Part shown: positions 1 through 64,000 of the stretch, piece by piece | Position numbering within the stretch: the first letter of the stretch is position 1 | How the letters are laid out: the number at the start of each line of letters is the position of its first letter | Source: Candidatus Bathyarchaeia archaeon | GTDB lineage: Archaea > Thermoproteota > Bathyarchaeia > 40CM-2-53-6 | Assembly: GCA_049517415.1 (NCBI GenBank) | Contig: JBEKSC010000004.1 | Span: 64,001-128,000, forward strand | DNA: 64,000 nt | Direction of reading: 5' to 3' | The notes under the pieces: generated by a model | What the model was told of the DNA's origin: nothing | Seen by the model: the letters and a program-made list of their open reading frames with translations, nothing else | Database searches by the model: none | Translations under genes and position numbers: made by a program

Positions 1-258
1 ATCAGGCTGCCAAACTCACTACCTCACATGTTTGACGGCCTAAGATTGGCAGTAATCAGCGCTGTAGCAGGTGCTGTAATAGCTGAATTCATAAGCTCAT
101 CCGCCGGCCTAGGCTACTTGATAATAAACGCGCAGAACTTTTTTGACACAAGTTTGGCCTTTGCTGCTTTCACCGTGTTAAGCATACTCAGCTTAGCGCT
201 ATACGGCTCAGTTGAACTGGCGGCCTATATCATAATGCCATGGTTTAGGAAGAAGTAG
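1..258 (+). CDS. ABC transporter permease (SsuC/TauC-like), 5'-truncated by the window edge
   Basis: Motif 'GAVIAEFISSSAGLGYLI', hydrophobic, directly upstream of an ABC ATPase. Confidence 0.85.
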   Translation: MRLPNSLPHMFDGLRLAVISAVAGAVIAEFISSSAGLGYLIINAQNFFDTSLAFAAFTVLSILSLALYGSVELAAYIIMPWFRKK

Positions 259-260
259 CC

Positions 261-1028
261 ATGGCATCAGTTGAGCTGCTTCGCTTAAGCAATGTGAGCA
301 AAACCTACGAGCCTGTCACTGGGGAGAACGTGGAAGCCATCAGAGGCATATCACTCTCATTAGCTGACGGAGAGGTGCTGGCGTTGCTTGGCCCGAGTGG
401 ATGTGGGAAGTCCACACTCCTGAGGTTGATAGCTGGCGTCGAGATACCTACGTCAGGGAATATTGAGAGGGCAAGTGGGGCAGGGAATAAGCAATTCGTA
501 GTGGGTTATGTGTTCCAGGATTCAAGTCTCATGAGGTGGAGAACAGTGCGGGACAACATTAGGATTCCACTTGAAATCCTCGGAAAGAATGACGACAAAA
601 GAGTGACTGAAATGATTCGGTTGGTGGGACTCACAGGATTTGAAAGGGCATATCCGATCGAATTGTCTGGTGGAATGCAAAGAAGAGTCGCGGTGGCGCG
701 AGCATTGATTCATGAGCCTAGTGTCTTGTTAATGGATGAGCCTTTCACAGGAGTCGATGAAATGACGAAGGAGACTCTACAAGGAGAGCTAAATCACCTG
801 ATTAGACGCCTCCATGTGACCGGAGCACTTGTCACACATGACATCGAGGAAGCGGTCTATATCGCAAGCCGAGTCTTGGTAATGTCATCCCGCCCAGGAA
901 CAATAATCGAAGAAGTCAGAGTTCCCCTACCCGACGAACGACAACCAATTATGAGAATTGAGGAACCCTTCATAAGTTGTTGCAGAGTCATCCGAGAGAA
1001 GCTCAACTTGCTTCAAGCAGTCAAATGA
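261..1028 (+). CDS. ABC transporter ATP-binding protein (nitrate/sulfonate/taurine type)
   Basis: Walker A GPSGCGKS, LSGGMQ signature, LLMDEPF Walker B, VTHD. Confidence 0.95.
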   Translation: MASVELLRLSNVSKTYEPVTGENVEAIRGISLSLADGEVLALLGPSGCGKSTLLRLIAGVEIPTSGNIERASGAGNKQFVVGYVFQDSSLMRWRTVRDNIRIPLEILGKNDDKRVTEMIRLVGLTGFERAYPIELSGGMQRRVAVARALIHEPSVLLMDEPFTGVDEMTKETLQGELNHLIRRLHVTGALVTHDIEEAVYIASRVLVMSSRPGTIIEEVRVPLPDERQPIMRIEEPFISCCRVIREKLNLLQAVK

Positions 1029-1254
1029 TTAGTGCGACGCAAAGGGATGTGCCCGTGAGAATAGTGACGGCGCATCATGGCAGTTGTAATCGACTGATTG
1101 GATCTTTCTCTATTTCTCTGAATATCTAGGTAGACTCATATCTTCTTTCAGGTAAGAATCAGCGCAGTGAAACCCCTGCGCGCTTACCTCTTAACACACG
1201 TAACTTCGGAAACGAAACTGCGACAGCAGCCAGTTGGTTAAGGTGTTCTAGGAA

Positions 1255-2550
1255 TTGTTTATTCAGGTTCTAAGGAACTGGGCGTCGCTCCAGCATTCAC
1301 AATGGATGAACCGTAGCTCTCTTGTGAAGCTTCAGAACGGCAGACTACGGAACATTGTTGATCTCGCTTACCACAGAGTCCCCTTTTATCGCGAGTTGTA
1401 CCAGAACGCAGGCCTGAAACCTGGCGACGTCACAGACGTCAAGGCCATCTGGAAACTCCCCACCATCAACAAGGAGCAGCTCCGAGCCGTCTCGCTGGAA
1501 AAGAGGACGGCCGATGGAACAGATCTTGGCGCTTGTAGAGTTCATACTACTTCTGGTTCAACTGGAACGACGCTCGTATTACTGGAGGATGAGTACGCAT
1601 TCGCATTTCGCGATGCCCTAAACCTGCGATTCCTCTGGGCTTATGGTGTAACGCCTCGGGACAGAGTGGTGAGGATGAGAACAAGCGAAGTGGGGGGAGC
1701 GCAACCTAGAGTCCGTCTCGGTGACAGGCGCGGCTTATGGTCCTACGTCAGAAAGAAATGCGCAAGGCAGCTAACCTATGACACCGACATTGAAGAGCAT
1801 CTGCGGCTGTTTTCGGAGTTGAAACCTGACGTGTTAATGGCTCAGACTTCCTACTGCCACGCTCTCGCCGAGTTTAGTGAGCTTACCGGAAATACCCTCA
1901 ACTTTAGGATCATAGTCACTAGTGGCGGGATATTGGACGAGGCGACTCGGAAACTCATTAGCGATAGGTTTGGAGCCGAGGTGTACGATCATTACGGTAG
2001 TGAGGAGGCGGGGGGATCGATTGCGTGGGAATGCCCATCCCACTCAGGTTACCACGTAAACGCTGAGACTTTGCTCGTAGAGTTCCTTCGCAATGGAGGG
2101 GCTGTTCTAGGCGAACCAGGTGAGGTTCACGTAACCTCCTTCTGTAGGGTCGCTACGCCGATCATACGCTATTCCATCAGTGATGTAGCGACTCCAATCG
2201 GTGATGAATGTTCATGCGGTCGAGGATTGCCTTTGATCGGGGGAATCCAAGGAAGGGTTGTGGATTTCATTCTAACGGAGGATGGTCAATATGTGTCTCC
2301 CTTAGCTGTTCTAAATGCTCTTCAAAATGTGCCTGGCGTGGACCGGTTCAAGGTGACGCAACGCCCAGACTTCTCAATCGAAATCCTCGTCACATGTCAG
2401 GGAGACGACGCAAAGTCAGTTACTGCAAATGTGCGCAGTCGCTGTCAAGCAGTGTTTCGAGGATTGCCTTTTGAGATAAAGCTGGTCGACAGAATAGAAA
2501 ACTCAAACGTTCCGAAATTTCGCGTAGTGGAATCACGTGTAGCGCATTGA
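1255..2550 (+). CDS. Phenylacetate-CoA ligase/CapK family AMP-dependent ligase
   Basis: TTSGSTG, YGSEE, 'ATPIIRY..SD', CSCGR motifs. Confidence 0.9.
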   Translation: MFIQVLRNWASLQHSQWMNRSSLVKLQNGRLRNIVDLAYHRVPFYRELYQNAGLKPGDVTDVKAIWKLPTINKEQLRAVSLEKRTADGTDLGACRVHTTSGSTGTTLVLLEDEYAFAFRDALNLRFLWAYGVTPRDRVVRMRTSEVGGAQPRVRLGDRRGLWSYVRKKCARQLTYDTDIEEHLRLFSELKPDVLMAQTSYCHALAEFSELTGNTLNFRIIVTSGGILDEATRKLISDRFGAEVYDHYGSEEAGGSIAWECPSHSGYHVNAETLLVEFLRNGGAVLGEPGEVHVTSFCRVATPIIRYSISDVATPIGDECSCGRGLPLIGGIQGRVVDFILTEDGQYVSPLAVLNALQNVPGVDRFKVTQRPDFSIEILVTCQGDDAKSVTANVRSRCQAVFRGLPFEIKLVDRIENSNVPKFRVVESRVAH

Positions 2551-2851
2551 GTTCCATAGAACCCCTAAAGAAACCATCTGCGTCCTCCCGCCAAATATCG
2601 CAAACGCATAGTTATTTCCGAATAGATTTTGTCGTCACAAATGGTCAATGCGAAGTCTCCGTCCCTCAGCCCAGTCGATAAGAAATTTACAAATTTACAA
2701 ATTCACGAATACCTAACCCTACTATGTCTACGTGGCTCCGTGACGAAAACGGAAAATTTGCGGGATAGCTTAATTCCAAATGCGAGTCCTGAAGTTGTAA
2801 AATCTTAAGAGCTTATGAGCTGTTTTCAGTGTCGCCTTGAAAGGATAACCC

Positions 2852-5794
2852 TTGACTCGCACATTATCTCGCAAGCCCCTACTACTCCTAACAGTATTAG
2901 CTTTCGTACTGTTTCTAACTCCAGCCCAGCCGTATAATTTCAGCACAACTAACACTGGGTCAGTCCAGAACGCGTCCGTGAAGGACGGGAAACTATCTTT
3001 CAATGGTGGGAACCGTGGTGGTCTCTTGGGCGCAGGGGCCATTCAACCAGTATTTGCCTACGGCACTGGACAGTATGCCAGCCTAGAACTCGGACAAAAA
3101 CCAGCAAGCTTCATTGAGGGCAGCGCTTGGCCATTCACTCAGTATGGACTGTTTGAACCGAAGGGGTTAGGAGTTGATTCGCATGGTAACGTCTGGGTTG
3201 CGGATTATTATGATAATCGTGTTTTGGAGTTTACCCGCCCATTCAGTAATGGTGAAAATGCGGTGTTGGTGTTAGGGCAGTCAGGCTACGGTACGTACAC
3301 AGCTGCGGATACCCCGAGCGGAATGAACGGCCCAAGTGGTGTAGCGGTTGATTCGAGTGGTAACCTTTGGGTTGCTGACGCGGGGAATAATCGTGTTTTA
3401 GAGTTTACTTGCACCGCCACTAGCACTTGTTCGAACGGTAACACTGCGGTAATGGTGCTGGGGCAATCAGCCTTCAACACCAAGACAGCTGCGGATACTA
3501 TGAGCGGAATGAGCGGACCAACTGGCTTAACGTTTGATTCAAATCATTGGCTGTGGGTTTCAGATACCGGGAACAATCGTGTTTTAGAGTTTACTTGCAC
3601 CGCCACTAGCACTTGTTCGAACGGTAGTGACTGGGTGGAAGTGCTGGGTCAATCATACTACGGCACCAACACAGCTGCTGACACCCAGAACGGAATGAGC
3701 GGCCCACGCGGTTTAGGGTTTGATGGTTCCAGCGTTCTCTGGGTTGCGGATTACGGTAATAATCGCGTTTTGGGGTTTGTTTGCACCGCCCGAGAGAATT
3801 GTGCGTGGGGTAGTAGTGCGTCGGTGGAGCTGGGTCAACCAAGCGGCGCAACAGCCTTCACTACAAACACCGCTGCCACCTCCCAGAGCGGAATGAGCGG
3901 ACCAAGTGACGTAGTGACTGATTCGCACGGTTACCTCTGGGTTTCGGATTTTGGTAATAATCGCGTTTTGGAATTTACTTGCGACTACGGGTATGGTTGT
4001 TCGGATGGTAATGATGCGGTGCTGGTGCTGGGTCAGTCGGGCTTCAGCACAAAAACTTCTGCTACCTCCCAGAACGGAATATGGGAACCATACGGTTTAG
4101 GGTTTGATTATTCCGGTAATCTCTGGGTTGCGGATCACGTGAATAGTCGAGTGTTAGCGTTTTGGGCCAACGAGGTGACGGCTGATAGTGACATCATAAC
4201 CCTCAGTGGTGGGGATGGGTCGTTTACGTCTAGTCTGACGAGTATGACGGTTACGATTAGCGGATCAACAGCTAGCGCATCCGTCTTTATCTTACCTCAG
4301 ACTCTCTCCACACAGAATTATGGCCTCCCGACGTTCGAGTTGAATAATCCAAAGCTCTTCGACGTAGCCATCTCAGGGATAACAACTGGCACAGCCAACG
4401 TGTGCGTACCGGACAGTTTAGCGGATTCAGCCACCGTCATCCAATATTGGAACGGCATATATTTCTGGTCCACCGCGTCGAGTATAACTGTAACTGATGG
4501 AACATCGGTCTGTGGTAACATTCCCGTCTCCTCCCTGCAAGGAAACAACATTGGAGCGGGTGATCCAGTTACTCCGACTACAACGACGACCACAACCTTA
4601 ACTTCGACGAGCATTACCGCGACGACGAGTTCTACGAGTACGACTTCAACGTTTTCAACTATCACCGGCTCGACGACCTTATCCGCGGTCACGAATGCTC
4701 CGACGGTTACCGGGACCATGACGACCACTAGTACGGTTACTGGTCCCGTGGCTGGCACTGCCACCACGATCTACACGACTATTCTGTCCACAAGCACATC
4801 GACTAGTTTGGTGACTTCCAGTGTTGGGGAGACGACTACGGAGACGGGTGTGACGACGCTCAGCACCGGTACCTCGACCAGTACGGCTACGGAGACGGCG
4901 TTTGCGACGACGACGGCTGGTGGGACGGTGACGGTTACCGAGACGAATACTTTCAACGTGCTTTTGACGAATGTCTTTCATGAGTTGCATCAGTTTGCGG
5001 ACGAGTTCCTGCAGCTGGTCGGAGTCCAGCCAGTAGTCACACCCTTCGGTCAGCAGGTGAATAGTGTTCAGGTGACGGTTCTGACGCCATGTGCGGGCTG
5101 TGTTACAAGTACCAAGACTGCTCTTACCACTCTCACCACAGTTGTGGCTACGTTGTTGAAGGGGACGACTACTACTGCGACGTCGACTGCTTCTGCCACT
5201 GTTACGCGTACTACGCCTGTTGTGTTTAGTACGACTCAGACTGCGACTCGTTCTGCGACCGCAACAAAGACTCTGACTTCAACTGCAACTGTGACTAATA
5301 CCAAGTCGGTTACGGTGGTTTCTGCGGTTTCTACGAGTACCGTGACTCCAACTAAGACTGCGGCAACCGTCACCACAACGCCAACCTCCACGGCTGCTAC
5401 TGCGTCTGTGACTGCAACCAGTACTGCGGCTACCCTGCGTGTCCCCGCAACTACTACTGGCACGGATACCGACACTACTCAAGTGACTGTTACCTTCTAC
5501 AGCTACACTAACGTTATTGTTACGGCTACCTCGACCGCCACCGTGTTCTCGCCGACTGTTACGCTATCTACTACTGCGGCTACGTTGCGCGAGCCTGCAA
5601 CTACCACTACTGTCAGCAACACGGCCACTGCGACTAGCGTTAGCACTGCGTCTGTGACGAACACTAAGACTAGCACTCAAACCTCAACCGTTACGGTCCT
5701 CCACGTGGCTACGACAACTACTCAGACTACGGCCGCTGCCACTCCCACTGTAACAGTAGTCACCACGGTGACAACAACAACATCAGGCGCATGA
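2852..5794 (+). CDS. Secreted NHL-repeat beta-propeller protein with long Thr-rich C-terminal tail
   Basis: N-terminal hydrophobic signal, six 'GP.G...D..GNLWVAD..NNRVLEF' repeats, about 400 aa Thr/Val/Ser tail. Confidence 0.9.
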   Translation: MTRTLSRKPLLLLTVLAFVLFLTPAQPYNFSTTNTGSVQNASVKDGKLSFNGGNRGGLLGAGAIQPVFAYGTGQYASLELGQKPASFIEGSAWPFTQYGLFEPKGLGVDSHGNVWVADYYDNRVLEFTRPFSNGENAVLVLGQSGYGTYTAADTPSGMNGPSGVAVDSSGNLWVADAGNNRVLEFTCTATSTCSNGNTAVMVLGQSAFNTKTAADTMSGMSGPTGLTFDSNHWLWVSDTGNNRVLEFTCTATSTCSNGSDWVEVLGQSYYGTNTAADTQNGMSGPRGLGFDGSSVLWVADYGNNRVLGFVCTARENCAWGSSASVELGQPSGATAFTTNTAATSQSGMSGPSDVVTDSHGYLWVSDFGNNRVLEFTCDYGYGCSDGNDAVLVLGQSGFSTKTSATSQNGIWEPYGLGFDYSGNLWVADHVNSRVLAFWANEVTADSDIITLSGGDGSFTSSLTSMTVTISGSTASASVFILPQTLSTQNYGLPTFELNNPKLFDVAISGITTGTANVCVPDSLADSATVIQYWNGIYFWSTASSITVTDGTSVCGNIPVSSLQGNNIGAGDPVTPTTTTTTTLTSTSITATTSSTSTTSTFSTITGSTTLSAVTNAPTVTGTMTTTSTVTGPVAGTATTIYTTILSTSTSTSLVTSSVGETTTETGVTTLSTGTSTSTATETAFATTTAGGTVTVTETNTFNVLLTNVFHELHQFADEFLQLVGVQPVVTPFGQQVNSVQVTVLTPCAGCVTSTKTALTTLTTVVATLLKGTTTTATSTASATVTRTTPVVFSTTQTATRSATATKTLTSTATVTNTKSVTVVSAVSTSTVTPTKTAATVTTTPTSTAATASVTATSTAATLRVPATTTGTDTDTTQVTVTFYSYTNVIVTATSTATVFSPTVTLSTTAATLREPATTTTVSNTATATSVSTASVTNTKTSTQTSTVTVLHVATTTTQTTAAATPTVTVVTTVTTTTSGA

Positions 5795-5997
5795 AGAACC
5801 TTTCACCAAGACCGCAGACGCATCACTGCAAATAGATCAAGAACGCGAGCGTGCTTCTGAAACTTCCGATTCTCAAAGTTCATGAAAATACTACTAGATG
5901 CTTGACAGGACGTTTGTGGTTGGAGACTCTGGAGTGCCCCGCGAACTCAAATACGTTCGAAGCAAACACTGAGTCCCCCGTTGGCTAGGTGGACTGA

Positions 5998-7188
5998 TTG
6001 GAATCAGCTCTTCTTCCAAGATACGACCCGGAGCTCGTTATCTCCTCAAATGATGTGTTAGGAAATTGCCACTTTGTTGTGGACCGATCTGTTCTTGGTA
6101 GATGCTGGGGAGGTATCAGAGTTGCAACCCATCTAGACTTGGAAGAGGTCAAAACCTTAGCAAGGTCGATGACGTTGAAGGGCATAATGGCAGGCATTCC
6201 GATTGGCGGCGCAAAGTGTGGATTAGACATTAGTTCGAACGATTATGACAGACAGGTTGTTGTGAGATTAGTTGCTCGAACGATTTCTACATTTATCCGA
6301 AGAGGATCATACTTTCCGGGCACCGACATTGGATTCAACGAAGCTGACGTTGATGCAGTCACTACTCTATCTGAGACCGCTCGCAGATTGTTCAGGGGTA
6401 TTGTTTCGGTAGGAGATGCCTGCGCAATAGGAATTCTAGCGTGCGTCAAATATGCCAACGGAACGCACCCGGATTTCAAGGCTCGCACGGTTGCCCTGGA
6501 AGGCTTCGGGAGAGTTGGGGTCCCCACAGCAAAGTTGTTTTCCTCGGAAGGCTTCAGAGTTGTGGCCGTTGGCAACCTGTATGGGACGGTGTGTGACCCT
6601 CATGGCTTGAACGTGGAGGACCTGGCTTCACTTTCTCCCCTTGGTGTTGAGCAAATGCTCCGAGCTTACGTGAATGCACACCCAGCAGCGAGCTTGCATC
6701 CCAAAGAATACGTGAACGTTGCGGAGGCGGATATTCTTATTCCAGGTGCCCGAGCACTGACGTTAAACGCTGCAGTGGCGGGTCAAGTTAGGGCGAAGAT
6801 AGTTTGCCCACTATCAAATTCACCAGTAACCGTTCAGGGAGAGAAAACCTTGGCCGAAAGAAGAATCATCTCAATCCCCGATTTCATTTCGAACTCAGGG
6901 GGCATCATAGCAAGCTTCGCTCAACAACTCGCAGCGAATTCAAAGGAGACCCATGCGCTGATCTCTAAGATAGTAACCAGCAACCTTGAAACAGTGTTTA
7001 AGGGGCTTCCCGCCGGGGAAATTCCGAAAGAGAAAGCGTGCCAGATCGCGGTCGAAAAATTAGACCAGCTTTCTTCAAACGAACGCCTCGAATCTCTCAG
7101 GCTAATGTTCCGTTGGACGAGAGCTTTGGGCCCCAAGGCGGCTTTGAAGGGTTTGAGCGAATATGCCTCATTGAAGCTCTACGGTTAG
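5998..7188 (+). CDS. Glu/Leu/Phe/Val dehydrogenase family protein
   Basis: GGIR, 'LARSMTLK', GGAK, 'GFGRVG', 'IPDFISNSGG' motifs. Confidence 0.9.
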   Translation: MESALLPRYDPELVISSNDVLGNCHFVVDRSVLGRCWGGIRVATHLDLEEVKTLARSMTLKGIMAGIPIGGAKCGLDISSNDYDRQVVVRLVARTISTFIRRGSYFPGTDIGFNEADVDAVTTLSETARRLFRGIVSVGDACAIGILACVKYANGTHPDFKARTVALEGFGRVGVPTAKLFSSEGFRVVAVGNLYGTVCDPHGLNVEDLASLSPLGVEQMLRAYVNAHPAASLHPKEYVNVAEADILIPGARALTLNAAVAGQVRAKIVCPLSNSPVTVQGEKTLAERRIISIPDFISNSGGIIASFAQQLAANSKETHALISKIVTSNLETVFKGLPAGEIPKEKACQIAVEKLDQLSSNERLESLRLMFRWTRALGPKAALKGLSEYASLKLYG

Positions 7189-7212
7189 GCAGCTGTCGGA
7201 TGACTAAACCGC

Positions 7213-8031
7213 GTGGGACGAGGAGCGGAATTCTTGCTCTCAAAAGTTGAGGTGGAGATGCTTAGGACGTGGGAGGACATTGCACCGCGTTTTAAGACAG
7301 GACGAAGCAGCGTCGCCTTCAAGGACATTGCCTTTCGTGAGGTATACGGCGAACTCATCAGGCAAGTGATAAGGAAGCATCTTCCTCGGAGATGTTTGGT
7401 TCTCAAAACCGATTTGTGGAACGAAGGCATCGAGGTTGATAGGAACCTCGCAGCGTATGTCAACGATTCATCCAAGAAGTGTCGGCTCGTTGCGATTGAT
7501 GTATGTCGATATGTTTGCGAATCTGCGAAGCAATCGAATCCGGGGCTCGAGGTAGTCCGGGCTACCCTGCTGGCTTCTCCATTTCGACGAAAATTCGATT
7601 TCATAATCGACGCTTCAACCGTAGATCATATGCCTGAACGCTTACGAGAGGTTTGGGTTTCCGGTGAATCTCAGGCATTGAAGGCAGGTGGGGTTTTGCT
7701 GATCTCATTCGATTGCCGTATGAACCTCTTCACTGAGCTGTACCATAAACTCTCTACTCGGCGGGTATACCCTGAATGGACCCTCGCCCCAGCCCAGGTT
7801 CGGGCCCAGCTTGTTTCGAGCCATTTGACTGTGATTCGCGAGCACGCCGTCTTTGTGGCAGGGCTATTCCTTGGGACACACCGCCCCTGGTTTCCCTTCT
7901 CGCCTCTCCTAAAAAACAGGGGCATGTTCAGTTTCATCAAGAAAACGGAACTTTCGAAACGCTCTCACATCCTCTCATTTCTCGCGCCACAGTACGTGAT
8001 AGTCGCACGTAGAAACCCCATTGGAAGATAG
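7213..8031 (+). CDS. Class I SAM-dependent methyltransferase-like protein
   Basis: 'FDFIIDASTVDH' and 'LKAGGVLLI' methyltransferase motifs. Confidence 0.7.
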   Translation: MGRGAEFLLSKVEVEMLRTWEDIAPRFKTGRSSVAFKDIAFREVYGELIRQVIRKHLPRRCLVLKTDLWNEGIEVDRNLAAYVNDSSKKCRLVAIDVCRYVCESAKQSNPGLEVVRATLLASPFRRKFDFIIDASTVDHMPERLREVWVSGESQALKAGGVLLISFDCRMNLFTELYHKLSTRRVYPEWTLAPAQVRAQLVSSHLTVIREHAVFVAGLFLGTHRPWFPFSPLLKNRGMFSFIKKTELSKRSHILSFLAPQYVIVARRNPIGR

Positions 8032-8209
8032 AAAGTGCCAGGTGAAAAGTGGGAGGGTCGCTTCTAAACCTCATAGTGCACTGGCATAGCTATTCTTTCT
8101 TGGATGGCGTTTCGCTAGTGAAACTTTGGATCAGCATTCGACCCAGAGCGCATATGCAAGAGGTTTTATTTCTCAGGGCCTCAGACTCACGTAGGGTCGT
8201 GCAAGAAGA

Positions 8210-8875
8210 GTGAAAAGAACATTATACGCCTTAGCCGCTTTGCTGATTCTATCTTCACTTGCGGCATCGGCCGCGGCCCAAGGGTTCCCCATATCTGTTA
8301 ATTTTGGTACTGCGCTTCCTATGCCAATTGGGCAAATCGACACCGTCGCAGTTACGATTACGGACACGGTAAACAGCACGGTACAGCTGACATTCGTTGG
8401 CCTCCGGTTTGAATGGGACGCGCCCAACAATTTCTTCATTGGCGGAAACAGCGATAAGGGTGCAGTTCTAACGGGCGGGGAACAAATAGTGTACTCCATA
8501 CCCGTCACGGTTCCTAGCAACGTCACGCCCGGAACGCACCGGCTGAGCGCATACGTTACCTACCGCGTCTCGAACCAGAAAAATGCGACAACCGTCCAAG
8601 CTGGATGGTGGGTAACGGACTTGCAATTGGCCTATCCTCAAACTCAGCAAAGCCAAACATCAACAGCGGGCACTGGAACACAATCATCATCGAGCTCGGA
8701 AACTATCGGAGTACTCGTTGCGGTGGTCGCAATAGGCCTATTCCTTGAACGAGGCCGAATCAAACGACTCATTAGGAAACCCAAGGAGACTGCTCCGACG
8801 CCGGGGCAACCTGAGGGTGAGCCGCCCGCAGCCGAGAAGCCTGCCGTAGTCGAGAAGAAGGAAGAAGACCTCTAA
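8210..8875 (+). CDS. Secreted/membrane-anchored Ig-like protein
   Basis: Signal peptide, 'VP...PGTH.L' Ig-like strand pattern, C-terminal TM helix plus charged tail. Confidence 0.7.
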   Translation: MKRTLYALAALLILSSLAASAAAQGFPISVNFGTALPMPIGQIDTVAVTITDTVNSTVQLTFVGLRFEWDAPNNFFIGGNSDKGAVLTGGEQIVYSIPVTVPSNVTPGTHRLSAYVTYRVSNQKNATTVQAGWWVTDLQLAYPQTQQSQTSTAGTGTQSSSSSETIGVLVAVVAIGLFLERGRIKRLIRKPKETAPTPGQPEGEPPAAEKPAVVEKKEEDL

Positions 8876-8908
8876 CCCCCCGGAGAACGGACCCGAGGGT
8901 TCCCCCCA

Positions 8909-9487
8909 ATGAACGGACTCCCAAGCTCGAAGAAGACGACAATAACGCTATTCATCTTCGGCGCTTCACTACTACTCTCTTTAGCCCTCATCCCCGCTCC
9001 GGTGCTAGGACAGGAACCATTCGACGTGAACTGGTCATTCGATTACAGCCCCCTCGTCTCCGCAGCCCCCAATTCGGTCGATGTGAAAATCAATAACACT
9101 GGCCTAACGCCAATTCGACTACTATCAGTTGGAATTAGTTTTCCATGGATGAATGGCACGTATCTCTCATCAGGAATCCCTAAAACGGGGATAGATGTCG
9201 CTCCAGCAGGGGGAGTGCAGTATAGAATTCCTTTTCAGATTCCCGCAGATACTTTAACTGGAAAGTACTCGATGAATACGCTTTTGCAGTATGAGATATT
9301 TCAGACCACACAATATGGTGGGCCTCAATCAATCGTGTACGCACTTGATGTGGTCGTGGTAGGCCGAACAAGCTCATATTCAATGACGTTCGATCCGTAC
9401 GACGGGCGGTTCTACTCCGCGGTTGCGGTCTTTACCCTTCTTGGATGGTACTTGCCGAAGAGGTTGCTGCACAGGACTAAGGGCTGA
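8909..9487 (+). CDS. Secreted/membrane-anchored Ig-like protein (paralogue-like to the upstream gene)
   Basis: Signal peptide, 'IP.DTLTGKY' pattern, C-terminal TM helix. Confidence 0.7.
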   Translation: MNGLPSSKKTTITLFIFGASLLLSLALIPAPVLGQEPFDVNWSFDYSPLVSAAPNSVDVKINNTGLTPIRLLSVGISFPWMNGTYLSSGIPKTGIDVAPAGGVQYRIPFQIPADTLTGKYSMNTLLQYEIFQTTQYGGPQSIVYALDVVVVGRTSSYSMTFDPYDGRFYSAVAVFTLLGWYLPKRLLHRTKG

Positions 9488-9489
9488 AA

Positions 9490-10584
9490 ATGCGTCTCAA
9501 ACTCCGAGATTTCCTAGCCCTATCCACTGCAGCATACCTTCTCAGCGTTTCATCTAAGATACTTTATCCAGGATTCTATACAGACATTACCTCGCTATAC
9601 TACAGAGTCGTTCTCCCGACGAATAACGGAATCCCCTACCACGCCTACTTTCTTGAGTACCCGGCAATCCCGGCAATCATGATCTGGGTAAGCGGACTTG
9701 CGCCCAGCTTCTTCTACTACATAGTGACCATGGCTTTTCTGATATACCTCTTCGTCATAGCCGCTGTATACTTTCTCTACCGGACTTGCACGGAGTTTGG
9801 ATTGGATCGCGGAAGAATCATCCCGTTCTTCATAATGGCGCCGTCCTTCCTAGTTATGTCATTTTTCAACTGGGACATCGTAGCAATATGCTTCGTAATT
9901 GCAGCTATTTACTGCCTATTCAGAAAGAAGTCACGACTTTCGGGGTTCTGCTTGGGTTTGGGTTTTGCGGCTAAGGCCTATCCTCTGCTCCTGCTTCCTC
10001 CATTCATGAAAGAGGTAGGTTCGTGGCGCGATCGTTTCGAGATGCTGCTCTCAGCCGTCCTGGGTGGGCTGATTCCAAATTTGCCGTTCATCCTCATAGA
10101 TTTCCAAGCGTGGTTGAACTCGAATCTGTCGGCCAGACAGGCGGTGTACGTAGAAGATAGCATATGGATGGTGATACGCTACTACGGGTTAGCCACTCAA
10201 GATTGGCTGATAACGGCAGTGGCATGGTCACTTATAATTCTCGCAATTCTCCACATGACCTTTTCCAACAGGTCTCTCGTGCTGAAGGCATGGGTCATAA
10301 CCGCGGTGACGATTCTTGTTTTTCCATCCTACCCGCCCCAATACAATATATGGCTTCTTCCAATGTTTGTCCTAAGTCCGGTTTTCACCCTTATCCCATT
10401 CTTAGCCTTCGACTTTCTTAATTCAAGCATCATTCTCTCTTGGTTCTCGGTTGACAATCCGTTTCAGCCGTGGGGTCCAATCTGGGACATCAGTCTGATT
10501 AGAATAGGGCTTTTGGTGGTCTTACTGATTTGGGCTACCCGCCGAGGAGCCACCAATACTCAACAGCAATTTCCAGAGAAATAA
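9490..10584 (+). CDS. GT-C membrane glycosyltransferase (GT87-like)
   Basis: Polytopic; 'LEYP', 'NWD', 'GFAAKAYP', 'PQY.IWLLP' motifs. Confidence 0.85.
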   Translation: MRLKLRDFLALSTAAYLLSVSSKILYPGFYTDITSLYYRVVLPTNNGIPYHAYFLEYPAIPAIMIWVSGLAPSFFYYIVTMAFLIYLFVIAAVYFLYRTCTEFGLDRGRIIPFFIMAPSFLVMSFFNWDIVAICFVIAAIYCLFRKKSRLSGFCLGLGFAAKAYPLLLLPPFMKEVGSWRDRFEMLLSAVLGGLIPNLPFILIDFQAWLNSNLSARQAVYVEDSIWMVIRYYGLATQDWLITAVAWSLIILAILHMTFSNRSLVLKAWVITAVTILVFPSYPPQYNIWLLPMFVLSPVFTLIPFLAFDFLNSSIILSWFSVDNPFQPWGPIWDISLIRIGLLVVLLIWATRRGATNTQQQFPEK

Positions 10585-10971
10585 TCAAGTACCTTTGACT
10601 GCACGAATCCTCTTCGTTCGAAGTCAAGGAGCGTCATTTCGCATTTCTCGATTAGAGTTGCCCGCTGATCCCGCATCCAACCTACCCATTAATGCACACC
10701 TCTTTCGAGATCAATCGATGATTTAAGCTGAATCGCCGGGTCTCCGACTCCCTGGCCAAGAAGAAAACATCTCATGCGTCTAGCCACACAGGAATCCAGT
10801 TACGCAATAACGAGACTGTTTGGATCCGTGTTACAAGGTCTACGGTGGAATGCTAAGCTTGAGGCATTTGTTATCAGAAAGAACTTCTTTTCGCATAAAC
10901 CGCGTATCCGTTTTTCTCGTGAGTTCACTCCGACTACTTGGAGCATGGTTGTAGTTTTTGCGATATTTTGG

Positions 10972-12066
10972 TCAGGGCCGCTGAAACGGATGTGAGAGCA
11001 TGAAGCCCGGTCCGCGCCGAGCTATGGGATGATAGATTTTGCCCAAGCCTAACCTTAGTTCGATGCTCCAAGGGATTAAACTCCGCTTAAGCTCCGAATC
11101 GGGGAAGCGTCGGGATCTCTGAATTCTTCTTCGCTCTAGAACTGTATCTTTGAGTTGCCGCAGATTCCAAATGTAAGCGGATAACACGGCACGAACCTCT
11201 TTTGCGTCTTTATCGACGATTACGGCGTATCCTATGTGAAGTATTTTTAGAATTGCGAGAGTAGGAAATATGGTTACAAGCGTTCTCACTTGGTAATTCT
11301 TTAGCAGTGTTCGGAACCGGTTACGTTCCCACAACCCGATTATCCCGCTGCGACCACTTGCCATCATCGTTCCCATATGGTGGTGGTAAACTACCGACCT
11401 GGGATTGTACGCAATCTTGTGGCCCCTTAAGATGAGACGCCACGAGAAGTCTACGTCCTCGTGATAGATCATGTAAGTTTCGTCAAGATATCCGATTTCA
11501 TCAAATACGGATTTCCTGACAATGGCGGCTCCGAGACACCCATAGGGCACATAACAGGGTTGGTCGTATTGGCCTCGGTCCACTTCACCTATGCCTCGAT
11601 TGTAGGCAAAGCCGTAGTAGTCGCATGCGCCTCCGGTTGAGTTGAGTCGTCCATGGAAATCGTACATTTTCGGCACCGTCATAGCGACATTTGGGTCTTG
11701 GTGGTCCTTCATTAGGATGTTGAGCCAATTGGGAGTAACCTTCATGTCATTGTTGAGTAAGCAGACGAAGGGTGCGTTAGATTTGCTGACCGCAAAATTA
11801 AGGGCTCGAGAAAACCCCAGGTTAGTTCCCATCTCAATTAATTTCACGTTTGGATAGTTTTTTCGAACAAAATCCTGAGAGCCATCGGTGGAGCCATTAT
11901 CAACAACATGGACTGTGAAATTAGGCCATGTCATTTTGAAGAGTGATGGTAATATTCGCTTTAAGTGGTTTTGACCATTGTAATTCAGGACGAAGACATC
12001 GATCTTAGGACTAGCGTACCTTTGCTTTCCACTATGCGTTGTTCTTCTCTGTTGGCTCATGTCCAA
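10972..12066 (-). CDS. Glycosyltransferase family 2
   Basis: 'VVDNGSTDGS', 'LLNND', 'EDVDFSWR' motifs. Confidence 0.95.
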   Translation of the reverse strand: MDMSQQRRTTHSGKQRYASPKIDVFVLNYNGQNHLKRILPSLFKMTWPNFTVHVVDNGSTDGSQDFVRKNYPNVKLIEMGTNLGFSRALNFAVSKSNAPFVCLLNNDMKVTPNWLNILMKDHQDPNVAMTVPKMYDFHGRLNSTGGACDYYGFAYNRGIGEVDRGQYDQPCYVPYGCLGAAIVRKSVFDEIGYLDETYMIYHEDVDFSWRLILRGHKIAYNPRSVVYHHHMGTMMASGRSGIIGLWERNRFRTLLKNYQVRTLVTIFPTLAILKILHIGYAVIVDKDAKEVRAVLSAYIWNLRQLKDTVLERRRIQRSRRFPDSELKRSLIPWSIELRLGLGKIYHPIARRGPGFMLSHPFQRP

Positions 12067-12128
12067 ACCGCGGTCTCTCCGTTTTGGGAGGGCCTGATAG
12101 ATTTCAGGCGCAAGTTGTGCATTTCACA

Positions 12129-13136
12129 TCAGATTGATTGCTCGATCCAAACCTTGGGGGCGTTCTTGGTTATTTCAAGCGGCAGCGTATACGTCGGCTC
12201 CTGTTGTCCCATGACCCTTGCCCATTCAATCATCTTCTGGAGCCCGTTCCTGAGCGGATGGCGAGTCTGGTAGTCTAGGAGTTTCATTGATTTCTCAGCC
12301 GTGCTGTAGGCATATTTCACGTCGTTTGGTCGCGCCGGGACCTTTTCAGGCTTCAATGTGGTTCCAGTAAGTTCGAGGACTAATCTGCATGCTTCATTGA
12401 TAGTGACTGCCTCTTCGCTGCCCAAGTTAATGATTTGACCTTGTGCCTTAGCGTAGAAGCCTGCATTTGCAAGAGCCGGCGTGATGTCCTCTATGTAAGA
12501 GAACGCGCGCTTCTGCTCGCCATCGCCATAAATTAGAGGGTTCTTACCCCTCATGATCCGGTTGATCCAAATGCCCAACACGTTCCTGTATGGATCAGCG
12601 ATGTTCTGCTTGGCGCCATACACATTATGCGGACGAACAATCACATATTCGAGCCCGTAGACTCGGCTAAAAATTTCTAACATATTCTCACAGTACGCTT
12701 TGGCCGCACCGTAGGGATCTTCAGGCCGGCGTGGAAGGTCCTCGCCGAAGGGCGGTTTTTGGTCTCCGTACACCGCCATAGACGAAGTAAAGACAAATCT
12801 CTTGACGCCGTGGTTGACCGCGGATACTAGCAGGTTGTTCATGGGAGCTATGTTGATTTCATTTATCGCTATTGGCGAGAAAACCGACTGGCCTTCTGCG
12901 GCGTATGCTGCCAAATGGAAAATCACATCCACACCTTGACCAACGATGGCTTCAACTTGTTCCTTTTTTGTGAGGTCGGCTTTCACAAACTTGCAGCCGG
13001 GATTGACATTTTCTTGTTTTCCACCCAACAGGTTGTCTGCTGCAATAACCTCGTTTCCCCTATTGAGAAGTTCGTCTCCGAGCCATGAACCCATGAAGCC
13101 GGCTCCGCCAGTGACGAGAATACGACTAGTAGCCAA
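12129..13136 (-). CDS. NAD-dependent epimerase/dehydratase
   Basis: TGGAGFMG, SSMAVYG and YGAAK SDR motifs. Confidence 0.95.
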   Translation of the reverse strand: MATSRILVTGGAGFMGSWLGDELLNRGNEVIAADNLLGGKQENVNPGCKFVKADLTKKEQVEAIVGQGVDVIFHLAAYAAEGQSVFSPIAINEINIAPMNNLLVSAVNHGVKRFVFTSSMAVYGDQKPPFGEDLPRRPEDPYGAAKAYCENMLEIFSRVYGLEYVIVRPHNVYGAKQNIADPYRNVLGIWINRIMRGKNPLIYGDGEQKRAFSYIEDITPALANAGFYAKAQGQIINLGSEEAVTINEACRLVLELTGTTLKPEKVPARPNDVKYAYSTAEKSMKLLDYQTRHPLRNGLQKMIEWARVMGQQEPTYTLPLEITKNAPKVWIEQSI

Positions 13137-13286
13137 ATGACCAACACCGCCTACGCCTAAGGTGTGTTCCGTGATATAACATGATGAGTCTACGCAATGC
13201 GGCTAACCTGCGATATTTCTTGTTTCCCTGGCAACCTTACACAGTCCCGTCTGTTAGGCCTCTAGATATCCAACAGGGTAGCTTAC

Positions 13287-14624
13287 CTAACTTTCCGGTC
13301 CCAGCCCGATCGCCCTAACGTGTACTCCAGCCGATCTGAAAATCGCCAGGTCCAAGAAACGTCTGCCATCAATGACAAATGGTTGACGCATCTTCTTGAT
13401 GTAGACTTCTGGACGGATTTTCTTGAACTCGGGCCACTCGGTTATGAGAATGCAGCAGTCGGCTTGTTCGAGGCAATCGGAACTGCCAGTTGCATATTCA
13501 ACCCTGTTTCCGAATATTCGCCGAGCATTTTCCATGGCTTCTGGATCCCAGACTGCAACGGTTGCCCGTTCGTTTAGGAAGTTGTTGATGATTGGCACGG
13601 AGACAGCTTCTCGCATATCGTCGGTCTCTGGTTTGAACGCTAGCCCCAACACTGCGATGCGTTTTCCTCCTAACGAACCCAAGAAGTGTTTCGCGAATTG
13701 GACTGCTTTCTCAGCCTGTTTCTTGTTTGTCTCAACAGTCGCCCGGATCAAATCCGCGCCGTATCCAAGCCCTCGGCTAAAGCTGAGTAGGGCTTCGAGA
13801 TCCTTTGGAAAGCACGACCCGCCCCAACCTAACCCTGCGTCAAGGAACTGGTGCCCTATCCGTTTATCCAATCCTATGCCCGCCGCTATAGGTTTGACAT
13901 CCGCGTGCGGGACGAGTTCCGCTATATTTGCTATGCAATTGATGAAACTGATTTTAGTGGCCAAGAAGGCATTGTTCGCATACTTTGTTAGCTCTGCATT
14001 CTCGAAGTCGGTCCTTATTACCGGAGGAATCTTGGGCCCGTGAAATTTCTTGTAGAATCGTTCAAGTCTACGCATAGCAGCAAGGTCATCACTTCCAATC
14101 ACTATCCGGTCTGGAAATTCCGTATCATAGATAGCGTTTCCTTCTCGTAGGAATTCAGGGTTTGAGCAAACTGAGAAGTCAATCTCCGGCGTCTTTTGAG
14201 ATTCCCGTTGAATGGTTGCCTTGACTACGTTACGGGCGGTGCCGGGCGTTACTGTGCTCTTGATTACTACGAGCTGATATTTGGCCGCGCCCCGCAGCGA
14301 CTGTCCGATCATTTCCGCTGCCTTCTCGACGTATGACAGATCTATTCCACCTTCAGCTCGACTCGGTGTACTCACCGCGATGTAGGCTAGGTCAGAACTC
14401 GAATTCAATGTAGAGTCCTGTGTTACCAGCAGCGTTCGTTTCTTCAATGCATGATCAAGATATTCCCTCAATTTAGGCTCGTAGAATGGAGGGACGCCTT
14501 TTTGGAGCATTTCGATTACGCGTGGATTCGGATCGATCCCGATGACTTTGAGCCCATGCTTTGCAAAGGACGTTGCCATTACTAGCCCGACGCGGCCTAG
14601 ACCGAATATGGAAATTCTTCGCAT
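13287..14624 (-). CDS. ugd: UDP-glucose 6-dehydrogenase
   Basis: GLGRVG, NPEFLREG, GGSCFPKD, GLAFKP; ATG at 14624 fits the family N-terminus better than the longer ORF. Confidence 0.95.
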   Translation of the reverse strand: MRRISIFGLGRVGLVMATSFAKHGLKVIGIDPNPRVIEMLQKGVPPFYEPKLREYLDHALKKRTLLVTQDSTLNSSSDLAYIAVSTPSRAEGGIDLSYVEKAAEMIGQSLRGAAKYQLVVIKSTVTPGTARNVVKATIQRESQKTPEIDFSVCSNPEFLREGNAIYDTEFPDRIVIGSDDLAAMRRLERFYKKFHGPKIPPVIRTDFENAELTKYANNAFLATKISFINCIANIAELVPHADVKPIAAGIGLDKRIGHQFLDAGLGWGGSCFPKDLEALLSFSRGLGYGADLIRATVETNKKQAEKAVQFAKHFLGSLGGKRIAVLGLAFKPETDDMREAVSVPIINNFLNERATVAVWDPEAMENARRIFGNRVEYATGSSDCLEQADCCILITEWPEFKKIRPEVYIKKMRQPFVIDGRRFLDLAIFRSAGVHVRAIGLGPES

Positions 14625-14627
14625 GTC

Positions 14628-14755
14628 CCTCACAAATCCAACTTCCAATGAAACCAGCGCCACCTGTAACCAATATAGTTGGCCCTCTGAACGATTAAAC
14701 CCCACTAAGGCTTTCTTGGAATGCTTCGATGCTACCCTTAACGGACGGATCCGAA
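14628..14755 (-). pseudogene. 5' remnant of a nucleotide-sugar epimerase/decarboxylase gene
   Basis: Reads 'TILVTGGAGFIGSWICE' and then runs into the ugd start; in-frame stop upstream. Confidence 0.7.
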
Positions 14756-14759
14756 ATGC

Positions 14760-15638
14760 TCAGGTCCGTACCGAACCTGTCTTCGCCGTGGCGTTGCGAT
14801 AGGACAGCTCCAGTGCTTCCCAATATGTCTCAGGCGTTCCGATGTCCAAGCGCAGGTCCTCTGGTTGTAGGCTGACTGCCTGAACGTTGTGTCCCGACTC
14901 CAATAGACCCTGAATGGCGTCCGTCAGCTGAATCTCTCCCAGCTGATCCCTCTTGGTTTTCCTAAGGGATTCGAAAATAGTTCCGTTGAAGATGTAAAGG
15001 GGCATGATAGCCAATTTGCTCTTTGGGTGCGTCGGTTTCTCCTCGACGCCCAACACCTGCTGTCCTGTGCTTGATGCGCGTACCTCCGCTATCCCATAGC
15101 CTCTCGGGTCTTCCACTTGTTGAATTGTAAGAGTCGCATCTGCAACATTGTTGAAGTGCGCATGAAGTAGACGTGATTGTATTGGGATCGAGGCCGAAGT
15201 TATGTAAGTGTCCCCTGCGTGCACAAAGAATGTTTCAGAATCAACTAATGGCTCGGCTAGAAGAACAGCGTGGCCGAATCCCTGAGGTTCAGGCTGATTC
15301 ACCCAAACTATTGTTGATTTATCGATTCTATCGTAAAATCGCTCCAACTGCAGCGCTTGGGCAGTCTTACCGTGTGTGTTCAGCCCCATAACATAGTCTC
15401 GGTCAGGGGTAAAGTGATCCTCGATCGCACGTTTCTCCTTACCAACGACGAAGCAAAATTCCCTCAGGCCTAGCTCGAACATTTGCTCGAATATCTGTTG
15501 GACAGCTGGCTTTAGGCATAGAATCCCGTCGTCTGAGGCGAACAGTGGCAGCATCTCCTTGGGTTGTTCTTTCGTGGCGGAAAGGAGACGCGTCCCCAGA
15601 CCCGCAGCTGGGATGACTGCCTTTGAAACTTCGCCCAT
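14760..15638 (-). CDS. galU: UTP-glucose-1-phosphate uridylyltransferase
   Basis: 'KAVIPAAGLGTRL', PKEMLP, 'EEKP', 'GEIQLTDAI'. Confidence 0.9.
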   Translation of the reverse strand: MGEVSKAVIPAAGLGTRLLSATKEQPKEMLPLFASDDGILCLKPAVQQIFEQMFELGLREFCFVVGKEKRAIEDHFTPDRDYVMGLNTHGKTAQALQLERFYDRIDKSTIVWVNQPEPQGFGHAVLLAEPLVDSETFFVHAGDTYITSASIPIQSRLLHAHFNNVADATLTIQQVEDPRGYGIAEVRASSTGQQVLGVEEKPTHPKSKLAIMPLYIFNGTIFESLRKTKRDQLGEIQLTDAIQGLLESGHNVQAVSLQPEDLRLDIGTPETYWEALELSYRNATAKTGSVRT

Positions 15639-15830
15639 GACTCCCATTTTCGGTGACACTGCTTGTTCTTCTCGATGACACACTCTAAATACGCTATATG
15701 AATACTACTCGAAATGCGCTCAACGTTGGATATAGAATGATCTTCTCAAATTGGGTAGCGATTGACTTCCATCAAACTACTCTCGGTAGCGGCGCTTACG
15801 CTAGGGAGTGTTGCGTGCGGAAAAATAGTC

Positions 15831-16220
15831 CTAGTACGCTGATTCCCACAGGTCTACGGAATATTCGATGAAGTACCAGCCTGGGTACCAGTTTCCGGCT
15901 AGGATCGTGCTGTGTATGTCCCCCATTTTAGCGTTGAACGTCGTTACGCCATCTTGCATGTCGAATAGTCTCGTTACGCCGTCGCGCAAGCGTCGCAGCT
16001 TCGCCAGCTCATTGGCTGCCCAGGCGATCGTTGTTGCTCTGATTTCTCCTGAAACGGTGGCAGTACGGCCTTTATTCCATGCCGTTGAAGGCGTCCAATG
16101 GTCTACGTTTCGCGCAGGCACCACAGTGTCAAGTAATACCTGGTTGGCAGCGAAGTCAACTTCCAGAACGTGTTGAAAGACGACCGGGCCGAATTGAACT
16201 TTCGTTTCGTCGTCAGCCAT
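15831..16220 (-). CDS. Putative distal tail-like virion protein
   Basis: Last gene of the tail module; resembles the C-terminal domain of 16220-18139 ('GR..T..G.....A.EL'). Confidence 0.55.
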   Translation of the reverse strand: MADDETKVQFGPVVFQHVLEVDFAANQVLLDTVVPARNVDHWTPSTAWNKGRTATVSGEIRATTIAWAANELAKLRRLRDGVTRLFDMQDGVTTFNAKMGDIHSTILAGNWYPGWYFIEYSVDLWESAY

Positions 16221-18139
16221 CAGTCTATCGCCTCTTGAGCCACGAAGGAGTAATTGTAGATCGCGCCATCTTCCGCCTTCTTAGGTTTAGGCACGGACGA
16301 TACGTAGGCGTAGAAACTCTCGCCTGTTGGTAGCATGAAGAAATGCTTCGTGTTGTTTGCTAAGCCAAGAATCATTGCAAGCTCGCCGGCCAAGTCCGTC
16401 GTCCAACCGGTGATCGTTAATTTTCGTCCCTTACCACCCTGGTAGACCTCATTAGGCAACCCGTCGCTCGCCGGCAGGTTCGTCATATTCACGAGCTCAT
16501 CTAACTGAACGGTGAGAACGTGGGAGAACGACGTTCCGTCCACGCTAAGTTGTCCCTGCATCGTGTAGGCGAGTTCAACCGCTAAACCGATCTCGGGAAC
16601 GATTGGCACTGGCCACGGTACAAGGATATATTCTGTGAACGTTCCACTATCCGTAGACTTCAATGAGGCAAGGACGGATTGAGTTATTTCCGTACCTTGA
16701 GTTGATTCTCCAGTCGTTATCAGAGGGCCAGGTGTAAGCTTCTCCGTACCTGTGCCTGTTTCATTGATTCCGGGGCCTCCAGAAACGCTGGATCCGTGCG
16801 CTCCAGAACCTGTTTCAGTGATGGTAAATGATGCTGTTAGGCCCCAGCCTTCAACACCTAACCCGGAGTCGGCAACGGTGAAGGTTACGCTGAGAGCTGG
16901 CAGGTCGGTGCCGGAGCCTGTTTCATTAATCGCTGGGCCTCCAACGGTGCTAAGTAATTCAGTCCCAGCTACAGACTCGAACACGTCAACCTCCGTGTAG
17001 ACGGCGACCGTGAACACTTCACTAAAGACGCCTTCCTCTAACACAACTGGCGAGTAGTAGGGTAGAACGCCGGTGGTCCTGATGTCCGTTTCCGTGTAAG
17101 TGCCAACCTCAGTCACAGTCAAAATGTAGGTGGGGAAATCGTTTTCCGATCCGATGCCGCTTTCAGCCGCAATCGGCGTGTTGACGGGAGTAAGCGCTTC
17201 GGTACCGGTTCCACTCTCAGCAGGCGCTAGAACCGGTTGCAGAGACACCGTCAAATCAGTGCCTGTACCAGCCTCAGATGTGGAGATGAAATTTATCGCT
17301 TTGAATGTGGCGATGACCGCCACTCGATTGGCTTGGGCTCCTGAGTCGGTGTATGTGGTACTTTGTGTTCCGGTTGAAGTCACAATCTTATACATGTAAG
17401 CGCTGGTGGCAACATTAGACCCACCTGTACCGTCAAGCAACGTGTAACCGTTGCTTGGGCTTGATATTGAGGTCGCTCCTCCGTTCCAAGTTCCGGCGCT
17501 GACTACCACTAATTCATTGGCGAACGTTGTTGCGCCACTTGTTGAAATCGTTACGGGCGACGTGACATTCGCTACGGTCCCGTTTTGGTCTACTGGACTT
17601 ACTGTCGTTATGCCTGACCATTCGCAAACGTTGACTACTGCCAAACTGGCTGGATTGCCGCTTAGAGTCACGGTTATTGACTTAGAGGTCCCGCTACCAA
17701 TTAGCCCCCACCACAGTTCGCATTGTTCCCCAAAATTGGAGATCGAATTAACGTAAGTCCAAGTTACACCGGTTTGAGTTATGCCGGTGACAGCGAGATT
17801 CGTGCCACTGTTACCGCTGTTATTCGCGATAGCCAATATGAGTAAGTTACCGTTCGTAGGTGTACTGCCAAGTAAATTGGTGAATACAAGCGGGCTACTG
17901 GTCCCTGTGCCTCGATATGGACCTTGAACGAGAACGATGTTTGCTGCTGCGCCTCGAAGAAAAATTAGTCCCAGAATAGCGTCGCGCAGAAATTTCTCGT
18001 ATGCTTTCTCGTTCCAAGATGTAACGGGGTAGAGGATGGTTTGCTCGTACCCGACAGCGAGGGCTAGAATAGCGAGAGTTTGGACGAGATGCCTACGGCT
18101 AGTACCTCCATAGCATCTACTCTCCGACAAGGTTACCAC
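16220..18139 (-). CDS. Virion tail tip/fibre protein with E-x-G-x-G-x-E repeats
   Basis: 'GNLLILAI' beta domain, repeated 'E(S/T)G(T/S)GT(D/E)' units, position in the tail module; start uncertain. Confidence 0.7.
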   Translation of the reverse strand: MVTLSESRCYGGTSRRHLVQTLAILALAVGYEQTILYPVTSWNEKAYEKFLRDAILGLIFLRGAAANIVLVQGPYRGTGTSSPLVFTNLLGSTPTNGNLLILAIANNSGNSGTNLAVTGITQTGVTWTYVNSISNFGEQCELWWGLIGSGTSKSITVTLSGNPASLAVVNVCEWSGITTVSPVDQNGTVANVTSPVTISTSGATTFANELVVVSAGTWNGGATSISSPSNGYTLLDGTGGSNVATSAYMYKIVTSTGTQSTTYTDSGAQANRVAVIATFKAINFISTSEAGTGTDLTVSLQPVLAPAESGTGTEALTPVNTPIAAESGIGSENDFPTYILTVTEVGTYTETDIRTTGVLPYYSPVVLEEGVFSEVFTVAVYTEVDVFESVAGTELLSTVGGPAINETGSGTDLPALSVTFTVADSGLGVEGWGLTASFTITETGSGAHGSSVSGGPGINETGTGTEKLTPGPLITTGESTQGTEITQSVLASLKSTDSGTFTEYILVPWPVPIVPEIGLAVELAYTMQGQLSVDGTSFSHVLTVQLDELVNMTNLPASDGLPNEVYQGGKGRKLTITGWTTDLAGELAMILGLANNTKHFFMLPTGESFYAYVSSVPKPKKAEDGAIYNYSFVAQEAID

Positions 18140-18194
18140 GGCTTGAAATCGTGAGGGTGCTGAGCTGAAAGAAACTCAGCGAAGGAAAGAAAGC

Positions 18195-18826
18195 TTAGGC
18201 TAACGTGATCTGCACAGTAGCGATCCAGGAAGCTGCGGCCTTCAACTTATGTATTGAAGGTTTCCGCTAACCTTAGTGCCCATCGCTTGCTGCGCACGGT
18301 CCAGCATCGTTCCGCCACCGGCAGCCGCGTTGAAGATACCGATTTCATTCCACGCATAGTCGGCGACGGCGCTGGCAAAGGTTGCCTGCCAAGTCGCCAG
18401 CTGCGAAGATCCGAAAGTCGGGTATCCTCCATTCATGGCTGCGTATGCTTTGTTCGTGCTGGCTTGAAGTGCGACCTGTGTTGCTACTGCCGCGCTTGTG
18501 CTATCACCCACACCGATGTACGCGTTGACATTGTTGAATAGAGTTGCACCCGTCCCGGCTACTAGAGTCCAAAGTATGTTGATTCCAGCGTTCAGAAGGC
18601 AGTTGCCGCGGAATCGTTTGATGGCCAGTAATGTGTCGAACTGTCGCATGATCTCGTCTAGCCCTACGCCGTCTATGGCTGCGCGAGCCACACGGTCCTT
18701 GGGGTCCCTGAATTTGTGGATCGTGAACTGCGAATAGTGCTGGGCGTAGTCGTGTGCGCCGTATCGTTGGGCGACGCGGATGGCGGCTCTTGCAATAGCC
18801 CGATCTACTAGGTTCTGGCCTGTCAA
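18195..18826 (-). CDS. Minor tail protein, spliced (join 18826-18262, 18232-18195), 200 aa
   Basis: 'YIGVGD', 'ATF...A.YAWNEIGIFNAA.GG.ML.R' tail-protein pattern; intron removal gives C-terminus GTKVSGTSWIATVQITLA-stop. Confidence 0.8.
18233..18261 (-). other. 29-nt BHB intron in mRNA
   Basis: GCGG AA|A CCUUCAA-loop-UUGAAGG CCGC AG|C; removal restores the frame. Confidence 0.85.
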
Positions 18827-19008
18827 GTTCCCCCACCCTCCACATAGCGAGCGAGTTCTGCGATCACTGCGTTAGCGCTCATCATTAGGGCAGCAGAAAC
18901 AGGGCCCAGTTTCAGTGTGCCGTCTTGACTTGTCAGTATCAAGTTGCCGTTGACGTCCGACTGGAGAGTCCAATCGGCGTTCTGGACTGCGAAATTAAAA
19001 TAGCTCAT
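18823..19008 (-). CDS. Small viral hypothetical protein
   Basis: GGAGG RBS, stop overlaps the next start. Confidence 0.65.
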   Translation of the reverse strand: MSYFNFAVQNADWTLQSDVNGNLILTSQDGTLKLGPVSAALMMSANAVIAELARYVEGGGT

Positions 19009-19084
19009 AGAAATTTTTCCTCCACTTCCCTATCTACTTGTAAGGCGCTGCTGTTAGGAGGCGCCATCATTCAGTAACGAATGA

Positions 19085-21172
19085 TTATGCTGCCAGGGTG
19101 ATTCCGGCGCTGAGGTCGCTTAGCATTCGGCTTGAGGTTTCGTCAAGCTCCCACAGTTGAGGCATACGCCGGTTCAGGTCGATTGTGGCAATCGTCGGGT
19201 CACTTAGATCCCGCTGAATGCGAACCACGGTGTATAGGCCAGCTAACCCGAGGTCGGGAATGTTGACGGTAATCGAATCCTCAGGCCCGAAAGTGTCTGG
19301 AGGATTCGTGTCTCTCACAGTTATTTGGGCGATGAGTTCGGTGTTTTCGGAATCCGCGAGCATAGCCTGACAGGCTATGGCTAGGGTGGTTGCGTCGGTG
19401 ACGGTTTTCTGGAATGCCACCTGTTCAATTAAGCCGTATTTGTTGATGCTATCGCTGTCACTTTGAATGCTGACTATACCGTTTCCAACCAGGTACATTC
19501 GGTTGCCCATCGTGGAGAAATCTAGTTCACTCGTTGAGTCACCCACCGTATCGCCTTCATTGAAGGCAACGTTCGATGTGCCGCCTCCGAACTGCGAGGC
19601 GAAGTCAAGGGTCAAGTTCGGGTTGACTCGGTACGTCCAACCAATGAGGCCGCAAACCTGCTGGATCGCAGCGCGAAGCGTAACATCAGTGAAAAGTACG
19701 CTTGGTAACGTGATGCCCGTAGTGCCTAGCTGTCCCACCATTATGCCGCATTGGTAATTGGTTAGTAGGCTGTTGATGATGAACTCTGGGCTTGCCGCAA
19801 GAAACTCCGCTTCCTGAATTATTCGGGTGTCTAAGAGTTTGGAGGCGTCAGAACCTGAAAGAGTAATCTTGTACGAGCTGCCTATAGTTCGCTTAATATC
19901 CTCTAGGAGTCCAGCGTACTCTAAGACACCGTACCGATAGACCCGAACGATTCCCCGCGGCGTAAGCGTTGGATAATAACGCGGCAGGTCGAACGTGAAG
20001 GTTTCGATCTTCTGCTGATAGTTCTGCCCGTAATGACTTGTGCCACCGGTTCCACCCACATAGGAATACGGGCAGCCCTCAACGTATAGTTGGAAAGGCT
20101 GCGTTTCATCCGGTCCCTCAGCATCGTAGAATACGTGAACGTTGACGAAGCCGGTTGCAGCGCCCACGGTAGCGTCGCCCGTCCAAGTTGCTTGAACCAC
20201 AGCGAGGCCCGGGGTGGTCGAGGTGAGGGATACGACCGCTAACCCAGCGGCGCTTGTGGTCGCACTTGCCGCGCTGAGTGTTCCGAGGGAGGTTGAGAAG
20301 TTAATTGTTTTACTAGGATACGGTAACTTGGTAGCTAAATTGATCAGCGTAGCCGTGATAACTGCAGTTGTCGGCTGGGCTTTGGATGGGGCGTTCTTCT
20401 GGTAAATCTGAAAATTATCCACGGTGAGACTCAACGTTTGAAGCGGTGTCCAATTCCAAACGTCGCCGCCACACATTGTTTGAGGCTGCGTCTGCTCAAC
20501 TAAAGTTGAACCATCGGCGGCGTAGACCATCGCGTATATTTGCGCGGGCAAAGCAGCCCAAACACTCGCAAGACTGATGACGACTGATGTGGCGTTACCA
20601 GCACAGGTGGCAGACCCGACTAAGCCACCGCCGGGTCCAGCCGTGTAGAGTGAAACTTTCTGACCGCCAGCTAACCCAGTTATAGTTACATTGTTAGACG
20701 AGTAGATCAGTAGGTCCTCGACAGCGATCTCTACGCTTTGGCCAGAAGTATCGGGGCTAAGGGCGAAAGCGTAACCGATCTGAATTTGTTGCGTACCACC
20801 CGGTAGAGTACCCTGTATGCCTGTCCAAGCTGCTTCACCAACGGTACCGAAACTGGTGCTTCCCACTTTAAGTGCGGCAACGTTCGACCTACCTGCAGCT
20901 GGCGGAATTGGCGTCTTGTAATTCAGCCGGAAAACTGCGCCGGTTCCGAGGTTGAAGGACTGATAGAAGTAAGCGTAGGCTTCGAAGCACGCGTAGAAAA
21001 GAGCCCACGCGTTGCCGTTGCTGAACGCCGTAGTCTCAAAGAAACCTGGGACGGTGCATGTTCCCAGACTATAATTATCGTTGGGCGTATCCCAAATGGT
21101 GGTTTTCCAATTACCGAGCGAACTTAAATCGCTACTGTAAATGATGCCCGAGGACCGCTGTGTGAGCGTCAA
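19085..21172 (-). CDS. Tail tip/baseplate hub protein with an Ig-like (Big-1) domain
   Basis: Follows the tape measure gene; 'TINFSTSLGTL...TT...G.A.V.LTS..PG' Ig-like segment; hub-like C-terminal half. Confidence 0.7.
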   Translation of the reverse strand: MTLTQRSSGIIYSSDLSSLGNWKTTIWDTPNDNYSLGTCTVPGFFETTAFSNGNAWALFYACFEAYAYFYQSFNLGTGAVFRLNYKTPIPPAAGRSNVAALKVGSTSFGTVGEAAWTGIQGTLPGGTQQIQIGYAFALSPDTSGQSVEIAVEDLLIYSSNNVTITGLAGGQKVSLYTAGPGGGLVGSATCAGNATSVVISLASVWAALPAQIYAMVYAADGSTLVEQTQPQTMCGGDVWNWTPLQTLSLTVDNFQIYQKNAPSKAQPTTAVITATLINLATKLPYPSKTINFSTSLGTLSAASATTSAAGLAVVSLTSTTPGLAVVQATWTGDATVGAATGFVNVHVFYDAEGPDETQPFQLYVEGCPYSYVGGTGGTSHYGQNYQQKIETFTFDLPRYYPTLTPRGIVRVYRYGVLEYAGLLEDIKRTIGSSYKITLSGSDASKLLDTRIIQEAEFLAASPEFIINSLLTNYQCGIMVGQLGTTGITLPSVLFTDVTLRAAIQQVCGLIGWTYRVNPNLTLDFASQFGGGTSNVAFNEGDTVGDSTSELDFSTMGNRMYLVGNGIVSIQSDSDSINKYGLIEQVAFQKTVTDATTLAIACQAMLADSENTELIAQITVRDTNPPDTFGPEDSITVNIPDLGLAGLYTVVRIQRDLSDPTIATIDLNRRMPQLWELDETSSRMLSDLSAGITLAA

Positions 21173-21173
21173 C

Positions 21174-23507
21174 TCATGTTACCGCCGTGTATTTGTAGCC
21201 TGAACCAAATTTTCTTTGCCGAATAATCTTCTGCTCAAGTATGCTTGCGACCGTTTGCCCATCCAACTGAACGACGGTTTGGTTCTGAAGTTGCATCGGG
21301 CCGGATCCTCCTTGGGAAGTTGGCGCTGCGGGTGGCGTTAGACCTGCGCCTATGGCTGCCTGTTGCGCCGGCGTTAGAACCTCCTCGCCGCCGTGAAGCA
21401 TGTAGATCCCCGTTGTGGGAACCATGCCGCCGAGTTGATAGCCTGGGCCTGTAAATTCTCCAAGTCCAGCCCCCGAAAGGCTCACGTTAATGCTGGTCAT
21501 AATCTCGCTGGGGATTTTGTCGAGCCAACTGATGACGTTTTGAATAACGCTGATCGCATCATCCGCAATCGTGGTGACAGTCGTTTCTATCATCGACGGA
21601 ATTGTAGAGATAACTGCGGTGACTTGGTCGAATCCAGTAACCGCATCCGAAACCACAGAACTAACAGTGATGTCCTTTGTGGACGGGATTGCCGCTAAAC
21701 CTGAGGTAACGGCGCCGAACGCTGCCTGCGCCCCACTTTGAATCTGCGACCATGTATTACTGAGAGCCGCAGCCACAGGCTGCACGGCCGTTGTTACTTT
21801 AGACCATAACGTTGAGCCAAGGTTAGTGTTGATTTGGTTTCCAATATTCAAAGTGGTAGTGGCCAGCGGCCCCATCCCGCTCGCTGCTGCGGTGGTCACG
21901 TCGTCCGTTCCAGTAGTCGTATCCTGGGTGGTCTTAGCCCAGAGGCCGTTCCACCAGTCGGTTAGATCTTGCCCCGCTGTCTGCGCGCCCTTCTGGATGC
22001 CCGTCGTGAAATTAGCCCAGTCCTGCTGGTACGTTTGAAGCCACCCGGGGGCGTTTTGTTCTTGGTTCGCGCCAGTGAAAATTTGGTCGGTCGGCGGGTT
22101 TAGGTTCTTTTGACTGAAAGCTTCGGGCGGTGGCGTTACATTCGTAAGTGTGGCCTGGTATGTCGGGGCGTTGGATTGAGGAATGACTTGGGCCGTCTGT
22201 GCAGTCGCGACGCCCATTGGTATGATGCCTACACTTTGAAGCCACTTCACATCGGTCATGATGGCGTTTAAGAAATCCATGCCCGTGATCGCGAGGTCGA
22301 GTGCTACTTCAATTGCGCCTTTAGCAACCTCAGAGACGAACCCCATGAGTTCAGTCAAGTCGCCAGAAGCCACGAACCCCGAGAAGACGCCCATGAATTT
22401 ACTCCACGTTGTCTGGACGCTTGGGTCGAGGGCTAGTGAAGTGATCCAGCTTGTGAATTTGGGCAGGTTGTCGTCAAGCCAACTGGTGAGGGATGTGAGT
22501 GTGGGGAGAAGCATGTCTCCAATTTGTATTTGGAGGTCGGCCCATTCGTTCGTGAGTTGCTGCTGCTTTCCCGCGTACGTGTCCAGCTGGGTTTGAGCTG
22601 CGCTCCCGAACTTATCGTTCAGCTGCGCCATAATGTCGTTGTAGTCTGACGCCTTAGCCGTTGCCCAGTCAAAGTTGATGCCCAGGGCGTGAGTTATGTC
22701 GTTCATCTGGGATGTGGTGATGGTGCCGGCTTTCCATGCGGTAACTAACTCGCCCGTAATCTGTGTCGCAGTCAGCTCTTTCCCGGTAGTAGTTGTGAGG
22801 CTGATTCCTGCCTGTTGAAGTATCTGTGTGAAGGGTTGTAGGGCGTTGACGCCGGCTTTCTGAATCGCAGCCGTTAAGTCGGCGGTTCCTTGTTTAAGAT
22901 CTGCGTTCGCCTTCGTCGTAGTCTGAATAATAATTCCGTACCGGGAGAGGGTGGTTGTGACACCGTCGAATGCTTTCCCGACAAGGTTCACGGCAGTGGT
23001 TAGGTCAAGATTCTTCGCGGCGGACAGGTTAGTTGCGACGGTCAGCGCTTGTTCCGCTTGCGTTGCGTTCATGCCGTAGGTTGCAAGAAGTTGCAGCCCC
23101 TGAACGGCAGCGGTTTGGCTGACGGTTGAAACCTGCTCTAAGCCCTGGACGAAGTTCTGGATCTGTGGTTGCTGCGCAGCCCAGGCGGCGCCGGTTAGGT
23201 GGAGGGATTGTTGAAGCATCGCCCACGCTGACTGTGAAGCTGCCGCAGCGGCTACGGCTTGTTGTATGCCTTGGACGACTTCGCCGATTCCAATAACCGC
23301 CGCGCCTGTCCATCCTGCAACCGCGAAGCCTTGCATCATCTGGCCGACTTGCGCGAAGCCTGGGCCGAGCTGCTGCAACTCCATACCCATTAGGCCCATT
23401 GAAGCGCTAATCTTCCCCATCACACTACTTGCTTCGTGACGGCGCCGTTTTTGTTACGGCTCTACCGCTTGGATGGCGAAGACTATACTTCCGATGTTTG
23501 TACTCAA
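21174..23507 (-). CDS. Tail tape measure protein, spliced (join 23507-23462, 23437-21174), 769 aa
   Basis: Long Ala/Gly/Thr-rich helical protein ('VGKAFDG...L.RYGI', C-terminal 'LHGGEEVLT', 'VQLDGQTVA'); TTG start with GGTGA RBS upstream of an intron. Confidence 0.9.
23438..23461 (-). other. 24-nt BHB intron in mRNA
   Basis: G CGGU AG|A GCCGU-AACAAAA-ACGGC GCCG UC|A C; carries an in-frame UAA; spliced product reads AIQAVDEASS. Confidence 0.85.
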
Positions 23508-23566
23508 ATCACGTTCACCTTCGTGGATGGTGTTTCTTAAAAATCGGAAGCCAGGTTCGTTGCAGG
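23497..23566. repeat. Imperfect direct repeat A, copy 1 (chaperone-GT end and tape-measure start)
   Basis: Matches 25336-25408 (tttgtactcaaatca..ttcaccttcgtggatg..). Confidence 0.85.
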
Positions 23567-23849
23567 GATGGTCCCATGTTGGCGCAAGCGCAAGAAGTCG
23601 AAAGGCTCCGCGAAGAAAACAGGGGACATAGAGAAATTTAATCGGCTAGAAAAAGTTGCCAATGAGATAATGATAAAGCAAGAGGAACGAATCAAGAAAC
23701 TAGAGACCGCATCAAGCCTCAAGGTCGAGCACCCAAGCCACGATAAGACGCCCGTATCCAAGGACAAGAAGCCTTAATCAAACTCTAGGGACGATAATTG
23801 GCTTTGTCGTCCTCCAATTCTGAAGACCCTATCCCGTTTTTCGCCATTC

Positions 23850-24364
23850 TCATGTGTTTATGGGAAGCTTGAAGTACATGAATGGCTCGCGCCGACCTTT
23901 CGGTTGATTTTCAGCCAGTTTGAATCCGCAATGTTCGTAGAAAGGAATAGACGCTATCTTTGCATTTAGTATCACAAATTGACATGCAACTTCCTCACGT
24001 ACTTTGGCAGCTGTGGCGATGGCATAGAGGCAGAGTATTCGGCCGACTCCCTTGCCTTGAAATTGCAGTTCAGTAGCAAGTCGTCCAATCATCAATGACG
24101 GATAGTATCGGTACGGCGTGTGCAACGGGCGGTGTTTTTCGTCAATGCTACTGACTTCGATGCTGCTCATACAAGACTCAAGAAGCCTGCAATTTGCGTG
24201 TTGAACAAGGCCAGATAAATGACAGCCGCGTGCTGAAGTTGCTGGTCTTTGGCTTGGTATCTTATGTAGTCATTAAGGTCTGAATTGCCGCAGTCAAAGA
24301 ACCCTGTGTCGTCAGCTATGCTTAGCTTGCGTAGGTTGATTTCTTCGACGGAAAAGATGGACAA
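23850..24364 (-). pseudogene. GNAT acetyltransferase toxin, frameshifted near 24170
   Basis: 'FDCGNSDLNDYI' in the first ORF; 'IGRLA....QGKGVGR' and 'FYE.CGF' in the second. Confidence 0.85.
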
Positions 24365-24373
24365 GAAAATAAG

Positions 24374-24502
24374 TTACTTCGGGAAGCGTTTCAAAGCCTC
24401 TTCGACTAATCTCTTCTGCGCTTCTGTCGGAGGCTCCGCTGCGTCTTTCAAGAACGCCTCTGCTTCCTTCCCCTTCAAGGTTGGGGGTGGATTTGGTAGC
24501 AT
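24374..24502 (-). CDS. Small putative antitoxin of the GNAT toxin (42 aa)
   Basis: Manual translation MLPNPPPTLKGKEAEAFLKDAAEPPTEAQKRLVEEALKRFPK with GGAGG RBS. Confidence 0.65.
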   Translation of the reverse strand: MLPNPPPTLKGKEAEAFLKDAAEPPTEAQKRLVEEALKRFPK

Positions 24503-24598
24503 TTTCGTATCCTCCGTTGTCCATTATATCATCATGATGACGATGCCATATAAGTCGTATGCTTGGAAATTAGAACCCTCTCGAACTTCGCTAAGCTG

Positions 24599-24815
24599 TC
24601 AAGTCGTAGTGGCAGCAGTCGTAGTGATAGTTACAGTGACAGACCTCGTCGCAGTGTTAGTAACCGTAGCAGACTGCGTGTAAGTCACACTCCTAGTTGA
24701 AAGGGTCTTAGTGGAGGTAACACTCACAGTGCTCGAGGTAACCGAATTGCTGGTCTGAGTGGCGCTCATGGTCCGAGTGTTAGTTACGGTCGCAGTACTA
24801 GTAACTGTGGCACTC
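24599..24815 (-). pseudogene. Orphan 3' fragment of a Thr-rich secreted protein gene
   Basis: Translates SATVTSTATVTNTRT...TVTITTTAATTT-stop with no start or signal peptide. Confidence 0.7.
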
Positions 24816-24952
24816 TTTCCAAAAGTACGTGCACAAGAGGAAGTTGAATGTAACGCTTAGTTCCATCCTTCTGGGTGAAAAGGTAGCTGAGATACTTGCA
24901 GACAATCTTGGTTCCCGCAGCTTGAGACATGGGAAGCCCAAGAAAGCTACCA

Positions 24953-25168
24953 CTACATGACCATTACAGGATCTGACGGAACTTTCATCACGAATGGGAT
25001 CTTGTCTGGGTACTGGTGCTTGGCCTTTATGAAGACCTCTTTCGCGGAATTGCCTTCAGCGATGATCTTGTCGTCCACAACAGCAATCCAGCAATTCACA
25101 TAGTCCCCTAGCTTATCTCCAATTGACATTACGTACTCTAGTTCTCCTTTCATGGGGAATTTCCTCAA
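24953..25168 (-). CDS. DUF5678-like small protein
   Basis: 'Y..CWIAVVDDKIIAEG.SAKEV...AK..YP...PFV.KVP'. Confidence 0.8.
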   Translation of the reverse strand: MRKFPMKGELEYVMSIGDKLGDYVNCWIAVVDDKIIAEGNSAKEVFIKAKHQYPDKIPFVMKVPSDPVMVM

Positions 25169-25335
25169 GAGAGAGATGACCGGTGGTCATCACTCTATAT
25201 TTATGTGTAGTCACCAAGGCACACTCTCAATGCATCCCACTTCGATCTGAACTCTAGCTTCAGAGCCCTGCACTCCTCAGCGTGCGATTCACTTAATCCA
25301 AAATCAGGGGACTGTACCAACCCCTCGCGGGAATT

Positions 25336-25408
25336 TTTGTACTCAAATCATTTTCACCTTCGTGGATGCTGTTTTTTAAAAATGAGAAGCAGCCACTCTT
25401 GTTGTAAA
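25336..25408. repeat. Imperfect direct repeat A, copy 2
   Basis: Matches 23497-23566. Confidence 0.85.
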
Positions 25409-25505
25409 CGAGTGGGTTCCTCCATTCGTTCGGTTAACTTGTAACCGAACTCTGAGACTAGGACTTCGAGAGGGGCCGAGTAGACGGATCCTTCAGCGAA
25501 TGAAC

Positions 25506-25889
25506 TCAGTTTGGCTTTGAGGCTTTTGGGCCCGCGGACAATCCGGATAGCTCAAACGAACGCAGAATAAGTTTCAAGCTTTCCATGGGCATCAAGGCTT
25601 TGGCCACGTCTGGCGCGCCTGTGGCGATGGCTGCGCCTTTCTGTAGAAACGCCAAGTTCGACGCCAACTTATCCTTGTTGCCGATATCCTTCAAGTCCAC
25701 GTTTGTTGACTGTAGGAGCTCTGCCAGGTCCGCGTCGCTCATTGGTGAGACCTCGAACTTGTGCAGTTCATTGTCGACGCCCTTGACCTCGACGGCTTCA
25801 TGGTACTTGGTGCCCTTCGTGATGAGTTCGGCTAGTTTCTGGTTCGCCGCTCTGGCTTCCAAGATTGCCTCTCGTTTTTCTTGACTCAA
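25506..25889 (-). CDS. Tail assembly chaperone (gpG-like) with -1 slippery site
   Basis: Lies between tail tube and tape measure; C CCA AAA heptamer near the 3' end (25524-25530). Confidence 0.75.
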   Translation of the reverse strand: MSQEKREAILEARAANQKLAELITKGTKYHEAVEVKGVDNELHKFEVSPMSDADLAELLQSTNVDLKDIGNKDKLASNLAFLQKGAAIATGAPDVAKALMPMESLKLILRSFELSGLSAGPKASKPN

Positions 25890-25985
25890 ATCTTTTCACG
25901 CTCCTCGTTTTCTTCCCGTGAGCTTCCGCCTTTGTAGCTTGATCGCGGAAGTGTCACCTTGAGGATTCAATGCACTTGCGTGGCA
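25804..25985. repeat. Imperfect direct repeat B, copy 1
   Basis: About 185 bp matching 26884-27071. Confidence 0.9.
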
Positions 25986-26021
25986 GGCAGGAGGTAGACG
26001 CCAAGGTAGGATGATAAGTAT

Positions 26022-26044
26022 TTATTGATAACAGTTATCAATAA
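26022..26044 (+). promoter_or_regulatory. Palindromic operator overlapping an AT-rich promoter of the TA operon
   Basis: TTATTGATAAC-A-GTTATCAATAA perfect inverted repeat ending 16 bp before the ATG. Confidence 0.7.
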
Positions 26045-26060
26045 TTAATATGGTGGGGGC

Positions 26061-26381
26061 ATGCCTTCAAGTTACAATCTGCCGGAGCTCGTCAAGAAGG
26101 AAATAAGTGCGTTGGTCAAGGCTGGATACTACTCAAGCAAGTCCGATGTCGTAAAGGACGCCCTCAGAACCTTTCTCTCTTCGAAGCGAAGCCTGAGACT
26201 AGCAGCCGCAGCAGAGTTGTATAAGGACGGCGAAGTCACGTTGGGCAAAGCCGCCGAGATTGCGGAGGTTGGGGTAGTTGAGTTCAAGGAAATGTTGGCA
26301 AATCTCGGTCATAAGAGGATGATCTCCGTAAACAGGAGCGATGTCAGAAGGGCTGACGAAATTATGAAAAAGATGAGATAA
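26061..26381 (+). CDS. Antitoxin, RHH plus UPF0175 family
   Basis: 'LVKAGYYSSKSDVVKDALR' and 'LYKDGEVTLGKAAEIA'. Confidence 0.85.
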   Translation: MPSSYNLPELVKKEISALVKAGYYSSKSDVVKDALRTFLSSKRSLRLAAAAELYKDGEVTLGKAAEIAEVGVVEFKEMLANLGHKRMISVNRSDVRRADEIMKKMR

Positions 26382-26863
26382 TGGACGTTGTCGTCGACAC
26401 AGACATTCTCTCCACATTTGCCAAGGTCAACAAGCTGAAACTGCTCGTCAGACTTTTCCCAAAATCGCGAATCTTGGTCTGCCCAAGTGTTAATCTGGAA
26501 ATTAAGAAAGGAGCAGAATTGGGGCTTCTGAGATACTCGCATCCTCCCGATTTCATTTCAGTCAAGTTGGGCATGCGTGAAAAGGCGGCAGCCGGAGAAG
26601 TCAGAGAAGCTCTGAACTTGGGGTTAGGAGATGCTGAATGTTTGGCAGTCGCTCGAAATAGGAATTGCTTACTTCTCACCAACGACAGGAAAGCGGAGAG
26701 GGCTGCGGGTTCGCTTTCCATCCATTATCTCAATCTCCCGTTGCTGTTGAGAGAACTCTGGAGGAGCCACGTTATGACTAAATCGAGGGTGGCCAAACTT
26801 ATCGACGAAATCGAGAGAAAGGATAACGTCGTGATCAAGAATCGAGAATTTGTTTTCAAATGA
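26381..26863 (+). CDS. PIN-domain (VapC-like) toxin
   Basis: 'VVVDTDIL', 'LGLGDAECL', 'LLTNDR'. Confidence 0.9.
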   Translation: MDVVVDTDILSTFAKVNKLKLLVRLFPKSRILVCPSVNLEIKKGAELGLLRYSHPPDFISVKLGMREKAAAGEVREALNLGLGDAECLAVARNRNCLLLTNDRKAERAAGSLSIHYLNLPLLLRELWRSHVMTKSRVAKLIDEIERKDNVVIKNREFVFK

Positions 26864-26883
26864 ACCCCAAATCACAAGAACGA

Positions 26884-27071
26884 TACTTGGTGCCCTTCGT
26901 GATGAGTTCGCCGAGTTTCTGGTTGGCCGCTCTGGCTTCCAAGATTGCTTCACGCTTTTCTTGACTCAAATCTTTTCACACTCCTTCTGTCTTCTGCCTA
27001 TGAACTTCCGCCATTGTAGTTCAGTGATTGGGCAAGTGTAACCTTGCAGGATCCGGTCCACTTGCGTGGCA
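26884..27071. repeat. Imperfect direct repeat B, copy 2 (truncated chaperone 5' end)
   Basis: Matches 25804-25985. Confidence 0.9.
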
Positions 27072-27098
27072 ATTGCTACCTAGAAGCAGCCGAACAAA

Positions 27099-27359
27099 TT
27101 ACCTTTCATAAGCATCCTTCCGATGCTCAAATCTCAATAAGATCAGCTTGTCACCCTCGACTTTGTAAATGAGTCTGAAAGGCTTCACGTAAATGCACCA
27201 TTCGCCCTTCAGGCCATAACGCAGGTGCTTTCCGAAGTTTGGATTATCGGCAACTTTGTCTATTTGCTTTTGCAGTTTTTCCTTCAGGCTCTTGTCCCTT
27301 ATCCTTCTTACATCACGCTCGAATTTGTCGGTGGGTACGATGAACTTTATTTCTACCAT
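27099..27359 (-). CDS. RelE/ParE family toxin
   Basis: 'NPNFGKHL...LKG......FRLIY.V......HRKD.Y'. Confidence 0.9.
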   Translation of the reverse strand: MVEIKFIVPTDKFERDVRRIRDKSLKEKLQKQIDKVADNPNFGKHLRYGLKGEWCIYVKPFRLIYKVEGDKLILLRFEHRKDAYER

Positions 27360-27631
27360 TTCTTGAACTCTTTGAAGAAGGCTTTCCTCGAATAGATCTC
27401 ATACCTTCCTTCTTCTATATCCTGCCATGCTTCCTCAATCAGCTTAAGTGTCCTCAAATCTTCGGGCTTCATTCCGGTCTCCAACTTCTTCAACACGATC
27501 ATATCCTTCCTCGCCGTCACGGCGAACACGCTCCCCCTCTTGATCCCAAGCTGTCTCCTAATGATGCTGGGTATCACTATCTGGCCTTTCGAACTTGCTT
27601 TTGTCAACTCAGGGATTCTTGATTCTTTCAT
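27353..27631 (-). CDS. AbrB/MazE family antitoxin
   Basis: 'SSKGQIVIP..IRRQLGIK.G'. Confidence 0.9.
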   Translation of the reverse strand: MKESRIPELTKASSKGQIVIPSIIRRQLGIKRGSVFAVTARKDMIVLKKLETGMKPEDLRTLKLIEEAWQDIEEGRYEIYSRKAFFKEFKKW

Positions 27632-27699
27632 ACGAGTAAGATATGCTTACATCTATTTAAAGCGAGGATGAACGAACTGCCTGCGACGCTTTTCTAGAC

Positions 27700-28029
27700 T
27701 CAAGTCTTTTCGCTCCTTCTCGTTTTTCGATTGTGAATCTCAGTGAGTACACTCAGGTCGCCCTGAAGGGCTTTCTCCACCTGCGCCGCACGCAGAAGGA
27801 AGAGTGAATTGTTGCTGACGGTTTGGAACACTATGCGTCCCCCAGCCTCCTGAATCTGACTCCGGATCTTCTGCACGTCGCCAAGTCTGCAGCTCATGAC
27901 GACGCCAAAGGTGATGGGGAATTGTAGGTCGGGGCTATCGCTAGGCTGTGTTGCGTCCGGAAAAAGAGTAGGGGAGTTATGTTCTTGCTTGCTTAATTCT
28001 TTGTAACTGCGGTTCTCCATTTTCTCCAT
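27700..28029 (-). CDS. Viral hypothetical protein
   Basis: GGAG RBS, co-oriented with the tail operon; its 3' end is echoed in repeat B. Confidence 0.7.
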   Translation of the reverse strand: MEKMENRSYKELSKQEHNSPTLFPDATQPSDSPDLQFPITFGVVMSCRLGDVQKIRSQIQEAGGRIVFQTVSNNSLFLLRAAQVEKALQGDLSVLTEIHNRKTRRSEKT

Positions 28030-28059
28030 CTCTCCAATCTTAAACGGCCTAAGAAAGGC

Positions 28060-28521
28060 CTACGGACCCGGCGAGCCGGTGGTGTTGGTGATTGAGGCGA
28101 ACATGAAAGTCCATGTTTCCTCAAGGAACCCGTCAGTAGTCTTGAGATCCTCTTGGTAGTCACCTATACAGCCACAAAGCACGATCCCGGTCCCGGTTAG
28201 CTTGTTCTTGACCGCCAAGAAGAGCGGTGTCAAAGCACCGATTGTGAAGGCGCCCACATTTGTTGCGAAAGATCCTGTGGCACCGGATACTTCGGCGAGT
28301 TCATCAACCCAGCGTACTATCGTGCCAGTGTACTTGACGAGTGTTCCGTAGACTTCGGTCCCTCGAGAGCCGATTCCCACGGCCACCTGTGTGGTGTTCT
28401 GATTGACTTTGTAGGTGAGACTCTCAAGGTTGGTTAGTGGAGGCGCAGTTAGGCAGTTCGTTGCTGAGGTCCCTATTCTTATGACCACCTCATCGCCAGT
28501 GTATTTCAAAGCTTGTTTCAC
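28060..28521 (-). CDS. Tail tube (major tail) protein
   Basis: Beta-rich 153 aa protein between connector genes and chaperone. Confidence 0.65.
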   Translation of the reverse strand: MKQALKYTGDEVVIRIGTSATNCLTAPPLTNLESLTYKVNQNTTQVAVGIGSRGTEVYGTLVKYTGTIVRWVDELAEVSGATGSFATNVGAFTIGALTPLFLAVKNKLTGTGIVLCGCIGDYQEDLKTTDGFLEETWTFMFASITNTTGSPGP

Positions 28522-28556
28522 GCTCCGTCAGGTCTCAATGAGACTGTGACCAGAAA

Positions 28557-28908
28557 CTACTGGAACGCCCAGAGAATCCCGTCCCGAACAAGGGACAATA
28601 ACTTCGCCTGCCCCTCTTCTGCCGAAGGGCGAATGAACGGCTCCGCGGCCATTTTCCGCGTGCCACATTCCACGAAAAAAGGTGTAGTCGGCATCCGCTC
28701 CTAATTCCAGCTGCATCCCGTCCACCGTGTGGTAGATGCTGCTTTGCAGATGGCCCGTTCTTACCGGGACCAGCTGCCTCGAGTGAGCTTCCATATCGGT
28801 GCCGGCCTCCTCAAGGGCGGTAGCGATCGCTTTCTGAATCTCGGCTTTCGCGGCGAGAAGCTTAGCCGTAACCGTATCCGACACAATCTGGATGCTGAAG
28901 CCTGGCAA
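28557..28908 (-). pseudogene. HK97-gp10-like tail completion protein with a frameshift in a T6 run
   Basis: 'VPVRTGHLQSSI'; removing one T at 28675-28680 gives 'DYTFFVECGTRKMAAEPFIRPS...AFQ-stop'. Confidence 0.85.
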
Positions 28909-29130
28909 CTATTTTCCCCAACCGATGAGTTTGACGTCGTCGTGAAATCCGCAGAGCGTGCAGAGAACGCTTGGCCGTACGGTCCCATCTACTTCAATCG
29001 TATGCCTGGCCAAGGAGAGCAGGTCGGTTCCGTCGTTGATGTACACAATTCGCCTGCCGTCCTGGGCTTGATAGTAGTGCCAGGTGCGCGGTTGCCAGTC
29101 TGCGTTCAGCGCTTTCGGAAGTTCCAACAT
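28909..29130 (-). CDS. Small viral protein (DUF6527-like C-terminus)
   Basis: 'H.I..DGTV.PSVLC..CGFH..V.L.GW'. Confidence 0.65.
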   Translation of the reverse strand: MLELPKALNADWQPRTWHYYQAQDGRRIVYINDGTDLLSLARHTIEVDGTVRPSVLCTLCGFHDDVKLIGWGK

Positions 29131-29136
29131 TCCTGA

Positions 29137-29583
29137 TCAGCTTGAGTAGAGTACAATGTTCGCGTGGAAATCGTCAGGCAACGGCAGCATGTTATGCGCC
29201 CACACTTCAACGGTGAACGAGCTCAGCGGTTCCGGGAAGGGCGTGTAGAAGTTCGCGTTCCCACTATCGCCAGTGTTGACCTGGGCGATCTCGGTCCCGT
29301 TGACGAAGATGTGAATCGAAACATGGAGCCAGAACCAAGTCGAAACTGTGACCTGCGCCGCCTTCACTGGCTGCCCAAGATGGACAATGATGAAGCGATA
29401 GTAGACGGTCTTGGCGGAAATCATCTCGTACACGTAGATCGGACTCTGCGTCGCCGTCACCTGTTCAGTGAAGACTGGTTGCGGTAACGCGCCGTAGAAT
29501 GATAGGAACACTAGGCTGATCAGTACCAGGAAACCGAATTGCTTCAGCGCCGATTTCGTGCGCTTGACAATGTCTTCTTTCAT
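29137..29583 (-). CDS. Membrane-anchored hypothetical protein
   Basis: N-terminal TM helix, beta-rich domain, operonic spacing. Confidence 0.65.
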   Translation of the reverse strand: MKEDIVKRTKSALKQFGFLVLISLVFLSFYGALPQPVFTEQVTATQSPIYVYEMISAKTVYYRFIIVHLGQPVKAAQVTVSTWFWLHVSIHIFVNGTEIAQVNTGDSGNANFYTPFPEPLSSFTVEVWAHNMLPLPDDFHANIVLYSS

Positions 29584-29584
29584 G

Positions 29585-30052
29585 CTAAGTGGCCAGCTTA
29601 CGGTGGGTCCAGAAGGTCCAATCTTGAATCACCCTGGCTTCTCGCGTCAATACCGGGACCCGTACTGAGGCGCCGAGGGGTAACGTGTCTATGTCCATGA
29701 CTTTCTGTAGGCTGTGAATATCGTAAGTGTCCCGGAGAGCGTCGTGGGCGTTCCAGATAGCCTGCTCAACCTGGTCGGCCAGTTTGCTGCACCCTGCTTT
29801 GTCGTCGAAGTTCACGTCGACCTGCAGCCGGTAGAGGTTCATGACTGCACGGCCACCCGGGGCGCTTGCCGGTCCGCCGTACATGCTGACGCCAGTGGTT
29901 CTACTTGTGCCGGCAACTATGGTGAGGACGATGCTGCGTATGTCGGCGCCTTCGAATGGCAACTCCTTGTAGATCGTGACTCCCAGGTTCGCGGCTGTGA
30001 GAACCGCGGCGAAGGCTGCGCGGACATCCTGCCGAGGCGTAGGCGTACTCAA
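29585..30052 (-). CDS. Tail terminator-like protein
   Basis: 'YRLQVDV......LADQVEQAI' pattern, GGAG-type RBS, position. Confidence 0.65.
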   Translation of the reverse strand: MSTPTPRQDVRAAFAAVLTAANLGVTIYKELPFEGADIRSIVLTIVAGTSRTTGVSMYGGPASAPGGRAVMNLYRLQVDVNFDDKAGCSKLADQVEQAIWNAHDALRDTYDIHSLQKVMDIDTLPLGASVRVPVLTREARVIQDWTFWTHRKLAT

Positions 30053-30058
30053 AGGAGG

Positions 30059-30169
30059 TCATCCGTGAAGCGCTACGGCGATGGCTAGGACGATGAGTAC
30101 GACCGCGGCGCAGATGCCCAGAGCGATGTAGCAACCTGAAAGAAAACCACGTACGGCAGCTCGCAGCAT
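30059..30169 (-). CDS. Small single-TM membrane peptide (36 aa)
   Basis: GGTGA RBS, MLRAAVRGFLSGCYIALGICAAVVLIVLAIAVALHG. Confidence 0.55.
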   Translation of the reverse strand: MLRAAVRGFLSGCYIALGICAAVVLIVLAIAVALHG

Positions 30170-30174
30170 TGAAA

Positions 30175-30378
30175 TCACTTCTTCTTGAGCATGCAGAGGA
30201 CAGCTACGACGGCGAAAGCGAGGCCGCCAAGCGTCAGGCTGCCCGTGAGGTACCATACAACGACGGCCAGCACGATGGCGGGTAGGAAGTAGATTGCCGC
30301 CTTCAGTAGAATGATCAGGATCGTCCCAACCACGAGAAACACGCCTAAGAAGAATATGTCAACCAAGAATGGCATCAT
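30175..30378 (-). CDS. Small polytopic membrane protein (holin-like)
   Basis: Almost entirely hydrophobic with a KKK tail, GAGGTGA RBS. Confidence 0.65.
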   Translation of the reverse strand: MMPFLVDIFFLGVFLVVGTILIILLKAAIYFLPAIVLAVVVWYLTGSLTLGGLAFAVVAVLCMLKKK

Positions 30379-30394
30379 AACATTCTCACCTCTC

Positions 30395-30778
30395 CTAATT
30401 CGCCAAGTACTCGGCGATCGGGAACACGACCTTCCGCAGCACCCAATCCTTTAAGGCCGCATGCGGCCGGTCCAGTTGGATGTACATTCGATATCGGCTA
30501 ACGGGAATGACCGAGGGTAGCTTGCCTTGGGCAACTCTCTTGAGTCGACAGAACATCAGGCACGTGAAGTGCGGGCGCCGATAGTGCAGGCCTGGGTGGC
30601 AGATGCAATTCCAACGCGTAACCACAATGTTCGGCGGCGTCATCTTCATGTACAGTTTGCCGTCGAGAACGTCACGCATGATCATGGCGTTTGGGCCAAA
30701 CGGCTCAAGCGGAACCAGGTTGTCTCCGGATCCCGTGCCACCGGATACGTGCCACTCATTGGTCGGGGGTTGACTCAT
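30395..30778 (-). CDS. Viral hypothetical protein
   Basis: Co-oriented and overlapping with neighbours. Confidence 0.55.
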   Translation of the reverse strand: MSQPPTNEWHVSGGTGSGDNLVPLEPFGPNAMIMRDVLDGKLYMKMTPPNIVVTRWNCICHPGLHYRRPHFTCLMFCRLKRVAQGKLPSVIPVSRYRMYIQLDRPHAALKDWVLRKVVFPIAEYLAN

Positions 30779-31016
30779 TAATTTTCACGTTCACGTTCCA
30801 GAACACTTTCCAAGGTCTGCAGCCGTAGACATCACTATGTCGAACCACGGCAGCCACAACGTCGTCAGCTGAAATACGGCAATCTTGTCGGAAGCAGGAG
30901 TAGATAACACGAAGGCAAAGGGGGCAAAGCGCTGAGATTGGCGGAACGATACAACACTCTAGTATCACTGCGACTTTGGGAAAGTCTTCAACTGATGATA
31001 GTTTGCTCAATCCCAT
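30756..31016 (-). CDS. Viral Cys-rich hypothetical protein
   Basis: CPLC and further Cys/His residues; operonic. Confidence 0.5.
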   Translation of the reverse strand: MGLSKLSSVEDFPKVAVILECCIVPPISALCPLCLRVIYSCFRQDCRISADDVVAAVVRHSDVYGCRPWKVFWNVNVKINESTPDQ

Positions 31017-31028
31017 GTGACTTCCCTC

Positions 31029-31508
31029 TCATTGGTCTGGAGTGGGTTCATTCCAGCCGTCGACTATGTTCGGCGTCTGGTACTTGCTGACAGCGGTGTA
31101 CGGATAGCGCTTGATCCAGGGCGTCAGCAAGTCCTGCAGATCCTTGGGTAGCACGGCCTGGAGGGGGATTGAGATTTGGAACATGGTCTCGTGAACGAGT
31201 GGTCCCATCTTGTTGGTGACCATGTACTGAATCATATTCGACGACGCCCGTGCGGCAATGTCCTGGATGGCAGGCGGGATTGCTCCTGGGAAGTCGACGT
31301 CGAAATCCCGCTTACAGAAACGATTGATGTGACTTTGAGCCCGAGGAATCAGCGTGTTGTCTATGAAAGTGTTGAACGCGGCCTCGTTAGGAAATGGGGC
31401 TTGAACGCCCCCTGCGCCCGTCGTGCCAGACACGTTGAGAGCACTCCACTTCGTAGCCGCGTAAATCTTGACTTCAGCGCTGGTGGTCCATGCTGACATA
31501 CTATGCAC
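31029..31508 (-). CDS. Head-tail adaptor/connector (gp6/gp15-like)
   Basis: 'WTT..EVK', 'AQSHINRFCKRDF', 'IPPAI..IA', 'LP.DL..LL.P' pattern. Confidence 0.75.
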   Translation of the reverse strand: MHSMSAWTTSAEVKIYAATKWSALNVSGTTGAGGVQAPFPNEAAFNTFIDNTLIPRAQSHINRFCKRDFDVDFPGAIPPAIQDIAARASSNMIQYMVTNKMGPLVHETMFQISIPLQAVLPKDLQDLLTPWIKRYPYTAVSKYQTPNIVDGWNEPTPDQ

Positions 31509-31511
31509 CTG

Positions 31512-31808
31512 CTACCTTCCGCTATCGCTAAGGTTCTTCTCGTTGAGTCGCCGCGTAACATCTCGGACGGCGAGCCGGCGCTTGGCTTCTCGGAGGTCTG
31601 CTTTGCCTGCGGAGCCCGCGGTGCGGAGGCGTGATCTAATCGGGGCCTTCTTGGCCACGACGACCAGGGCTTTGGTTACCGCGTGAATGGTCTTGATCAG
31701 TTTCGCTTTCTCGTTCACAGAATGCAGCAAAGTGAAGGTGGTGAGTAAGGTGTTGATGCTCGTGGCTACAAGGGCCACGGAAACGAGGACGGTGTCAGCA
31801 TCTACCAT
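31512..31808 (-). CDS. Viral hypothetical membrane-associated basic protein
   Basis: Hydrophobic N-terminus, basic C-terminus, operonic. Confidence 0.55.
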   Translation of the reverse strand: MVDADTVLVSVALVATSINTLLTTFTLLHSVNEKAKLIKTIHAVTKALVVVAKKAPIRSRLRTAGSAGKADLREAKRRLAVRDVTRRLNEKNLSDSGR

Positions 31809-32087
31809 CTACTATCTACCTTCCACTGATGATTAGTCCCGCTCGAGTGGGACGGCTGGGGACAGCCGAAGTCTCGTTCACTATGCGACCGCTGGCCGCA
31901 TGATTATTGTGACTGCTGATCCTTCAGGTTCCAATGTTCTACGGTCACGCTGAGGGGTACCGTGTCGGCGCTTGCCGCCCACTCGGGTGTCGGGGTATGG
32001 TACCGCATGATTAGGATCCTCACGGGAGAAAAAGTGAGGTTAGGGATTCACGCCCGTCTAGGTGACGGGTAACTCACGAAAGAACTA

Positions 32088-33077
32088 CTATGCGTGTACG
32101 TTGGTGATTTCGTTGATTGCAGTCGTGACGCCGGTTTGTGGTTGCAGGTACTGGCGCATTATGTATGCGTCGTAGCCTGCGGCTTCGTTTCTGTACCTTG
32201 CCGCTTCGGTCGGGCCAGATCCCAAAATCATTGCGGATACTGGGTCTAGCACGTAGCAGCTGGTTGTCGGGGTTATGAAGAAGTCGCTGTAACCCATGAC
32301 TCCTGGTAGGCCTGGGATTTGGAATCCTCCGCCCTGCGTAAAGTCTGGGTACACTGCGCCGGCTAGTTGGCCTTTGACGTAGTCGTTGCCGAAGAACGCG
32401 GACCATCCAGTCGGGTGCATCACTACTGACGTCGGATGGTAGCCCGCGGTTGCGATCGTAGTCATAGCGCCGATTATGTCCGTGTACGGGTTGAATTCGC
32501 TGCGGCCGCTTGCTAGTGTGGTCCAGAGGCCGCTTGCAGCCGGTTGCAAGCCTCCAGCTGCGGCGAAGGCTTGGCTGATCTGGTGGTTCTCGCTGTATGC
32601 TAAGGCACCTGCGGCGTCTCGGGTTGCAGTTCCGAAAATATCCACGTTCGCTAGTCTCTGCAATTCGTCCGACACGACGACGTGTTGAACGTTCTTCCAG
32701 AGAGCGAAGGTGACAGTGGTCCACGCGTCGGGGTCAAGGGAAGCTTCCACAAGTGGCGGAACCTTCTCTGTTGCCGTTCCCTTCGTGTAGATCGGAATGC
32801 TTGCCTTGAGCGCGTTCATGGTGATGATGCGGCATGTGTTGCGCAGGTTGTACACTGGCCTTTGCAGGCCCAGTATTTCCTGCAGCAAGATTGGGATGTT
32901 GATGGCGCTGATATCCGATAGGCTCGGGAGCGCTGCTTGCTTCATATTCCGAGCGTTGAAGATTTTGCGATTGACGTCGCCGATTCTGCCCTGATAGACG
33001 TTGTTCGTGGTTGGGTCGAACCAACCAATTTCTTGTAGTTCTCCTTGTAGTCCACCATCAAGTTTGTCCATGTTCAA
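32088..33077 (-). CDS. Major capsid protein (HK97 fold, inferred)
   Basis: 329 aa downstream of protease and decoration genes; 'VVMHPTGW' typical of MCPs; GAGG RBS. Confidence 0.8.
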   Translation of the reverse strand: MNMDKLDGGLQGELQEIGWFDPTTNNVYQGRIGDVNRKIFNARNMKQAALPSLSDISAINIPILLQEILGLQRPVYNLRNTCRIITMNALKASIPIYTKGTATEKVPPLVEASLDPDAWTTVTFALWKNVQHVVVSDELQRLANVDIFGTATRDAAGALAYSENHQISQAFAAAGGLQPAASGLWTTLASGRSEFNPYTDIIGAMTTIATAGYHPTSVVMHPTGWSAFFGNDYVKGQLAGAVYPDFTQGGGFQIPGLPGVMGYSDFFITPTTSCYVLDPVSAMILGSGPTEAARYRNEAAGYDAYIMRQYLQPQTGVTTAINEITNVHA

Positions 33078-33083
33078 CCTCTC

Positions 33084-33518
33084 CTAGTTTCTCAACATTA
33101 CACGGGTGAGGTCACCGGGGTTCGTTGTAGTGTCAAAGTTCATTCCGACAAGCATTCCGCCTGGCATCAAGGATCCAGTCATGCCGGTGCCGCCTGATGC
33201 GCCTGTGCCCAACGCTAGGGCTGTGGCTGTGGTGACGTAGGCTACTGTGCTTGGTACAACTGGGGCGAACTGCACTATTGCACCCGCCGCAGCGACCCAG
33301 ACAACGCCGTCGATGACAATTTTGCCTTTCATGTCGGCGCCGCTGGCTACGCCTTGGTTTGCGATGCCGAACGGTCCTAGGTCGCCAGCCTGCCATGGCC
33401 GGCCGTCTTTGAGGCTGATGATTTGGCCTTTGGTGATGGTTGCAGTGGCGTTCTTGCTGACTGGCAAGTAGAAGAAGTCGTGAGCCATGTCAATATCGCC
33501 TGCATTTGGCATGGTCAC
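33084..33518 (-). CDS. Capsid decoration/cement protein
   Basis: 'ATITKGQII', 'GPFGIA', 'DGVV.V.A' pattern between scaffold and MCP. Confidence 0.7.
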   Translation of the reverse strand: MTMPNAGDIDMAHDFFYLPVSKNATATITKGQIISLKDGRPWQAGDLGPFGIANQGVASGADMKGKIVIDGVVWVAAAGAIVQFAPVVPSTVAYVTTATALALGTGASGGTGMTGSLMPGGMLVGMNFDTTTNPGDLTRVMLRN

Positions 33519-35161
33519 TTACCTCCTATGATCTCGCCGTGTTCGTCTCGGCGGTAACCGAACAGTTTCTCGCGTTGATCTTCAATGGTGTTCATCGCTT
33601 GTTCTTGGGTGTGTTTCGCCTTTGGGCCAGAAGGCATCGAGTCTAAGCGTGCTTGGACTGCTGTTAGTTCTTTCTCGACTGCGTCGAGTGCATCAGCTGA
33701 CAGCTTCTCAAGCTCGCTGAAAGCTTGCGCGTGGTCCTTTGGTTCCAGCATGCCGCAGTGGGTTTTCAGTTCCACTATGGTCTGAACCTTGGCCATGCGC
33801 TGCTTCTTTTCAACCTCGGCCTTGTAGGCCTTGAGCGTTGTGAGTTCTGCTTCGAGGGCTGCGTTCTTTGCTTGTAATTCGTTACATTCTGACATTTCCT
33901 GTTCCTCCTTTGATTGATGCATCCCACTCTTCGTACCGCACAACTCGCTGTCAATATCGAATTTCTTGGCAGCTGCACAGATCTTCTTCTTCGCCTCAGC
34001 TTTCGCTGAATCGTTCTCGAACGACGTCGCGCTCCATCCATTACCGCCAAGCGCAGCCCTAACGTGGTCTGCGTCGTGAATGGGAAGGTGCCGTCCGCCT
34101 TTCGAGTCGATGTACGCGAAGTCGCTGTCTGAGAGGTTGTTTCGTTCCTCGGTCGTAAGTGGTGCGGCTGAGAGTTGGGATGTTTGAGTGGTTTTCATTT
34201 TGTTACCCCCCTCCATTTTCTGGCCCAGTTTTGTCTCGAGGTCTTGCTTCTGGCTAGGGCTTGGAATAGGCCTCACAGGGTTCATCTCCCCATCACTCAC
34301 ACTCTTGTGAGAAGAAAGCGCCAAAGGCGCGATCATAGGTTCAGGTTCCGGTTTAATGTGCAGGATTATTTCGAGGCGTTCCTCGAGCGCGGTTAGGATC
34401 CCACGGGCGCTCTGCACCGCCTTCCTCATAGTCGAAAGGTCTTGGTCATTGATCGAGAATACGCCGGCCTGACTCTCGCAGGCAGCCTGCAGCGCCTGGT
34501 AGAAGTCGCACTTAGTTTCGCTGTCGCAGGTCCCGTCAACCCCCGCGTCCGGATAGGCGCCTTTGTCGACGAAGAGTACATGTTCGAAATTGAAATCGTC
34601 CACAACGTCCACATCGCCTTCCCGGTGTTCAACGAATGCCAGGACCGAGGGGCTGACGGCTTTCCAGTTCTTGTTCTTGATGTTGTCCCAAGCGTAGTCC
34701 TTGGTGATTTCGGCGATGCCGTGGGTGACATGGTTAGATTGGAAGTCGACGAATTTACCGATCGGCGACCATAAGCCTTCGTGTGGTGCGCCTGGTGGAC
34801 CACCGACCACGTTGCCTCGTTCTCCAGGAGCTGGCGGACCCAGCAATGGAGCGTCGAGTAGGGATTTCAGCGCCTTAGCTCGAGCGGTGGTCGTGACCTG
34901 CCACTTGTTCAGGTTCGGCGCCAAATCGATTACATGAATTTTGGCTAAATGCTTGCCTTGTTCCTCGTAGGGCTCAAACGTCGCCTGGTACGCGAACGCA
35001 ACCTTCCGTAGGCTCTGCTTGCTGGGCAGATGGCCACAGATTCTCTTAGCCGCCGCTTCGCTAAGTCCCTCCTTCATGTGCGCGGCTACGCAACTCTCAC
35101 GGTCGGGGAACTTAGCGATCTCCGGCAAGTCCACTGCTTTCACATCTTCCACACTCATCAA
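33515..35161 (-). CDS. Prohead protease-scaffold fusion
   Basis: 'NLNKW', His, 'AVSPS', 'HVLFVDKGAY' protease motifs; C-terminal coiled coil. Confidence 0.8.
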   Translation of the reverse strand: MMSVEDVKAVDLPEIAKFPDRESCVAAHMKEGLSEAAAKRICGHLPSKQSLRKVAFAYQATFEPYEEQGKHLAKIHVIDLAPNLNKWQVTTTARAKALKSLLDAPLLGPPAPGERGNVVGGPPGAPHEGLWSPIGKFVDFQSNHVTHGIAEITKDYAWDNIKNKNWKAVSPSVLAFVEHREGDVDVVDDFNFEHVLFVDKGAYPDAGVDGTCDSETKCDFYQALQAACESQAGVFSINDQDLSTMRKAVQSARGILTALEERLEIILHIKPEPEPMIAPLALSSHKSVSDGEMNPVRPIPSPSQKQDLETKLGQKMEGGNKMKTTQTSQLSAAPLTTEERNNLSDSDFAYIDSKGGRHLPIHDADHVRAALGGNGWSATSFENDSAKAEAKKKICAAAKKFDIDSELCGTKSGMHQSKEEQEMSECNELQAKNAALEAELTTLKAYKAEVEKKQRMAKVQTIVELKTHCGMLEPKDHAQAFSELEKLSADALDAVEKELTAVQARLDSMPSGPKAKHTQEQAMNTIEDQREKLFGYRRDEHGEIIGGK

Positions 35162-35270
35162 AACACATCACCAGGACAACTAGGGAGTTCAGTAGGTCCC
35201 GTGTTCAGCCTTAGTTGAGATTACATCCAGAAACGGTCGCGCTGAAAGCTTCGAAGGCAAGATGATGAAA

Positions 35271-35462
35271 CTTATGGGGATTACGTTATCGTTCAAATTC
35301 AGTCGCCCACACCATCACGATCACAACAACAAGTTGGAAGGTGTGAACGGAGAAATCAGGGACAGAGAACGCGTCATGCGAACCTTATAGAAAACGGATA
35401 CGCAATTCTTTCTGGTATGCAAATCTTCCACAGCTACGTGCGCCCCATCTGGGGCCGAACGA
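35271..35462 (+). pseudogene. Degenerate DDE transposase fragment
   Basis: 'NNKLEGVNGEIRDRERVMRTL' stop, then frameshifted 'MQIFHSYVRP'. Confidence 0.7.
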
Positions 35463-35474
35463 GAAAACTATTTT

Positions 35475-36524
35475 ATGCGCACAGGTTGGCTCTTGATGAG
35501 TATGAAGTCGCAACTAGTGGTAAGTGCGCTTCTCGTAGTGACAATAATTCTGTCGATCGCGTTACCTTGGTATCCAGTTGTCTTGAATTGGCAGAAGTAC
35601 ATGATTATGACTCCAAGTCTTGCAGTGGAGGGTGGCGGTTCGGGAGCGATTGGGGAGCCCACGGTTATCTACGAGAATGATGTTTGGAGAATGTGGTACA
35701 GCTGCAACGAGTGGCACCAGTCTCAAACTTGTTACGCTGAAAGTTCCGATGCCCTGCATTGGACGAAGTTTGGTAAGGTTACAGACCAGCGATTAAGCAT
35801 GATTGTAAGATACAACTCAACTACTCTGTTCTTTTACACTCGGGGCTTGTTGACCCAATATAGCCAAGATGGGATCCATTGGACTCACTTCGCACAGCAA
35901 TACGGCGTGTTGCCGCCGAATCAACCCTACGACAACTACAAGTGGAATCCTTCAGTTCTCCAGTTGCCGAACGGCACTTGGCTAATGTACTACGAATGCA
36001 CAGCCACCCTTGCCACCTTCCGTTCCTCTAGCTATTGGGCTTCATGCTTGGCATCGTCTCCTGACGGAATCCACGACTGGGTAAGGAACTCCGTGAATCC
36101 TGTGCTTGGCGGGAGGCGTCAAGGTTTCAGGGTTGGAAACCAAGATGTGCTTTACGACAGCGGGGTTTACTACATGTTTTGGAATGACTACTCTAAAGTG
36201 CCTTTGCAAATAGCGTTGTCAACCTCAACTGACGGCGTACATTGGACGCAGGTGTTCTGGAAGACGAGTCCGTTAATTGCTCGCACCATTGAAGGCAGTC
36301 GATTCGACCAGATTGGGGACCAGGAAGTGGTTGTTAGGCCAGATGGGATCTACGTTTTCTATGCCGCAACAGACAATATCGTTGGCTATGGACAAATCTG
36401 GCTTGCGAAACTACCGAACACAACATTACAACAGTTAGCCGGAGCAATTACCATAACGGAAAATGGCGTGGCTAGATCTGTAAAAAAGTGTAGCTTGCTG
36501 GGCCTAATGCTCAGACGTTGCTAA
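35475..36524 (+). CDS. Secreted five-bladed beta-propeller glycoside hydrolase-like protein
   Basis: 'EPTVIY....WRMWY', repeated 'S.DG.HW' boxes, N-terminal TM helix. Confidence 0.8.
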   Translation: MRTGWLLMSMKSQLVVSALLVVTIILSIALPWYPVVLNWQKYMIMTPSLAVEGGGSGAIGEPTVIYENDVWRMWYSCNEWHQSQTCYAESSDALHWTKFGKVTDQRLSMIVRYNSTTLFFYTRGLLTQYSQDGIHWTHFAQQYGVLPPNQPYDNYKWNPSVLQLPNGTWLMYYECTATLATFRSSSYWASCLASSPDGIHDWVRNSVNPVLGGRRQGFRVGNQDVLYDSGVYYMFWNDYSKVPLQIALSTSTDGVHWTQVFWKTSPLIARTIEGSRFDQIGDQEVVVRPDGIYVFYAATDNIVGYGQIWLAKLPNTTLQQLAGAITITENGVARSVKKCSLLGLMLRRC

Positions 36525-36632
36525 AAGATGGGGAATGAAAACTGGTCAACCGACAACTACACGTCTTACTTGATTGACTTCGTTATGATCGTCTGTTGCG
36601 AGCAGTAAATTCTAGACCGAAAGCGTAGAGCG

Positions 36633-36743
36633 CTAAGTTTGCATGCACCAAATGCATTTTTTGATGATTGTACCGTCGGCTGCCTCAACTGTAGCGAGGG
36701 GATAGCCGCAGTAGGGACAGTATCCGGTTGAGGCAGTGCTCAA
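36633..36743 (-). CDS. Small zinc-finger peptide (36 aa)
   Basis: Manual translation from TTG: STASTGYCPYCGYPL...KKCIWCMQT. Confidence 0.45.
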   Translation of the reverse strand: MSTASTGYCPYCGYPLATVEAADGTIIKKCIWCMQT

Positions 36744-36995
36744 GCTTTCATCAGCAAACTAGGGACTGAAACTCTCTTCAAGCGTGGCTTTCGGCGTCTT
36801 GTGCGGAGGATTCCTACCGGGCGCATGCTCACCGCTTGGCTGCAGGCCGCGGCGTCGTATTCCCTTCTTTCGATTCTCTCAAGTTGTCGTCGGCGCCTTC
36901 CTACTTTGTCGTTGTCAAGTTTCGCCGGGTGGGTTGCGGTGTTCTGGATTAGAAAAACTTCTGATGTCCGACCACCACAGACATTATCTCTTAAC

Positions 36996-37751
36996 TCACT
37001 CAAGGCGTTGCGATATGCGATGCGGCCAGTCACACTCAACCGAAAACCTTTGTCTAATCTCAACTGTAATTATGTCTGATTTCACCGTCCCATCTTCGTT
37101 TAGCATTGGAGAAAATAACAAGTCTGTCGAAGCAAGAAACATTGTAGTCGCCTCGATCTTATTGTAGACTTCCGTTAGACAGGCTGCTTCGGCGAGTATG
37201 GTTTGGTCGTTAAGACTTGGCGATTTACCTAGAAGCCGTCTAAGCTGCGTCCTATCAACCAAAAATTGCCTAGCGTATATGTTTGAAGCAATGCCTCTGA
37301 GATATGGGGGTACTGTCGTTAGGCGGCTTTTCACATGACTCCTCACCTTAGAACCCGCCGTCTGTCTTGCCGCACCCAACAGTTTTCCGTACATGGTCAC
37401 AACATCCCCTAATCTTTCGGCCAACCGTGACTTATTCGTGACATCCACCATAGCTAAACAACCAAGAAGCTCGTGCATCCTGTCCCAACAAAGGTTCAGA
37501 ACCGTGGAGCGTATTTCATTTGAAAGGCTTGGATTGAGACGCTGTGTAACAGCACTGTTTAGTTTGTGTGATGCCTCAATTTCGACAGTTTTGGTTACAA
37601 GTCCAATTTCACGATGGGCTTTCAGATATCCAAAGAGCCGCATTGACCTATCGAAGTGGGTGTCCTTGAACTGAACAACGCCTGCCTTCGCCGCGTAAAT
37701 CGAACCAGACAGTAAAACCGATGTCTCGATGAGAACCTTATTGTCAGTCAG
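36996..37751 (-). CDS. Divergent PIN-domain protein (probable CTG start)
   Basis: Open frame upstream of the listed ATG gives 'KVLIETSVLL'; 'D..ILAEA' and 'FLASTD..F'. Confidence 0.7.
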   Translation of the reverse strand: MTDNKVLIETSVLLSGSIYAAKAGVVQFKDTHFDRSMRLFGYLKAHREIGLVTKTVEIEASHKLNSAVTQRLNPSLSNEIRSTVLNLCWDRMHELLGCLAMVDVTNKSRLAERLGDVVTMYGKLLGAARQTAGSKVRSHVKSRLTTVPPYLRGIASNIYARQFLVDRTQLRRLLGKSPSLNDQTILAEAACLTEVYNKIEATTMFLASTDLLFSPMLNEDGTVKSDIITVEIRQRFSVECDWPHRISQRLE

Positions 37752-38256
37752 AAGTCGTCATCGGCTTCAATAACTCGTCGAAGGCCGTAATCAACTTCGC
37801 CTTGTCCACTCCCTTCAGGTTATCCCTAGGGTCAATCATTTGGACTGCCCGGGCAGATGAACGCAATTCGCGCACATAATTCATCACATCGTCTGAATTA
37901 GTTTGAGTTGGGTCGCTTTCCATGGACACGAGAGTCGCGATTGTCGTAAGAATGCGCGGAAAAATCATTCTTGCTTGTTCGACTACGAGAGGGTTGTCAT
38001 GTGCCACGTGTGCCTGCGCGAATCTTACGCGCATCTTGGAGAATATCAGTCGAAGGTTTCGCCAAGAGTGATACATTGTGAAGTTAGCAGGTGAGGGGTT
38101 TGCATTTCCCCAAAATTGTTCTTGTTTGCTAGAATACATGACCAAATGGTCGAGATGTGGCCCGATTTTCCTGTCAACTTTACCTACCCTTTGCATAGCT
38201 GCGAGTCGTGATTCGACTATCGCGGCTTCATCAATCAACTTTCCGAAATCGGGCAT
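37744..38256 (-). CDS. Hypothetical helical protein, partner of the PIN-like gene
   Basis: Overlaps the downstream gene start. Confidence 0.65.
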   Translation of the reverse strand: MPDFGKLIDEAAIVESRLAAMQRVGKVDRKIGPHLDHLVMYSSKQEQFWGNANPSPANFTMYHSWRNLRLIFSKMRVRFAQAHVAHDNPLVVEQARMIFPRILTTIATLVSMESDPTQTNSDDVMNYVRELRSSARAVQMIDPRDNLKGVDKAKLITAFDELLKPMTTSD

Positions 38257-38437
38257 TTCCCAACGCCGAACTTATGCGAACTACACCTGGTGGAGTACTA
38301 GTTTCCGCTGTCACTTTAATAGACTTGCTTTAGTGACCTCATCCGAACTGTATATAATGCGGCTAGTTTGATAGATTATTGTTGTTTTCTCGTAATCCTT
38401 TGAACCCACGAAGACTTGACAAGGCCCTTCTTTCCCA

Positions 38438-38575
38438 TCATGCTTCACTGAGAACCATTGATGGGCGCCTCGCACGTAGCTGCAGATCCCGTATGTCTAG
38501 GAGTACCTCGAGGCGGAGAGCGTCGAGTGGGTTTCCGGACTTTGCGTCGGCTTCGATTTCTTTTCTCGGTCTCAT
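38438..38575 (-). CDS. Small viral protein (45 aa)
   Basis: ATGA overlap with the portal stop; 'LEVLLDIRDL'. Confidence 0.55.
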   Translation of the reverse strand: MRPRKEIEADAKSGNPLDALRLEVLLDIRDLQLRARRPSMVLSEA

Positions 38576-40230
38576 TGTCCTTCTAGCTCTTGTTGTTCCG
38601 TTTCCTCTTTGACTTCAGCGGGGGATTCCGGCTCTTCAGTTGCTGGGCCGGTTGGGCTAGGTGGCTGCGTTGCTACCGGCTCTTTGACCTCCGCGGGGTC
38701 AAAAGCGGAAGAGGGTCCATCCCGCATGATCTCGTACGCCTTCTCTAAGTTCACGAATCCCAGCCCACCGTCGTAGGCAACTGAGACTGCGGTGAGGAGT
38801 GCGAAGAAGTCGGTTGTGCGAATCTCACGCCACCGATGCCGCACACGCACCGGCGGATCCTGGCCCGTGGGAGTCTTGAGGTAGAAGCGTGTCAGAGGGT
38901 CGTACCATTGCTGCTCAACAATAAGCTGCACCCACCGTTGAATAGCCGTTATTGGGCCATCGACAAAGGACTCCAGTTGACTATAGCTTGTTGCCCGGTT
39001 CACGGCTTCGGTGCGATTAAGAATGAATTTCGGAACCTGAAAGTTCCCAATGATCTCCTGGTCTAGGTCGGTCTTGACTGCGACGAGGCCTGGGAGGTCA
39101 GGCTTGATGTCGATAACCTGAACGGTCCAACGATTGTCTGTGGCAATATGCTTTCCAGGACGCAGCGATGCGATGTGCGTGTTAATGAGGTCCTGCACGT
39201 CGGCGTCGGTTAATCCGGCAGGCAGGCGATCCACATCTAGGCTGTGTATGGCTATGCCGGCCCAGAGAGTTGTCGCAGCCTCTTGGAGGTCTTCTATGCG
39301 GATCTTGGCCCTGGTGATCACGTCGTCTAGGACTGGTTCGATCTCGCTGAGGCCTTCCCAATCTGATTCGAGAGAGTTGTTTGTGAAATAGAGTAACTCG
39401 CTTGGTTTGTAGAAGTCTTTTTGGCCACGCCACCAGAACCCTTGCAGCACCCAGTCCTCGTCGACGTCGGGGCGCAGGTCGTAGATGGTTAGGAGTGGGA
39501 GGGAGATTAGGCGATTCGGTTCCATCTTCGCGTTGAGTTCAATTTCGAAACCTTTCTTGCCGTAAATCTTGGCACCGATGATGCCGGCATACAGAACATG
39601 GTCGAGGTCGACGCGGAGGTTGATTTTGTCAATCCACTGTTTCAACGGCAAATTATCAGCAATGATCTTTTCCTCTTGCTGCGGGGTTAGGCCTTCGCCG
39701 ACCGGTTCCAGAACAGCGTCGAAAGACTCCTTCGTGGTCCAGTAGGCGAGGGCGTTGATGCAGCCGCGCACGAGCGCATCCATACGATAGGCGCGGTAGT
39801 GCTTCTCCATCCCCTTGTAAGCGTCGAAGATGGTTTGCGTCATCCCAAGATAATATTGGGACTTGGCGGCTGAGAGCTGACGACTCAGAGGGAGGCCGCT
39901 TAGTTGCATTGCGGCTGCTTCAGCAACACGCCTCGAGCTAGAATGAACAGCAATACGAACGCCTTGGGGCGTTCCTAGATACGGGAAGGAGATCGTGTTC
40001 TCTTTCACTGTAACGCCTGGGATCCGTTCGAGAGCTGAGAAGTCGCCGAGGCCACTTGAACCGGCGACCCTGGTCCCTGCTAAGGGACGATGGTCTCTCA
40101 CCTCGGCCCGTTTGGTGGCCATCATCGGCCGCTTAGTTGTCGCGTTTCGCTTGTTTGTTACGGAACGCTTACGCCGCTTACGAGGCGGTGGTTTGTTCTT
40201 TGCCTTAGTCATTTCTTTTCGAAGACCCAA
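38572..40230 (-). CDS. Portal protein
   Basis: Follows the terminase; 'ELLYF......EGLSEIE', 'IIGNFQVPKFIL....NRATS'; start uncertain. Confidence 0.85.
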   Translation of the reverse strand: MGLRKEMTKAKNKPPPRKRRKRSVTNKRNATTKRPMMATKRAEVRDHRPLAGTRVAGSSGLGDFSALERIPGVTVKENTISFPYLGTPQGVRIAVHSSSRRVAEAAAMQLSGLPLSRQLSAAKSQYYLGMTQTIFDAYKGMEKHYRAYRMDALVRGCINALAYWTTKESFDAVLEPVGEGLTPQQEEKIIADNLPLKQWIDKINLRVDLDHVLYAGIIGAKIYGKKGFEIELNAKMEPNRLISLPLLTIYDLRPDVDEDWVLQGFWWRGQKDFYKPSELLYFTNNSLESDWEGLSEIEPVLDDVITRAKIRIEDLQEAATTLWAGIAIHSLDVDRLPAGLTDADVQDLINTHIASLRPGKHIATDNRWTVQVIDIKPDLPGLVAVKTDLDQEIIGNFQVPKFILNRTEAVNRATSYSQLESFVDGPITAIQRWVQLIVEQQWYDPLTRFYLKTPTGQDPPVRVRHRWREIRTTDFFALLTAVSVAYDGGLGFVNLEKAYEIMRDGPSSAFDPAEVKEPVATQPPSPTGPATEEPESPAEVKEETEQQELEGQ

Positions 40231-40445
40231 ACCTTACTCAACAGGAAGTGGACGGTGCCCCCGATGATTGTGGTGAGCTCATAGAATCCCACATCAACCG
40301 CATTGAACCGGTACAACAGCACGGTCCAGAACAGGTCCGGTAGCTGGCCCTTCAAACCGTAATAGAGCACGGTGCTAACCGAAACACCAACGAGTCCGCT
40401 GACACCGAACTTCAGCAACTGCAGGAGTACGTGCTTCGCCGACAA
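40209..40445 (-). CDS. GtrA-like two-TM membrane protein
   Basis: 'QLLKFGVSGLVG' and 'HFLLSKVWVF'; TTG start. Confidence 0.7.
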   Translation of the reverse strand: MSAKHVLLQLLKFGVSGLVGVSVSTVLYYGLKGQLPDLFWTVLLYRFNAVDVGFYELTTIIGGTVHFLLSKVWVFEKK

Positions 40446-40452
40446 TTGAGCC

Positions 40453-41902
40453 TCAACCAAACGATCGTGAGTACGGTTTGAAACCAGGGACCGTTGGGCC
40501 TCTTGTTGCGAATACGGCCAGGGCGACGGCCCAGGTGCGGTCGTCATGGGTACCGTCTGGGTGGCTGTACTGAATCTTGCCTGCCTTCGTGAGTTGGAAC
40601 CGTTCAATGTTCAGTTCGTTGGCTACATCGAGTTGGTAGGCGATTAGGAGCCGTTTCTGTTGCATCATCATCTTGAGGAAGTTCATGATGTCTTGCTTGG
40701 ATGACTCCGAGAGCATTATGCCCCCGACGTGGGGTACTGATTTCTTCGCTTCTTCTACGACGCTCTCTCCAACGCCGGTCTGGTCCATGAGAATCTTGTG
40801 GATGGTTTGCAGTTTCTGGTTGAGGACTTTGAGGAAGCTGATGACGCCTGTCTCGCCTGTGTAGTCTGTTCCGAGCGGGAAGATCTTCAGGCCCACTAGG
40901 CGGAAGATGTCACCGTCCTTCCTTATGACTGCCACGACACTGTAGTCGACTTTCTTCCCGAGGTCGACGCCGACCCAGTAGTCAGCGCGGGAGGTCTGGG
41001 GGGAGGTCTGTTGACCAGAAGCTGTGGAGTTCGCCGCCAAATTCCTTAATCTCCATTTCCGGATCCGTACAGCCAGTGATTAGCGAAGTAGGGAGCCAGC
41101 AATCGTCGTCTTCGCTCCACTCTGCTTCCATCTCACGGCGCCAACGCCACGGGTCGCTGGCGAACTGTTTCTTGATCTTCGCAAGGATCCCTTTCTTCAG
41201 GGGTCCGTTTGGTTCCAGGGCTTGTTCCCAGTTGACATGGTGACGGCTGTAATCATCGAACTCAGGGTCGTTGCAAATTTTATAGAATATGTGATTGCGG
41301 GACCAGGGCGTCGAGTTAGCGATGAAGAAACCGTTCGTTGTCCCAAGTGTGAAAAGAATAGCGTCGTACAGGTCGACGTCGTCACGGACGAAGTTGAACT
41401 CTGTCGCCAGGATTCCATTCAATGTTGGCCCGCGTATGGTGTCGGGGTTGCATGGGTAGGCTTCGATGATTGAGCCGTTGACTAGGGAGACCTTCGTCTT
41501 CAGCGGTTTCCTTCCGACTAGGATTTCCCGGTAGGGGACATCCTTGGGAAGGCTCTGTTGGATGAATGAGTTGATCTTGCGAATTACCAGCTTGCTTTGC
41601 CGAAAGCTGGGACCCACAACGGCCAGCTGCACTCCATCGTTGGCGACGGCGTACCAGAAGAGCTTGCTGCAAGCTGCGTAGTCTTTCCCCGACTGCCTGG
41701 ACCACAGCTGGGCGATGAATTGCGCCTTGTCTTCGAGGAACTCGACCTGGTATTTCGTGGGTTCGAATCCCAGGGCCTCCTTGCAGAATGCTACCGGGCC
41801 CTTCGCAGCGATCCGCTGTAACCGTTGAAACGCCCCGGTGACTTCGACAACACCTCTGTGGCGTTCCTCAACTTTCTTTTCGAGTTTTCGCCGCCAAGCC
41901 AT
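40453..41902 (-). CDS. terL: Terminase large subunit, split between ATPase (41902-40982) and nuclease (41040-40453) frames
   Basis: 'SRQSGKD' Walker A, 'IRG', 'STP', 'GVDLG', 'DQTGVG', 'HDD...A.ALA'. Confidence 0.9.
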
Positions 41903-42395
41903 CCGAGTCTACCCCTAGCTCTTTGAGGAGGGCATCGACGAATGCATCGTCAGTGTGTTTGAGAATCATGAGTTCTGTTCGCATCAGCCCGTTTGCGACA
42001 CGCAGCGCCAGCAACCTGGCCTCAGCATCCTTCGCAGCGTCCTCGGTCTTGCTGTACAAGACGGCTGCCTGGACGGCCTTCCAGGTGAGTTCCTCGAGGG
42101 CACTTCGTTTTTCGACCCCCGGCAGCTGTGCGTCTTTCTCAGCCTTCATGGGAACCTTGGTTGGATTTTGTCTCTCAAGCTGGGCACGGGTGATGAACTC
42201 CCTGGTGAGGCGTGTTAGGTCCTCAAGGTGTCTGACACCTAATGAATGGGTGTCTGACACCCCTCGTAGATGTTCTTCTACAACCACCCGCAAGTACTCT
42301 CCGACTGGTTGACCCTTCTGCCTGGCCAGGAGACGGATGGCTAGGTCCTTCTTCCTGGAAAGGCGGAATGTTAAACGGGGATTTCCTTTTGACAT
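41868..42395 (-). CDS. Putative terminase small subunit with RHH-like N-terminus
   Basis: Immediately upstream of and overlapping TerL; 'RLTFRLS......LA...G....EYLR'. Confidence 0.6.
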   Translation of the reverse strand: MSKGNPRLTFRLSRKKDLAIRLLARQKGQPVGEYLRVVVEEHLRGVSDTHSLGVRHLEDLTRLTREFITRAQLERQNPTKVPMKAEKDAQLPGVEKRSALEELTWKAVQAAVLYSKTEDAAKDAEARLLALRVANGLMRTELMILKHTDDAFVDALLKELGVDSDGLAAKTRKES

Positions 42396-42397
42396 GG

Positions 42398-42660
42398 TTA
42401 CTTTGCCCCGGCATCCTTCATGGCTTTTAGCGCTGTCTTCTTGACCTTCTTCGCTGCGACCATCACGTTGTTGGCCACCAGGCCAGCGTACATCGCTGCA
42501 GGGACCAGGATCGTGGCCGCGGCCACCTCGGGTGCCTTCCATCGGTACGCCATCCACCACGCGATGCCCAGGATGGCACCGGGGACGACGACCAGTTTCA
42601 GGAGTAACGCGGCGCTCAGATCCTGCGCAAAACCCTCTCTAGCCGCGACAAACGTTACGG
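42398..42660 (-). pseudogene. 5'-truncated membrane protein gene
   Basis: Hydrophobic frame 'ALLLKLVVVPGAILGIAWW...GLVANNV' ending just before TerS, no start seen. Confidence 0.5.
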
Positions 42661-42663
42661 CAG

Positions 42664-42966
42664 TTAATCGCGAGAGTCCGCATTTGAATCCTTTAGCAAT
42701 AGATTTGTCGATGACCGCACGTGGCCCACGTGATTTTCCCGATTGGCGTTATTCGAATTCTCTAAGCGCGACAACGGAAACTCAGTACCCTCCGGCACGA
42801 GGACGATTGCCGGGCCAAACAGGCGCACTAGATACTCTACGGATCGGTCCACTTGGTCTCCTATCGCGACCGGTAGGTACAGGAGGTAACGCTTGCAACG
42901 GTAACGCCCCTTCCGCATGTACCGCTTCCAATACCAAACCAACCGAATACGAGCTATACTCCACAC
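42664..42966 (-). CDS. Small basic hypothetical protein
   Basis: Basic/aromatic ORF co-oriented with the viral genes. Confidence 0.5.
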   Translation of the reverse strand: MWSIARIRLVWYWKRYMRKGRYRCKRYLLYLPVAIGDQVDRSVEYLVRLFGPAIVLVPEGTEFPLSRLENSNNANRENHVGHVRSSTNLLLKDSNADSRD

Positions 42967-43255
42967 ACAACTCGGCCATTAGAATCAGCATCAAGAGCCA
43001 AACAAGCCACCGAAAATTCACATATCCAATACAACCATAAAACCAGCGAGACGCCCACTAACCACCCCGAGACTTCAAGGAAAGTAAAATGAATTGTACG
43101 TGTGGATCCGCGGGCGTAACTAGTGCACTTGTGGTATTCTACTCATGCTGTCACCCCACCGGCGGCGGGAGGAGGGTACTCCTAAATACTCCTGTCATCA
43201 TGACGACGCTGTTTGGCTATAGAATCGCTATAGCTAGGTTGAGGTCGAAGTCGGG

Positions 43256-43468
43256 TTGTCGGATAGGTCGTTTCACGTAAACATACGAAGAGATGAGGCG
43301 GGGTACTATGTGGCTCACTGCCTAGAACTTCCGGCAGCTATGACCGAAGCAAAAACTGAAGAAGAAGTTATTCGCAGAATCAAAGAAGCTATTCATTTAG
43401 TTCTTGAAGGGACACACGAAGGAGAGACAGCGAAACTCGCCGTAAAGGCAGTCGAAATTGTGGCGTAG
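43256..43468 (+). CDS. HicB family antitoxin
   Basis: 'DEAGYYVAHCLELP...TEA.T.EE....IKEAI'. Confidence 0.9.
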   Translation: MSDRSFHVNIRRDEAGYYVAHCLELPAAMTEAKTEEEVIRRIKEAIHLVLEGTHEGETAKLAVKAVEIVA

Positions 43469-43537
43469 TTGTCCAAACTTCCGCGAATTTCTGGGAGATG
43501 CTGGTAGGGTACAATCGCAGTCTACGAACCTATTTAG

Positions 43538-43849
43538 GTGAGGATTTCCTTACTCAACGACGAAACCGTGACCAGCGAGCTTACCTTCAAAAAGGTGAAA
43601 GTTTCGGACAAGGGGCAGATTTCGCTGCCAATGGAAATCCAACGAGAAGTCGGTATAAAGAAGGGCGACGAACTCCTTCTGATCAGAAAAGGGCAGAAGA
43701 TAGTTCTGGAGAAGCCTCGAAGAATCGTCAAGGCTCTTGAGGATGAGTTCGCAGAATTGCAAGATATTTCCGAAGCTTCGTTACGACGCATGTGGCTAAG
43801 GAAGAAGGAAGATATCTGGGACCGGTACCTTGAGGCGAGCATTAAGTGA
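43538..43849 (+). CDS. AbrB/MazE family antitoxin
   Basis: 'VSDKGQISLP', 'SEASL...W...EDIWD'. Confidence 0.9.
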   Translation: MRISLLNDETVTSELTFKKVKVSDKGQISLPMEIQREVGIKKGDELLLIRKGQKIVLEKPRRIVKALEDEFAELQDISEASLRRMWLRKKEDIWDRYLEASIK

Positions 43850-43986
43850 TTTTCCAGCGTGATATCGTTTTACTCTCATTCCCATTCACATTTCTACTAC
43901 AACCATAAAACCGGCAAGACGCCTACCGGTGGAACAAGCGGGGTCGATGAATCAGGAACCCCACGACCTTTAGACGTGGGAGTATG

Positions 43987-45501
43987 TCACGGTGGGATTT
44001 TTCTGAATGGGAAGGCTGCGTAGCTGAAGGGTGTATCGAAGAAAAACCCAACTAGGACGAAGAAGACGTAAGCCAGTAATACGCTTCTTGGAATATTTTT
44101 GTTGCTAACCATCAGGGCGACTGCGCCGGCTACCGCGGGTACCGTGTTTTGGAAATAGAAGATGTACGAGATTCTGTTGCCGATGTATGAAAGTGGAAAG
44201 AAGGGAAAGTAGGTCGCCGCAAACCAGCAGAGCATGAGGAGAGCGAGCTGACTGTTCTTTTCATCGTAGCGGTATAGGGCGTACACCATGGCGGGAATCG
44301 TCAGGTAGAGAATGAATGGGTTCATCGCCCCCCAAAAAGCAATAGTCTGATACGTGATTCCCCCAGTGGAGACGCTCACTCCGAGATACGGAATCGGAAC
44401 TTGGTTGAACAACCAGTCGAGCGGTCGGCTTTCGATTCCTACCGGAGCAGCTCGAACTAGCGCAAGCGTGTAACTGTAAATGAAACGTATATGATCGAAG
44501 GGATCCCTGCCACTAACAAAACGGTCAAGCACGAACAGGAGTGTGAATCCCGTGGCAGCATAATAGAAACTAAAGGGCAGCAGCCATTTTAGTTTCGGGA
44601 TCAGTATCGACCGCCATTTCTTTATCAATTCATTCGGGCGCACATCTCTCAGTACGTGAAAGATTACTATCACAAGAAAGCCGTAGAATCCACCGATCTT
44701 GGTAAGCGTGCTGAGTGCGAGGGCTACGGCTGAAAGCTTAGTCCTCTCCGAGAAGTACAGGTAGAAACCTAGCAGCATGAATGCTAAGGTGAATATGTCA
44801 AGAATTGCAATCCTGCTATCTACGTAGATTAGGTTGTCGAAGCTGAAAAGAAACGTAGCCAGGAACGAATATTTGCCATTCTTGCTAGTTTTTTTCATCA
44901 ACAAATAAAATAGAAGGATTGAGACTGAGCCCATTATGACGCTTGGAAGACGCCAACCCCACGCATTGTCGCCCAGCAACTTCATCGAGGCCGCGATCAT
45001 CAACTTCGCTAGCGGCGGATGTTCCTGGTTGGGGTCGGTGCCGGGAACGGCGTTCGGATAAGGTATCTTCGTGGGGTCCGGTCCCTGAGGCCATCCCAGC
45101 AGGTTTCGCGCCACGTTCACGTAGTAGTATTCATCAAAGATTAACGTCCCACCAGTCCCATACCCGCTCGGGACATCAAGCCAAACAACTCGTAAAGCGA
45201 TCGCGATAAGAAATAGAACGAGAAAGAATCTATCCCACTTGTAGCCTAAGCTCAAGTCGAAGAACCTTCCCTTTGCGCCGACTTTCACCGGCACGCCCGT
45301 GTCCTGCGAAGTTTGCATAACTTGGTCAGCGCTCCCTAGCGCCGCTAAAACTGAAACACACCAATGACGTTCGCCAATTTGACCCGCAACGCTATTTATA
45401 ACATTCTGGTTCTTGGTTCTGTCTAATCTTCGGGAGATTTGACTCATCTGCATCGACTGAGGGATTCCCGTCAGTCTCGGATTCCCATACCATCGCTTCA
45501 A
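43987..45501 (-). CDS. Dolichyl-phosphate-mannose-protein mannosyltransferase (PMT/GT39-like); true start probably downstream
   Basis: 'FDEYYYV', 'EHPPLAK', 'WGWRLPS', polytopic. Confidence 0.9.
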   Translation of the reverse strand: MKRWYGNPRLTGIPQSMQMSQISRRLDRTKNQNVINSVAGQIGERHWCVSVLAALGSADQVMQTSQDTGVPVKVGAKGRFFDLSLGYKWDRFFLVLFLIAIALRVVWLDVPSGYGTGGTLIFDEYYYVNVARNLLGWPQGPDPTKIPYPNAVPGTDPNQEHPPLAKLMIAASMKLLGDNAWGWRLPSVIMGSVSILLFYLLMKKTSKNGKYSFLATFLFSFDNLIYVDSRIAILDIFTLAFMLLGFYLYFSERTKLSAVALALSTLTKIGGFYGFLVIVIFHVLRDVRPNELIKKWRSILIPKLKWLLPFSFYYAATGFTLLFVLDRFVSGRDPFDHIRFIYSYTLALVRAAPVGIESRPLDWLFNQVPIPYLGVSVSTGGITYQTIAFWGAMNPFILYLTIPAMVYALYRYDEKNSQLALLMLCWFAATYFPFFPLSYIGNRISYIFYFQNTVPAVAGAVALMVSNKNIPRSVLLAYVFFVLVGFFFDTPFSYAAFPFRKIPP

Positions 45502-46117
45502 TTGCAGACGCGACGGCCCCGAACCTCACGGCTCTCATCCGGCATCCACCGGATCAGCTAGACCATTCGCGCAGTCAGGGTTTTACGCTCGGTCAAAGCA
45601 ACCAATTACCCAACATCGGCCCAGTCGGCTAATTCGGGTAAGAACCCACATACCGCCATAAGACCAGGCTTCATCAACTGATGACTAGACAAGGCATAGC
45701 TGGAACCGCAGAATTAAAGCGGGAAGGTGAATGAAACTAGTCAATCTTCCGAGGGTTTGACAGAACCTGGTTCTTCATTAATGGTTCGACATCATCGAAG
45801 GACCACAGGTTCAATGTCGAGGGCTGAAATCCTACGAGCCCTACCGGATGAATCATCTTCAATGTGAGCGTATGAGTGCAAGTTTACACACGATTTGTTC
45901 GCGGATGTCTTTATCATAGAAGACATTGACACTCCAGCCTCTTCCTTCAAACCGCCTACTTCGATCGGTTTGAGCTTCGAAAAACGAAGGTTTGACAGAA
46001 CCAAACGCCAGCAGAGGTCTACTTGAAAGGTGTGTCAAATCTGAGACATATTACGACTTCGTACGAAGGTTATATATACAAGAACGAAGAAGGGCAAGTC
46101 CTTACGTGGTAAATAGT

Positions 46118-46924
46118 TTGCAAAGTAGATTGATGCGAAAGATTGCACTGGTTACGATTCTTATGCTCCTTCCAATGTTCATGGTCCAATTCACGCCTGT
46201 ATTCGCCGTTACTACTAACACCACGACCACGATCACCGTTACGAGTACGAAGACTATTTCCGCTACTACCACCTCAATCGCGAGTACGGTGCTGAAAACT
46301 GCGACCGTTACTGCGACTCAGACCGCTACTGTCACTACTACGAGTACCGACGTTGACTTTGCCACGACGGTTTCGACTTCGACCGTTTCTGCTAGCGCAA
46401 CTAAAACTGTAACTTCAGTTGCAAGTACGACTAATACTGCTACTCGTACTGTTACGCTAGTTTCTACGGCTTCCGCGGTTACCGTGACTCCAATTATTAC
46501 TGCGGCAACCGTGACCTCAACGCCGCTAACTACCGCCTCTACAGCAACCGTGACTGCAACGAGTACCGTGGCTACGGTGCACGTGACCGCAACTACAGTT
46601 ACTACGATCTTCCGCACTGTTACTCTCGGGGTTACCTACGTTCACACCCGTCATGCCACGACTAGCCAGACTGTTACTTCCACCTCATTCAGCCCTGTCG
46701 TTACGCTAACTACAGCCCTCACTACGGTGCGGGTGCCTGTAACTACTACTGTCACTACAACCAAGGTTACCACTAGCACTAGCACCAGCACGAACACTGT
46801 TGTGGTGAGCACTAAGACTAGCACTCAAACTTCAACCGGTACGGAGATCGTCGTAGTGACTACGACTCCTCCCACAGTGACTACTGTCACCACCACCACG
46901 GTGACGACAACGGAGACGACATAA
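46118..46924 (+). CDS. Secreted Thr-rich protein A
   Basis: TATA (ttatatat) at about 46070, TTG start aligned with the paralogue, signal peptide, T/V alternating body. Confidence 0.8.
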   Translation: MQSRLMRKIALVTILMLLPMFMVQFTPVFAVTTNTTTTITVTSTKTISATTTSIASTVLKTATVTATQTATVTTTSTDVDFATTVSTSTVSASATKTVTSVASTTNTATRTVTLVSTASAVTVTPIITAATVTSTPLTTASTATVTATSTVATVHVTATTVTTIFRTVTLGVTYVHTRHATTSQTVTSTSFSPVVTLTTALTTVRVPVTTTVTTTKVTTSTSTSTNTVVVSTKTSTQTSTGTEIVVVTTTPPTVTTVTTTTVTTTETT

Positions 46925-46939
46925 TAGGAGGCCAGTAAT

Positions 46940-47755
46940 TTGAAAAGTAGATTTATTCGAAACGCGGCGTTGGTTACCGTACTTATGCTGCTCCCAATGT
47001 TCATGGTTCAAGTCAATCCTATATTCGCCCTGCCGCCCGCAATCACTATAACCCATTCCACTTCTACCACTATCACCTCAGTCGTAGCTACGTTGGTGAA
47101 GGGAACCACTACTACTGCGACGTCGACTGCTTCCGCCACCGTTACGCGTACTACGACTAGTGTGTTCAGTACGGTTCAGACTTCCACTCTTTCCGCGACC
47201 GTAACTCAGACCTCGACTTCAACTGCGACTGCAACCGTGACTAATACTAAGTCGGTTACGGTGGTTTCTGCGGCTTCTACGAGTACCGTGACTCCAACCA
47301 AAACTGCGGCAACCGTCACCACAACGCCGACCGCGACCGCCGCTACTGCGACCGTGACTGCAACTAGTACTGCGGCTACCCTGCGTGTCCCCGCAACTAC
47401 TACTGCTACCGATACCGACACTACTCATGTGACCGTTACCTCCTATCAGTACACTGACATTCATGTTACGGTTACCTCGACTTACACTGTATTCTCTCCG
47501 ACTGTTACGCTAACTACTACTGCGGCTACCTTGCGCGTGACTGCAACTAGTACTACCGTCAGCCACACAGCCACTGCGACTAGCGTTACAACTGCGCCTG
47601 CAACCGTGACGAAGACTGCGAGTAGCACCTCAACCTCAACCGTTACCGTCCTCCACATAGCTAAGACAACTACTCAGACTACGACCGCTGCCACTCCCAC
47701 TGTAACAGTAGTCACCACGTCGACAGTATGCACAGGCAACGGTTGCCCAGATTAA
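46940..47755 (+). CDS. Secreted Thr-rich protein B
   Basis: GGAGG RBS, signal peptide nearly identical to A, body highly similar to 5141-5781. Confidence 0.85.
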   Translation: MKSRFIRNAALVTVLMLLPMFMVQVNPIFALPPAITITHSTSTTITSVVATLVKGTTTTATSTASATVTRTTTSVFSTVQTSTLSATVTQTSTSTATATVTNTKSVTVVSAASTSTVTPTKTAATVTTTPTATAATATVTATSTAATLRVPATTTATDTDTTHVTVTSYQYTDIHVTVTSTYTVFSPTVTLTTTAATLRVTATSTTVSHTATATSVTTAPATVTKTASSTSTSTVTVLHIAKTTTQTTTAATPTVTVVTTSTVCTGNGCPD

Positions 47756-47794
47756 CAGTAGTCACCACGGTGACAACAACAACAGGCCTCTGAG

Positions 47795-47830
47795 GCGCCT
47801 CCTCCTCCCCACCGTTCTCTTTTCTTTTCA
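47795..47830 (+). terminator. Pyrimidine/oligo-T archaeal terminator
   Basis: ctctttttcttttc after the Thr-rich operon. Confidence 0.45.
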
Positions 47831-48126
47831 TATCCTCCGCCCTACCCTTCCGCCTTCACCTTCGAGAAATTGCCACTCTCACTTACACTAAGGCCAGCAC
47901 TAAGGTTCCCACGAGCTCTGCGAGTTACCACTTAGGCCGTTTCACCTAAGTTGAATTTCCGTGAGTAGGCCCAATAATAATCAATCATCAGGCTTCATCG
48001 ACTGGTGACTCACAACGGATACGTTCTCAATCGCAATTAAGGCGGCCAGCTGGGTAAAAATGAGTGCCAACGATAGATGTAACAGAGTCGGTACTTAGTA
48101 TGCGGGAGCTAGAAGTTCTTCGCCCA

Positions 48127-48630
48127 TCAGCGTTCTTTCTCGGTCAGAAGACGACCCAGGATTTTCTGCGGCTCTGTCTCCACGTTAGCTGCTTGCAGGT
48201 TGGCTAGTTTCGCGACTTCAATCAACTCTGCGTCTGCGCTAAGGAAGAAATCGCACTCGAGGTTCTTCGCCGTTGCGATCTGGATGGCGTCAGCTTCGTA
48301 GATGTGGCTTGAAAGAATCAGACGCCAAGCATCAACGAATATCTTGGCAGTTGGAGAACGTATGTCGAGGTAGCCAAGCCTAAACAGTTTTATCGTTTCT
48401 GCGATAAAATTCCTAATGCTAGTCCCAAACTGAGGGTCCGAGATGACTTTCCTGCGGAGATGTTGGTCAAGCGCACCTATCAGTTCGCCCACGTTCCACA
48501 TCGAGAACGATATCCTAAGGGCACCCACCTCGGCTCGGCCGTAGACATCATCAACGAGCTGGGATCCTTTCTCTTCGACATACCTCTTGACGATGGCGCT
48601 TGTGTCAAGATACACGTTTTTTGCGCTCAT
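48127..48630 (-). CDS. VapC/PIN toxin
   Basis: 'VYLDTSAIVKRY', 'ADAIQIATA', 'SAD..L'. Confidence 0.9.
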   Translation of the reverse strand: MSAKNVYLDTSAIVKRYVEEKGSQLVDDVYGRAEVGALRISFSMWNVGELIGALDQHLRRKVISDPQFGTSIRNFIAETIKLFRLGYLDIRSPTAKIFVDAWRLILSSHIYEADAIQIATAKNLECDFFLSADAELIEVAKLANLQAANVETEPQKILGRLLTEKER

Positions 48631-48928
48631 CTCTCATCCGTCTGATCGTTCTCGCTGTCGATACCCTGACCTTCGGCCTATGACTTACGATCTCTTGAGA
48701 TGAAGGATATGAGTCCAAGACAATTCCAGCGCTGGACGCAAAAGCTTCGAGGACCGCGACAGGCGTAAAGCTGCTTAGAGCTTCCTCAACGCCAGCGCTC
48801 ATCTTTCTTCTCGTCCCGTAAGCTGCTTCCACGAACCGCCTGAACTCGCTCCAAACCTTCTCGTCCAGGACAAGCGTCGTCTTAACAGTCGCCAAGAGCC
48901 TCCGCCATCTGGAAGGTATACCGTACAA
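48605..48928 (-). CDS. Putative antitoxin
   Basis: RHH-like 'KTTLVLDEKVW..F', C-terminal 'IRRMRDER', overlaps the PIN gene. Confidence 0.8.
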   Translation of the reverse strand: MYGIPSRWRRLLATVKTTLVLDEKVWSEFRRFVEAAYGTRRKMSAGVEEALSSFTPVAVLEAFASSAGIVLDSYPSSQEIVSHRPKVRVSTARTIRRMRDERKKRVS

Positions 48929-49022
48929 CCTTATTATTATCCCTTCCCCGTGGCGGTCCGGGTTCGGTCTCGAAACTTTGGTTTGGCGAAAGAGAAAATG
49001 ACGAATCGATCAAGTTTGCGTT

Positions 49023-49159
49023 CGAGCACCCAATCTTCAACCGTTACGGTGCTGGTCGTAAGCCATACGGTAACGCAGACAACTACTCAGACTACGACTG
49101 CGACTCCGGCTACTGTAACAGTAGTCACCACGGTGACAACAACAAGAGGTCAAATTTGA
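49023..49159 (+). pseudogene. Duplicated 3' end of a Thr-rich protein gene
   Basis: Shares actgtaacagtagtcaccacggtgacaacaacaa with 5747-5781 and its taacag.. core with 47753-47784. Confidence 0.8.
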
Positions 49160-49382
49160 CCAATAGAAGAACACGAGACGCTTCCTTTCCCCTAGCTTTC
49201 TCTTTGTCGGTTAATGGCCTCGTATACCTAATCAGTGCGCGATATTCAGAATGAGGCCACCCAAGGAAGGAAAGGTATAGTGAACCCAACGTCTATAGCA
49301 GCTCCCGAATCCTCCCACCAGAACAGTATCGAATCTCGGCTTTCCTTGGAAGCTAGAGCTTTTAGCGAGTTACTCGTGAAGT

Positions 49383-49601
49383 GTGGCCAGGCGAGTTGAG
49401 TTGAAGAAGCGGTTCTTCGTTGCAATCGATTTCTCGAGGTACAAGGGCAGGTACGTGGCAGTGGTCGGAAAGAGAGTCGTTGCTAGTGGAACCAACGCGA
49501 AACAAGTGTGGTTAGAGGCCAAGAGGAAGAATCCTACCGCTCGACCAGAACTCCACAAGGTCCCGAAGGGCGAGACGCTCGTGTTGATTATATGCGGGTA
49601 G
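49383..49601 (+). CDS. DUF5678-like protein
   Basis: 'YKGRYVAVVG.RVVASG..AKQV..EAK'. Confidence 0.85.
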   Translation: MARRVELKKRFFVAIDFSRYKGRYVAVVGKRVVASGTNAKQVWLEAKRKNPTARPELHKVPKGETLVLIICG

Positions 49602-49987
49602 AGTTTCCCTACCGTAAAGAGAAGTCTTCGACTTTCAGGGTAATTTTTCGGCCAGTTGCAAAAGTGATCTTGGAAGACGAATTTGATCAATGGTTATACG
49701 TTGACTCGGGAGCAGACATAACCCTCATTCCTCTGTCGGTTGGGGACCTAATCGGGTTACGCCGATTGAAGCAGGATAAGCTGCGGAGGATCATGGGGGT
49801 CGGCAAATCTTCCGTCCCAATCATTGTCAAAACAGTATCGATGCGCATAGGCTCCATGAGTTTCCGAGCGAGAGTTGCTTGGAGTCAAGTGGAAGAGGTC
49901 CCGCTCCTCCTCGGAAGAACAGATGTTTTCCGTAAGTTCTCTGTGACATTTAGGGAGAAGGAAGGCATAACAATTTTCAGGGCATAG
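49592..49987 (+). CDS. Retropepsin-like aspartyl protease
   Basis: 'VDSGADITLIP' and 'LLGRTDVF'. Confidence 0.9.
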   Translation: MRVEFPYRKEKSSTFRVIFRPVAKVILEDEFDQWLYVDSGADITLIPLSVGDLIGLRRLKQDKLRRIMGVGKSSVPIIVKTVSMRIGSMSFRARVAWSQVEEVPLLLGRTDVFRKFSVTFREKEGITIFRA

Positions 49988-50114
49988 ACAACGAACGATG
50001 CTACGCTGGCCGTATTTCGAAACGAATCTGGCATACGAATATCGTGTAATCAATCATTTTGCTCTTGAGAGGTAAGGCTTTATGCTATTTCCCACTTATT
50101 TGGTGGGATTATGC

Positions 50115-50351
50115 ATGACTCAGACTGTTGTCGATCAACGTGGGAGAGTCCTCATCCCAGAGGATGTGAGAGAAGGGGCAGGGCTGGATGAGGGAACCAT
50201 AGTTAGGGTTGAGAATCAGGAAGATGGGATATTGATCAAGCCCATTCGCAGAGGTAAGAGAACTTGGAGGGAACTTTGCGGACTTATCCCGAAAAGGACC
50301 GGTAAACCAGAATGGCCTACCACAGAAGAGATCAAAAGCATCTGGCGATAG
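50115..50351 (+). CDS. AbrB/MazE antitoxin
   Basis: 'VDQRGRVLIPEDVRE..GL..G'; TCCCAC/GTGGGA operator upstream. Confidence 0.9.
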   Translation: MTQTVVDQRGRVLIPEDVREGAGLDEGTIVRVENQEDGILIKPIRRGKRTWRELCGLIPKRTGKPEWPTTEEIKSIWR

Positions 50352-50746
50352 ACTCGAACGTCCTCGTCGCGTACGTTGACCGAGAGCACCCCCAGCATAG
50401 CAAAGTGAGCTCATTGGCCTCTCGTAGAGTCGCGTTGAACCCGACAGTCGTGCATGAAACTTACCATACACTAGTTTTCAAGTTGAAATGGGCGTCAGAT
50501 GATGCTGCGGAAGTCCTCGCGGAGATGCTCGACGACAATCACGTTCTATTCCTAAATCAGACTAAAGACACAACTAGGACCGGCTTGAAATTCGCAGAAC
50601 GATATGCGCTCGGTGGAAGGGACGCGTTAATTTTGGCGAGCTTTGTCAACCCTTCTGTTGCAGAGTTCGAAACCTTCGATAAGGAACTGGTCCGGCTACG
50701 TAGAGTTGAGCATGGTCGCCGCAAACTGATGATTCATTCCGCGTAA
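50312..50746 (+). CDS. VapC/PIN toxin
   Basis: 'IDSNVLVA', 'DALILA', 'TFDKEL'. Confidence 0.9.
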   Translation: MAYHRRDQKHLAIDSNVLVAYVDREHPQHSKVSSLASRRVALNPTVVHETYHTLVFKLKWASDDAAEVLAEMLDDNHVLFLNQTKDTTRTGLKFAERYALGGRDALILASFVNPSVAEFETFDKELVRLRRVEHGRRKLMIHSA

Positions 50747-50968
50747 CTTGCTAATGCTCCTCTTAGGTTGGAAGTTGTATCAGTGGCTACACTAGGCGTG
50801 AAACTCGGATGTTTCAGTCGTTAATTCTCTGGCGAGATCCATTCTTCATCAGGTTCTGGGACGTAGACGCCTTCGGTCTTCTCGTTCATGATGTGACTCA
50901 CCGGGTTGAATGGTCGCTAAGTTGCCTATTTGGGTTAAACATAGTCAATATAAGGCGGTTTACGGGGT

Positions 50969-51583
50969 TTGCATCCTTCAACCTTGTTAACCACAAACAT
51001 CGACCCTAATCCCGACTTTGAGGAATTTGACCTCGACGACCGAGAGCGTGAAGTCTTGAAGCTACTGTCAAGTGAGCAGAATGCACACTTCTCCTTCCAA
51101 GGCTTGAGGAGAAGGCTGGGGTTACACCAGGAAACGCTCACGCGGACCCTGAAACGCCTCGAAGAAGCCCACGTGATCGAACGATCTCCTGAAGGGTATA
51201 AGCTCAGAGGAACGGGAAGCAACTACTCATTCGCAGTTCAAACTAACCAGCTCTTAGCCAAACCAATAATCGACGCGTATCTGCCAAGTCAAGTTGACGT
51301 AACTGTCCTCTTCCAGAAGCTGAGGGGCAGGTGGTTCAGTAACTTCCGTTGGCTCGGCTACTCCCACGACGGCAACCAACTTTCCATGAGCTGGATCAGC
51401 GAAGACGGCCGAATGCAACTTCAAGCTCGCATCAGCAGCGGCAAAATAACCATAGGCGCTGACTCATACACAAATCAAACTGAGTCGGAACAAATCGCCG
51501 CGGCCTACCAACTCTTCGACCATATTACGAAAGTTGCGGAAGAAATGGTGCAACTAGCGAGCCCGGCACCGGTCGCCAACTAA
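50969..51583 (+). CDS. Winged-helix DNA-binding protein
   Basis: 'FQGLRRRLGLHQETLTRTLKRLEE...IER....GY'. Confidence 0.8.
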   Translation: MHPSTLLTTNIDPNPDFEEFDLDDREREVLKLLSSEQNAHFSFQGLRRRLGLHQETLTRTLKRLEEAHVIERSPEGYKLRGTGSNYSFAVQTNQLLAKPIIDAYLPSQVDVTVLFQKLRGRWFSNFRWLGYSHDGNQLSMSWISEDGRMQLQARISSGKITIGADSYTNQTESEQIAAAYQLFDHITKVAEEMVQLASPAPVAN

Positions 51584-51788
51584 CCCCTGACCGAGTCCAA
51601 GCTTTACCAGTCATTATGGAGCAGATCCCACATTGCTACGGTAGGTGCTGAAAGAATGAAAACAACAATTGGCTATGATTCGATATGTCTCGAATCCTCC
51701 GTAACTATTCCGTGGCATCCGATCGAACGTGAACCTAGGCCGCTCGAACGCCCACCAGACCGCGGGCGCTTCTAAGGCATAGTTCCGG

Positions 51789-52724
51789 TTAGATGGCTTC
51801 GACTCGGCTTGCTAAGTGCGGGTCGAGTGGTTCGTTGAATAGTTCGGGATGAATAATGTGGGCCAGGGTCCCTATGCCGTCGAAGAGTCTTGGTCCAGAA
51901 CGGCTAAAGTAGTTGTGCCCGTCCGTAGCATAAACTCGGTCATTTCGCACAGCGTTCAGCTGTTTTGCTTTCGGTTGCTCAAAGAAATACCTGGCCTGTT
52001 CAATTGTTTTGCTTGTTGTGAATCCGCAGGGCATTAGGATGATGACCTCGGGGTCGAACTTCAATACTGAATCCCACTCGATGTATCTGGATGGCTGTCC
52101 ACGTTCGGCGAGCTCATCGATTCCCCCAGCGTACTCAACCATCTCTGGAACCCAATGGCCAGCATTCATGATAGGCTTCAACCACTCTACAGAAAAGACT
52201 CGTGGCCTCTGAACGTTTTCAGTTAACTTTCTAACGGCCTCTGCCTTCTCGTTCAATTTCGCTATCAGTTGCTCAGCTTTCTCAGGGCGGTCAGCCGCTT
52301 TCGCTATGCTTCTGATGTCGCGTTCAATATCGCTCAGTGAGTGGGGGTTGAGTGAGACAACTTTCACCGGTTTCCCGAGCTGGTTAACGGCGGCCAAGAC
52401 GTCCTCCGCTCCAATAGCGCAGACATCACACAATTCCTGCGTTACCACCAAGTCCGGGTTCGCTCTCTTAAATTCCTCAAATTTTATTTTGTATAATCGT
52501 TCCCCGCGCTTCGTGTACTCCATAACCAGTTGGTCGATTCTCTCGCTTTCCAGTTTTCGGGTGTCAAATGCGGTTTCAATCATCTTGGGTTTTCCCTTAG
52601 CGTCGGATGGAAAATCGCATTCATGGGACACGCCAACCAGTTCGCTTCCAAGCCCGAGCGCATAAACGATTTCCGTTGCGCTCGGTAGAAATGAGACGAT
52701 TCGCAAATCTGCTACACCCATCAT
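51789..52724 (-). CDS. Cobalamin/Fe-siderophore-binding protein (BtuF-like)
   Basis: 'RIVSFLPSATEI', 'HECDFP', 'TQELCDVCA', 'FSRSGPRL'. Confidence 0.9.
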   Translation of the reverse strand: MMGVADLRIVSFLPSATEIVYALGLGSELVGVSHECDFPSDAKGKPKMIETAFDTRKLESERIDQLVMEYTKRGERLYKIKFEEFKRANPDLVVTQELCDVCAIGAEDVLAAVNQLGKPVKVVSLNPHSLSDIERDIRSIAKAADRPEKAEQLIAKLNEKAEAVRKLTENVQRPRVFSVEWLKPIMNAGHWVPEMVEYAGGIDELAERGQPSRYIEWDSVLKFDPEVIILMPCGFTTSKTIEQARYFFEQPKAKQLNAVRNDRVYATDGHNYFSRSGPRLFDGIGTLAHIIHPELFNEPLDPHLASRVEAI

Positions 52725-52754
52725 GCACTGAGTTCTCGAATATGATGCGGCTAC

Positions 52755-52967
52755 TTGAAATACTGCACGTTGGCCCTTCCTGACGTGAGCTCTATGCCCC
52801 GAACCATGCGGTGTGAGATTTGCGGGTCAACTTTCTCATGTGGTATGGGTGGCAGCGAGTGTTGGTGCACGGGTATGTCCTTAAGCGATGAAGCGTTGGC
52901 GAGACTACGGACTCTGGCAAAGGATTGCGTTTGTCCAGGTTGCCTGTCCAAGTTCGATGGCGTTTGA
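52755..52967 (+). CDS. Cysteine-rich CWC family protein
   Basis: CEICG..F.C.....CWC...DCVCPGCL. Confidence 0.8.
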   Translation: MKYCTLALPDVSSMPRTMRCEICGSTFSCGMGGSECWCTGMSLSDEALARLRTLAKDCVCPGCLSKFDGV

Positions 52968-53135
52968 ATGTAATGTATGCGGACTTGCGGGCCGACCATG
53001 TGCCTTCTGAGAATTGACTGTTTGTGCCCAGGCGGACAAACTCAATATTTTTCAAGCGCTATTGTCAGGTTTGGTTGTGACACGCAAATCTTCTTAATGC
53101 ATCCTAACCTTTCCGCAACACGTTTGGTGTAATCG

Positions 53136-53525
53136 ATGACTGAAAGACGAATAATCGACGACGCCTCGTTCCCAAACGAATGGCCCAAGAAAGAAGACCA
53201 TGAAGGCCATGAGGTGCGTTGGAAAGAGGGCGTTAGCAAAGAGTACGGCGTGCATGGTGTCGCTGTCGCGGTTGACTTCGACATATGCATCGCAGACGGT
53301 ATCTGCATCTCAGTCTGCCCAGTAAACGTATTCGACAAAATGGACTTTCCAGCTGAGCAGGAGAAGATTGACAAGCAGATTCCGAACGACAGCGGCAAAA
53401 CGCTGCTAGACCGTTGGAAGGCCGACCCGGCCCGAGAACGGGACTGCATCTTCTGCCGGGCATGCGAAATTCAATGCCCAGTGCAGGCGATTAAGATCAC
53501 CGAAGGCGTAGGGCCCTTCGCGTGA
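53136..53525 (+). CDS. Dicluster 4Fe-4S ferredoxin
   Basis: CIADGICISVCP and CIFCRACEIQCP. Confidence 0.9.
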   Translation: MTERRIIDDASFPNEWPKKEDHEGHEVRWKEGVSKEYGVHGVAVAVDFDICIADGICISVCPVNVFDKMDFPAEQEKIDKQIPNDSGKTLLDRWKADPARERDCIFCRACEIQCPVQAIKITEGVGPFA

Positions 53526-53684
53526 TCAACCCCACATTCTTTATTCGGCTTCGGAATGAGTAAAACAGTCTCCACACAAAATCAGACCACCCACCGTACT
53601 CCGACATCGTTTTCAGTCACCTGTCCTCGCAGTTTTTGTAAAACGCTATATCCGTGCTCTGCACATTTCACATAGGGACTAGAA

Positions 53685-53999
53685 TTGCCGATTTTCCTTC
53701 TCGCAGCCGGGGCACTGCTCGGAGCTGCGGCAGGCGGAGCGTTAGGTTACGGCGCGGCGGGGTTAACGGGCGCGGGCGTGGGCATAGGCGTAGGCGCCCT
53801 CGCAGGCTTAGGAGTCGGTGCCGCTGCGTGGTACGCCACAAGGCCGAGGTACTGGTACCCATATCCAGCCTACCCAGGCTACTTCCAAGGCTACCCAGGC
53901 TACTTCCAAGGCTACCCAGGCTACTTCCAAGGCTACCCAGGCTACTACTACACCCCAGTCTACTACCCCGCACGCCGCGTTTTCTACACCTGGGCCTAG
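53685..53999 (+). CDS. Gly-zipper, Tyr/Pro/Gly-rich small protein
   Basis: GxxxG-rich hydrophobic N-half, GYPGYFQ repeats. Confidence 0.75.
   Translation: MPIFLLAAGALLGAAAGGALGYGAAGLTGAGVGIGVGALAGLGVGAAAWYATRPRYWYPYPAYPGYFQGYPGYFQGYPGYFQGYPGYYYTPVYYPARRVFYTWA
53870..53946 (+). repeat. 21-bp tandem repeat, about 3.7 copies
   Basis: ctacccaggctacttccaagg perfect copies. Confidence 0.95.
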
Positions 54000-54296
54000 A
54001 ATAGAGACAACGCACAACGTTGCTCCCGCAACGGAGCTTGGACCTCGACTTACTATAACAGAAGTTTTCGCCCACCGCAAGAATTACGAGAAGTTTCTCG
54101 GGAGAGCCCTGCCATGAACCCTAAGATCACTCTCCGTCCCGGAGAGAAGAGGTAGCAGACTCTCCCAAGAGGACTGCCTCCACTGCCATCAATATTAATA
54201 ATTTACGGGATGCGACGACCCATCAGTTCTGCGAAAGAGAAGTATCACTCGGCGTGTTGCTAACGGATTGGTTTTGGGCGCTCGCAATTTGGTTGA

Positions 54297-54728
54297 GTGG
54301 CCGTCAAGCTTAAAGGTGCAGACGGGGCGCTCGAACTCCGGTTGGCATTTGTTTTGAAACCTGTTCCAGTTTTGGGGACGGTTGTTTTGCTCGGCGCAAT
54401 AGTTCAACTCATTTTAGGTTTTGTGGTCTCCGGCGGAATGGATTCTCTCGTTGGAGTCCACGTACTATTCGGGCTTGTTGGATTGGCCTTGGTAATTGTG
54501 CTAGCTGTCATTGCTTTCAGGGCTAAGACTGCTACCCTATACTCGAAGCTCGCCATGGTCATTCTTACAATCGTAGTTCTGGCTCAGGTGGGCCTCGGTC
54601 TTCAACTGCTAAGCGGAACAGAAAGTCTAATGCTCTCGCATGAGGCGAACGGGTTTGTGGTCGTCATCCTCTCGCTTCTTGTGGGAGGAATAACCTTCTG
54701 GACCGCGAAGAGGAAAGTCAAAGTCTAA
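54297..54728 (+). CDS. Four-TM membrane protein
   Basis: Four hydrophobic segments with intramembrane His residues. Confidence 0.7.
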   Translation: MAVKLKGADGALELRLAFVLKPVPVLGTVVLLGAIVQLILGFVVSGGMDSLVGVHVLFGLVGLALVIVLAVIAFRAKTATLYSKLAMVILTIVVLAQVGLGLQLLSGTESLMLSHEANGFVVVILSLLVGGITFWTAKRKVKV

Positions 54729-54813
54729 CCGACTCAGCGGCCGTTTCCGGCATTAGCTTTATGTCGCTATAGCCCTACGAAGAGTTCTGTGCGGGGTAGG
54801 ACCTTTGGCTTAT

Positions 54814-55008
<195 letters not shown>

Positions 55009-55120
55009 TTTCTGCTAACGCATTCTCTTAGGACCACATCCTGAAGCCGTAGAACCGTATGCTGGTATACGGTATGCGGGATACTCAATACCCAAAACGT
55101 GCTCCATAGAACGACTGAGC

Positions 55121-55354
55121 TTGCCAGAGACAACGGTTACCGAGAAATTTCAGATCACGATTCCTAAAGAGGTGCGAGACGAGATGGATCTTCGCCCGGG
55201 CGAAAAAGTCATAGTTGAAAAGCGCGATACCGACAGCATCTTGGTCCGCCGCCACAGAAGGGTGCGCAACCCGCTCGAGCATCTCATTGGCGAGAAAGTG
55301 TATCATCGAAGAGTTTCCGTTGAGGAACTCGAGGAAAAAATTGAATTGCGATAA
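55121..55354 (+). CDS. AbrB/MazE antitoxin
   Basis: 'VTEKFQITIPKEVR..M.L.PG'. Confidence 0.9.
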   Translation: MPETTVTEKFQITIPKEVRDEMDLRPGEKVIVEKRDTDSILVRRHRRVRNPLEHLIGEKVYHRRVSVEELEEKIELR

Positions 55355-55782
55355 CGGCCCCGGAGAGTTGTATTTCATCGACAGCAACATCTTCCTCTAC
55401 GCTAAGATCATGGACGGAGAGTATGGGGCGGCGTGTGCAGAGGTTCTTCGCAAGATAGAGGATAACAGTATTTCCGCGGGCAACATCTACACTCGTTGTT
55501 CTGGAAGTCGCCAATTTACTAAGAAAGTTTGGACTCACGAAACAGGTAAAGGATGTGGTGGACTCAATCTTCTCACTTGAGCTCAGGATACTCGAAATGT
55601 CAAGTTTTGACGTAAGAAACGCGATCGAGATCAGCCAACGAGTGAACATCAGCCCGTACGACTGCGTCCATGTAGCCGTGATGCAACATGCCGAGATTGG
55701 AGAAATAGTTTCTGCGGACAAGGATTTCGACCGAGTTCCGGGGATTAGGCGGAGAGACCCGAAGGCATTCTCAGCAACCTAA
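55341..55782 (+). pseudogene. VapC/PIN toxin, frameshifted near 55478
   Basis: 'FIDSNIFLY' in one frame, 'YDCVHVA' and 'SADKDFD' in another; extra G in gcgggca. Confidence 0.85.
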
Positions 55783-56034
55783 GAGACTCTTCTATCGCCT
55801 TCGCGTCCAAAATGGCAGTCGACACATCGAACAGACGCTATCGCCCTCAGGAATGAGTCGGTCTACATCTGCAGCAGTTTTCAATATAACAATCTGCATC
55901 CGACACCCGAATGGCACCTCGTTGCAATGTGTCCACGATTAGCTGGACATTTCTGTCATGAGTTCGAATCCCACGAGGTGGCGTTCCAGATGGACCCCGC
56001 CGCTAACCAGCCGGTGCCTTGCGAAACGTAATCG

Positions 56035-57624
56035 TCAACTAACGCGTCTGTCGAAGACCGCTAATCCTCCGAAGAGGCTCTTGAACCAGTCAAGTATCCT
56101 CTGAAGGGCGGCGATGAGATAGTCGTAGGCAGAGGTGGGCTGAGTGTGCGGCGTGTACGGAACCGGAGTGTTCACGGTGCCCTCGTCCCCGTGGACCCAT
56201 CCTCCGCACGCCTGGTATTCGACTGCGGCTGTAAACGTGAGCGTGCCAGAGGTGAGGGCTGACGGCGGGTAGGAGTACATGTACGTGAACGTGGTGGTTC
56301 CCTCCGCGGAGTTCTGCTGCGTGAACGATGACTGATCCTGAGCGACTACCGTGATCCCGTAAGTCAATTCTCTGTGCGAGACGTTATCGAACCTTTCGAT
56401 GGTAATCCTGAGGCCTGTCTGGACTGGGAGCGCATACCTGATCACCAGCGTGATCGTCACATGCCCCGTCGCGTTCGTCAAACCTGCATATCGGGCGGTG
56501 ACCTGGTTGAAGCGCGCGTAGTACTGCGGCCTCGTTATGGTCACGTTGTAGTACGAGGTCCAACCCGGATCAGTCTTCTCCCAACCCGCCCCTTCGCCAC
56601 GATCAAACCAGACGAACCCCTGCCCCGTAAGCATATACTTCTGGACACACGTACCGCTCCCACCGTAAGTCGAGTTCCTGAATGGCGCACGCACCGTAAA
56701 CGTGTAATCCCTCGTCCCCGACCCAGACGACTTCACATTATCCACCTTATCCTCAGAGGACGGCTGAGTCTGATTATTCCGGTGGCTCACCTTCAACGTA
56801 GCCGACCCGGGGAAATGATAGGAAACATGGATAACCACACTGAACTGATCACCCTCACTCACAGCCAGGGGCGAAGTAGTGATGCTCTGAATCACCGCGT
56901 AGTAGGCCTGAACATCGAACCTGATCTCCGCAAAATCGCCCTGCGGATACGGATTCGCGTCATTGAATTGATTATTCGGGTCCACGATGCAGGTCAACGT
57001 ATGCATCCCCTTCGTGGCCGTCCAAGTCTGAGGCACCGTGAGATCCTGCGAACTAGGCTGAGGCGCGAACGTTAAGGAACCAGTGTAGTACGGCGCCTGA
57101 TCCAGTAGGCAGGCCACCTGAACCGTCATCGACTGCGGACTATTCGTGCTCACCAAGGCGATGGTCGTGTGGAATGTCACCTTGTCCCCCTCACCCGGCG
57201 CCGCAGGATTCAACCACACCTTCACCACATTCCAATCGGTGATGATGGGCTGGACCACCTCGTAGTTCACAGAGGCTGTATCCATGACGACGCGGGATCC
57301 TTCCCGCGTTTGACCGTAAAGGGTGAGTGTTAAGGTGTAGGTGCCGGGGGTTGAAGGTGCCGTAAGCGTCATCATCAACGCAATCGTCCCGGAGCCGGAG
57401 ACGGCCACCTGATTCGTGTTATACGGTGGGCTCTCAATCCAGAGATAGTACGAGCCGAAAATGCTGTATTGGACGCCGATCGTGAGCGAGTAAGTTTCGC
57501 TCGTGTAGACCTGGTAGGGGCTTGGAGGGATGATCTTCGCCTGCGCCCTTCCCTGCGCCGAGACCGGCCCCGTCACCGCTCCTAGGGCCAGGAGGATGAA
57601 GGCGACCGCGCAAACCTTCTTCAT
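56035..57624 (-). CDS. Secreted CARDB/Ig-domain protein
   Basis: Signal peptide, 'WTATKGMHTLTCIVDPNN'. Confidence 0.8.
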   Translation of the reverse strand: MKKVCAVAFILLALGAVTGPVSAQGRAQAKIIPPSPYQVYTSETYSLTIGVQYSIFGSYYLWIESPPYNTNQVAVSGSGTIALMMTLTAPSTPGTYTLTLTLYGQTREGSRVVMDTASVNYEVVQPIITDWNVVKVWLNPAAPGEGDKVTFHTTIALVSTNSPQSMTVQVACLLDQAPYYTGSLTFAPQPSSQDLTVPQTWTATKGMHTLTCIVDPNNQFNDANPYPQGDFAEIRFDVQAYYAVIQSITTSPLAVSEGDQFSVVIHVSYHFPGSATLKVSHRNNQTQPSSEDKVDNVKSSGSGTRDYTFTVRAPFRNSTYGGSGTCVQKYMLTGQGFVWFDRGEGAGWEKTDPGWTSYYNVTITRPQYYARFNQVTARYAGLTNATGHVTITLVIRYALPVQTGLRITIERFDNVSHRELTYGITVVAQDQSSFTQQNSAEGTTTFTYMYSYPPSALTSGTLTFTAAVEYQACGGWVHGDEGTVNTPVPYTPHTQPTSAYDYLIAALQRILDWFKSLFGGLAVFDRRVS

Positions 57625-57673
57625 TCTTCCACTCCACTCCAACCCCGTCAATCCTGCAGCCACCCCACCAAGA

Positions 57674-60424
57674 TCAAGCGTGGGCGTCTCCAGTCTGCTT
57701 GGTCCCGCACTTCTCGCAATACTCGTCACCCGGCCTAAGCCTCGTCCCACACTCGATGCAGAAGGCTCCTGCGCGGTGGGCTCTAAGCCTCCTCACCGCC
57801 AACACCACACCCACAACCACCACGGCAACAATCGCGGCCAGGATCCCCATCGCAAGGTAATTCACCGTCGCTTCTGTGGACTCTGGGTTAGCAAGCTGTC
57901 CCTGCACCAGCACCGTAGCTGAAACCTGCTTACCTTCAACCCCCGAACCAGTCACTGTTATACTGTAGTAGCCCGACGCAGCATCCTTGCTCAACTGCAC
58001 GGTCAATGTTGACTGCCCATTCGGAGCCAACGCGCTTGGATCAAACTTGGCTGTGGAGTTAGGAGGCAGATCAGAGGCTTCCAGGTTCACAAGCTGCCCA
58101 TAACCCGAATTGGATGCCACGGTGACGTTGAAGGTCGCGGTCCCACCCGGACTCGCCTGAACCGTATCCGGAGCCACAGCCAGCGAGTAGTCCGGCCCAC
58201 TCGTGACATCGAGCACCAAGGACGCATATCGCGCAATCCCAGCCGCCGTAGCGTTGATGGTGAGCGGATACGAACCCGCAGGCACCGTGCTCGCCGCGGT
58301 CACAGTCAGCGTGGACGTGAACCCGGGCATGCCGGATGGTGGGGTGAAGTAGTACGAGACCCCAGCTGGGGCTCCCTGAAGATCCAGTTGAACTGTCTGA
58401 GGCGTCCCAGAGGTCGAGTTCACAGTCACCGTGTACGTGGCAGGGGCGTCAATGGTCTGCTCCATCGGAACCGCCGTCACGTAGAAGTCAAACGCCCCGC
58501 CAGGCTGCGTCTGCCCCGGAGGAGGCTGCGGTGGCGTCGATGTAACATTGAACGTGGCCTTCATCATATTATTCGCTCGGTTGGGGTCGTTAAACTGCAT
58601 ATCCGGATCCACAACCCAACTAACCGTATGCTGACCCAACGTGGGCGTCCAGGGAGGAGAAGAAACCGACAGGAAAGCCATCCCAGGCTGGTAGGTAACA
58701 TAACCCTTCAACTGCTCCACCCCATCAATCGAGTAGGCGACCGCGACGGTCTGCGGCAACGGGGAACTCGTCGTAACCCCCACCTGAGCTGTGAACGTCA
58801 CATTCGAACCCAACGACGGGTTCACAGGGGAGATGGAAACCCCCGTAATCGCCCAATCATAATTCCCACCAGGCGGCCCTCCACCACCAGGCCCTCCCCC
58901 AGGCGCTCCAACAAGGTTCACATGGAATATCCGCGTGCCAAGCTGCGGGGTGGTGCCGGTGGTGAGGGCCTGGGCTTCTAGACCCCACGAGCCCGTGTGT
59001 GGAGGTATCTCAGCCGCTGGAACCTGAATTGCCACGGTTTGCGAGCCGTCTCCGCCTTGAGGGAGAGGAGGCAGAAGTTGGGAGGCGAGACCAAGATTGA
59101 AGCCGTTGAGATTGTATAGCATTAGGAAAATTTGGGAGCCTTGAGGAAGATGCCATTGAAGCTGCAACTGCACGTTAAAGGGGCTTCCCAACGCCACATC
59201 CTGCGTTGGAGGCGTCGGCGCACTATTCACCTGAACAGCGACTATATCGCAGAACATTGAGAGCAGGTTAGGGTCGTTAGTCACCTGTGAACCCGAATCA
59301 AAAGTGTCGTAGACAGGTGGTGCGGTGCCTGACACGCTGAGTTCCGCAGTTATGGTGTACCAACCTGTGGTTGAAGGCGCCATTATGTTGAACAGCAGGC
59401 TGAACCCACCTTTTCCTTTCCGATTTGGCAAAGTCCGCGTAGTCATGGGAATGACACCACTACTATCCTTGATATCGATCACAAGCGTTCCAGTACTGCT
59501 CCCCGGAAAGATGTACTTCCCTACCAGCCTCACTGCAAAAGTGTGTGACGGCTGCACAAAGGATTGGGCTCCCGACTGATCCTGAGCGAATGCAGCCCAC
59601 GGACTATTCCTATCCTTGACAGGTATTTCTAACGAAACCGTATCCACCAGAGGCGCGTGACCAGGTGCGTCAACCTCGTATTTGATGTCCCAATGCCAAT
59701 CCGCCATGGGATTGGGTGGAGCATCCCCACCCCCAAAAAACATGGGGGTTTGTGAGTAAGATTCATCCTGTGGAATTGGAACTGGGGCTGGATTTTCGGC
59801 CACATTCACCCACCCATCCGGTTCTAGAGACATCAGTTCTGACGCGGTGTATGATGGAGGGGAGTTTCTGAAGGTCTCCTTCAATGTCGAACCGGCCGTT
59901 ATACAAATATCCTCTGTGCCCTCTATGAAGAAAGGCTGTTCAACGCTTAACTCGTTCTGGGGGTTTCCTTGCACATCAACTACGTGGGCGTTGGTTATTT
60001 TGATGTAGGGCTCAGCGTCAGGTTTTACGATGGTTATGAAGAAATCGTATTGGGTAACCAAATTTGATAACCAGGTCACCCCTGCCTGTAGGTGCCAACT
60101 GAACTTTCCCGACGGATCCCACTCATTTGAGTTTGGCGTATAGGCTTGCAGGATAGCAGGTTGCACGCCAAATGTTCCGGATGCCGGAGACTGCTGACTT
60201 GAGCTGTAACTGCCATGTACCGTCGTGCCTGGAGCCCCATTGACTTCCTTCACCCACACGTCCAGAGCGAATGGACCAGAGCTCTGATAAGTGCCGTGGA
60301 TGGTAACCAAGAAAGTATCTCCTGGTCTAGTTTCGGAAGGGGAATCAACTGAGGTGATGCTGACCGTTAACGCTCCTTGAACTGGTCTAAGATTCAATCC
60401 CAAAACGATTGGGATTAGGAGCAT
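57674..60424 (-). CDS. Large membrane-anchored CARDB/Ig protein with C-terminal double zinc ribbon
   Basis: 'GQHTV..VVDP......NRANN', TM helix, CIECG...CEKCG. Confidence 0.85.
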   Translation of the reverse strand: MLLIPIVLGLNLRPVQGALTVSITSVDSPSETRPGDTFLVTIHGTYQSSGPFALDVWVKEVNGAPGTTVHGSYSSSQQSPASGTFGVQPAILQAYTPNSNEWDPSGKFSWHLQAGVTWLSNLVTQYDFFITIVKPDAEPYIKITNAHVVDVQGNPQNELSVEQPFFIEGTEDICITAGSTLKETFRNSPPSYTASELMSLEPDGWVNVAENPAPVPIPQDESYSQTPMFFGGGDAPPNPMADWHWDIKYEVDAPGHAPLVDTVSLEIPVKDRNSPWAAFAQDQSGAQSFVQPSHTFAVRLVGKYIFPGSSTGTLVIDIKDSSGVIPMTTRTLPNRKGKGGFSLLFNIMAPSTTGWYTITAELSVSGTAPPVYDTFDSGSQVTNDPNLLSMFCDIVAVQVNSAPTPPTQDVALGSPFNVQLQLQWHLPQGSQIFLMLYNLNGFNLGLASQLLPPLPQGGDGSQTVAIQVPAAEIPPHTGSWGLEAQALTTGTTPQLGTRIFHVNLVGAPGGGPGGGGPPGGNYDWAITGVSISPVNPSLGSNVTFTAQVGVTTSSPLPQTVAVAYSIDGVEQLKGYVTYQPGMAFLSVSSPPWTPTLGQHTVSWVVDPDMQFNDPNRANNMMKATFNVTSTPPQPPPGQTQPGGAFDFYVTAVPMEQTIDAPATYTVTVNSTSGTPQTVQLDLQGAPAGVSYYFTPPSGMPGFTSTLTVTAASTVPAGSYPLTINATAAGIARYASLVLDVTSGPDYSLAVAPDTVQASPGGTATFNVTVASNSGYGQLVNLEASDLPPNSTAKFDPSALAPNGQSTLTVQLSKDAASGYYSITVTGSGVEGKQVSATVLVQGQLANPESTEATVNYLAMGILAAIVAVVVVGVVLAVRRLRAHRAGAFCIECGTRLRPGDEYCEKCGTKQTGDAHA

Positions 60425-60869
60425 GATCAGGACTAGTGACGCGCGCAGGTTGATAGGAGAATGAACGTGCAGGCGAGAACACCCGCGTGAAAAATTGTCT
60501 CGTACTAGATGATAAAACTTTGCAGCTTACGTACTTTTAGAATTCATATTGAGCGCGGTGCTCGCGGTGACTCATGACGTATGACTTATCCTTTGGGATT
60601 TTCCGTCCAGAAAATCATAAGATGCCAAATCCGTAAACGGATGGTGGCGGCTCCATAATAGTGGCTTGGATCAAGACTAGCATGGTCATTCGAACGGTTT
60701 GATCGCACATAACATTAGACGTTATTCATTGACTAGTTCAGATTGCGAGCCGCAAAAAATCGAAGTGATTGGCTGCAAAGTGTTTTATCTCAAATCATAC
60801 GATAACTTCTGATTCGAGAATACTTTTGGCAGGGAAGCCAGACTCTATGGGATGAGGAGATTCTAGGGC

Positions 60870-61337
60870 ATGGTGGTTCTAAAGAGAGTTGGCGTTATGT
60901 CCGTGGCGAAGATCTTCGCGGTCCTTTCAGCGATAGTTGGGTTGATCGAAGGAATCGTGCTTGCGGGTGTTGGAAGCATGATGGGTGACATGCTTATGCA
61001 AACACCTGTGGGAATTCTCGGAATGCTCGGAGTGTTCGGATACACCGCCATCATCATGTTCCCAATAACTGGCGCCATATCAGGATTCATTGGAGGAGCC
61101 ATCGGCGCCCTCCTGTACAACCTCGTTGCGGGTAGGATTGGCGGAATAGAAATGGACTTGGTGCAAGCTGCCGGCACCCCACTCCCGACCCCACCTGCAA
61201 CTTTTCCCACAGCCGCACCCGTGGCGACGGCTCCCCCCGCAGCAGCCGCGGCTCCCGCGAAGTTCTGTTCAAGTTGTGGCGCGAAGATTTACGCGACCGC
61301 AAAGTTCTGTGGAAAATGCGGAGCCAACCAGGCGTAG
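60870..61337 (+). CDS. Membrane protein (DUF3566-like) with zinc ribbon
   Basis: 'V.SVAKI', 'LYNLVA..IGGIE', CSSCG..CGKCG. Confidence 0.8.
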   Translation: MVVLKRVGVMSVAKIFAVLSAIVGLIEGIVLAGVGSMMGDMLMQTPVGILGMLGVFGYTAIIMFPITGAISGFIGGAIGALLYNLVAGRIGGIEMDLVQAAGTPLPTPPATFPTAAPVATAPPAAAAAPAKFCSSCGAKIYATAKFCGKCGANQA

Positions 61338-61400
61338 AACCCTAGGAATGAATCGGGTTCGGTTGGTTCCGGAAGGAAGGAGAAGCGGAAGGGAGATCAC

Positions 61401-62132
61401 GTGGCTGGCAACGTGAAGACTTCGGTTCTGATCCTTCTCTCCATCTCTCTAGTCCTCTTCAATGATGTGGGGGTGGTGCATGTTGCGGCCTCGCCAACAA
61501 ACTGGCCGATGTTCCATCAAAACCTCAACCACACCGGCGTAACACCGGACATTGTAACCCCACCACTCAACCTTCTATGGACCTACAAGACGGATGCCGG
61601 TGTCAGCTCTTCCCCCGCTGTTTCAGGGGGCATAGTGTACGTAGGGTCAATGGACGATAATGTGTATGCGTTGAACGCTGTCACTGGAGCCGTGGTCTGG
61701 AATTACACAACAGGGGACCATGTCTCATCCTCTCCTGCTGTCTCAGGGAACGCATTATACGTGGGCTCAATGGACGGTAACGTGTATGCGTTTGCGGAGG
61801 CTGGTACGAGCCCTACTACGACAGCCGTAATGGCAACAACCTCGGCGTTCAACTTCTCTAGTGTGACGTCGTCCTCAAACCAGCCCAGTCCGTTGCCTGT
61901 TACCGGGGCGAGCGGCACCATGGCTATGTTTTCGCAGACTAATCTCCTGTTAATCGGCGTCGTCGTAGTTCTCGTCGTCGGAGTCTTAGTAGTGGTCAAG
62001 TTGCGTCGTCCAAAGTCGGGTAGACGCGCGACCGGTGTGAGGGGGGAAACGATCTACTGCCGAAGGTGCGGGGCTCAGAATTCCACTAGCCAGCAATTCT
62101 GCGAGAATTGCGGAGCAAAACTGAAACCGTAA
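61401..62132 (+). CDS. PQQ-like repeat membrane protein with zinc ribbon
   Basis: 'WPMF', two 'SSPAV..G.VYVGS.D..VYA' repeats, TM helix, CRRCG..CENCG. Confidence 0.85.
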   Translation: MAGNVKTSVLILLSISLVLFNDVGVVHVAASPTNWPMFHQNLNHTGVTPDIVTPPLNLLWTYKTDAGVSSSPAVSGGIVYVGSMDDNVYALNAVTGAVVWNYTTGDHVSSSPAVSGNALYVGSMDGNVYAFAEAGTSPTTTAVMATTSAFNFSSVTSSSNQPSPLPVTGASGTMAMFSQTNLLLIGVVVVLVVGVLVVVKLRRPKSGRRATGVRGETIYCRRCGAQNSTSQQFCENCGAKLKP

Positions 62133-62154
62133 ATCATAATCTCATGGTGGTTGC

Positions 62155-62790
62155 ATGTTTGGGATATTTGGGCTGGGCGACGGGAAGATGGATTTGCAGC
62201 TAAAGAATGTGAATGTTGCTCCAGGTGATACTTTGGAAGGCACCGCTTCTCTTACCATGAATAAAGATGTCATGGGCAAGGAAGTGGTTGCAATCTTGTA
62301 CGCGGAAGAAACGGTGAGAGAGCGCGAAGCGAATGGCAGGGAGGTCAGTAAACAAATCACGCTCTATTCAAAGTCGGAGATACTGGACACTGAGAAGCTG
62401 TACACAAATGCGAATAGCCCATATCAATACAAATTCGCCTTTGTTATACCACAAACCGGTCCAAGCGCAACGCATGCCTCTAGCATATCCGTAGGAATGA
62501 TTTCGAATCTCCTTCGTAGCGGAGGCATCGTGCGCTGGTACGTCAAAGCAGAACTGAAACATGAAGCTGCATTGAAGTTCCCCGTAGCAAAAACACAGGA
62601 GATAAACATAGTCGCAAGAAGTGATGTTCAGGGTGGTGTTGCAAGAACAATGGCCGTTCCATCGGAATCCGCTACGCAATCCATTTCCTCCGAGACTGTT
62701 CCGTTGGGGGAAAAGAGGTTTTGCGCTAATTGCGGCACCCAGCTGAATCCAAGAGCCACCTTCTGCAGCAACTGCGGATCCAAGCAATAA
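62155..62790 (+). CDS. SpoOM/arrestin-like protein with zinc ribbon
   Basis: 'PGDTLEG...L', 'Y.F.FVIP', 'WYVKA.L', CANCG..CSNCG. Confidence 0.7.
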   Translation: MFGIFGLGDGKMDLQLKNVNVAPGDTLEGTASLTMNKDVMGKEVVAILYAEETVREREANGREVSKQITLYSKSEILDTEKLYTNANSPYQYKFAFVIPQTGPSATHASSISVGMISNLLRSGGIVRWYVKAELKHEAALKFPVAKTQEINIVARSDVQGGVARTMAVPSESATQSISSETVPLGEKRFCANCGTQLNPRATFCSNCGSKQ

Positions 62791-62887
62791 GCCCGTCAAA
62801 AGGTCGGCTGCGAATATTTGCTACCTATGGAAGAAATCTCTCCAACCGACGTCCAGAAACCATTCAAGTAGGAAGTTGACCCTAATC

Positions 62888-63367
62888 TTATCGTTTCATT
62901 GTGACCTCCATTGTTGTGATTACCTGACTGTCTAAGGTATCTCGTTCGCGTACCGTGAATTCCCTTGGACTCATGATTTTTGCTTCTATTTCCTCCCTGT
63001 AGATTTTTCCATCTTGCAAAGCTTCATGAAAGACACTGAATGTTTTGTCATCTAACCACCTGCCCTTGTGGTCGCGAGCTGCCCCCGTGTTCGTAACGGC
63101 AAAGAAGTGGAACATCTTCTCGCCTGGGTCGAAACCAAGTATGTCGACTTCCTCGTATGCACCTAGCCCTTCGATGTCCATCTTGCCAACATTCAATATC
63201 CCCCATCCAGCAGCCGCCGAAGAAAATTTCCACGAGCCCTTCACTTTGAAAGCTCTGCCCTGGAAAGTCAGGCTGCCCTCAGCATTCCAGTCTCCCACAA
63301 AGTACTGCAGCCTCTTGGCTTCGTTGGGCAGAGGAAAGATGTCACTAAGCTTAGGCTTGTCCTTCAC
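62888..63367 (-). CDS. DUF1579-like beta-barrel protein
   Basis: 'L..FVGDW..EG', 'GFDP'. Confidence 0.7.
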   Translation of the reverse strand: MKDKPKLSDIFPLPNEAKRLQYFVGDWNAEGSLTFQGRAFKVKGSWKFSSAAAGWGILNVGKMDIEGLGAYEEVDILGFDPGEKMFHFFAVTNTGAARDHKGRWLDDKTFSVFHEALQDGKIYREEIEAKIMSPREFTVRERDTLDSQVITTMEVTMKR

Positions 63368-63649
63368 AGTAACACCCTAGCAATAATTCGGAAGAAATGA
63401 TGTTCTATAAGCATTCTTGGATGGCGAAATTGCGTGGAAAACCCATTGCTGAGACCTCTTCGGTGAATGTCTTCTCGTCTCGCATCTTCACTACTTTTCT
63501 TTAGCGAATATAATGTTGCGGTCGTCCAGATTTGAATCGTCGTTGTTCGTTATCAAAGGTGTGTGTGGGTCTAATGGTGCGCGCACACCTTTACGAACCA
63601 GGAACGACGGCGGCTCAAATTCCATCATGCCTTCCGATGACGTAACGGA

Positions 63650-64000
63650 TCATTTCTCTCCAGCAATTATTCCTATTCTTCCAACCATAAACGGCAATCT
63701 TAGCATCAACGGAATAAAGCTCGCTTTTCGTGTCTCGACAAATTCTACTCTCGATATCCCCCAACGCTGAATGGTCGCCAGAAAATCCCCTATATCACCG
63801 TAGACGTGTCGCAACAGAAAGAGATCCTGAAAAGAGAATTTTCCCCCCTTCTTCAACACGCGTAAAGCCTCGCGTACAACTTCGCGCTTATCCGCAGAAT
63901 CACGTACCTCATGAAAAACCAAATTGCTTACGACGGCATCAAAATATCCGTCGCCAAATGGCAAGGCCGAGGCACTTGCTTTCTGGAAAGTTACTCGACC
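63650..64000 (-). CDS. Class I SAM methyltransferase, 5'-truncated by the window edge
   Basis: 'LPFGDGYFDAVVSNLVFH', 'RVLKKGG'. Confidence 0.9.
   Translation of the reverse strand, partial: GRVTFQKASASALPFGDGYFDAVVSNLVFHEVRDSADKREVVREALRVLKKGGKFSFQDLFLLRHVYGDIGDFLATIQRWGISRVEFVETRKASFIPLMLRLPFMVGRIGIIAGEK

Follow-up and report, generated by a model that had tools for sequence, protein, structure and literature searches.

Gene transfer agents (GTAs) pass vertically through a host clade, keep the same locus throughout it, and are under host control. The chromosome of the archaeon Nitrososphaera viennensis carries a tailed-virus morphogenesis cluster in the provirus Nvie-Pro1. Among tailed viruses, the frameshift that yields the G and GT forms of the lambda tail assembly chaperone is the textbook case. 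Head-tailed viruses and proviruses (Caudoviricetes) are also described from Bathyarchaeia themselves: the accessible parts of two reports name the 'Fuxiviridae' and 'Kunpengviridae' and assign 8 of 38 archaeal proviruses to this class (PMC10848311; PMC11705971). In the latter, as far as its accessible text goes, proviruses were selected by integrase, direct repeat and tRNA, so that elements without an integrase would be missed by design. The same text describes a defective archaeal provirus that kept its replication genes and integrase and lost its packaging genes (PMC11705971).

The stretch of DNA analyzed here (the window) comprises 64,000 nucleotides from a Bathyarchaeia archaeon. Its positions 15831–43090 very probably hold a siphovirus-like tailed virus (Caudoviricetes, with an HK97-fold capsid) that is integrated in a Bathyarchaeia-type archaeon from peat and is now defective (Table 1). 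The element belongs to a kind already known, the defective provirus, here of a Bathyarchaeia-type virus, and is not a new archaeal GTA. Of the two interpretations offered by an earlier, sequence-only reading of the locus, the decaying provirus is retained; the domesticated GTA-like element is disfavoured, in view of its patchy spread and of larger relatives that show a deletion derivative.

The minus strand encodes a TerS-like protein, TerL, portal, scaffold, decoration protein, HK97 capsid, connectors, tail tube, G/GT chaperone, tape measure, distal tail and fibre; the set of virion and packaging genes is whole, and its order is that of the relatives. The HK97-fold capsid, the large terminase with the portal, and the tail module place the element among Caudoviricetes proviruses. 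For the tail tube, the predicted structure retrieved 26 PDB matches at E≤0.001, every one of the tail-tube type (phage 812, siphophage R4C, monocin, lambda gpV, SPP1, RcGTA). As the sequence-only reading had described, this colinear set lies between a galU-like gene and a PMT gene, from 15831 to about 43090, and its setting is a variable glycosylation island adjoining the PMT gene. Its report that integrase and att repeats were absent also holds: PF00589 has no match on the host contig C4 (all six matches in this genome, G000, are on C2, C3, C9, and C16), a Pfam scan of the cluster ORFs found no recombinase of any family, and no direct repeat of at least 10 nt joins the two ends. Replication genes were not recognisable in the cluster, and the tRNA gene mentioned in that reading was not recovered by ARAGORN, which returned none in the whole window. 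The lack of integrase and att sites, the deleted early module and the frameshifted gp10-like gene together distinguish the element from an intact temperate provirus.

Table 1. Features of the element and its flanks (window coordinates; scores in bits with the model cut-off in brackets; G and L numbers denote relatives)
Feature	Position	Strand	Evidence and remarks
Nucleotidyltransferase (galU-like), flank	14760–15683		
Distal tail and fibre genes	15831–21172	-	PF06605 36.2 (31.3); phrog_23653; colinear in G043; ORFs 19085–21172 (Prophage_tail domain and Ig-like), 18823–19008, 18242–18826, 16220–18139 (fibre-like), 15831–16220 (last gene)
Tape measure, 749 aa	21174–23423	-	TIGR01760 31 (28.8); phrog_58, phrog_991
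Cassette, T extension–tape measure gap	23552–25332		GNAT acetyltransferase in two ORFs (23850–24170, 24167–24364); DUF5678 (24953–25168)
Tail assembly chaperone	25357–25889	-	G 25506–25889; -1 frame T extension 25357–25551; joined at slippery CCCAAAA
Two toxin-antitoxin cassettes	25986–27699		MazE/RelE 27099–27631 (-); UPF0175/PIN 26061–26863 (+)
Conserved small gene, tube–chaperone gap	27700–28029	-	52–74% identity in relatives
Tail tube	28060–28521	-	AlphaFold model pLDDT 62.8, pTM 0.65; Foldseek
gp10-like tail-completion gene, broken	28528–28908	-	PF04883 22.8 (21.4); phrog_5
Head-tail connector/neck genes and small ORFs	28909–31808	-	Colinear; 60–86% identity in relatives; ORFs 31512–31808, 31029–31508 (phrog_27112 match), 30395–30778, 30059–30378, 29585–30052, 29137–29583, 28909–29130
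HK97-fold major capsid, 329 aa	32088–33077	-	TIGR01554 30.7 (27.5); PF05065 22.4 (just under 24.2); phrog_1650 and phrog_10 (PHROG major head protein)
Head decoration/cement-like	33084–33518	-	PF09956 E 0.0018, 19.1 (below 24); L022 homologue E 3.3e-9
Putative scaffold/maturation protein, 548 aa	33515–35161	-	Position; DUF6582 26.0 (27.3); phrog_3313; 65–73% identity in relatives
Cargo insert, portal/scaffold variable site	35170–38570		GC 0.482; GH32-like 35475–36524 (+); two unknown ORFs 36996–37643, 37744–38256 (-)
Portal, 552 aa	38572–40230	-	PF04860 26.8 (below 39.1); phrog_9232 E 4.7e-6; position; 74–90% identity in relatives
Small membrane protein, TerL–portal gap	40209–40607	-	Residues 55–131 conserved; 77–84% identity in relatives; no family match
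TerL nuclease ORF, +1 frame	40453–41040	-	PF17289 30.2 (22.6); junction analysis
TerL ATPase ORF, 306 aa	40982–41902	-	PF03237 28.2 (22); phrog_2 E 4.7e-29
TerS candidate, 230 aa	41868–42560	-	Location upstream of TerL; no family match; 68–69% identity in G043, G044
Deletion scar	42416–42622	-	Stub of last early-module gene (DUF5658-like membrane protein)
Small conserved ORF, 100 aa	42664–42966	-	85%/88% aa identity in G021/G041 vs 81% DNA identity
Left end of element	42978–43090	-	Conserved non-coding stretch; terminator-like hairpin 43041–43063; blastn homology to G021/G041 ends here
Antitoxin-like cassette, element–PMT gap	43091–43883	+	HicB-like 43256–43468; MazE-like 43538–43849
PMT-family gene, other flank	43987–45501		

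Larger relatives reveal what is missing, an outcome that the sequence-only reading had allowed for. In G021, G041, G042, and L026, and partially in G043 and G044, where contig ends cut it, the element has a conserved early module of about 6 kb with ten genes (metallophosphatase-like, HTH, Dam methylase, Zn-ribbon, and unknowns). In the window, about 10 nt (42611–42622) take the place of these ~6 kb, and blastn matches 42437–42611 and 42622–43089 to G021 positions 9539–9365 and 3358–2906, respectively. The window copy is thus a deletion derivative, because only the last 65 codons (residues 74–138) of the module's last gene remain. Beyond the scar, the 100-aa ORF has no Pfam or NCBIfam match and possibly encodes a regulator; a second copy of the left-end hairpin is found at 43884–43926. 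With the early genes gone and a neck gene broken, the element would no longer be able to run its own lytic cycle, if early genes are needed for it, as we infer. The loss would be recent, since the other structural genes are all intact and under strong purifying selection relative to those of the relatives.

The frame change in TerL, which had been counted as evidence against function, is real but is a conserved feature of the clade. Of 45 related loci, 33 encode TerL in two ORFs, one for the ATPase and one for the nuclease, as do 107 of the 120 best homologues, whose ATPase ORF is 203–319 aa long. Throughout the clade the ATPase frame terminates in a stop codon (here TGA, 40984–40982); in the subclade to which the window belongs, the nuclease domain follows in the +1 frame with no base between, and the coding periodicity changes frame exactly at this stop. 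The conserved part of the nuclease opens with D-Y-W-V-G-V-D-L-G-K-K immediately past the stop codon. The sole canonical start in the nuclease frame is TTG 41040, and in the L026/L029 lineage the nuclease ORF has no canonical start codon. Judged by these comparisons, the two-ORF TerL is the normal encoding in this virus clade, and it is the most interesting side result of the analysis. It is conceivable, though we consider it doubtful, that programmed +1 recoding at the stop (CGN-UGA-Y) produces a fused TerL in a widespread clade of Bathyarchaeia-type tailed viruses; a limited literature search returned no earlier description of such a site in a terminase or in an archaeal virus. A milder alternative would be a natural two-chain TerL, with ATPase and nuclease as separate polypeptides, which would itself be unusual.

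The host-type introns proposed earlier found no support. Rfam had no match in the window at gathering score and none in 41500–46500 at E≤1. When the TerL junction was scanned for bulge-helix-bulge motifs under relaxed settings, no more than five matches appeared, all weak. The best of these is flanked by 3+4 pairs, and its central helix contains two G-U pairs; the stretch in which it lies is not conserved, being different in about half of 13 related junctions, and shows coding periodicity with third-codon-position variation. No intron structure (bulge-helix-bulge or group I/II) that restores the reading frame and recurs in relatives was recognised in the cluster. Some sources annotate the TerL homologues of this clade as 'FluMu gp28-like'.

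Similarly, the frame disruption of the chaperone GT extension, also held against function, corresponds to a conserved -1 slippery site. The CCCAAAA heptamer is identical in all five sequences listed, the T frame of the relatives is always that of G minus 1, and the extension, upstream of the tape measure gene, is conserved at 47–86% aa identity among them. This is the pattern of a programmed G/GT frameshift, which appears to be the normal encoding in the virus clade.

The insertions, as previously noticed for most of them, spare the structural ORFs: all were found between structural genes and none inside. Three cargo or toxin-antitoxin cassettes occupy intergenic sites, each between long imperfect direct repeats. 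The UPF0175/PIN pair is flanked by direct repeats of ~185 nt (25804–25985 and 26884–27071), the second of which is a dead copy of the 5' end of the chaperone gene. The GNAT/DUF5678 cassette is flanked by 58-nt direct repeats (23494–23551 and 25333–25390) and is missing from G021, G041, G042, and G043. The 43-nt direct repeats that bound the HicB/MazE-like cassette represent copies of a terminator-like hairpin. Recombination with related virus DNA probably brought these cassettes in, since insertion of a circle by a single crossover leaves long, diverged direct repeats such as those observed. The inserts have a GC content of 0.46–0.48; a paralogue of the GH32-like gene (68%) is present on contig C6 of the same genome, and the MazE/RelE cassette is shared with G043.

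The gp10-like gene, by comparison, is truly broken, as the sequence-only reading had stated. Alignment with six intact relatives reveals one surplus T in the T-run 28675–28680 (T6), and the true C-terminus resumes in the next frame, up to 'WAFQ*'. Contigs from four sequencing runs (2017–2025), which possibly stem from a single campaign and may have the source sample among them, carry the same sequence with no indel, and they span 26366–43386 or more with no difference. This is the only inactivating lesion in about 21 kb of structural genes, and 19 of the 20 genes compared are full-length relative to the relatives. It has thus to be considered whether the provirus is still mobilisable, or is a helper-dependent element that receives early functions in trans from a related virus and bypasses the gp10 lesion by slippage or reversion in the homopolymer. 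Related viruses are common in the same habitats, and the RelE/MazE pair has a dS of 0.12–0.15 against at least 0.43 for the backbone in the comparison with G043, which indicates recent mosaic exchange. However, G000 holds no second related element, its only TerL outside the locus being a distant, fused one on C16 (34–39% identity); T-run length variants were not seen in contigs, which hide rare variants; and depth, a weak measure, equals that of the flanking host DNA. Mobilisation of this kind is accordingly regarded as unlikely. Of the five relatives in IMG/VR, four are classed as proviruses and one as linear; a free viral genome of this family was not encountered.

Still less probable is that the host has domesticated the element as a GTA, retaining morphogenesis genes for particles that package host DNA. 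The content restricted to morphogenesis genes, the purifying selection on structural genes that are intact bar one, and the sequence stability across the runs would all agree with it. So would the searched relatives, which likewise have no clear integrase or att: PF00589 is absent from five IMG/VR records and from the portal-bearing contigs of five genomes, and G039 has a weak integrase-like ORF (24.9 bits; cut-off 27.1) ~5 kb past the tail genes. Because no integrase-bearing relative was found among those searched, the loss of an integrase by this element is, as such, unsupported.

However, conservation across the host clade is lacking. With G000 counted, 4 of 41 genomes carry the capsid gene (1 of the 22 others in the genus), and 32 of 301 genomes of the class carry the portal gene (31 of the 300 others), which occurs in 1 of 43 in its own family and in 13 of 108 genera. 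In G004 the site is empty, with the glycosyltransferase of window 10972–12066 directly adjoining PMT, and the only other copy in the genus is on a different contig with different flanks. This is not the vertical inheritance at a conserved locus that characterizes GTAs. Relatives also vary in location: G021 (C29) and G041 have ~28 kb in common, with many segments 95–96% identical, but their left flanks are unrelated (CBASS/TIR vs. methylases/AIPR) and there is no homology beyond the right boundary. Furthermore, the morphogenesis-only state stems from a visible deletion that cuts a gene, and the tail-completion gene is frameshifted.

The checks of synteny and dN/dS suggested by the sequence-only reading diverged in outcome, the distribution being patchy as it had envisaged and dN/dS being well below 1 rather than near it, so that the decay seems recent and limited. 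Pairwise dN/dS for 20 genes against G043, the closest relative, is 0.015–0.29 (dS 0.43–3.3, saturated for the most diverged genes) and is dominated by the history of the active virus relatives. Long residence, another earlier claim, is contradicted by composition: the backbone has a GC content of 0.53–0.55, like that of the relatives (0.54–0.55) and unlike that of the genome (0.501), and so has not drifted toward the host.

An assembly artefact, in which a viral contig was misjoined to a host contig in the MAG, can practically be discarded despite 6.86% contamination and several contigs of other assemblies that break near 43.4–43.8 kb, as a contig of run X5 covers 25000–43633 with no difference, overlapping unitigs of all four runs continue to 44900, the window runs on into host genes whose synteny with G004 holds on either side, and several metagenome relatives, identified by related TerL genes, lie in contigs of 0.1–1.1 Mb.

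The finding of a defective provirus is in itself ordinary. More generally, it puts on record a family of tailed viruses of Bathyarchaeia that would escape published provirus screens relying on integrase, tRNA, and direct repeats. It also illustrates that an entire virus clade can have a 'broken' TerL as its normal state, a point of relevance to automated calls of provirus completeness, and the split raises the testable question of a two-chain or a recoded terminase. In addition, toxin-antitoxin cassettes have here entered a provirus between direct repeats that are long and diverged, a clean case that is consistent with recombination with DNA of related viruses.

Compared with known systems, the chaperone matches lambda G/GT with no difference found: a heptamer of the X XXY YYZ type near the end of the G ORF and a -1 T extension directly upstream of the tape measure gene form the canonical arrangement, here in an archaeal virus. 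Nvie-Pro1, set beside the element as a lead only, may be alike in its tailed-virus morphogenesis cluster within an archaeal chromosome. RcGTA shares a head-tail-packaging cluster without integrase or replication genes, and its tube is one of many matched by the tube model; the window element differs in its patchiness, in the empty site of a relative, and in a gene content that results from recent deletion. Bacterial cryptic or defective prophages, deletion derivatives in which structural genes are retained, have likewise lost the early/regulatory region, carry point frameshifts in structural genes, accumulate toxin-antitoxin and other cargo, and are stably inherited with the host; the differences here are the archaeal host and a very limited decay, with one lesion and one deletion. 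The defective archaeal provirus described in the accessible text of PMC11705971 is the reverse case, since in the window element packaging was kept and early genes were lost. By description, the accessible parts of the two reports on Bathyarchaeia head-tailed viruses agree with this element in host class, HK97 capsid, portal, TerL, tail tube, tape measure, integrated state, and toxin-antitoxin/defence cargo (PMC10848311; PMC11705971).

In a source genome of 2.65 Mb in 59 contigs, the virion and packaging genes form a colinear minus-strand series between about 43090 and 15831 (see table). The tube protein was recognized from a structure model built from six homologues (pLDDT 62.8, pTM 0.65); all 26 of its PDB matches at E<=0.001 (Foldseek) were of tail-tube type. 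Because no sheath gene was found in the cluster, the virus is considered siphovirus-like. In the compared genome G039, a TBP gene is located upstream of the related element, which fits an archaeal host.

Features of the provirus and its surroundings (window coordinates unless a locus is named)
Feature	Position	Strand	Evidence or place
Sugar-metabolism flank: glycosyltransferase	10972-12066		host genes, one side
Sugar-metabolism flank: epimerase, UDP-glucose dehydrogenase			host genes, same side
Sugar-metabolism flank: nucleotidyltransferase	14760-15683		host genes, same side
Fibre-like genes	down to 15831	minus
Prophage_tail-domain protein	19085-21172	minus
Tape measure protein	21174-23423	minus	TIGR01760, 31 bits
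Chaperone pair G/GT	25357-25889	minus
Tube protein	28060-28521	minus	structure model, Foldseek
gp10-like tail-completion gene	28528-28908	minus
Connector and neck genes		minus	between capsid and gp10-like gene
HK97 capsid protein	32088-33077	minus	TIGR01554, 30.7 bits (cut-off 27.5)
Cement-like decoration protein		minus	between scaffold-type protein and capsid
Scaffold-type protein, 548 aa		minus	after portal in gene order
Portal	38572-40230	minus
Small membrane protein		minus	directly before portal
TerL nuclease	40453-41040	minus	PF17289, 30.2 bits
TerL ATPase	40982-41902	minus	PF03237, 28.2 bits
TerS candidate	41868-42560	minus	ORF call
Small conserved ORF	42664-42966	minus	ORF call
Antitoxin-like cassette			other side, before PMT
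PMT-family gene	43987-45501		other side
Direct repeats, 58 nt, 88%	23494-23551 / 25333-25390		around two-ORF GNAT + DUF5678 cassette
Direct repeats, ~185 nt, 85-93%	25804-25985 / 26884-27071		around UPF0175/PIN; second copy is a dead chaperone 5' end
Direct repeats, 43 nt, 86%	43016-43058 / 43884-43926		around HicB-like/MazE-like cassette; repeat is a terminator-like hairpin
~90-aa ORF between TerL halves	L025 8926-9234; L027 2936-3228; L006 (G021) 10817-11164		one sublineage of related loci

The copy in the window lacks a large block found in its relatives. Window positions 42437-42611 align with 9539-9365 of G021, the sole other genome of the genus with the capsid gene, and 42622-43089 align with G021 3358-2906; about 10 nt in the window thus stand for 6 kb in G021. 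This block, the early module, comprises ten genes, among them those for a metallophosphatase-like protein, an HTH protein, a D12-class Dam methylase, a Zn-ribbon protein, a 290-aa protein, and a DUF5658-like membrane protein, together with further unnamed ones. G021 and the IMG/VR record G041 share it at 95-99% identity; G042/L016 and L026 have it as well, and part of it is found in G043 (the closest relative) and G044, whose contigs start inside it. Its methylase is likewise found upstream of TerL in G039, L018/G045, L019, and L022. In the source genome only residues 74-138 of the last gene of the module are left (window 42416-42610), and a search of the whole genome did not find the rest. 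The window copy is thus a deletion derivative. The module may be required for replication or gene expression; a PDB sequence search with three of its proteins gave no useful match, and the ESM Atlas returned only unnamed clusters with scores below 0.9.

The second lesion is in gp10. In six relatives (G021, G041/L025, L027, G042/L028, G043/L024, and L018) this gene is a single open frame ending in WAFQ and a stop, whereas in the window the first ~70 codons are in one frame and the remainder in the next, the alignment placing one extra base in a TTTTTT run at 28675-28680. Contigs from four public runs (2017, 2018, 2020, and 2025) span at least 26366-43386 and agree with the window at every base, without indels. 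The lesion can accordingly be taken as real in this population, although all four runs may stem from one campaign and the source sample may be among them. The disruption of gp10 claimed in the sequence-only reading is thus genuine.

All structural genes other than gp10 are full-length with respect to relatives. Pairwise dN/dS against G043 is 0.015-0.29, values that average both lineages and accompany a partly saturated dS of 0.43-3.3. With one deletion, one frameshift, and GC that has not ameliorated (backbone 0.53-0.55, inserts 0.46-0.48, genome 0.501), the evidence indicates a provirus that was disabled recently, not an old resident, and the long residence proposed earlier is contradicted by the backbone GC. 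All sampled words of the stretch occur in 20 of 24 listed runs, from peat or wetland and dated 2017-2025. In four runs the depth of the element equals that of the flanking host DNA, which fits a fixed chromosomal copy, contig depth being a weak measure.

A domesticated, GTA-like element was the other reading put forward from the sequence. The capsid gene is present in 4 of 41 related genomes including the source; with the source excluded, the counts are 1/22 in the genus (G021, 69% identity), 0/2 in the rest of the family, and 2/16 in the rest of the order. The portal gene, sampled class-wide, is found in 32 of 301 genomes including the source (1/43 in its own family; 13 of 108 genera). In G004, the orthologues of the window glycosyltransferase (82% identity) and PMT gene (77-80%) are adjacent, so that window ~12.1-44.0 kb counts as inserted DNA when set against that genome; G014 carries different sugar genes at the corresponding site, and the contig of the G021 copy has nothing in common with the window outside the element. 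GTA-like domestication is therefore not supported, with the capsid gene in a single other genome of the genus, the site empty in G004, and the G021 copy located elsewhere. Patchy distribution with dN/dS near 1 had been named as one pattern that would refute domestication: the patchiness is there, but dN/dS is well below 1. The decaying-provirus reading is the one supported, decay being slight. The original observation was largely right.

The G021 copy (contig C29) and G041 share ~28 kb, much of it 95-96% identical. To the left of this block are a CBASS Cap15 effector and a TIR protein in G021 (L006 1-2900), and two N6/N4 methylases, AIPR, and DUF3800 in G041 (L031); to the right, homology stops before either contig does. 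The difference in flanks reflects either a recent move of the element or variable defence cargo at its end.

Two further frame changes had been counted against function, and both are present. In the chaperone gene, the G frame ends in GGC CCA AAA GCC...TGA; the window, G043, G021, G042, and G045 have the heptamer C CCA AAA in common, and in the -1 frame the coding sequence runs on into a conserved stretch (...FAEGSVYSAPLEVLV...IFKKQHPRR) whose end lies just ahead of the tape measure gene. Wherever a relative has both parts, T is in the -1 frame with respect to G. Judged on this conservation, G/GT is the canonical programmed frameshift rather than damage.

TerL is likewise divided between two ORFs in many relatives. 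A search with the ATPase ORF gave 1218 homologues; of the best 120, 107 have lengths of 203-319 aa and the other 13 of 453-495 aa, and all of those above ~62% identity are short. A survey of related loci took in 38 from metagenomes and 10 from IMG/VR as well as G021 and G039, 50 in all; both halves were present in 45: split in 33 and fused in 12, one of the latter cut by the locus end. The fused forms are all at most 66% identical to the window ATPase. Splitting is also seen where the same type of nuclease goes with a second ATPase type (just 36% identical). At the 13 distinct junctions of the window type, the ATPase frame always ends in (D/T)LPR-TGA and the +1 frame reads D-Y-W-(V/A)-G-(V/L)-D-L-G-K-(K/R) from the base after the stop. 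Variable sites at codon positions 1/2/3 number 13/11/25 in the 90 nt before the stop (ATPase frame) and 9/4/25 in the 90 nt after it (nuclease frame); the last 30 nt before the stop, read in the nuclease frame, give 5/9/5, without third-position excess. Since third-position variation switches frame at the ATPase stop, selection changes frame there. Purifying selection acts on each half (dN/dS 0.11 and 0.10 against G042).

The nuclease is probably made as a separate chain. Some in-frame start exists in 31 of the 33 split loci, and several lineages have a canonical one 11-16 codons ahead of the catalytic Asp. In addition, stop and start overlap as ATGA in G039 and follow as TAG-A-TTG in L051, while the halves are separated by 192 nt in L018/L050 and by ~300 nt with a small ORF in G021/L025/L027. 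Production by +1 recoding, which we regard as rather unlikely, would explain why the nuclease frame abuts the ATPase stop exactly; moreover, L026/L029 have no canonical start ahead of a GTG immediately before the catalytic Asp, and the window subclade offers only a TTG, 25 codons upstream, where the sequence is unconstrained in that frame. Some other arrangement, or a non-functional one, seems more improbable still. Whichever the route of translation, the frame change is conserved in the clade and is thus no sign of decay in the window copy. The tail of the ATPase ORF (SFW-xx-DL...) looks like a degraded copy of the nuclease's first strand (xF[YW]-xGxDLG), which suggests that the split may have arisen by out-of-frame tandem duplication. 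In one sublineage, a conserved ORF of ~90 aa (...VAFYHTADGLWWARIRQDKVEFDATLTV...) lies between the two halves. A search of the literature on split terminases brought up no two-ORF TerL in archaeal viruses, which is not proof that none is published; the conserved two-frame TerL is the part of this element that deserves following up.

Host-type introns, also proposed from the sequence, were not substantiated. Rfam gave no match in the whole window at gathering score, nor in 41500-46500 at E<=1, and a bulge-helix-bulge scan of the TerL junction was unconvincing. The junction folds no better than shuffled sequences (z -0.25 and -1.0). A candidate 40-nt intron joining HSFW to VGVDLGKK was rejected, as the stretch varies chiefly at third positions of the ATPase frame. 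Hairpin calls came from a scan whose sigma-70 promoter output is not meaningful for an archaeon and was disregarded.

Three intergenic sites within the element, and a fourth beside it, carry DNA in the window that G021, G041, and G042 lack, so the insertions do spare the structural ORFs. The direct repeats around the three small toxin-antitoxin-type cassettes are not high-copy in the source genome; at 43-185 nt and 85-93% identity they consist of local target sequence, unlike transposon target duplications, and would fit single-crossover entry of circular DNA from a related element. The MazE/RelE pair at 27099-27631 is common to G043 (94-96% aa identity), and its dS of 0.12-0.15, against at least 0.43 for the backbone, suggests that it was recently exchanged with a virus resembling G043. 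The gap between portal and scaffold genes is a hotspot for cargo. The window has 3.4 kb there, including a GH32-like gene whose paralogue (68%) is on contig C6 of the same genome; G021 has a 455-aa ORF, G044 has transglutaminase and CBM96 genes, and G042 has next to nothing. The GNAT gene (23850-24364, minus strand) consists of two ORFs with a 4-nt overlap that match positions 11-69 and 88-175 of the phrog_1758 profile, and is either a frameshifted pseudogene or a split toxin gene.

Some features of the flank are also worth recording. The PMT gene is intact, whereas orthologues carry in-frame stops (two TAA in G021:C37:3647-5035; one TGA, splitting the gene, in G004:C33:47532-48883). Two adjoining plus-strand ORFs of 310 and 271 aa (45992-47755), neither with a family match, have strongly negative GC skew (-0.18 to -0.23) and are missing at the corresponding place in G004; the first is extremely rich in Thr/Val/Ser after an N-terminal hydrophobic segment, and the pair look like surface or glycosylated proteins. 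PIN-domain toxin-antitoxin modules lie at 48127-48928 and 50312-50746, and the 64 kb window has at least six TA-type modules, counting those in or beside the provirus.

A profile search for tyrosine recombinases (PF00589) had no match on the element's contig (C4), in five IMG/VR relatives (four classed as provirus, one as linear), or on the portal-bearing contigs of G021, G110, G163, G039, and G155; in G039, an integrase-like ORF ~5 kb beyond the tail genes scores weakly (24.9 bits, cut-off 27.1). No direct repeat of at least 10 nt joins the ends of the window element, and no direct or inverted repeat of at least 11 nt was found at the common ends of G021 and G041. The absence of integrase and att repeats seen at first reading thus holds; the tRNA mentioned there does not, ARAGORN finding none in the window. 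Complete, integrase-bearing relatives that show a deletion derivative had been named as the other refuting finding: larger relatives clearly exist, but no clear integrase was found in those searched. A second, unrelated provirus-like region lies outside the window, on contig C16 at ~40.2-47.3 kb, where three PF00589 integrase matches (C16:40197-41708) adjoin a fused TerL (C16:42376-43647) 34-39% identical to the window halves; a 45-aa TerL-C fragment (76%) is at C16:47167-47301. In a published screen for archaeal proviruses (PMC11705971), detection relies on integrase, tRNA, and direct repeats, and an element of the present virus family would escape screens of that design.

Follow-up and report, generated by a model that had tools for sequence, protein, structure and literature searches.

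Putative bulge-helix-bulge micro-introns in the tail-tip and tape-measure genes of a Bathyarchaeia provirus

The window, a 64,000-nucleotide stretch of a Candidatus Bathyarchaeia archaeon genome (assembly GCA_049517415.1, contig JBEKSC010000004.1, positions 64,001 to 128,000), carries on its minus strand (15831..42638) the head-tail virus cluster that an initial annotation of the DNA had described. The cluster encodes terminase (TerL, in two ORFs), portal (38572-40230), capsid (32088-33077), tape-measure, and tail proteins and includes a 1.8-kb cargo insert. An integrase domain was sought in 14 flanking ORFs and not found. The provirus host is a peat-soil Bathyarchaeia archaeon with a draft genome of 59 contigs assembled from a metagenome. 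The provirus is collinear with those in genomes G061 and G021, and comparison of the viral genes with those of G061 gave dN/dS values of 0.07 to 0.23 at dS of 0.4 to 1.5, which points to viral genes that are alive and under purifying selection.

Two genes of the cluster are each interrupted by a short insert. The first, tail gene A, belongs to phrog_23653, a tail-tip protein family. Its first exon (18262..18826, minus strand; 188 codons plus 1 nt) is followed by a 29-nt insert (18233..18261, minus strand) and then by a 38-nt exon (18195..18232, minus strand) that ends in TAA and codes for the last beta-strand, (T)SWIATVQITLA. The insert and the adjoining exon bases are laid out as GCGG-AA/A, an 8-bp hairpin (CCTTCAAT and GTTGAAGG, loop ACATAA), and CCGC-AG/C, in which GCGG and CCGC form a central helix, AAA and AGC are the bulges, and the slashes mark cuts after the second bulge base. 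These cuts fuse exon 18826-18262 to exon 18232-18195 and give the C terminus ...AMGTKVSG-T-SWIATVQITLA. Gene A homologues of the same length as the spliced form end in ...AMGTKASGATWIAALTITLS (G021) and ...LGTKTSDQTWIIQLEIMLS (G051). A contiguous ...GTKxSGxTWxLxVxITLS end is present in 78 of 80 gene A relatives among the genome contig loci; the two exceptions are L074, which is cut by a contig end, and L032, which has an intron of its own. Homologues L003 and L004 are uninterrupted at the insert 1 site. The predicted fold of the intron-less homologue L003 (pLDDT 85) had an HFTV1 tail chain as its top PDB match, and the piece that corresponds to the sequence behind intron 1 was modeled as an 11-residue strand (E179-189) in blocks with pLDDT of 92 to 95.

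The second insert (23438..23461, minus strand; 24 nt) lies in the tape-measure gene. The first exon (23462..23507, minus strand; 46 nt) has a TTG start at 23507 and comprises 15 codons plus 1 nt; the second (21174..23437, minus strand) matches PHROG tape-measure families. A GGTGA motif at 23519-23515 lies 8 nt upstream of the TTG, and both the start and this motif are also kept in L010 and L011. The layout is CGGT-AG/A, a 5-bp hairpin (GCCGT and ACGGC, loop AACAAAA), and GCCG-TC/A, with one G-U pair in the CGGT/GCCG helix and AGA and TCA as bulges. The insert length is a multiple of 3, yet an in-frame TAA lies inside. Cutting after the second bulge base joins the 46-nt exon to a 749-codon ORF through a split junction codon, G/AC (D), and the spliced protein reads AIQAV-D-EASSVMGKIS. 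The insert is missing in G061 (L010) and G021 (L011), the two tape-measure relatives that read AIQAIDEASGVMGKIS, with ...AIQAIDEAS... across the site. Thus, the initial proposal that cutting at this position restores the frame held for both genes: intron-less homologues run on without a break exactly at the predicted junctions and agree with the spliced products in the junction codons and the conserved residues. The window introns sit at gene extremes, 15 codons after the start and 12 codons before the stop.

Bulge-helix-bulge (BHB) motifs are cut by the tRNA splicing endonuclease EndA, and the products are joined by RtcB. Both inserts have a 4-bp central helix and one 3-nt bulge per strand, with the bulges 3' of the helix strand, an arrangement that we take, from the numbering of the anticodon arm, to be the tRNA-type BHB topology. 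Minimum free energy folds of both inserts include the 4-bp helix, the 3-nt bulge, and the hairpin (z scores of -3.67 and -2.38). The inner helix is 8 bp in insert 1 and 5 bp in insert 2, and the outer helix has a single base pair in each and 0 to 1 bp across all seven viral and host inserts described here. Both window inserts therefore lack the strict hBHBh' form, with its inner and outer flanking helices, and have the relaxed HBh' form. The earlier description of two inserts of 24 to 29 nt, each with a 4-bp helix, 3-nt bulges, a perfect hairpin, and an initial A, was accurate, and its identification of BHB motifs stands for the topology but not for the strict form. With so short an outer helix, the 3' cut site lies outside any closed bulge, and cleavage would require an EndA of broad specificity, which the two EndA paralogues of this genome suggest.

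The compact motif alone was not enriched, with 48 occurrences on both strands of the window compared with a mean of 34.5 (range, 22 to 52) in 40 dinucleotide shuffles of the window. The motif alone is not rare, and the case rests on the homologues. From the shuffle rate, we estimate a probability of about 1e-5 to 5e-5 that such a motif would arise by chance at any one site and length. The window introns offer too few variants to show compensatory change; for intron 1, a single change, in the loop, separates the window from G061, with no covariation.

Since the genome is a metagenome-assembled draft, the inserts might be suspected of being assembly or sequencing artifacts. However, the 5,451 nt from 18150 to 23600 recurred with 0 differences in four DNA assemblies (2014 to 2020), which are perhaps not independent, their contigs coming from four runs that each possibly represent the source DNA. 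Insert 1, moreover, recurs in G061, with its one change located in the loop, and again in L106 to L108 and in L109. The inserts are therefore genomic, and an artifact is practically ruled out.

Related Bathyarchaeia proviruses yielded another three independent inserts that share this geometry and restore the codons exactly. One, of 39 nt with an in-frame TAG, lies in the G061 capsid gene, and its splicing would give RYR-N-EAAGYDAY, as in the window and G021. Gene A of L032 contains a 28-nt insert 4 nt from the window's site that differs in sequence, and gene A of L109 contains a 32-nt insert in midgene whose splicing would restore MNGG-Y-PTFG. In junction BLAST of relaxed candidates (2,113, 1,979, and 2,654 tested), full 90-nt gap-free junction alignments were obtained in only two cases, the tape-measure insert and the G061 capsid insert. 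Shorter or gapped matches were taken, as a group, to be repeats or misalignments. A census of indels of at least 10 nt in DNA alignments yielded about 70 gaps, mostly alignment noise in divergent stretches, and flagged a BHB of at least 5 bp only at the tape-measure insert; this global alignment census mis-sized the capsid intron and is not valid as a denominator.

These additional inserts bear on the possibility that the inserts are never removed from RNA and that the provirus is decaying or tolerant, with a replaced C terminus (...VSGNLQYIS) in gene A and a tape-measure protein initiated at an internal GTG or ATG. Introns at the extreme ends of genes, where both window inserts lie, might leave unspliced products that still work; this provirus also contains a GNAT gene with a frameshift and a TerL gene in two parts, and one related capsid gene has a plain nonsense codon. 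However, retention leaves unexplained why five of five viral and two of two host small inserts fall in a codon-restoring helix-bulge-hairpin register. It would truncate essential proteins at the G061 capsid and L109 midgene inserts, it sits poorly with the purifying selection on the viral genes, and the strand that gene A would lose is a long and confident one in the modeled fold. We therefore consider retention of the inserts unlikely.

Several other breaks were evaluated as introns and rejected. The window, G061, and G021 all have the TerL split at one position and in the +1 frame, and no consistent BHB was found there; one weak 31-nt candidate, present in the window only, was not counted. 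The GNAT break near 24170 had no convincing BHB and looks like a plain frameshift. A midgene break in G018 and G019 was a frameshift (for G019, judged from the similar split), and the TAA in the G119 capsid gene was a point nonsense mutation. Breaks of a non-BHB kind in these elements, namely the TerL split, the GNAT frameshift, and a 698-nt LAGLIDADG insert in G061, suggest that some decay or other recoding coexists with the introns.

Alternatively, the ribosome might pass over the inserts through programmed frameshifting or through a translational bypass like that of T4 gene 60. A hairpin follows each break, as at known bypass sites, and a likely slippery site lies upstream of the tape-measure gene in this virus. 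Bypass as in T4 gene 60 involves take-off and landing codons that are identical on either side of the gap, but neither insert has such a matching pair. Frameshifting cannot carry the ribosome past insert 2 or the G061 capsid insert, both multiples of 3 with in-frame stops, and the same geometry is present in a tRNA-like gene. Recoding at the ribosome is thus highly improbable.

In a genome-wide ORF-join screen, 361 of 20,338 motifs passed, 65 of them with inserts of 45 nt or less. By eye, the candidates were mostly adjacent genes. In a Pfam test of six candidates, two were confirmed and three had no Pfam match; the other apparently joined two different genes (CBS and amidohydrolase). A TAA that seemed to lie inside an SHMT paralogue was simply that gene's own stop. 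The confirmed inserts, both in the same genome as the provirus, are one of 32 nt that splits glyA (SHMT) in two and one of 24 nt in PolB, identified with the screen and Pfam. At the glyA junction, position 50 of the Pfam SHMT profile is the last residue of exon 1 and position 51 is the first of exon 2.

Of 15 genomes of the genus, 13 have the glyA intron, all at one site, and 2 cleanly lack it. Its pairing covaries: 88% of cells were paired, compared with 30 to 46% in slid controls; both sides change in 7 of 14 pairs; and the score was reached by 0 of 500 shuffles. The genome encodes two EndA paralogues (PF01974 ORFs, in the regions C10:75178-75423 and C2:42070-42309 of G000), which suggests an alpha/beta type of enzyme, and one RtcB (PF01139 ORF). 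Cbf5 is uninterrupted in this genome.

The interpretation that we favor, with a probability of about 0.8, is that the inserts are endonuclease-type micro-introns, BHB in the relaxed HBh' form, in the tail-tip and tape-measure pre-mRNAs. It draws on direct observations: the anatomy of the DNA, the exact restoration of residues, the presence/absence polymorphism, the glyA covariation, and the enzyme genes. Once transcribed, each insert would pair with the last 6 exon bases to form the 4-bp helix, 3-nt bulge, and hairpin; host EndA would cleave each bulge after its second base, and RtcB would ligate the exons. Splicing would return the tail protein's C-terminal beta-strand and extend the tape-measure ORF by its first 15 codons. 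From the DNA, the inserts are very probably real mRNA introns spliced by EndA and RtcB. That the viral transcripts are cleaved and ligated, with whatever effect this has on virus assembly, is what we infer from this evidence. Because intron-less relatives indicate that cutting restores the proteins exactly, particle assembly by the virus probably relies on RNA splicing by the host.

The inserts probably belong to a wider intron population in the lineage, gained and lost between close relatives, with members in related proviruses (in the capsid gene and at two more tail-gene sites) and in host glyA and PolB. The suggestion in the initial annotation that mobile micro-introns colonized a long-resident element is not needed, as a related IMG/VR provirus contig has insert 1 but not insert 2, and introns of this kind also occur in housekeeping genes of the host. 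More broadly, we lean toward the view that Bathyarchaeia and their tailed viruses routinely splice mRNA with the tRNA machinery, that the introns turn over and spread between viruses by recombination, perhaps with homing endonucleases, and that virion production needs host EndA and RtcB.

Phage genes harbor group I introns with homing endonucleases, selfish inserts that RNA splicing renders harmless. The inserts described here resemble these as possible selfish inserts in virus genes, and gene A of G061 contains a LAGLIDADG gene within its 698-nt insert, which lies in the same codon as one of the mini-introns. In contrast to group I introns, a search for a group I ribozyme core by Rfam E value gave no match in L001 3300-4250, with the 698-nt insert of G061 considered, and removal would be by host proteins. 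No strict BHB was found at the homology-defined junction of the 698-nt insert, and two alternative registers add residues. Blastn-short searches for copies of the introns elsewhere in the genome returned self matches only, which indicates no repeated intron family.

The BHB intron of archaeal cbf5 was reportedly studied by Watanabe in 2002, Yoshinari in 2006, and Yokobori in 2009. Splicing of this pre-mRNA intron was demonstrated in Crenarchaeota, according to PMC2738675; cbf5 intron papers are also cited in PMC12397907. In the account of PMC2738675, cbf5 introns, like the inserts here, are short, lie in a protein gene, have relaxed BHB motifs, and are gained or lost between relatives; some are in frame, and the intron is tied to a hetero-oligomeric EndA, with two EndA paralogues being the counterpart here. 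In contrast to cbf5, the genes concerned are viral tail, tape-measure, and capsid genes together with glyA and PolB of the host, which is a member of the Bathyarchaeia, there are several sites per gene family, and splicing is deduced from DNA rather than demonstrated.

Thermoproteota tRNA introns at noncanonical positions are cut by (alpha-beta)2 EndA, as stated in PMC4090602. The inserts share the helix-bulge-hairpin build and size of the introns described there, in which this genome is rich, with one in the window, but they differ in having an mRNA substrate, no tRNA body to aid recognition, and almost no outer helix. In rudivirus SIRV1, 12-bp putative introns occur in protein genes (Peng et al. 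2004, as summarized in PMC2738675). These too are small inserts in protein genes of an archaeal virus that have been proposed as introns. As recounted there, however, the SIRV1 inserts are 12-bp in-frame indels that arose in passage, whereas those here are 24 to 39 nt, introduce stops or frame shifts, and have a defined BHB geometry and intron-less homologues. In the literature searched, with subscription journals outside its scope, BHB introns were reported neither from viral structural genes nor from Bathyarchaeia mRNAs, and cbf5 was the only archaeal protein gene with demonstrated BHB splicing.

If the interpretation is correct, archaeal tailed viruses need host tRNA-splicing enzymes for their capsid, tape-measure, and tail genes, a new virus-host dependency that could be a point of control or defense; on the broader view, archaeal mRNA splicing would go from a single-gene curiosity in cbf5 to a general feature of a major class and its virome. 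Gene callers break or truncate such genes, leaving gene A without its last strand, the tape measure without its start, and glyA split, and proviruses can thus look dead when alive. The presence/absence polymorphism and the LAGLIDADG gene at a mini-intron codon raise the question of intron movement.

The inserts had also been likened to tRNA introns at 54.8 to 55.0 kb. A 24-nt BHB-type element of the same build is indeed present at 54861..54884 (plus strand), within a tRNA-like gene (54791-55008) in which an acceptor stem, a T arm, and CCA were recognized by eye, but a full tRNA was not rebuilt: 0 of 23 combinations removing up to three BHB candidates gave one. Rfam searches, by gathering threshold and by E value, and default ARAGORN detected no tRNA in the window. 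Over the whole genome, ARAGORN placed an intron in 22 of 27 listed calls, two of these introns being implausibly long.

The 2.65-Mb archaeal draft genome from which the window comes (59 contigs, GC 0.50; window at contig C4, 64001-128000) carries a head-tail provirus on the minus strand, at ~15.8 to 42.6 kb. Its genes, all on that strand, include a large terminase (TerL) in two open reading frames (ORFs), a portal, a protease/scaffold region, an HK97-type capsid protein, an HK97-gp10-like protein, a tape-measure protein, a 695-aa tail protein with a Prophage_tail domain, and the 194-aa gene A (phrog_23653). Gene order is collinear with that of G061, a related IMG/VR provirus contig, and of one contig of G021, a genome of the same genus. 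There were no matches to amoA in the genome, a negative of little weight, as the control for the amoA family also matched nowhere.

The initial annotation had proposed that two tail genes, here gene A and the tape-measure gene, are each interrupted by a short intron of the tRNA type, a bulge-helix-bulge (BHB) that is cut by EndA and joined by RtcB. Both inserts were found where it placed them, and homologues support this reading of them. Insert 1 (18261-18233, minus strand, 29 nt) reads GCGG-AA/A-CCTTCAAT(acataa)GTTGAAGG-CCGC-AG/C. With it removed, an exon of 188 codons and one further base runs on into a 38-nt exon, closing with TAA at 18195. The predicted spliced protein ends ...GTKVSG-T-SWIATVQITLA(stop); the junction and the length are those of the intron-less homologues in G021 (...GTKASGATWIAALTITLS(stop)) and in a second genome, G051 (...GTKTSDQTWIIQLEIMLS(stop)). 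Among 80 gene A relatives in genome contigs, mostly from prophages of Dehalococcoidia and other bacteria with some archaea, the C-terminal strand is contiguous in 78; one of the two exceptions is ended by its contig and the other has an insert of its own. The predicted structure of an intron-less homologue (pLDDT 85, pTM 0.82) ends with an 11-residue strand (residues 179-189, blocks at pLDDT 92-95), which is exactly the part of gene A that lies behind insert 1. The sole PDB match of this model below E 0.001, a chain of the Haloferax tailed virus 1 tail (E 3e-4, TM 0.47), weakly supports the assignment of gene A as a tail gene.

Insert 2 (23461-23438, minus strand, 24 nt) reads CGGT-AG/A-GCCGT(aacaaaa)ACGGC-GCCG-TC/A. 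Its length keeps the frame, yet it contains a TAA. Removing it fuses a 46-nt first exon, which starts with TTG at 23507 and has GGTGA 8 nt upstream, to a 749-codon ORF. The unspliced reading is ...AIQAV(EP-stop-QKRRRH)EASSVMGKISAS, and the spliced reading is AIQAV-D-EASS, with a conserved Asp codon assembled across the junction as in the insert-free tape-measure proteins of G061 (...FAIQAIDEASGVMGKISAS...) and G021 (...TIQAIDEASGVMGKISAS...). Each window intron lies at an end of its gene, and unspliced gene A and tape-measure products may therefore work.

The central helix, the bulges and the hairpin described initially are present in both inserts. The outer helix expected to close the second bulge is a single base pair. 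Both therefore have the relaxed HBh' form rather than the strict hBHBh' form. In tRNA-type BHB motifs, as derived from tRNA anticodon-arm numbering, each bulge lies 3' of its central-helix strand, and this is the topology of both inserts. Minimum free energy folds include helix, bulge and hairpin in each (z-scores -3.67 and -2.38). Because the compact motif is common in the window (48 occurrences versus 34.5 on average over 40 dinucleotide shuffles), taken alone it is no proof. For any one site and length, the shuffle rate gives an estimated chance of 1e-5 to 5e-5 that a compact motif occurs, with a few registers allowed. We put the probability at roughly 80% that both inserts are HBh' micro-introns in viral structural genes, which EndA would cleave and RtcB would ligate.

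Related proviruses contain further inserts of this kind. Insert 1 is also present in G061, with one change only, in the loop, and its start is present at a contig end in L109, an 86%-identical metagenome allele of gene A. The 45 exon bases around insert 1 show no differences between the window and G061, compared with 80-85% identity over gene A as a whole, which suggests either a recent recombination exchange or constraint on the exon bases. L109 has a 32-nt insert of its own (GGGC-TA/T...GCCT-TG/T; spliced MNGG-Y-PTFG). In another Bathyarchaeia genome, gene A carries a 28-nt insert that differs in sequence and lies 4 nt from the window's site (spliced GQ-T-WVLTVSITWS(stop)). The G061 capsid gene has a 39-nt HBh' intron with an in-frame TAG (CCGG-AA/A...CCGG-AT/T, positions 11561-11599 of locus L014); it is missing from the window and from G021, and the G061 capsid as predicted after splicing (...EAARYR-N-EAAGYDAYIMRQ) reads as both of theirs. 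Thus, in all five small, discrete inserts that homology delimits in these viral genes, the geometry is present and the register restores the junction codon.

A genome-wide scan for motifs whose removal fuses two long open frames gave 361 candidates (65 of ≤45 nt), which by eye are mostly adjacent genes. Besides the tape-measure insert, it picked up two cases in host genes that are convincing. One is a 32-nt HBh' intron in glyA, encoding serine hydroxymethyltransferase (SHMT) (contig C45, 3291-3322), where the Pfam profile is matched over its positions 4-50 up to the final residue of exon 1, and over 51-399 beginning with the initial residue of exon 2. The other is a 24-nt HBh' intron in a family B DNA polymerase gene (contig C46, 8896-8919), with DNA_pol_B matches on either side and a build very like that of insert 2. 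Of four further candidates checked against Pfam, one, a CBS and amidohydrolase pair, looks like two different genes, and three had no match.

Of the 15 genomes of the genus where the junction was found, 13 have the glyA intron at the identical site, with lengths of 30-34 nt, and the other two cleanly lack it (...TACGCCGAG/GGATGG... or ...TACGCTGAA/GGATGG...). Across 12 distinct sequences the bases of the hairpin vary and pairing is maintained: 88% of cells pair, versus 30-46% with slid partners, a control that retains relatedness, and both sides change in 7 of 14 pairs. The covariation score was reached by 0 of 500 shuffles, a figure that is not a probability because the sequences are related. 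That an essential gene retains such an insert across species, with selection acting on its structure, is an argument for mRNA splicing in this lineage. The viral inserts very probably belong to a lineage-wide set of mRNA introns. Some SHMT genes of the genus have plain frameshifts.

The genome encodes two ORFs with a tRNA_int_endo domain and one RtcB. The two EndA paralogues fit a predicted alpha/beta enzyme, the type described in PMC4090602 and PMC5829648 as accompanying non-canonical introns. The viral genes show dN/dS values between the window and G061 of 0.07 (portal), 0.09 (gene A), 0.16 (tape measure), 0.19 (capsid), 0.19 (tail protein) and 0.23 (548-aa protein) at dS of 0.4-1.5, which argues that these six genes evolved as working genes.

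The closest known parallel is the intron that Crenarchaeota have in their cbf5 pre-mRNA; cbf5 is uninterrupted in this genome. According to PMC2738675, archaeal pre-mRNA splicing beyond cbf5 was not confirmed at that time, and protein genes of SIRV1 have 12-bp putative introns whose splicing was not demonstrated. For mRNA, the reference list of PMC12397907 (2025) still has cbf5 work only. The literature searched, a scope with few subscription journals, contained nothing on BHB introns for viral structural genes or for mRNAs of Bathyarchaeia.

Other breaks in these proviruses fall outside the intron reading. The TerL coding sequence is divided into two ORFs (+1 frame), between its ATPase and nuclease parts, at an identical place in all three related proviruses (window 40453-41902, minus strand; G061, ~3760-5176 of L014; G021, ~9969-11721 of locus L016). 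G021 has ~330 extra bases at the site, in G061 the nuclease ORF carries an ATG of its own, and there was no consistent BHB across the three. TerL may consist of two subunits here, or the split may mark a site of recoding. A 698-nt insert in gene A of G061 (22999-23696; 3404-4101 of locus L001) and of another relative, L110, contains a 225-codon LAGLIDADG_3 ORF (E 9.5e-6) that continues the frame of the upstream exon. The Tyr codon it interrupts is also the site of the L109 mini-intron, their positions differing by 1 nt, and the word GGTTAAC occurs close to the 3' end of both. The 698-nt insert shows neither a strict BHB at the homology junction nor a match to group I introns. In one related capsid gene there is a plain nonsense codon.

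Between the tail-chaperone and tape-measure genes lies a cargo insert of ~1.8 kb (~23552-25340, minus strand) with a frameshifted GNAT gene (23850-24364). It is flanked by a ~55-nt direct repeat copying the tape-measure start region (23497-23551 and ~25.34 kb), and the distal copy retains a ATTTTTAAAAAAC run that resembles a slippery site. Between two genes elsewhere in the provirus (26017-26044, minus strand), an AT-rich perfect 9-bp palindrome, TATTGATAA/TTATCAATA, scores as a BHB motif but resembles an operator or terminator more closely.

Introns are frequent in the tRNA genes, with 22 of 27 among the ARAGORN calls listed (introns allowed) containing one, two of these implausibly long. A tRNA-like gene of ~218 nt (54791-55008, plus strand) has several inserts and, by eye, an acceptor stem, a T arm and CCA; it had no match with default ARAGORN or Rfam, and removing up to three BHB candidates did not rebuild a tRNA. 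A compact BHB-type motif (55054-55078, plus strand; CGTA-GA/A, a 6-7-bp hairpin, TATG-CG/G) lies 46 nt 3' of it, within no recognised gene.

Follow-up and report, generated by a model that had tools for sequence, protein, structure and literature searches.

A putative 29-nt relaxed BHB intron in the pre-mRNA of a tail-fibre-like provirus gene from Bathyarchaeia

The minus-strand segment 18233-18261 of the window (the whole stretch of DNA analysed here, 64,000 nt; G000:C4:64001-128000, part of a 2.65-Mb archaeal genome of the Bathyarchaeia) is most likely a 29-nt relaxed archaeal BHB intron in the pre-mRNA of a tail-fibre-like provirus gene. The virus probably needs the tRNA-splicing machinery of its host to complete this protein. 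We infer cleavage and ligation in vivo from the motif and its register, the restored family ending, the presence or absence of the insert among relatives and the enzymes encoded by the host.

In the proposed pathway, the transcript would fold into a hairpin and the host two-subunit EndA alpha/beta would cut after the second base of each bulge, i.e. after 18262 and after 18233. RtcB would join the exons and would probably also circularise the intron. From the spliced mRNA, a protein of 200 residues would be made, with its last beta strand (TSWIATVQITLA) supplied by exon 2, whereas the unspliced mRNA would give a 194-residue product ending in NLQYIS.

The interrupted gene and its provirus

Tailed-virus genes lie on the minus strand of the window from ~16 to 42 kb and include those for a large terminase, a portal, a major head protein, a tape measure and a prophage-tail-like protein. 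The interrupted gene, on the same strand, is situated two genes downstream of the tape measure gene, is preceded by a 61-codon ORF and comprises 200 codons when the 29-nt insert is removed. Exon 1 (18262..18826) begins with a TTG start at 18826, which overlaps the stop of the upstream 61-codon ORF, and carries codons 1-188 and the first base of codon 189, as indicated by the ORF translation and by homologues that align over residues 1-188. Exon 2 (18195..18232) supplies the last 2 bases of codon 189, 11 codons (ending in TSWIATVQITLA) and the stop TAA at 18195-18197. The candidate mini-intron between them (18233..18261, minus strand) is defined by its sequence, by a register test, by its rank among trial deletions and by its absence from the relative P0004.

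The DNA of the locus shows 0 differences over 1201 bases among contigs of 4/4 public runs, and it is likewise identical in three metagenome contigs, though all of these may represent the same organism. Given this identity, a one-off assembly error is excluded. Among the public runs listed for 17900-19100, none is recorded as RNA, and the run contigs, all of DNA, contain neither a variant nor a joined form of the locus. Elsewhere in the provirus, the large terminase gene (40453-41902, minus strand) is split into two overlapping ORFs, the ATPase part at 40982..41902 and the nuclease part at 40453..41040. Near 40985-41010 the frame changes by +1 where six C in a row stand within the direct repeat CAGACCTCCC; 3803 stop-free in-frame joins were tested there and none gave a convincing BHB. 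This break could reflect a real frameshift, provirus decay or a homopolymer error; since the terminase is split by a +1 break without a BHB, the provirus is possibly decaying.

No Pfam family was matched by the interrupted gene, which does match PHROG 23653 (function not known). The AlphaFold2 model of the intron-less relative P0004 is confident (mean pLDDT 89.9). Its best PDB match is the Haloferax tailed virus 1 tail chain 9h4p_BD (E = 2e-5), and its 47 matches in BFVD at E <=1e-3 are uncharacterised tailed-virus proteins, haloarchaeal ones included, and tail-fibre and tail-collar-fibre proteins. Since the gene lies two genes past the tape measure and the model resembles tail and tail-fibre proteins, the label "minor tail gene", proposed in an earlier note made from the sequence, is a fair one.

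In the P0004 model, exon 2 corresponds to the last beta strand (residues 189-199, pLDDT ~95), in agreement with the earlier expectation that the spliced form ends in a terminal beta strand. The unspliced 194-aa form is still modelled with confidence (mean pLDDT 88.2), with NLQYI as a short terminal strand; its five models spread over 76-88, versus 88-90 for the full-length form, and its partner strands are shorter. Structure prediction of both forms, suggested as a check in the same note, therefore did not clearly discriminate between them, both being confident and the 194-aa models only more widely spread.

Structure and register of the insert

On the minus strand, the region reads GGC ACT AAG GTT AGC GGA AAC CTT CAA TAC ATA AGT TGA AGG CCG CAG CTT CCT GG. 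The parsing given in the earlier note was exact, A GCGG AA^A CCTTCAA TACATAAG TTGAAGG CCGC AG^C T (predicted cuts marked ^), and the 29 bases between the cuts are 18233-18261. The 5' strand of the central helix, GCGG (18264..18267), lies within exon 1 and its 3' strand, CCGC (18235..18238), within the putative intron; sequence, fold and register test all support the four G-C pairs that had been claimed. The intron hairpin (18239..18260) is made of the stem CCTTCAA (18254-18260), the 8-nt loop TACATAAG (18246-18253) and the stem TTGAAGG (18239-18245). To its 7 Watson-Crick pairs, as counted before, RNAfold adds one U-G pair, and in the register test the inner stem is 8, with 4/4 pairs in the central helix and cuts after the second bulge base.

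The 5' bulge AAA (18261..18263; predicted cut between 18262 and 18261) lies between two helices and is unpaired in the minimum-energy fold. The 3' bulge AGC (18232..18234; predicted cut between 18233 and 18232) is in register. Beyond it, however, the outer helix consists of one A-U pair, as weak as first described, and the minimum-energy fold pairs the bulge bases with upstream GGUU, which would place the 3' cut site inside a helix. Since the outer helix has only one base pair, the motif is of the relaxed type, a helix-bulge-helix with an open 3' side, and not a strict or canonical hBHBh'. According to PMC2738675, cleavage of a BHB falls between bulge bases 2 and 3, and hetero-oligomeric EndA accepts relaxed BHBs on cbf5 pre-mRNA.

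In RNAfold, the 51-nt RNA reaches -17.2 kcal/mol (z = -2.79), a stability matched by 1 of 200 shuffles. The bare BHB motif gave 71 matches in the window versus 54 +/- 8 in 20 shuffles (inner stem >=7, spans up to 120); since the window is about as rich as its shuffles, with no clear enrichment, the frequency of the bare motif was dropped as an argument. A BHB in precisely the register set by homology is rare, with 82 of 2,685,900 position-and-length pairs in the window (inner stem >=7), and the null rate per position and length, over these 2.69 million trials, ranges from 4.8e-4 (inner stem >=4) to 3e-5 (>=7). The element is single-copy in the genome in a search allowing up to 7 substitutions, therefore it belongs to no repeat family, and no target duplication flanks it.

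The insert is frameshifting, as had been proposed, since its 29 nt correspond to 3n+2, and it carries an in-frame stop, TGA at 18242-18244, which falls in the 3' half of the intron stem. Both predicted endings follow from translation of the sequence: the unspliced ORF (18242..18826, minus strand) encodes 194 residues ending in GTKVSGNLQYIS before the stop, and deletion of 18233-18261 gives 200 residues ending in GTKVSGTSWIATVQITLA.

Comparison with homologues

The gene family is large, with 183 proteins at E <=1e-3 in one search and 1108 representatives in another. In 149 of the 156 loci with a GTK motif, GTK is followed by 14-15 residues of the type xSGxTWxLxLxITLS and then a stop; the same distance of 14-15 residues after GTK is seen in 202/269 stored proteins. 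P0004 (86% identical, 200 aa) is encoded by one uninterrupted ORF, without insert, and its ending GTKASGTSWISTVQITLA is the same as the spliced one. With the insert missing from P0004 and from 149/156 loci, intron-less alleles of this gene do exist.

A family HMM was built from 53 full-length homologues, P0004 being left out. In this comparison, proposed in the earlier note, the spliced form scored 260.3 bits (HMM 4-196) and the unspliced form 242.8 bits (4-186), a gain of 17.5 bits upon splicing. We then considered 903 trial deletions (43 offsets x 21 lengths of 3n+2), among which the BHB deletion ranked first by HMM, and length 29 alone gave top scores. The comparison with homologues suggested in that note favours splicing: the spliced-type strand ends 149/156 loci, and the 29-nt deletion is the best of those tried. 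Since homology fixes the offset of the deletion only to a few bases, the exact cut was taken from the BHB rule. Removal of the segment at these cuts gives the family ending.

Other interrupted copies

Several relatives carry inserts of their own. In L088, a Bathyarchaeia MAG, a 28-nt insert lies two bases further on than that of the window and is arranged as GGGG AG^A, hairpin, CCCT AT^A (central helix GGGG/CCCT); its removal would restore the ending GE^TWTLSLKVTFS (in full VSGETWTLSLKVTFS, then stop). A different 28-nt insert, four bases further on than that of the window, is present in L072, L103 and L238 (Bathyarchaeia), which are identical in the region shown and comprise, among them, one Bathyarchaeia MAG and one genome of the class sample. 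Its central helix is GCAG/CTGT and its cuts are AC^A and AT^A, with GQTWVLTVSITWS as the restored ending (in full TSGQTWVLTVSITWS, then stop).

L166, an 87% relative on a metagenome contig, has a 32-nt insert (876-907) ~150 bases upstream, at a place equivalent to window ~18415, where the window copy has none. It reads GGGC TA^T CCTGTAC... GTGCAGG GCCT TG^T (central helix GGGC/GCCT, inner stem 10) and its fold has z = -3.28. Its removal, at the site GGY^PTFG, restores the frame and the sequence GGYPTFGSSQ, MNGGYPTFGSSQ; P0005, as produced by the gene caller, terminates within the insert. The same contig breaks off within the 29-nt intron, of which only the initial 9 bases (ACCTTCAAT) are present.

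In all carriers, every pair of the central helix can form (4/4) and the predicted cuts come after the second bulge base, in line with the cbf5 rule stated in PMC2738675. These additional inserts in exact BHB register are the strongest evidence for the splicing reading. For L088 and L072, folding stability does not exceed that of shuffles (z = 0.06 and -0.23). UAC and AAGG occur at the same offsets in the inserts of the window and L088, whose stems differ; the two may be diverged copies with compensatory changes.

Conservation of the inserts and alternative explanations

Two insertion sites can be compared among the closest relatives, site A (GGY/PTFG) and site B, that of the window insert. The window copy has no insert at site A and 29 nt at site B, while P0004 has none at either. 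L166 combines 32 nt at site A with the 29-nt type at site B (first 9 bases only on the contig), and L003 combines 698 nt at site A with 29 nt at site B; L167 has the insert type of L003 at site A (the contig ends inside), its site B being off the contig. Among 80 species-genome loci, inserts occur in 2/15 archaeal-titled and 0/65 others, where L097 has a 1-base frameshift only. A class sample of 401 genomes contains the gene in 24 of them, at 29 places, of which 23 were classified and 2/23 are interrupted (the window and L238). Inserts were seen in archaeal or unassigned copies only (metagenome and IMG/VR viral contigs), and none in bacterial copies. The 29-nt intron would be one of a small set of inserts gained and lost in this gene family, both around this codon and at another site.

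In a comparison of the window with L003, exon identity is 77-79% (312/403 and 128/162) whereas the intron is conserved at 28/29 positions, the sole change falling within the loop; exon 2 starts with 28 identical bases. Such a conserved intron fits selection on structure or recent co-conversion. It is less easily reconciled with the first alternative, that the hairpin is an inactivating insertion at the DNA level in a decaying provirus, never removed from RNA, so that a truncated protein or none is made. We regard this as quite improbable, even though the large terminase is split by the +1 break at the C6 run and direct repeat without a BHB, and the truncated form is tolerated by AlphaFold2. 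Indeed, all four kinds of carriers have an intact exon 2 that matches the family consensus and lies in the right frame, and four different inserts stand in exact BHB register, which is not expected of random insertions. The single-copy state of the element and the lack of flanking target duplication also argue against an insertion of this kind.

Translational recoding of an intact mRNA is less probable still, whether by a hairpin-stimulated -1 frameshift near GGA AAC or by a T4 gene 60-type bypass of the 29 bases. In each of the four inserts the target frame is free of stops, but by our estimate four frames open over ~10 codons would arise by chance ~15% of the time, and a frameshift would add ~10 residues found in no homologue. 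Its direction would also be inconsistent, -1 for the 29- and 32-nt inserts and +1 for the two 28-nt inserts, with no common slippery site. C GGA AAC does not have the form X XXY YYZ of a slippery heptamer, and the hairpin follows 1 nt later; a programmed -1 frameshift, with its heptamer 5-9 nt upstream of a structure and its collinear product, was thus rejected. As for bypassing, a stable hairpin holding a stop codon after a GGA codon reportedly resembles T4 gene 60, but no matching landing codon (GGA) is present where reading must resume, and the next GGA would lead to SLLCRSR and a stop, unlike the family ending. The matching take-off and landing codons of a gene 60-type bypass are therefore missing. 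Finally, that the insert is itself a ribozyme, such as a self-splicing intron of group I or II, is hardly credible, since 29 bases are too few for a group I or II core (the P3-P9 catalytic core of group I takes ~200 nt or more) and the window has no Rfam match at gathering score, despite the group-I-like 698-nt insert that the relatives L003/L167 carry at the other site.

Short endings among homologues

Returning to the BHB intron, endings resembling NLQYIS among homologues had been named beforehand as an observation that would count against it. Such tails do exist, namely GNPQYII in P0020, GKIHYII in P0036, GKASYIV in P0038 and GEIPYVV in L088, but that of L088 is the read-through of its 28-nt BHB insert, and the conserved ending is intact downstream of this insert in another frame. 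Since the L088 DNA shows read-through, we consider these tails as a sign of further intron carriers and not as a refutation, P0020, P0036 and P0038 being known from protein alone. When these three proteins were used as queries against viral contigs, the best matches were 71% and 66% identical, or there were none; no C-terminal insert was found in the 67 new loci obtained in this way, and a degenerate pattern run over all 234 loci returned the known carriers only.

Five proteins (carriers, 53-61% identity) share a 9-residue tail after GTK. The read-through tails follow the pattern x-S/I-G-x-x-x-Y-[IV]-[ISV]-stop (P0020, P0036, P0038; L088:1588-1626), and the UAC codon of the tail stays in place even where stem and loop borders differ. 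This constant position could reflect an RNA or a protein constraint. Since the carriers share an equal-length x-x-x-Y-[IV]-[ISV]-stop tail, modelled as a short replacement strand, there is a hint that the unspliced product is perhaps under selection, and the common Y-[IV]-[ISV] would leave room for a functional short isoform. A bolder proposal, which we think unlikely, is that the intron is a working part of viral gene expression, where EndA activity would set the ratio of the 194-aa isoform to the 200-aa protein and a mobile family of BHB mini-introns at this codon would tie virion assembly or host range to tRNA splicing.

Splicing enzymes and predicted tRNA introns of the host

The host genome encodes two PF01974 EndA paralogues of 190 and 187 aa (ORFs L001:1213-1785 and L002:1204-1767), both over the Pfam cut-off, which fit a two-subunit splicing endonuclease with putative subunit roles; the abstract of PMC5829648 lists EndA types. 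The catalytic EndA is 82-88% identical to Bathyarchaeia proteins named tRNA-intron lyase by NCBI, and RtcB is also encoded (G000:C5:94022-95332; match of 573 bits). Hence, what a BHB intron would require of its host, a splicing endonuclease predicted to cut relaxed motifs and an RNA ligase, appears to be encoded in this genome.

The tRNA genes of the host were used as a control. With intron search, aragorn called 25 of the 30 host tRNA genes intron-bearing, and a strict BHB was found near the predicted place (+/-8 nt; length +/-4 nt) in 3 of the 21 aragorn introns <=130 nt. Some of the called introns are implausibly long, 1194-1365 nt, including one within the window (C4:117730-119008). The control is weak because the aragorn intron calls are probably unreliable here. 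The same BHB test recognises the 15- and 18-nt tRNA-Ser introns at canonical position in this genome.

Relation to known systems

A BHB intron in cbf5 pre-mRNA was reportedly described by Watanabe in 2002. Yokobori 2009 (PMC2738675) places the cbf5 pre-mRNA BHB intron in Desulfurococcales and Sulfolobales. The present candidate has in common with it a short intron in a protein gene, a relaxed BHB, a cut between the 2nd and 3rd bulge bases (hetero-oligomeric EndA) and gain or loss among relatives, and some cbf5 introns shift the frame too (PMC2738675). Unlike cbf5, the present gene is a viral structural gene and no cellular housekeeping gene, its host belongs to the Bathyarchaeia, outside the Crenarchaeota in the narrow sense, and its family has several insertion points within 5 bases and a second site. 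Moreover, cbf5 splicing was shown by cDNA, whereas here it is deduced from sequence alone.

Another group is formed by archaeal tRNA introns, those at non-canonical positions among them, and by rRNA introns with LAGLIDADG homing endonucleases, e.g. I-DmoI and I-PorI. The candidate resembles archaeal tRNA and rRNA BHB introns in motif geometry and in the presumed enzymes, EndA and RtcB, and it has the mini-size of tRNA introns. It differs from them in that the substrate is an mRNA, the reading frame depends on the cut, and the outer helix is not supplied by a tRNA or rRNA scaffold. Phage genes with short or mobile interruptions that are removed or skipped include T4 td (group I intron) and T4 gene 60 (bypassing); the mechanism there is a ribozyme or a ribosome hop, and the 29-nt insert is without their defining features.

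For crenarchaeal rudivirus genomes, PMC2738675 discusses 12-bp putative "introns" (indels), whose length, a multiple of 3, leaves the frame intact and which "may not be spliced out". They are likewise short inserts in archaeal virus genes with a proposed relation to archaeal splicing (PMC2738675), but the insert described here breaks the frame, holds a stop and has an explicit BHB. The unconventional splicing of HAC1/XBP1 mRNA in eukaryotes, which PMC4090602 mentions, also combines a small frame-shifting intron near the 3' part of the coding region, an endonuclease and a tRNA ligase, and an altered C-terminus, the equivalent steps being proposed for the present gene. There, IRE1 cuts at paired stem-loops in a stress-regulated switch, whereas here EndA would act at a BHB and regulation is not implied.

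In the literature search, mRNA BHB introns turned up for cbf5 only (PMC2738675), and none for an archaeal virus gene; the passages on introns in archaeal-virus surveys mention none of this kind. In print, protein-coding BHB introns are documented essentially for one cellular gene; here, a structural protein of a tailed Bathyarchaeia virus appears to need the host tRNA-splicing enzymes for its completion. With at least four separate inserts in one gene family, a single cut rule and presence that differs among close relatives, the gain, loss and sliding of archaeal mRNA introns would become testable. The inserts could also serve as a marker of an archaeal host for viral contigs, and they are a warning for gene callers, as such genes come out truncated (P0001, P0003, P0005, P0020, P0036 and P0038 were all called short).

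Other variation in the gene family

The 698-nt insert of L003 (L003:2404-3101; IMG/VR contig, 81% relative) is located one base from the L166 site, and the same insert type begins at ~965 in L167 (metagenome contig, 81% relative), whose contig ends inside it. It contains a 195-aa LAGLIDADG_3 ORF in frame with exon 1. No correct junction was found for the L003 insert among 65 in-frame BHB candidates with 4/4 central-helix pairs. The last base of exon 1 is a U that lies in a GAGGAU/GUCCUC hairpin and forms a U-G pair at the junction, and the insert itself terminates in G. The Rfam group I model matches the UGCGGG...AAUCCGCAGG segment of the insert weakly and below threshold (12.6 bits, E = 1.8-2.7). 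This insert is possibly a group I intron of an archaeal virus, housed in one gene together with the BHB intron.

Three further kinds of variation were observed. In L179 (IMG/VR contig), in-frame TGA occurs at two conserved Trp positions (1594-1596 and 1774-1776; INELW and ATW), which suggests that this virus reads TGA as Trp. L097 (2483-2500), from a deltaproteobacterial MAG, has a single additional base that changes the frame ahead of the last strand; no hairpin accompanies it, and it looks like a plain frameshift or a sequencing error. Lastly, bacterial-type homologues show an in-frame insertion of ~180 nt in L194:1777-1956 and two tandem domain copies in L228:1507-2256.

Follow-up and report, generated by a model that had tools for sequence, protein, structure and literature searches.

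The tail tape-measure gene of this provirus raises a simple question: how can it be read, if its frame meets a stop codon soon after the start? The window, by which we mean the whole 64,000-nucleotide stretch of Bathyarchaeia DNA that was analysed, carries early in this gene an insert of 24 nt on the minus strand. From the TTG codon the frame reads LSTNIGSIVFAIQAVEP*QKRRRHEASSVMGKI..., and the stop is, as the initial annotation had claimed, a UAA of the insert lying in the frame of exon 1 (Table 1). That annotation took the insert for a bulge-helix-bulge (BHB) intron. Sequence comparison supports this as the best interpretation available: the 24 nt at 23438-23461 are likely an archaeal tRNA-type BHB mini-intron in the tape-measure mRNA, and RNA splicing is probably required before the gene can be read. 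Four metagenome records (L046-L049) have exactly the same insert, which is thus no assembly artefact.

The gene, which codes for the tail tape measure, belongs to a virus integrated in the genome of a Bathyarchaeia archaeon. The gene product matched phrog_58 (tail length tape measure protein) at E 1.9e-11, and the families phrog_58, 991, 1272 and 28 were all matched at E 1.9e-11 to 1.1e-7; the match to PF10145 remained below the cut-off (17.2 vs 33.2 bits). There are 34 homologs, of which the closest intron-less one is 53% identical. The position is consistent with this identity, since the gene lies after a two-frame, frameshifted G/GT-like tail chaperone and before the distal tail genes, with a Prophage_tail protein downstream. 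A 48-nt duplication, spanning the end of the chaperone gene, the RBS, the TTG and the first codons, keeps the start signals ahead of the tape-measure gene after the insertion of an upstream cassette. The gene is otherwise intact. The GNAT gene just upstream is frameshifted, which points to some decay or oddity of the provirus; a second intron considered in this split gene (24167-24170) was discarded, as it is a plain frameshift that contains no insert.

Table 1. Features of the tape-measure gene in the window, followed by the inserts of its relatives. A slash within a bulge marks the predicted cut; the last figure for each relative gives the shuffles counted among 300,000.
Feature	Position	Strand	Remarks
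Copy 2 of the 48-nt duplication	23497..23544	-	92% identical to 25336-25383 (blastn)
RBS AGGTGA	23515..23520	-	7 nt upstream of the TTG start
TTG start codon	23505..23507	-	insert follows 15 codons later
Exon 1	23462..23507	-	TTG, 15 codons, first Asp base (LSTNIGSIVFAIQAV + G)
Central helix H, 5' strand CGGU (exon)	23464..23467	-	pairs with GCCG 23443-23440
Bulge 1, AG/A	23461..23463	-	3 nt unpaired in MFE; predicted 5' cut 23462/23461
Putative mini-intron, 24 nt with TAA	23438..23461	-	identical interval by MAFFT gap and BHB finder
In-frame TAA	23454..23456	-	inside the insert, exon-1 frame
Inner hairpin h', GCCGU / loop AACAAAA / ACGGC	23444..23460	-	5 bp, 7-nt loop
Central helix H, 3' strand GCCG (intron)	23440..23443	-	
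Bulge 2, UC/A	23437..23439	-	predicted 3' cut 23438/23437
Exon 2	21174..23437	-	remainder of the gene, open frame, stop 21174-21176
Insert of L005			21 nt; UCGU AU/A ... GCGA AU/U; 405/300,000
Insert of L063 (= L074)			21 nt; UGGU AA/A ... GCCA AU/U; 115/300,000
Insert of L069			21 nt, 6 nt further 3'; UGGC AA/A ... GCCA AU/U; 72/300,000
Insert of L057			22 nt; GACG AA/A ... CGUC AU/G; 32/300,000
Insert of L065			21 nt; GACG AA/A ... CGUU CU/G; 55/300,000

The removal of 23461-23438 joins the two frames and forms a GAC codon for Asp at the junction; because an A is repeated, an excision shifted by 1 nt gives the same product. Both this Asp and the TTG start with its GGTGA-type RBS had been proposed by the initial annotation, and both are borne out. 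Equally correct was its remark on the ORF track: in the mechanical list the ORF, of 749 aa, begins at GTG 23423. In the relatives, equivalent start signals (GGTGA or AAGTGA with TTG or ATG) are conserved upstream of the tape-measure gene, and over its 15 codons the exon 1 of the window shows 5 synonymous and 2 conservative differences from the intron-less relative L006.

Among 25 distinct tape-measure 5' ends (39 loci), 19 lack any insert. The frames of the intron-less proteins P0005, P0009, P0011 and P0012 and of the loci L004, L006-L011, L050-L056 and others begin at TTG or ATG with a GGTGA-type RBS and continue without interruption through x-S-[TV]-[NS]-[IV]-G-S-[IV]-V-...-A-[IV]-D-E-A-S-G-V-M-G-K-I; the segment ...A[IV]DEAS... 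is what the removal of the 24 nt would produce in the window. The comparison with insert-free relatives, which the initial annotation had suggested as a check, favours an intron, as these relatives read ...AIQAIDEASGVMGKI... continuously. Its further statement that this N-terminal motif is common to tape measures stands within this family of tape-measure proteins from Bathyarchaeia viruses, and was verified there only.

We also considered that the insert may stay in the mRNA, as a hairpin-forming mutation or the footprint of a selfish DNA. Translation would then restart at GTG 23423 or ATG 23420 with the loss of about 26 residues, or the gene of a decaying provirus would not be translated at all. 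The ORF list agrees with such a restart, and the gene callers place the starts of P0001-P0004 at or after the ATG; the frameshifted GNAT gene adjoins, and the tape-measure gene of L005 has two further frameshifts. However, neither 23423 nor 23420 is preceded by a GGTGA-type RBS, exon 1 and the start signals were retained and even duplicated ahead of the gene, and the first 26 residues are conserved in all relatives. These observations, together with the inserts of the relatives discussed below, make an unspliced insertion unlikely, and we continue with the intron.

The geometry of the BHB could be read directly in the sequence. The RNA quoted in the initial annotation, G CGGU AG/A GCCGU AACAAAA ACGGC GCCG UC/A C, is the true sequence of 23468-23436, and the 3-nt bulges, the 4-bp helix and the 5-bp hairpin are all present. 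The two bulges lie on opposite strands around the central helix, which includes one U.G pair, and the same arrangement was found in the five further inserts. The outer helix h closing bulge 2 is a single G-C pair (G23468 with C23436), which corresponds to the relaxed HBh' form; in the insert-bearing relatives it has 1-6 bp. The predicted cuts follow the rule that each bulge is cut after its second base, taken from the account in PMC4090602 and from the tRNA introns of the host. The helix CGGU/GCCG, bulge 1 and the inner hairpin all form in the MFE structure of the window, at -14.4 kcal/mol (z -2.29), an energy matched by 3 of 200 shuffles. Across the insert-bearing loci the z-scores ranged from -3.4 (L005) to +0.14 (L057), and some of the fold energies are unremarkable. 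The MFE of L005 is a full hBHBh'; the centroid of L057 matches the model only partly, and in L065 the proposed central helix is missing from the MFE.

It must be considered that the motif alone is weak evidence, because its compact form occurs about once per kb per strand (5459 matches on both strands of the 2.65-Mb genome), and a looser BHB finder gave several matches per 180 nt. A genome-wide search combining the compact motif with an ORF-joining filter returned 174 candidates, most of them chance fusions of neighbouring genes, and was set aside as uninformative. The gap in the MAFFT alignment with the intron-less relatives falls in the same columns as the BHB-predicted cuts, and this agreement between cuts and homology-defined boundaries was equalled in only 7 of 300,000 shuffles.

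Five more relatives have inserts of 21 or 22 nt with the same architecture (Table 1), which fall at three further sites in a stretch of about 25 nt. In all six distinct inserts, cuts after the second bulge base restore the reading frame and the V-D-E-A-S junction. With its 22 nt, the insert of L057 shifts the frame unless it is excised at exactly the predicted cuts. At each site the 3' segment of the intron is complementary to the local exon, and the 4-bp helix takes five different forms. The introns of L005 and L063 occupy one site and agree in 20 of their 21 bases; the one base that differs makes up for a change in the exon (C:G to G:C). This recurrence speaks against the unspliced insertion: chance would not repeat a protein-restoring geometry of 4-bp helix and 3-nt bulges in six distinct sequences, the 3' ends of random inserts would not track the local exon, and the insert of L057 leaves a downstream frame with no nearby start. 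The six cases are nevertheless fewer than six independent events, since L005, L063, L065 and L069 may represent one 5'-module lineage; the exon 1 of these four has a TCN serine codon, which no intron-less relative has. L065 has CTG where its relatives have TTG.

We also looked for the introns elsewhere. The exact 21-nt search in 401 genomes of the class gave one match, in G272, and G272 and L005 are one and the same DNA. An exact 21-nt match in a viral contig (L084) lies in an open coding frame with no flanking motif and was attributed to chance. Intron cores, with at most 1 mismatch allowed, were found nowhere else in a convincing context in 396 kb of loci or in the genome. No CRISPR spacer-like match to the 150-nt 5' end of the intron-less L006 was obtained in 59 genomes of the family, a weak negative because CRISPR arrays are often unassembled; this query matched only provirus homologs (G000, G278 and G272) and the 30-nt duplicate of the window at 25333-25362.

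The host genome, whose SSU rRNA is archaeal, encodes both a splicing endonuclease and an RNA ligase: PF01974 (EndA) had two matches, with 79.5 and 56.5 bits, and RtcB (PF01139) was found with 572.9 bits. The EndA paralogs, whose genes lie at C10:75178 and C2:42070 of this genome, have 190 and 187 aa; one is close to the crenarchaeal chains 3p1z_B, 3ajv_B and 2zyz_B (E 7.5e-39) and the other is divergent. The number of paralogs and their similarity suggest an enzyme of the lenient two-subunit (alpha2-beta2) type, and alpha2-beta2 enzymes are described as lenient in PMC4090602 and PMC7714728. The motif of the window would depend on such leniency, because its outer helix is a single G-C pair. The cutting rule was compared with the tRNAs of the host. 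In three of seven Rfam-confirmed intron-bearing tRNAs the canonical-register rule left an anticodon loop of 7 nt above a closed stem, with introns of 15, 18 and 23 nt; the other four were not accounted for by the simple register assumption. The Rfam tRNA alignments replaced ARAGORN, which was too permissive: only 1 of its 21 intron calls fitted the rule at its own junctions and shifted registers did equally well, while splicing each 4-bp-helix candidate gave an ARAGORN 'tRNA' in 17-18 of 21 regions regardless of the cut register. No intron was present in the host cbf5, the classic intron-bearing mRNA.

In another reading, EndA cuts the transcript and no productive joining follows. The element would then serve in processing or attenuation by separating exon 1 from the body of the mRNA, with a lower tape-measure output or a new 5' end as the outcome. 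The BHB in the 5'UTR of Haloferax HVO_1309, reported in PMC7714728 as processed by EndA, gives some precedent, and the element of the window lies just 45 nt into the gene. Against it, exon 1 is conserved as protein, the host has RtcB, and the exact conserved codon is restored in 6 of 6 cases, the 22-nt one included, which would be needless for mere cleavage. Cleavage with no ligation seems very improbable beside splicing.

We also weighed translational recoding, in which the ribosome would hop over the 24 nt, or would decode the UAA as sense. A stop within a hairpin that closely follows a potential take-off codon resembles phage T4 gene 60. The codons GAG 23462-23460 and GAA 23435-23433 could both pair with one tRNA-Glu. 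Nonetheless, a hop from GAG to GAA deletes the Asp that is invariant in the relatives, and L057 and L065 have no matching landing codon before the downstream frame; read-through adds 8 unconserved residues and cannot repair the frameshift of L057. On these grounds hopping and read-through were rejected, and we give recoding hardly any credence, the lowest of the explanations considered.

Returning to splicing, from the geometry, the agreement of the boundaries, the recurrence in relatives and the enzymes of the host we infer that this mRNA is cut and joined. In the transcript, exon CGGU would pair with intron GCCG to form the 4-bp helix between the bulges AGA and UCA, and the 5-bp intron hairpin would stack on one side of it. 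The host EndA, of the presumed two-subunit, lenient crenarchaeal type, would cut past the second base of each bulge, and RtcB would join the exons. The UAA would be removed, the conserved Asp codon made, and the TTG with its RBS linked to the 749-codon body of the gene.

The proposed intron can be compared with archaeal pre-tRNA introns. According to PMC4090602, two 3-nt bulges flank a 4-bp helix that includes the first two anticodon bases; introns are of 11-129 nt, with medians of 12-25, and occur at canonical 37/38 and non-canonical positions with hBHBh', hBH and HBh' motifs. Motif, cutting rule and size range are common to both. The difference is that the substrate here would be an mRNA, in which the exon strand of the helix is constrained by coding and the 3' end of the intron adapts. 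A close likeness is the cbf5 pre-mRNA intron of Desulfurococcales and Sulfolobales (Watanabe 2002; Yokobori 2009, PMC2738675), likewise a short BHB interrupting a protein-coding gene, cut by the tRNA-splicing endonuclease in a lineage with a two-subunit enzyme; PMC2738675 also describes a presence varying among lineages and some lengths that are multiples of 3, with removal still required. Unlike cbf5, a cellular housekeeping gene whose introns are quoted there, for some, as 33-39 nt, the tape-measure gene is a viral structural gene with inserts of 21-24 nt, which occupy four sites within about 25 nt and are polymorphic among near-identical relatives; and while splicing of cbf5 was shown experimentally, that of the tape-measure mRNA is predicted. 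The BHB of Haloferax volcanii HVO_1309 (PMC7714728) is also an mRNA substrate of EndA near a gene 5' end, but it lies in an untranslated leader, whereas the insert described here interrupts the coding sequence and contains a stop codon. The putative 12-bp 'introns' of an archaeal rudivirus (Peng et al., cited in PMC2738675) are very short too, and come and go in protein genes; per PMC2738675 they were not shown to be spliced and may be no more than translated sequence, in contrast with the tape-measure inserts, which contain a stop codon or change the frame, within a defined BHB geometry. In the literature searched, the protein-coding precedents in archaea are essentially cbf5 and one haloarchaeal 5'UTR (PMC2738675, PMC7714728).

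More speculatively, the elements look recently gained and moved, rather than old and fixed, because they occupy four nearby sites, have close intron-less relatives and carry 3' ends complementary to the local exons. A tentative and rather doubtful extension is that they represent mobile viral BHB mini-introns of 21-24 nt, encoding no protein, that spread among divergent Bathyarchaeia viruses and hop to nearby sites chosen by the pairing of their 3' four bases with the exon, tying tape-measure output to host tRNA splicing. They might move if the EndA/RtcB reaction ran backwards and its product was copied into DNA, or alternatively by co-conversion during recombination at the module boundary before the tape-measure gene. 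The dependence on host splicing could act as a timing switch for a key virion protein, or it could alter a conserved DNA while the protein stays unchanged.

If splicing takes place as proposed, archaeal viruses would draw on the tRNA-splicing system of the host to process mRNAs of their own. It would also serve as a warning that genes of Bathyarchaeia and their viruses are cut short or divided by gene callers: four database entries (P0001-P0004), for this gene or near-identical copies, lack the 26 N-terminal residues. Being polymorphic among close relatives, the inserts would offer a natural series of gain, loss and sliding in which the movement of introns can be studied.

The product of the interrupted gene is a tail tape-measure protein, similar to phrog_58, 991, 1272 and 28 (E 1.9e-11 to 1.1e-7); PF10145 reached 17.2 bits, below its cut-off of 33.2. 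A Prophage_tail protein comes next after it, and capsid and portal genes are on the same strand. One homolog (P0009) is assigned by its source to Candidatus Bathyarchaeia, and two of the related genomic loci come from Bathyarchaeia/Bathyarchaeota MAGs. The frame opened by the TTG at 23507 reads LSTNIGSIVFAIQAVEP, meets a TAA at 23456-23454 and then runs as QKRRRHEASSVMGKISASMG..., stop-free on to 21174. The initial annotation had proposed this TTG with a GGTGA-type ribosome-binding site, missed by the ORF track. Both points were confirmed, as AGGTGA precedes the TTG and the mechanical ORF list opens a 749-aa ORF at GTG 23423.

Features at the 5′ end of the tape-measure gene and upstream of it (window coordinates)
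Feature	Coordinates	Strand	Remarks
Tail assembly chaperone pair	~25340-25889	minus	two overlapping frames, as in G/GT
48-nt direct duplication	25336-25383 vs 23497-23544	minus	92% identical; brackets cassette
GNAT acetyltransferase, two overlapping ORFs	24167-24364 and 23850-24170	minus	both phrog_1758
Ribosome-binding site AGGTGA	23520-23515	minus	sequence
TTG start	23507-23505	minus	sequence; downstream of AGGTGA
Exon 1	23462-23507	minus	from TTG
24-nt insert	23438-23461	minus	candidate bulge-helix-bulge (BHB) intron
Exon 2	21174-23437	minus	

The gene product has 34 homologous proteins. Starts called at the true N-terminus give LSTNIGSVVFAIQAIDEASGVMGKISASMG in P0005 and xSV[SN]IGSIVMT[IV]KAIDEASGVMGKI in P0009, P0011 and P0012. 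The DNA set consisted of 39 loci (window included) with the match extending to residue 1, representing 25 distinct 5′ ends. Comparison with relatives lacking the insert had been proposed as a check and was favourable: 19 of the 25 are free of any insert, and in these a GGTGA- or AAGTGA-type ribosome-binding site is followed by a TTG or ATG and an unbroken N-terminus. In the MAFFT alignment of the 5′ ends, the gap opposite the window corresponds exactly to AGCCGTAACAAAAACGGCGCCGTC, flanked by GGTAG and ACGAA. Its removal creates a GAC codon, and the Asp anticipated at the junction is found at that position in every relative. Owing to a repeated A, two cut positions one base apart yield the same product. 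The insert is real DNA, since four metagenome records (L046-L049) have the same sequence as the window throughout it.

The BHB drawn in the initial annotation was correct, since helix, both bulges and inner hairpin are present in the sequence. Exon CGGU and intron GCCG form a central helix of 4 bp with one U.G, the 3-nt bulges are AGA and UCA, and the hairpin GCCGU/ACGGC closes the loop AACAAAA. The outer helix, a single G-C pair, is minimal and counts against the intron reading. The minimum-free-energy (MFE) fold contains the central helix, the first bulge and the hairpin. Section 4 of PMC4090602 describes a 4-bp helix between two 3-nt bulges, the helix including the first two bases of the anticodon; from this geometry and the canonical 37/38 splice site, the cut falls after the second base of each bulge. 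The 2.65-Mb genome contains 5459 compact BHBs on its two strands (defined by a 4-bp helix allowing a single G.U, 3-nt bulges, an inner stem of 4 bp or more and a 3-9-nt loop), and a looser finder gives several matches per 180 nt, so that the motif by itself is no more than chance. When the motif segment of the window was shuffled, a compact BHB appeared at the equivalent boundary in 7 of 300,000 trials. What is improbable is the coincidence of structure-defined cuts with homology-defined boundaries.

Inserts within this 25-nt stretch were also found in five further distinct relatives, each in agreement with the cutting rule.

Inserts in the tape-measure genes (slash, predicted cut; shuffles, hits in 300,000 trials)
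Site	Locus	Length (nt)	Boundaries	Inner hairpin	Shuffles
A	L005	21	UCGU AU/A ... GCGA AU/U	GUAGC-AGCA-GCUAC	405
A	L063 (= L074)	21	UGGU AA/A ... GCCA AU/U	GUAGC-AGCA-GCUAC	115
B (6 nt further 3′)	L069	21	UGGC AA/A ... GCCA AU/U	GUAGC-AGCA-GCUAC	72
C	window	24	CGGU AG/A ... GCCG UC/A	GCCGU-AACAAAA-ACGGC	7
D	L057	22	GACG AA/A ... CGUC AU/G	4 bp, 7-nt loop	32
D	L065	21	GACG AA/A ... CGUU CU/G	3 bp, 8-nt loop	55

The predicted cut regains the conserved protein in every insert-bearing case. In L057, the insert shifts the frame unless it is excised at exactly the predicted cuts; stop read-through, which would not mend such an insert, was rejected. Ribosome hopping over the insert was also rejected, because the invariant Asp would be lost and L057 and L065 offer no landing codon. 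Cleavage without ligation was considered improbable, as codon-exact cuts would then be unnecessary. The four 3′ intron bases are complementary to the local exon before the first bulge, giving five different helices. L005 and L063 have 20 of 21 intron bases in common, and the single difference compensates an exon difference; GCGCCGUCA is common to the 3′ ends of the introns of the window and L057, which use it in different registers (GCCG vs CGUC) at sites 5 nt apart. Across a tree of the N-terminal 230 residues, loci with an intron are scattered; L006, sister of the window (82% identical), and the rows nearest to L063 (L075, L068) have no insert. Neither the repeated BHB geometry nor the way the intron 3′ end tracks the exon is explained by a dead insertion with translation restarting at 23423/23420. 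Moreover, exon 1 is conserved, with 5 synonymous and 2 conservative changes with respect to L006 in the alignment, and no ribosome-binding site lies ahead of 23423.

Several observations count against the intron reading. Fold z-scores range from -3.4 to +0.14 across the insert-bearing members; the MFE of L065 lacks the proposed central helix and the L057 centroid matches the model only in part. L005, a Bathyarchaeota MAG, has two more frame changes in this gene (~3396-3456 and ~4394-4397), downstream of its 21-nt insert and with no visible inserts, which may be decay or long-read/assembly indel errors. L065 has CTG (~1421-1423) in place of the TTG start of its relatives, behind a normal AGGTGA; either the start codon is a rare one or the start is damaged. 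A further point is a Ser codon in exon 1 (equivalent to window 23489-23487), which in the alignment is TCN in L005, L063, L065 and L069; the window, L057 and every relative without an insert have AGY there. The upstream module of L063, L065 and L069 is unlike that of most intron-less close relatives. Together with the TCN codon, this suggests a separate 5′-module lineage in which inserts are frequent, and L005, L063, L065 and L069 may represent one such lineage, not four independent gains.

Upstream, the two-frame chaperone has the arrangement that would be expected of a programmed frameshift. Its G-like frame ends in ...GPKASKPN and the second runs on as ...FAEGSVYSAPLEVLV...KKQHPRR, its stop within the AGGTGA of the next gene. 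A two-frame chaperone was also seen upstream of the tape-measure gene in L006 and L004. Between chaperone and tape measure lies a cassette of ~1.8 kb, the insertion point of which is behind approximately codon 4 of the tape-measure gene; it carries small ORFs, the frameshifted GNAT gene and an ORF of 76 aa. The duplication runs from the end of the tail-chaperone gene through the ribosome-binding site and TTG into the first tape-measure codons, and through it site and start were retained ahead of the tape-measure gene. Its upstream copy opens the short ORF LSTKIPARGWYSPLILD, closed by a stop. This cassette insertion with duplication marks the 5′ end of the tape-measure gene as a recombination boundary. 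The GNAT gene, 400 nt upstream of the insert region, has its halves at phrog_1758 profile positions 11-69 and 88-175. No insert was found at their junction, a plain frameshift (...GFLSLV-stop vs ...SCMSSIEV...). The frameshifted state of this neighbouring gene also counts against the intron reading.

As a control, 14 host tRNA regions were fetched, 7 of which match Rfam tRNA with inserts. At the canonical register the rule left a 7-nt anticodon loop and a closed 5-bp stem in 3 of the 7 (inserts of 15, 18 and 23 nt); the remaining four have longer or multiple inserts, not fitted by the simple register used. ARAGORN called introns in 25 of 30 host tRNAs, unreliably (Rfam confirms inserts in 7), and a control built on its calls was uninformative for the cutting rule. 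The tRNA genes L093 (G000 C1:94740-94930), L103, L099 and L097 showed two inserts, or long ones outside the anticodon loop, L093 having ~25 nt in the D region and 23 nt at 37/38, in agreement with a tRNA set rich in introns. The host SSU rRNA is archaeal (1463.8 bits). The host encodes the RNA ligase RtcB and two paralogs of the tRNA-splicing endonuclease EndA, one near crenarchaeal chains (3p1z_B, E 7.5e-39) and the second divergent. By their sequences the paralogs would fit the two-subunit type, described as tolerant of relaxed motifs (PMC4090602; PMC7714728).

According to PMC2738675, cbf5 has the sole confirmed archaeal pre-mRNA BHB intron; PMC7714728 (2020) agrees and adds a Haloferax 5′UTR element. 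Putative 12-bp 'introns' of an archaeal virus, for which splicing was not shown, are cited in PMC2738675 as well. The literature searched, the coverage of which is incomplete, yielded no description of BHB introns in viral structural genes; papers beyond it could exist. Boundaries, relatives, recurrence and host EndA/RtcB agree with the predicted splicing and support the interpretation first proposed, and we consider it quite probable that the 24-nt element is a spliced BHB intron. The cbf5 intron likewise lies in a protein gene; here the host cbf5 is uninterrupted, which was counted against the intron reading, and the element is found in a viral tape-measure gene.
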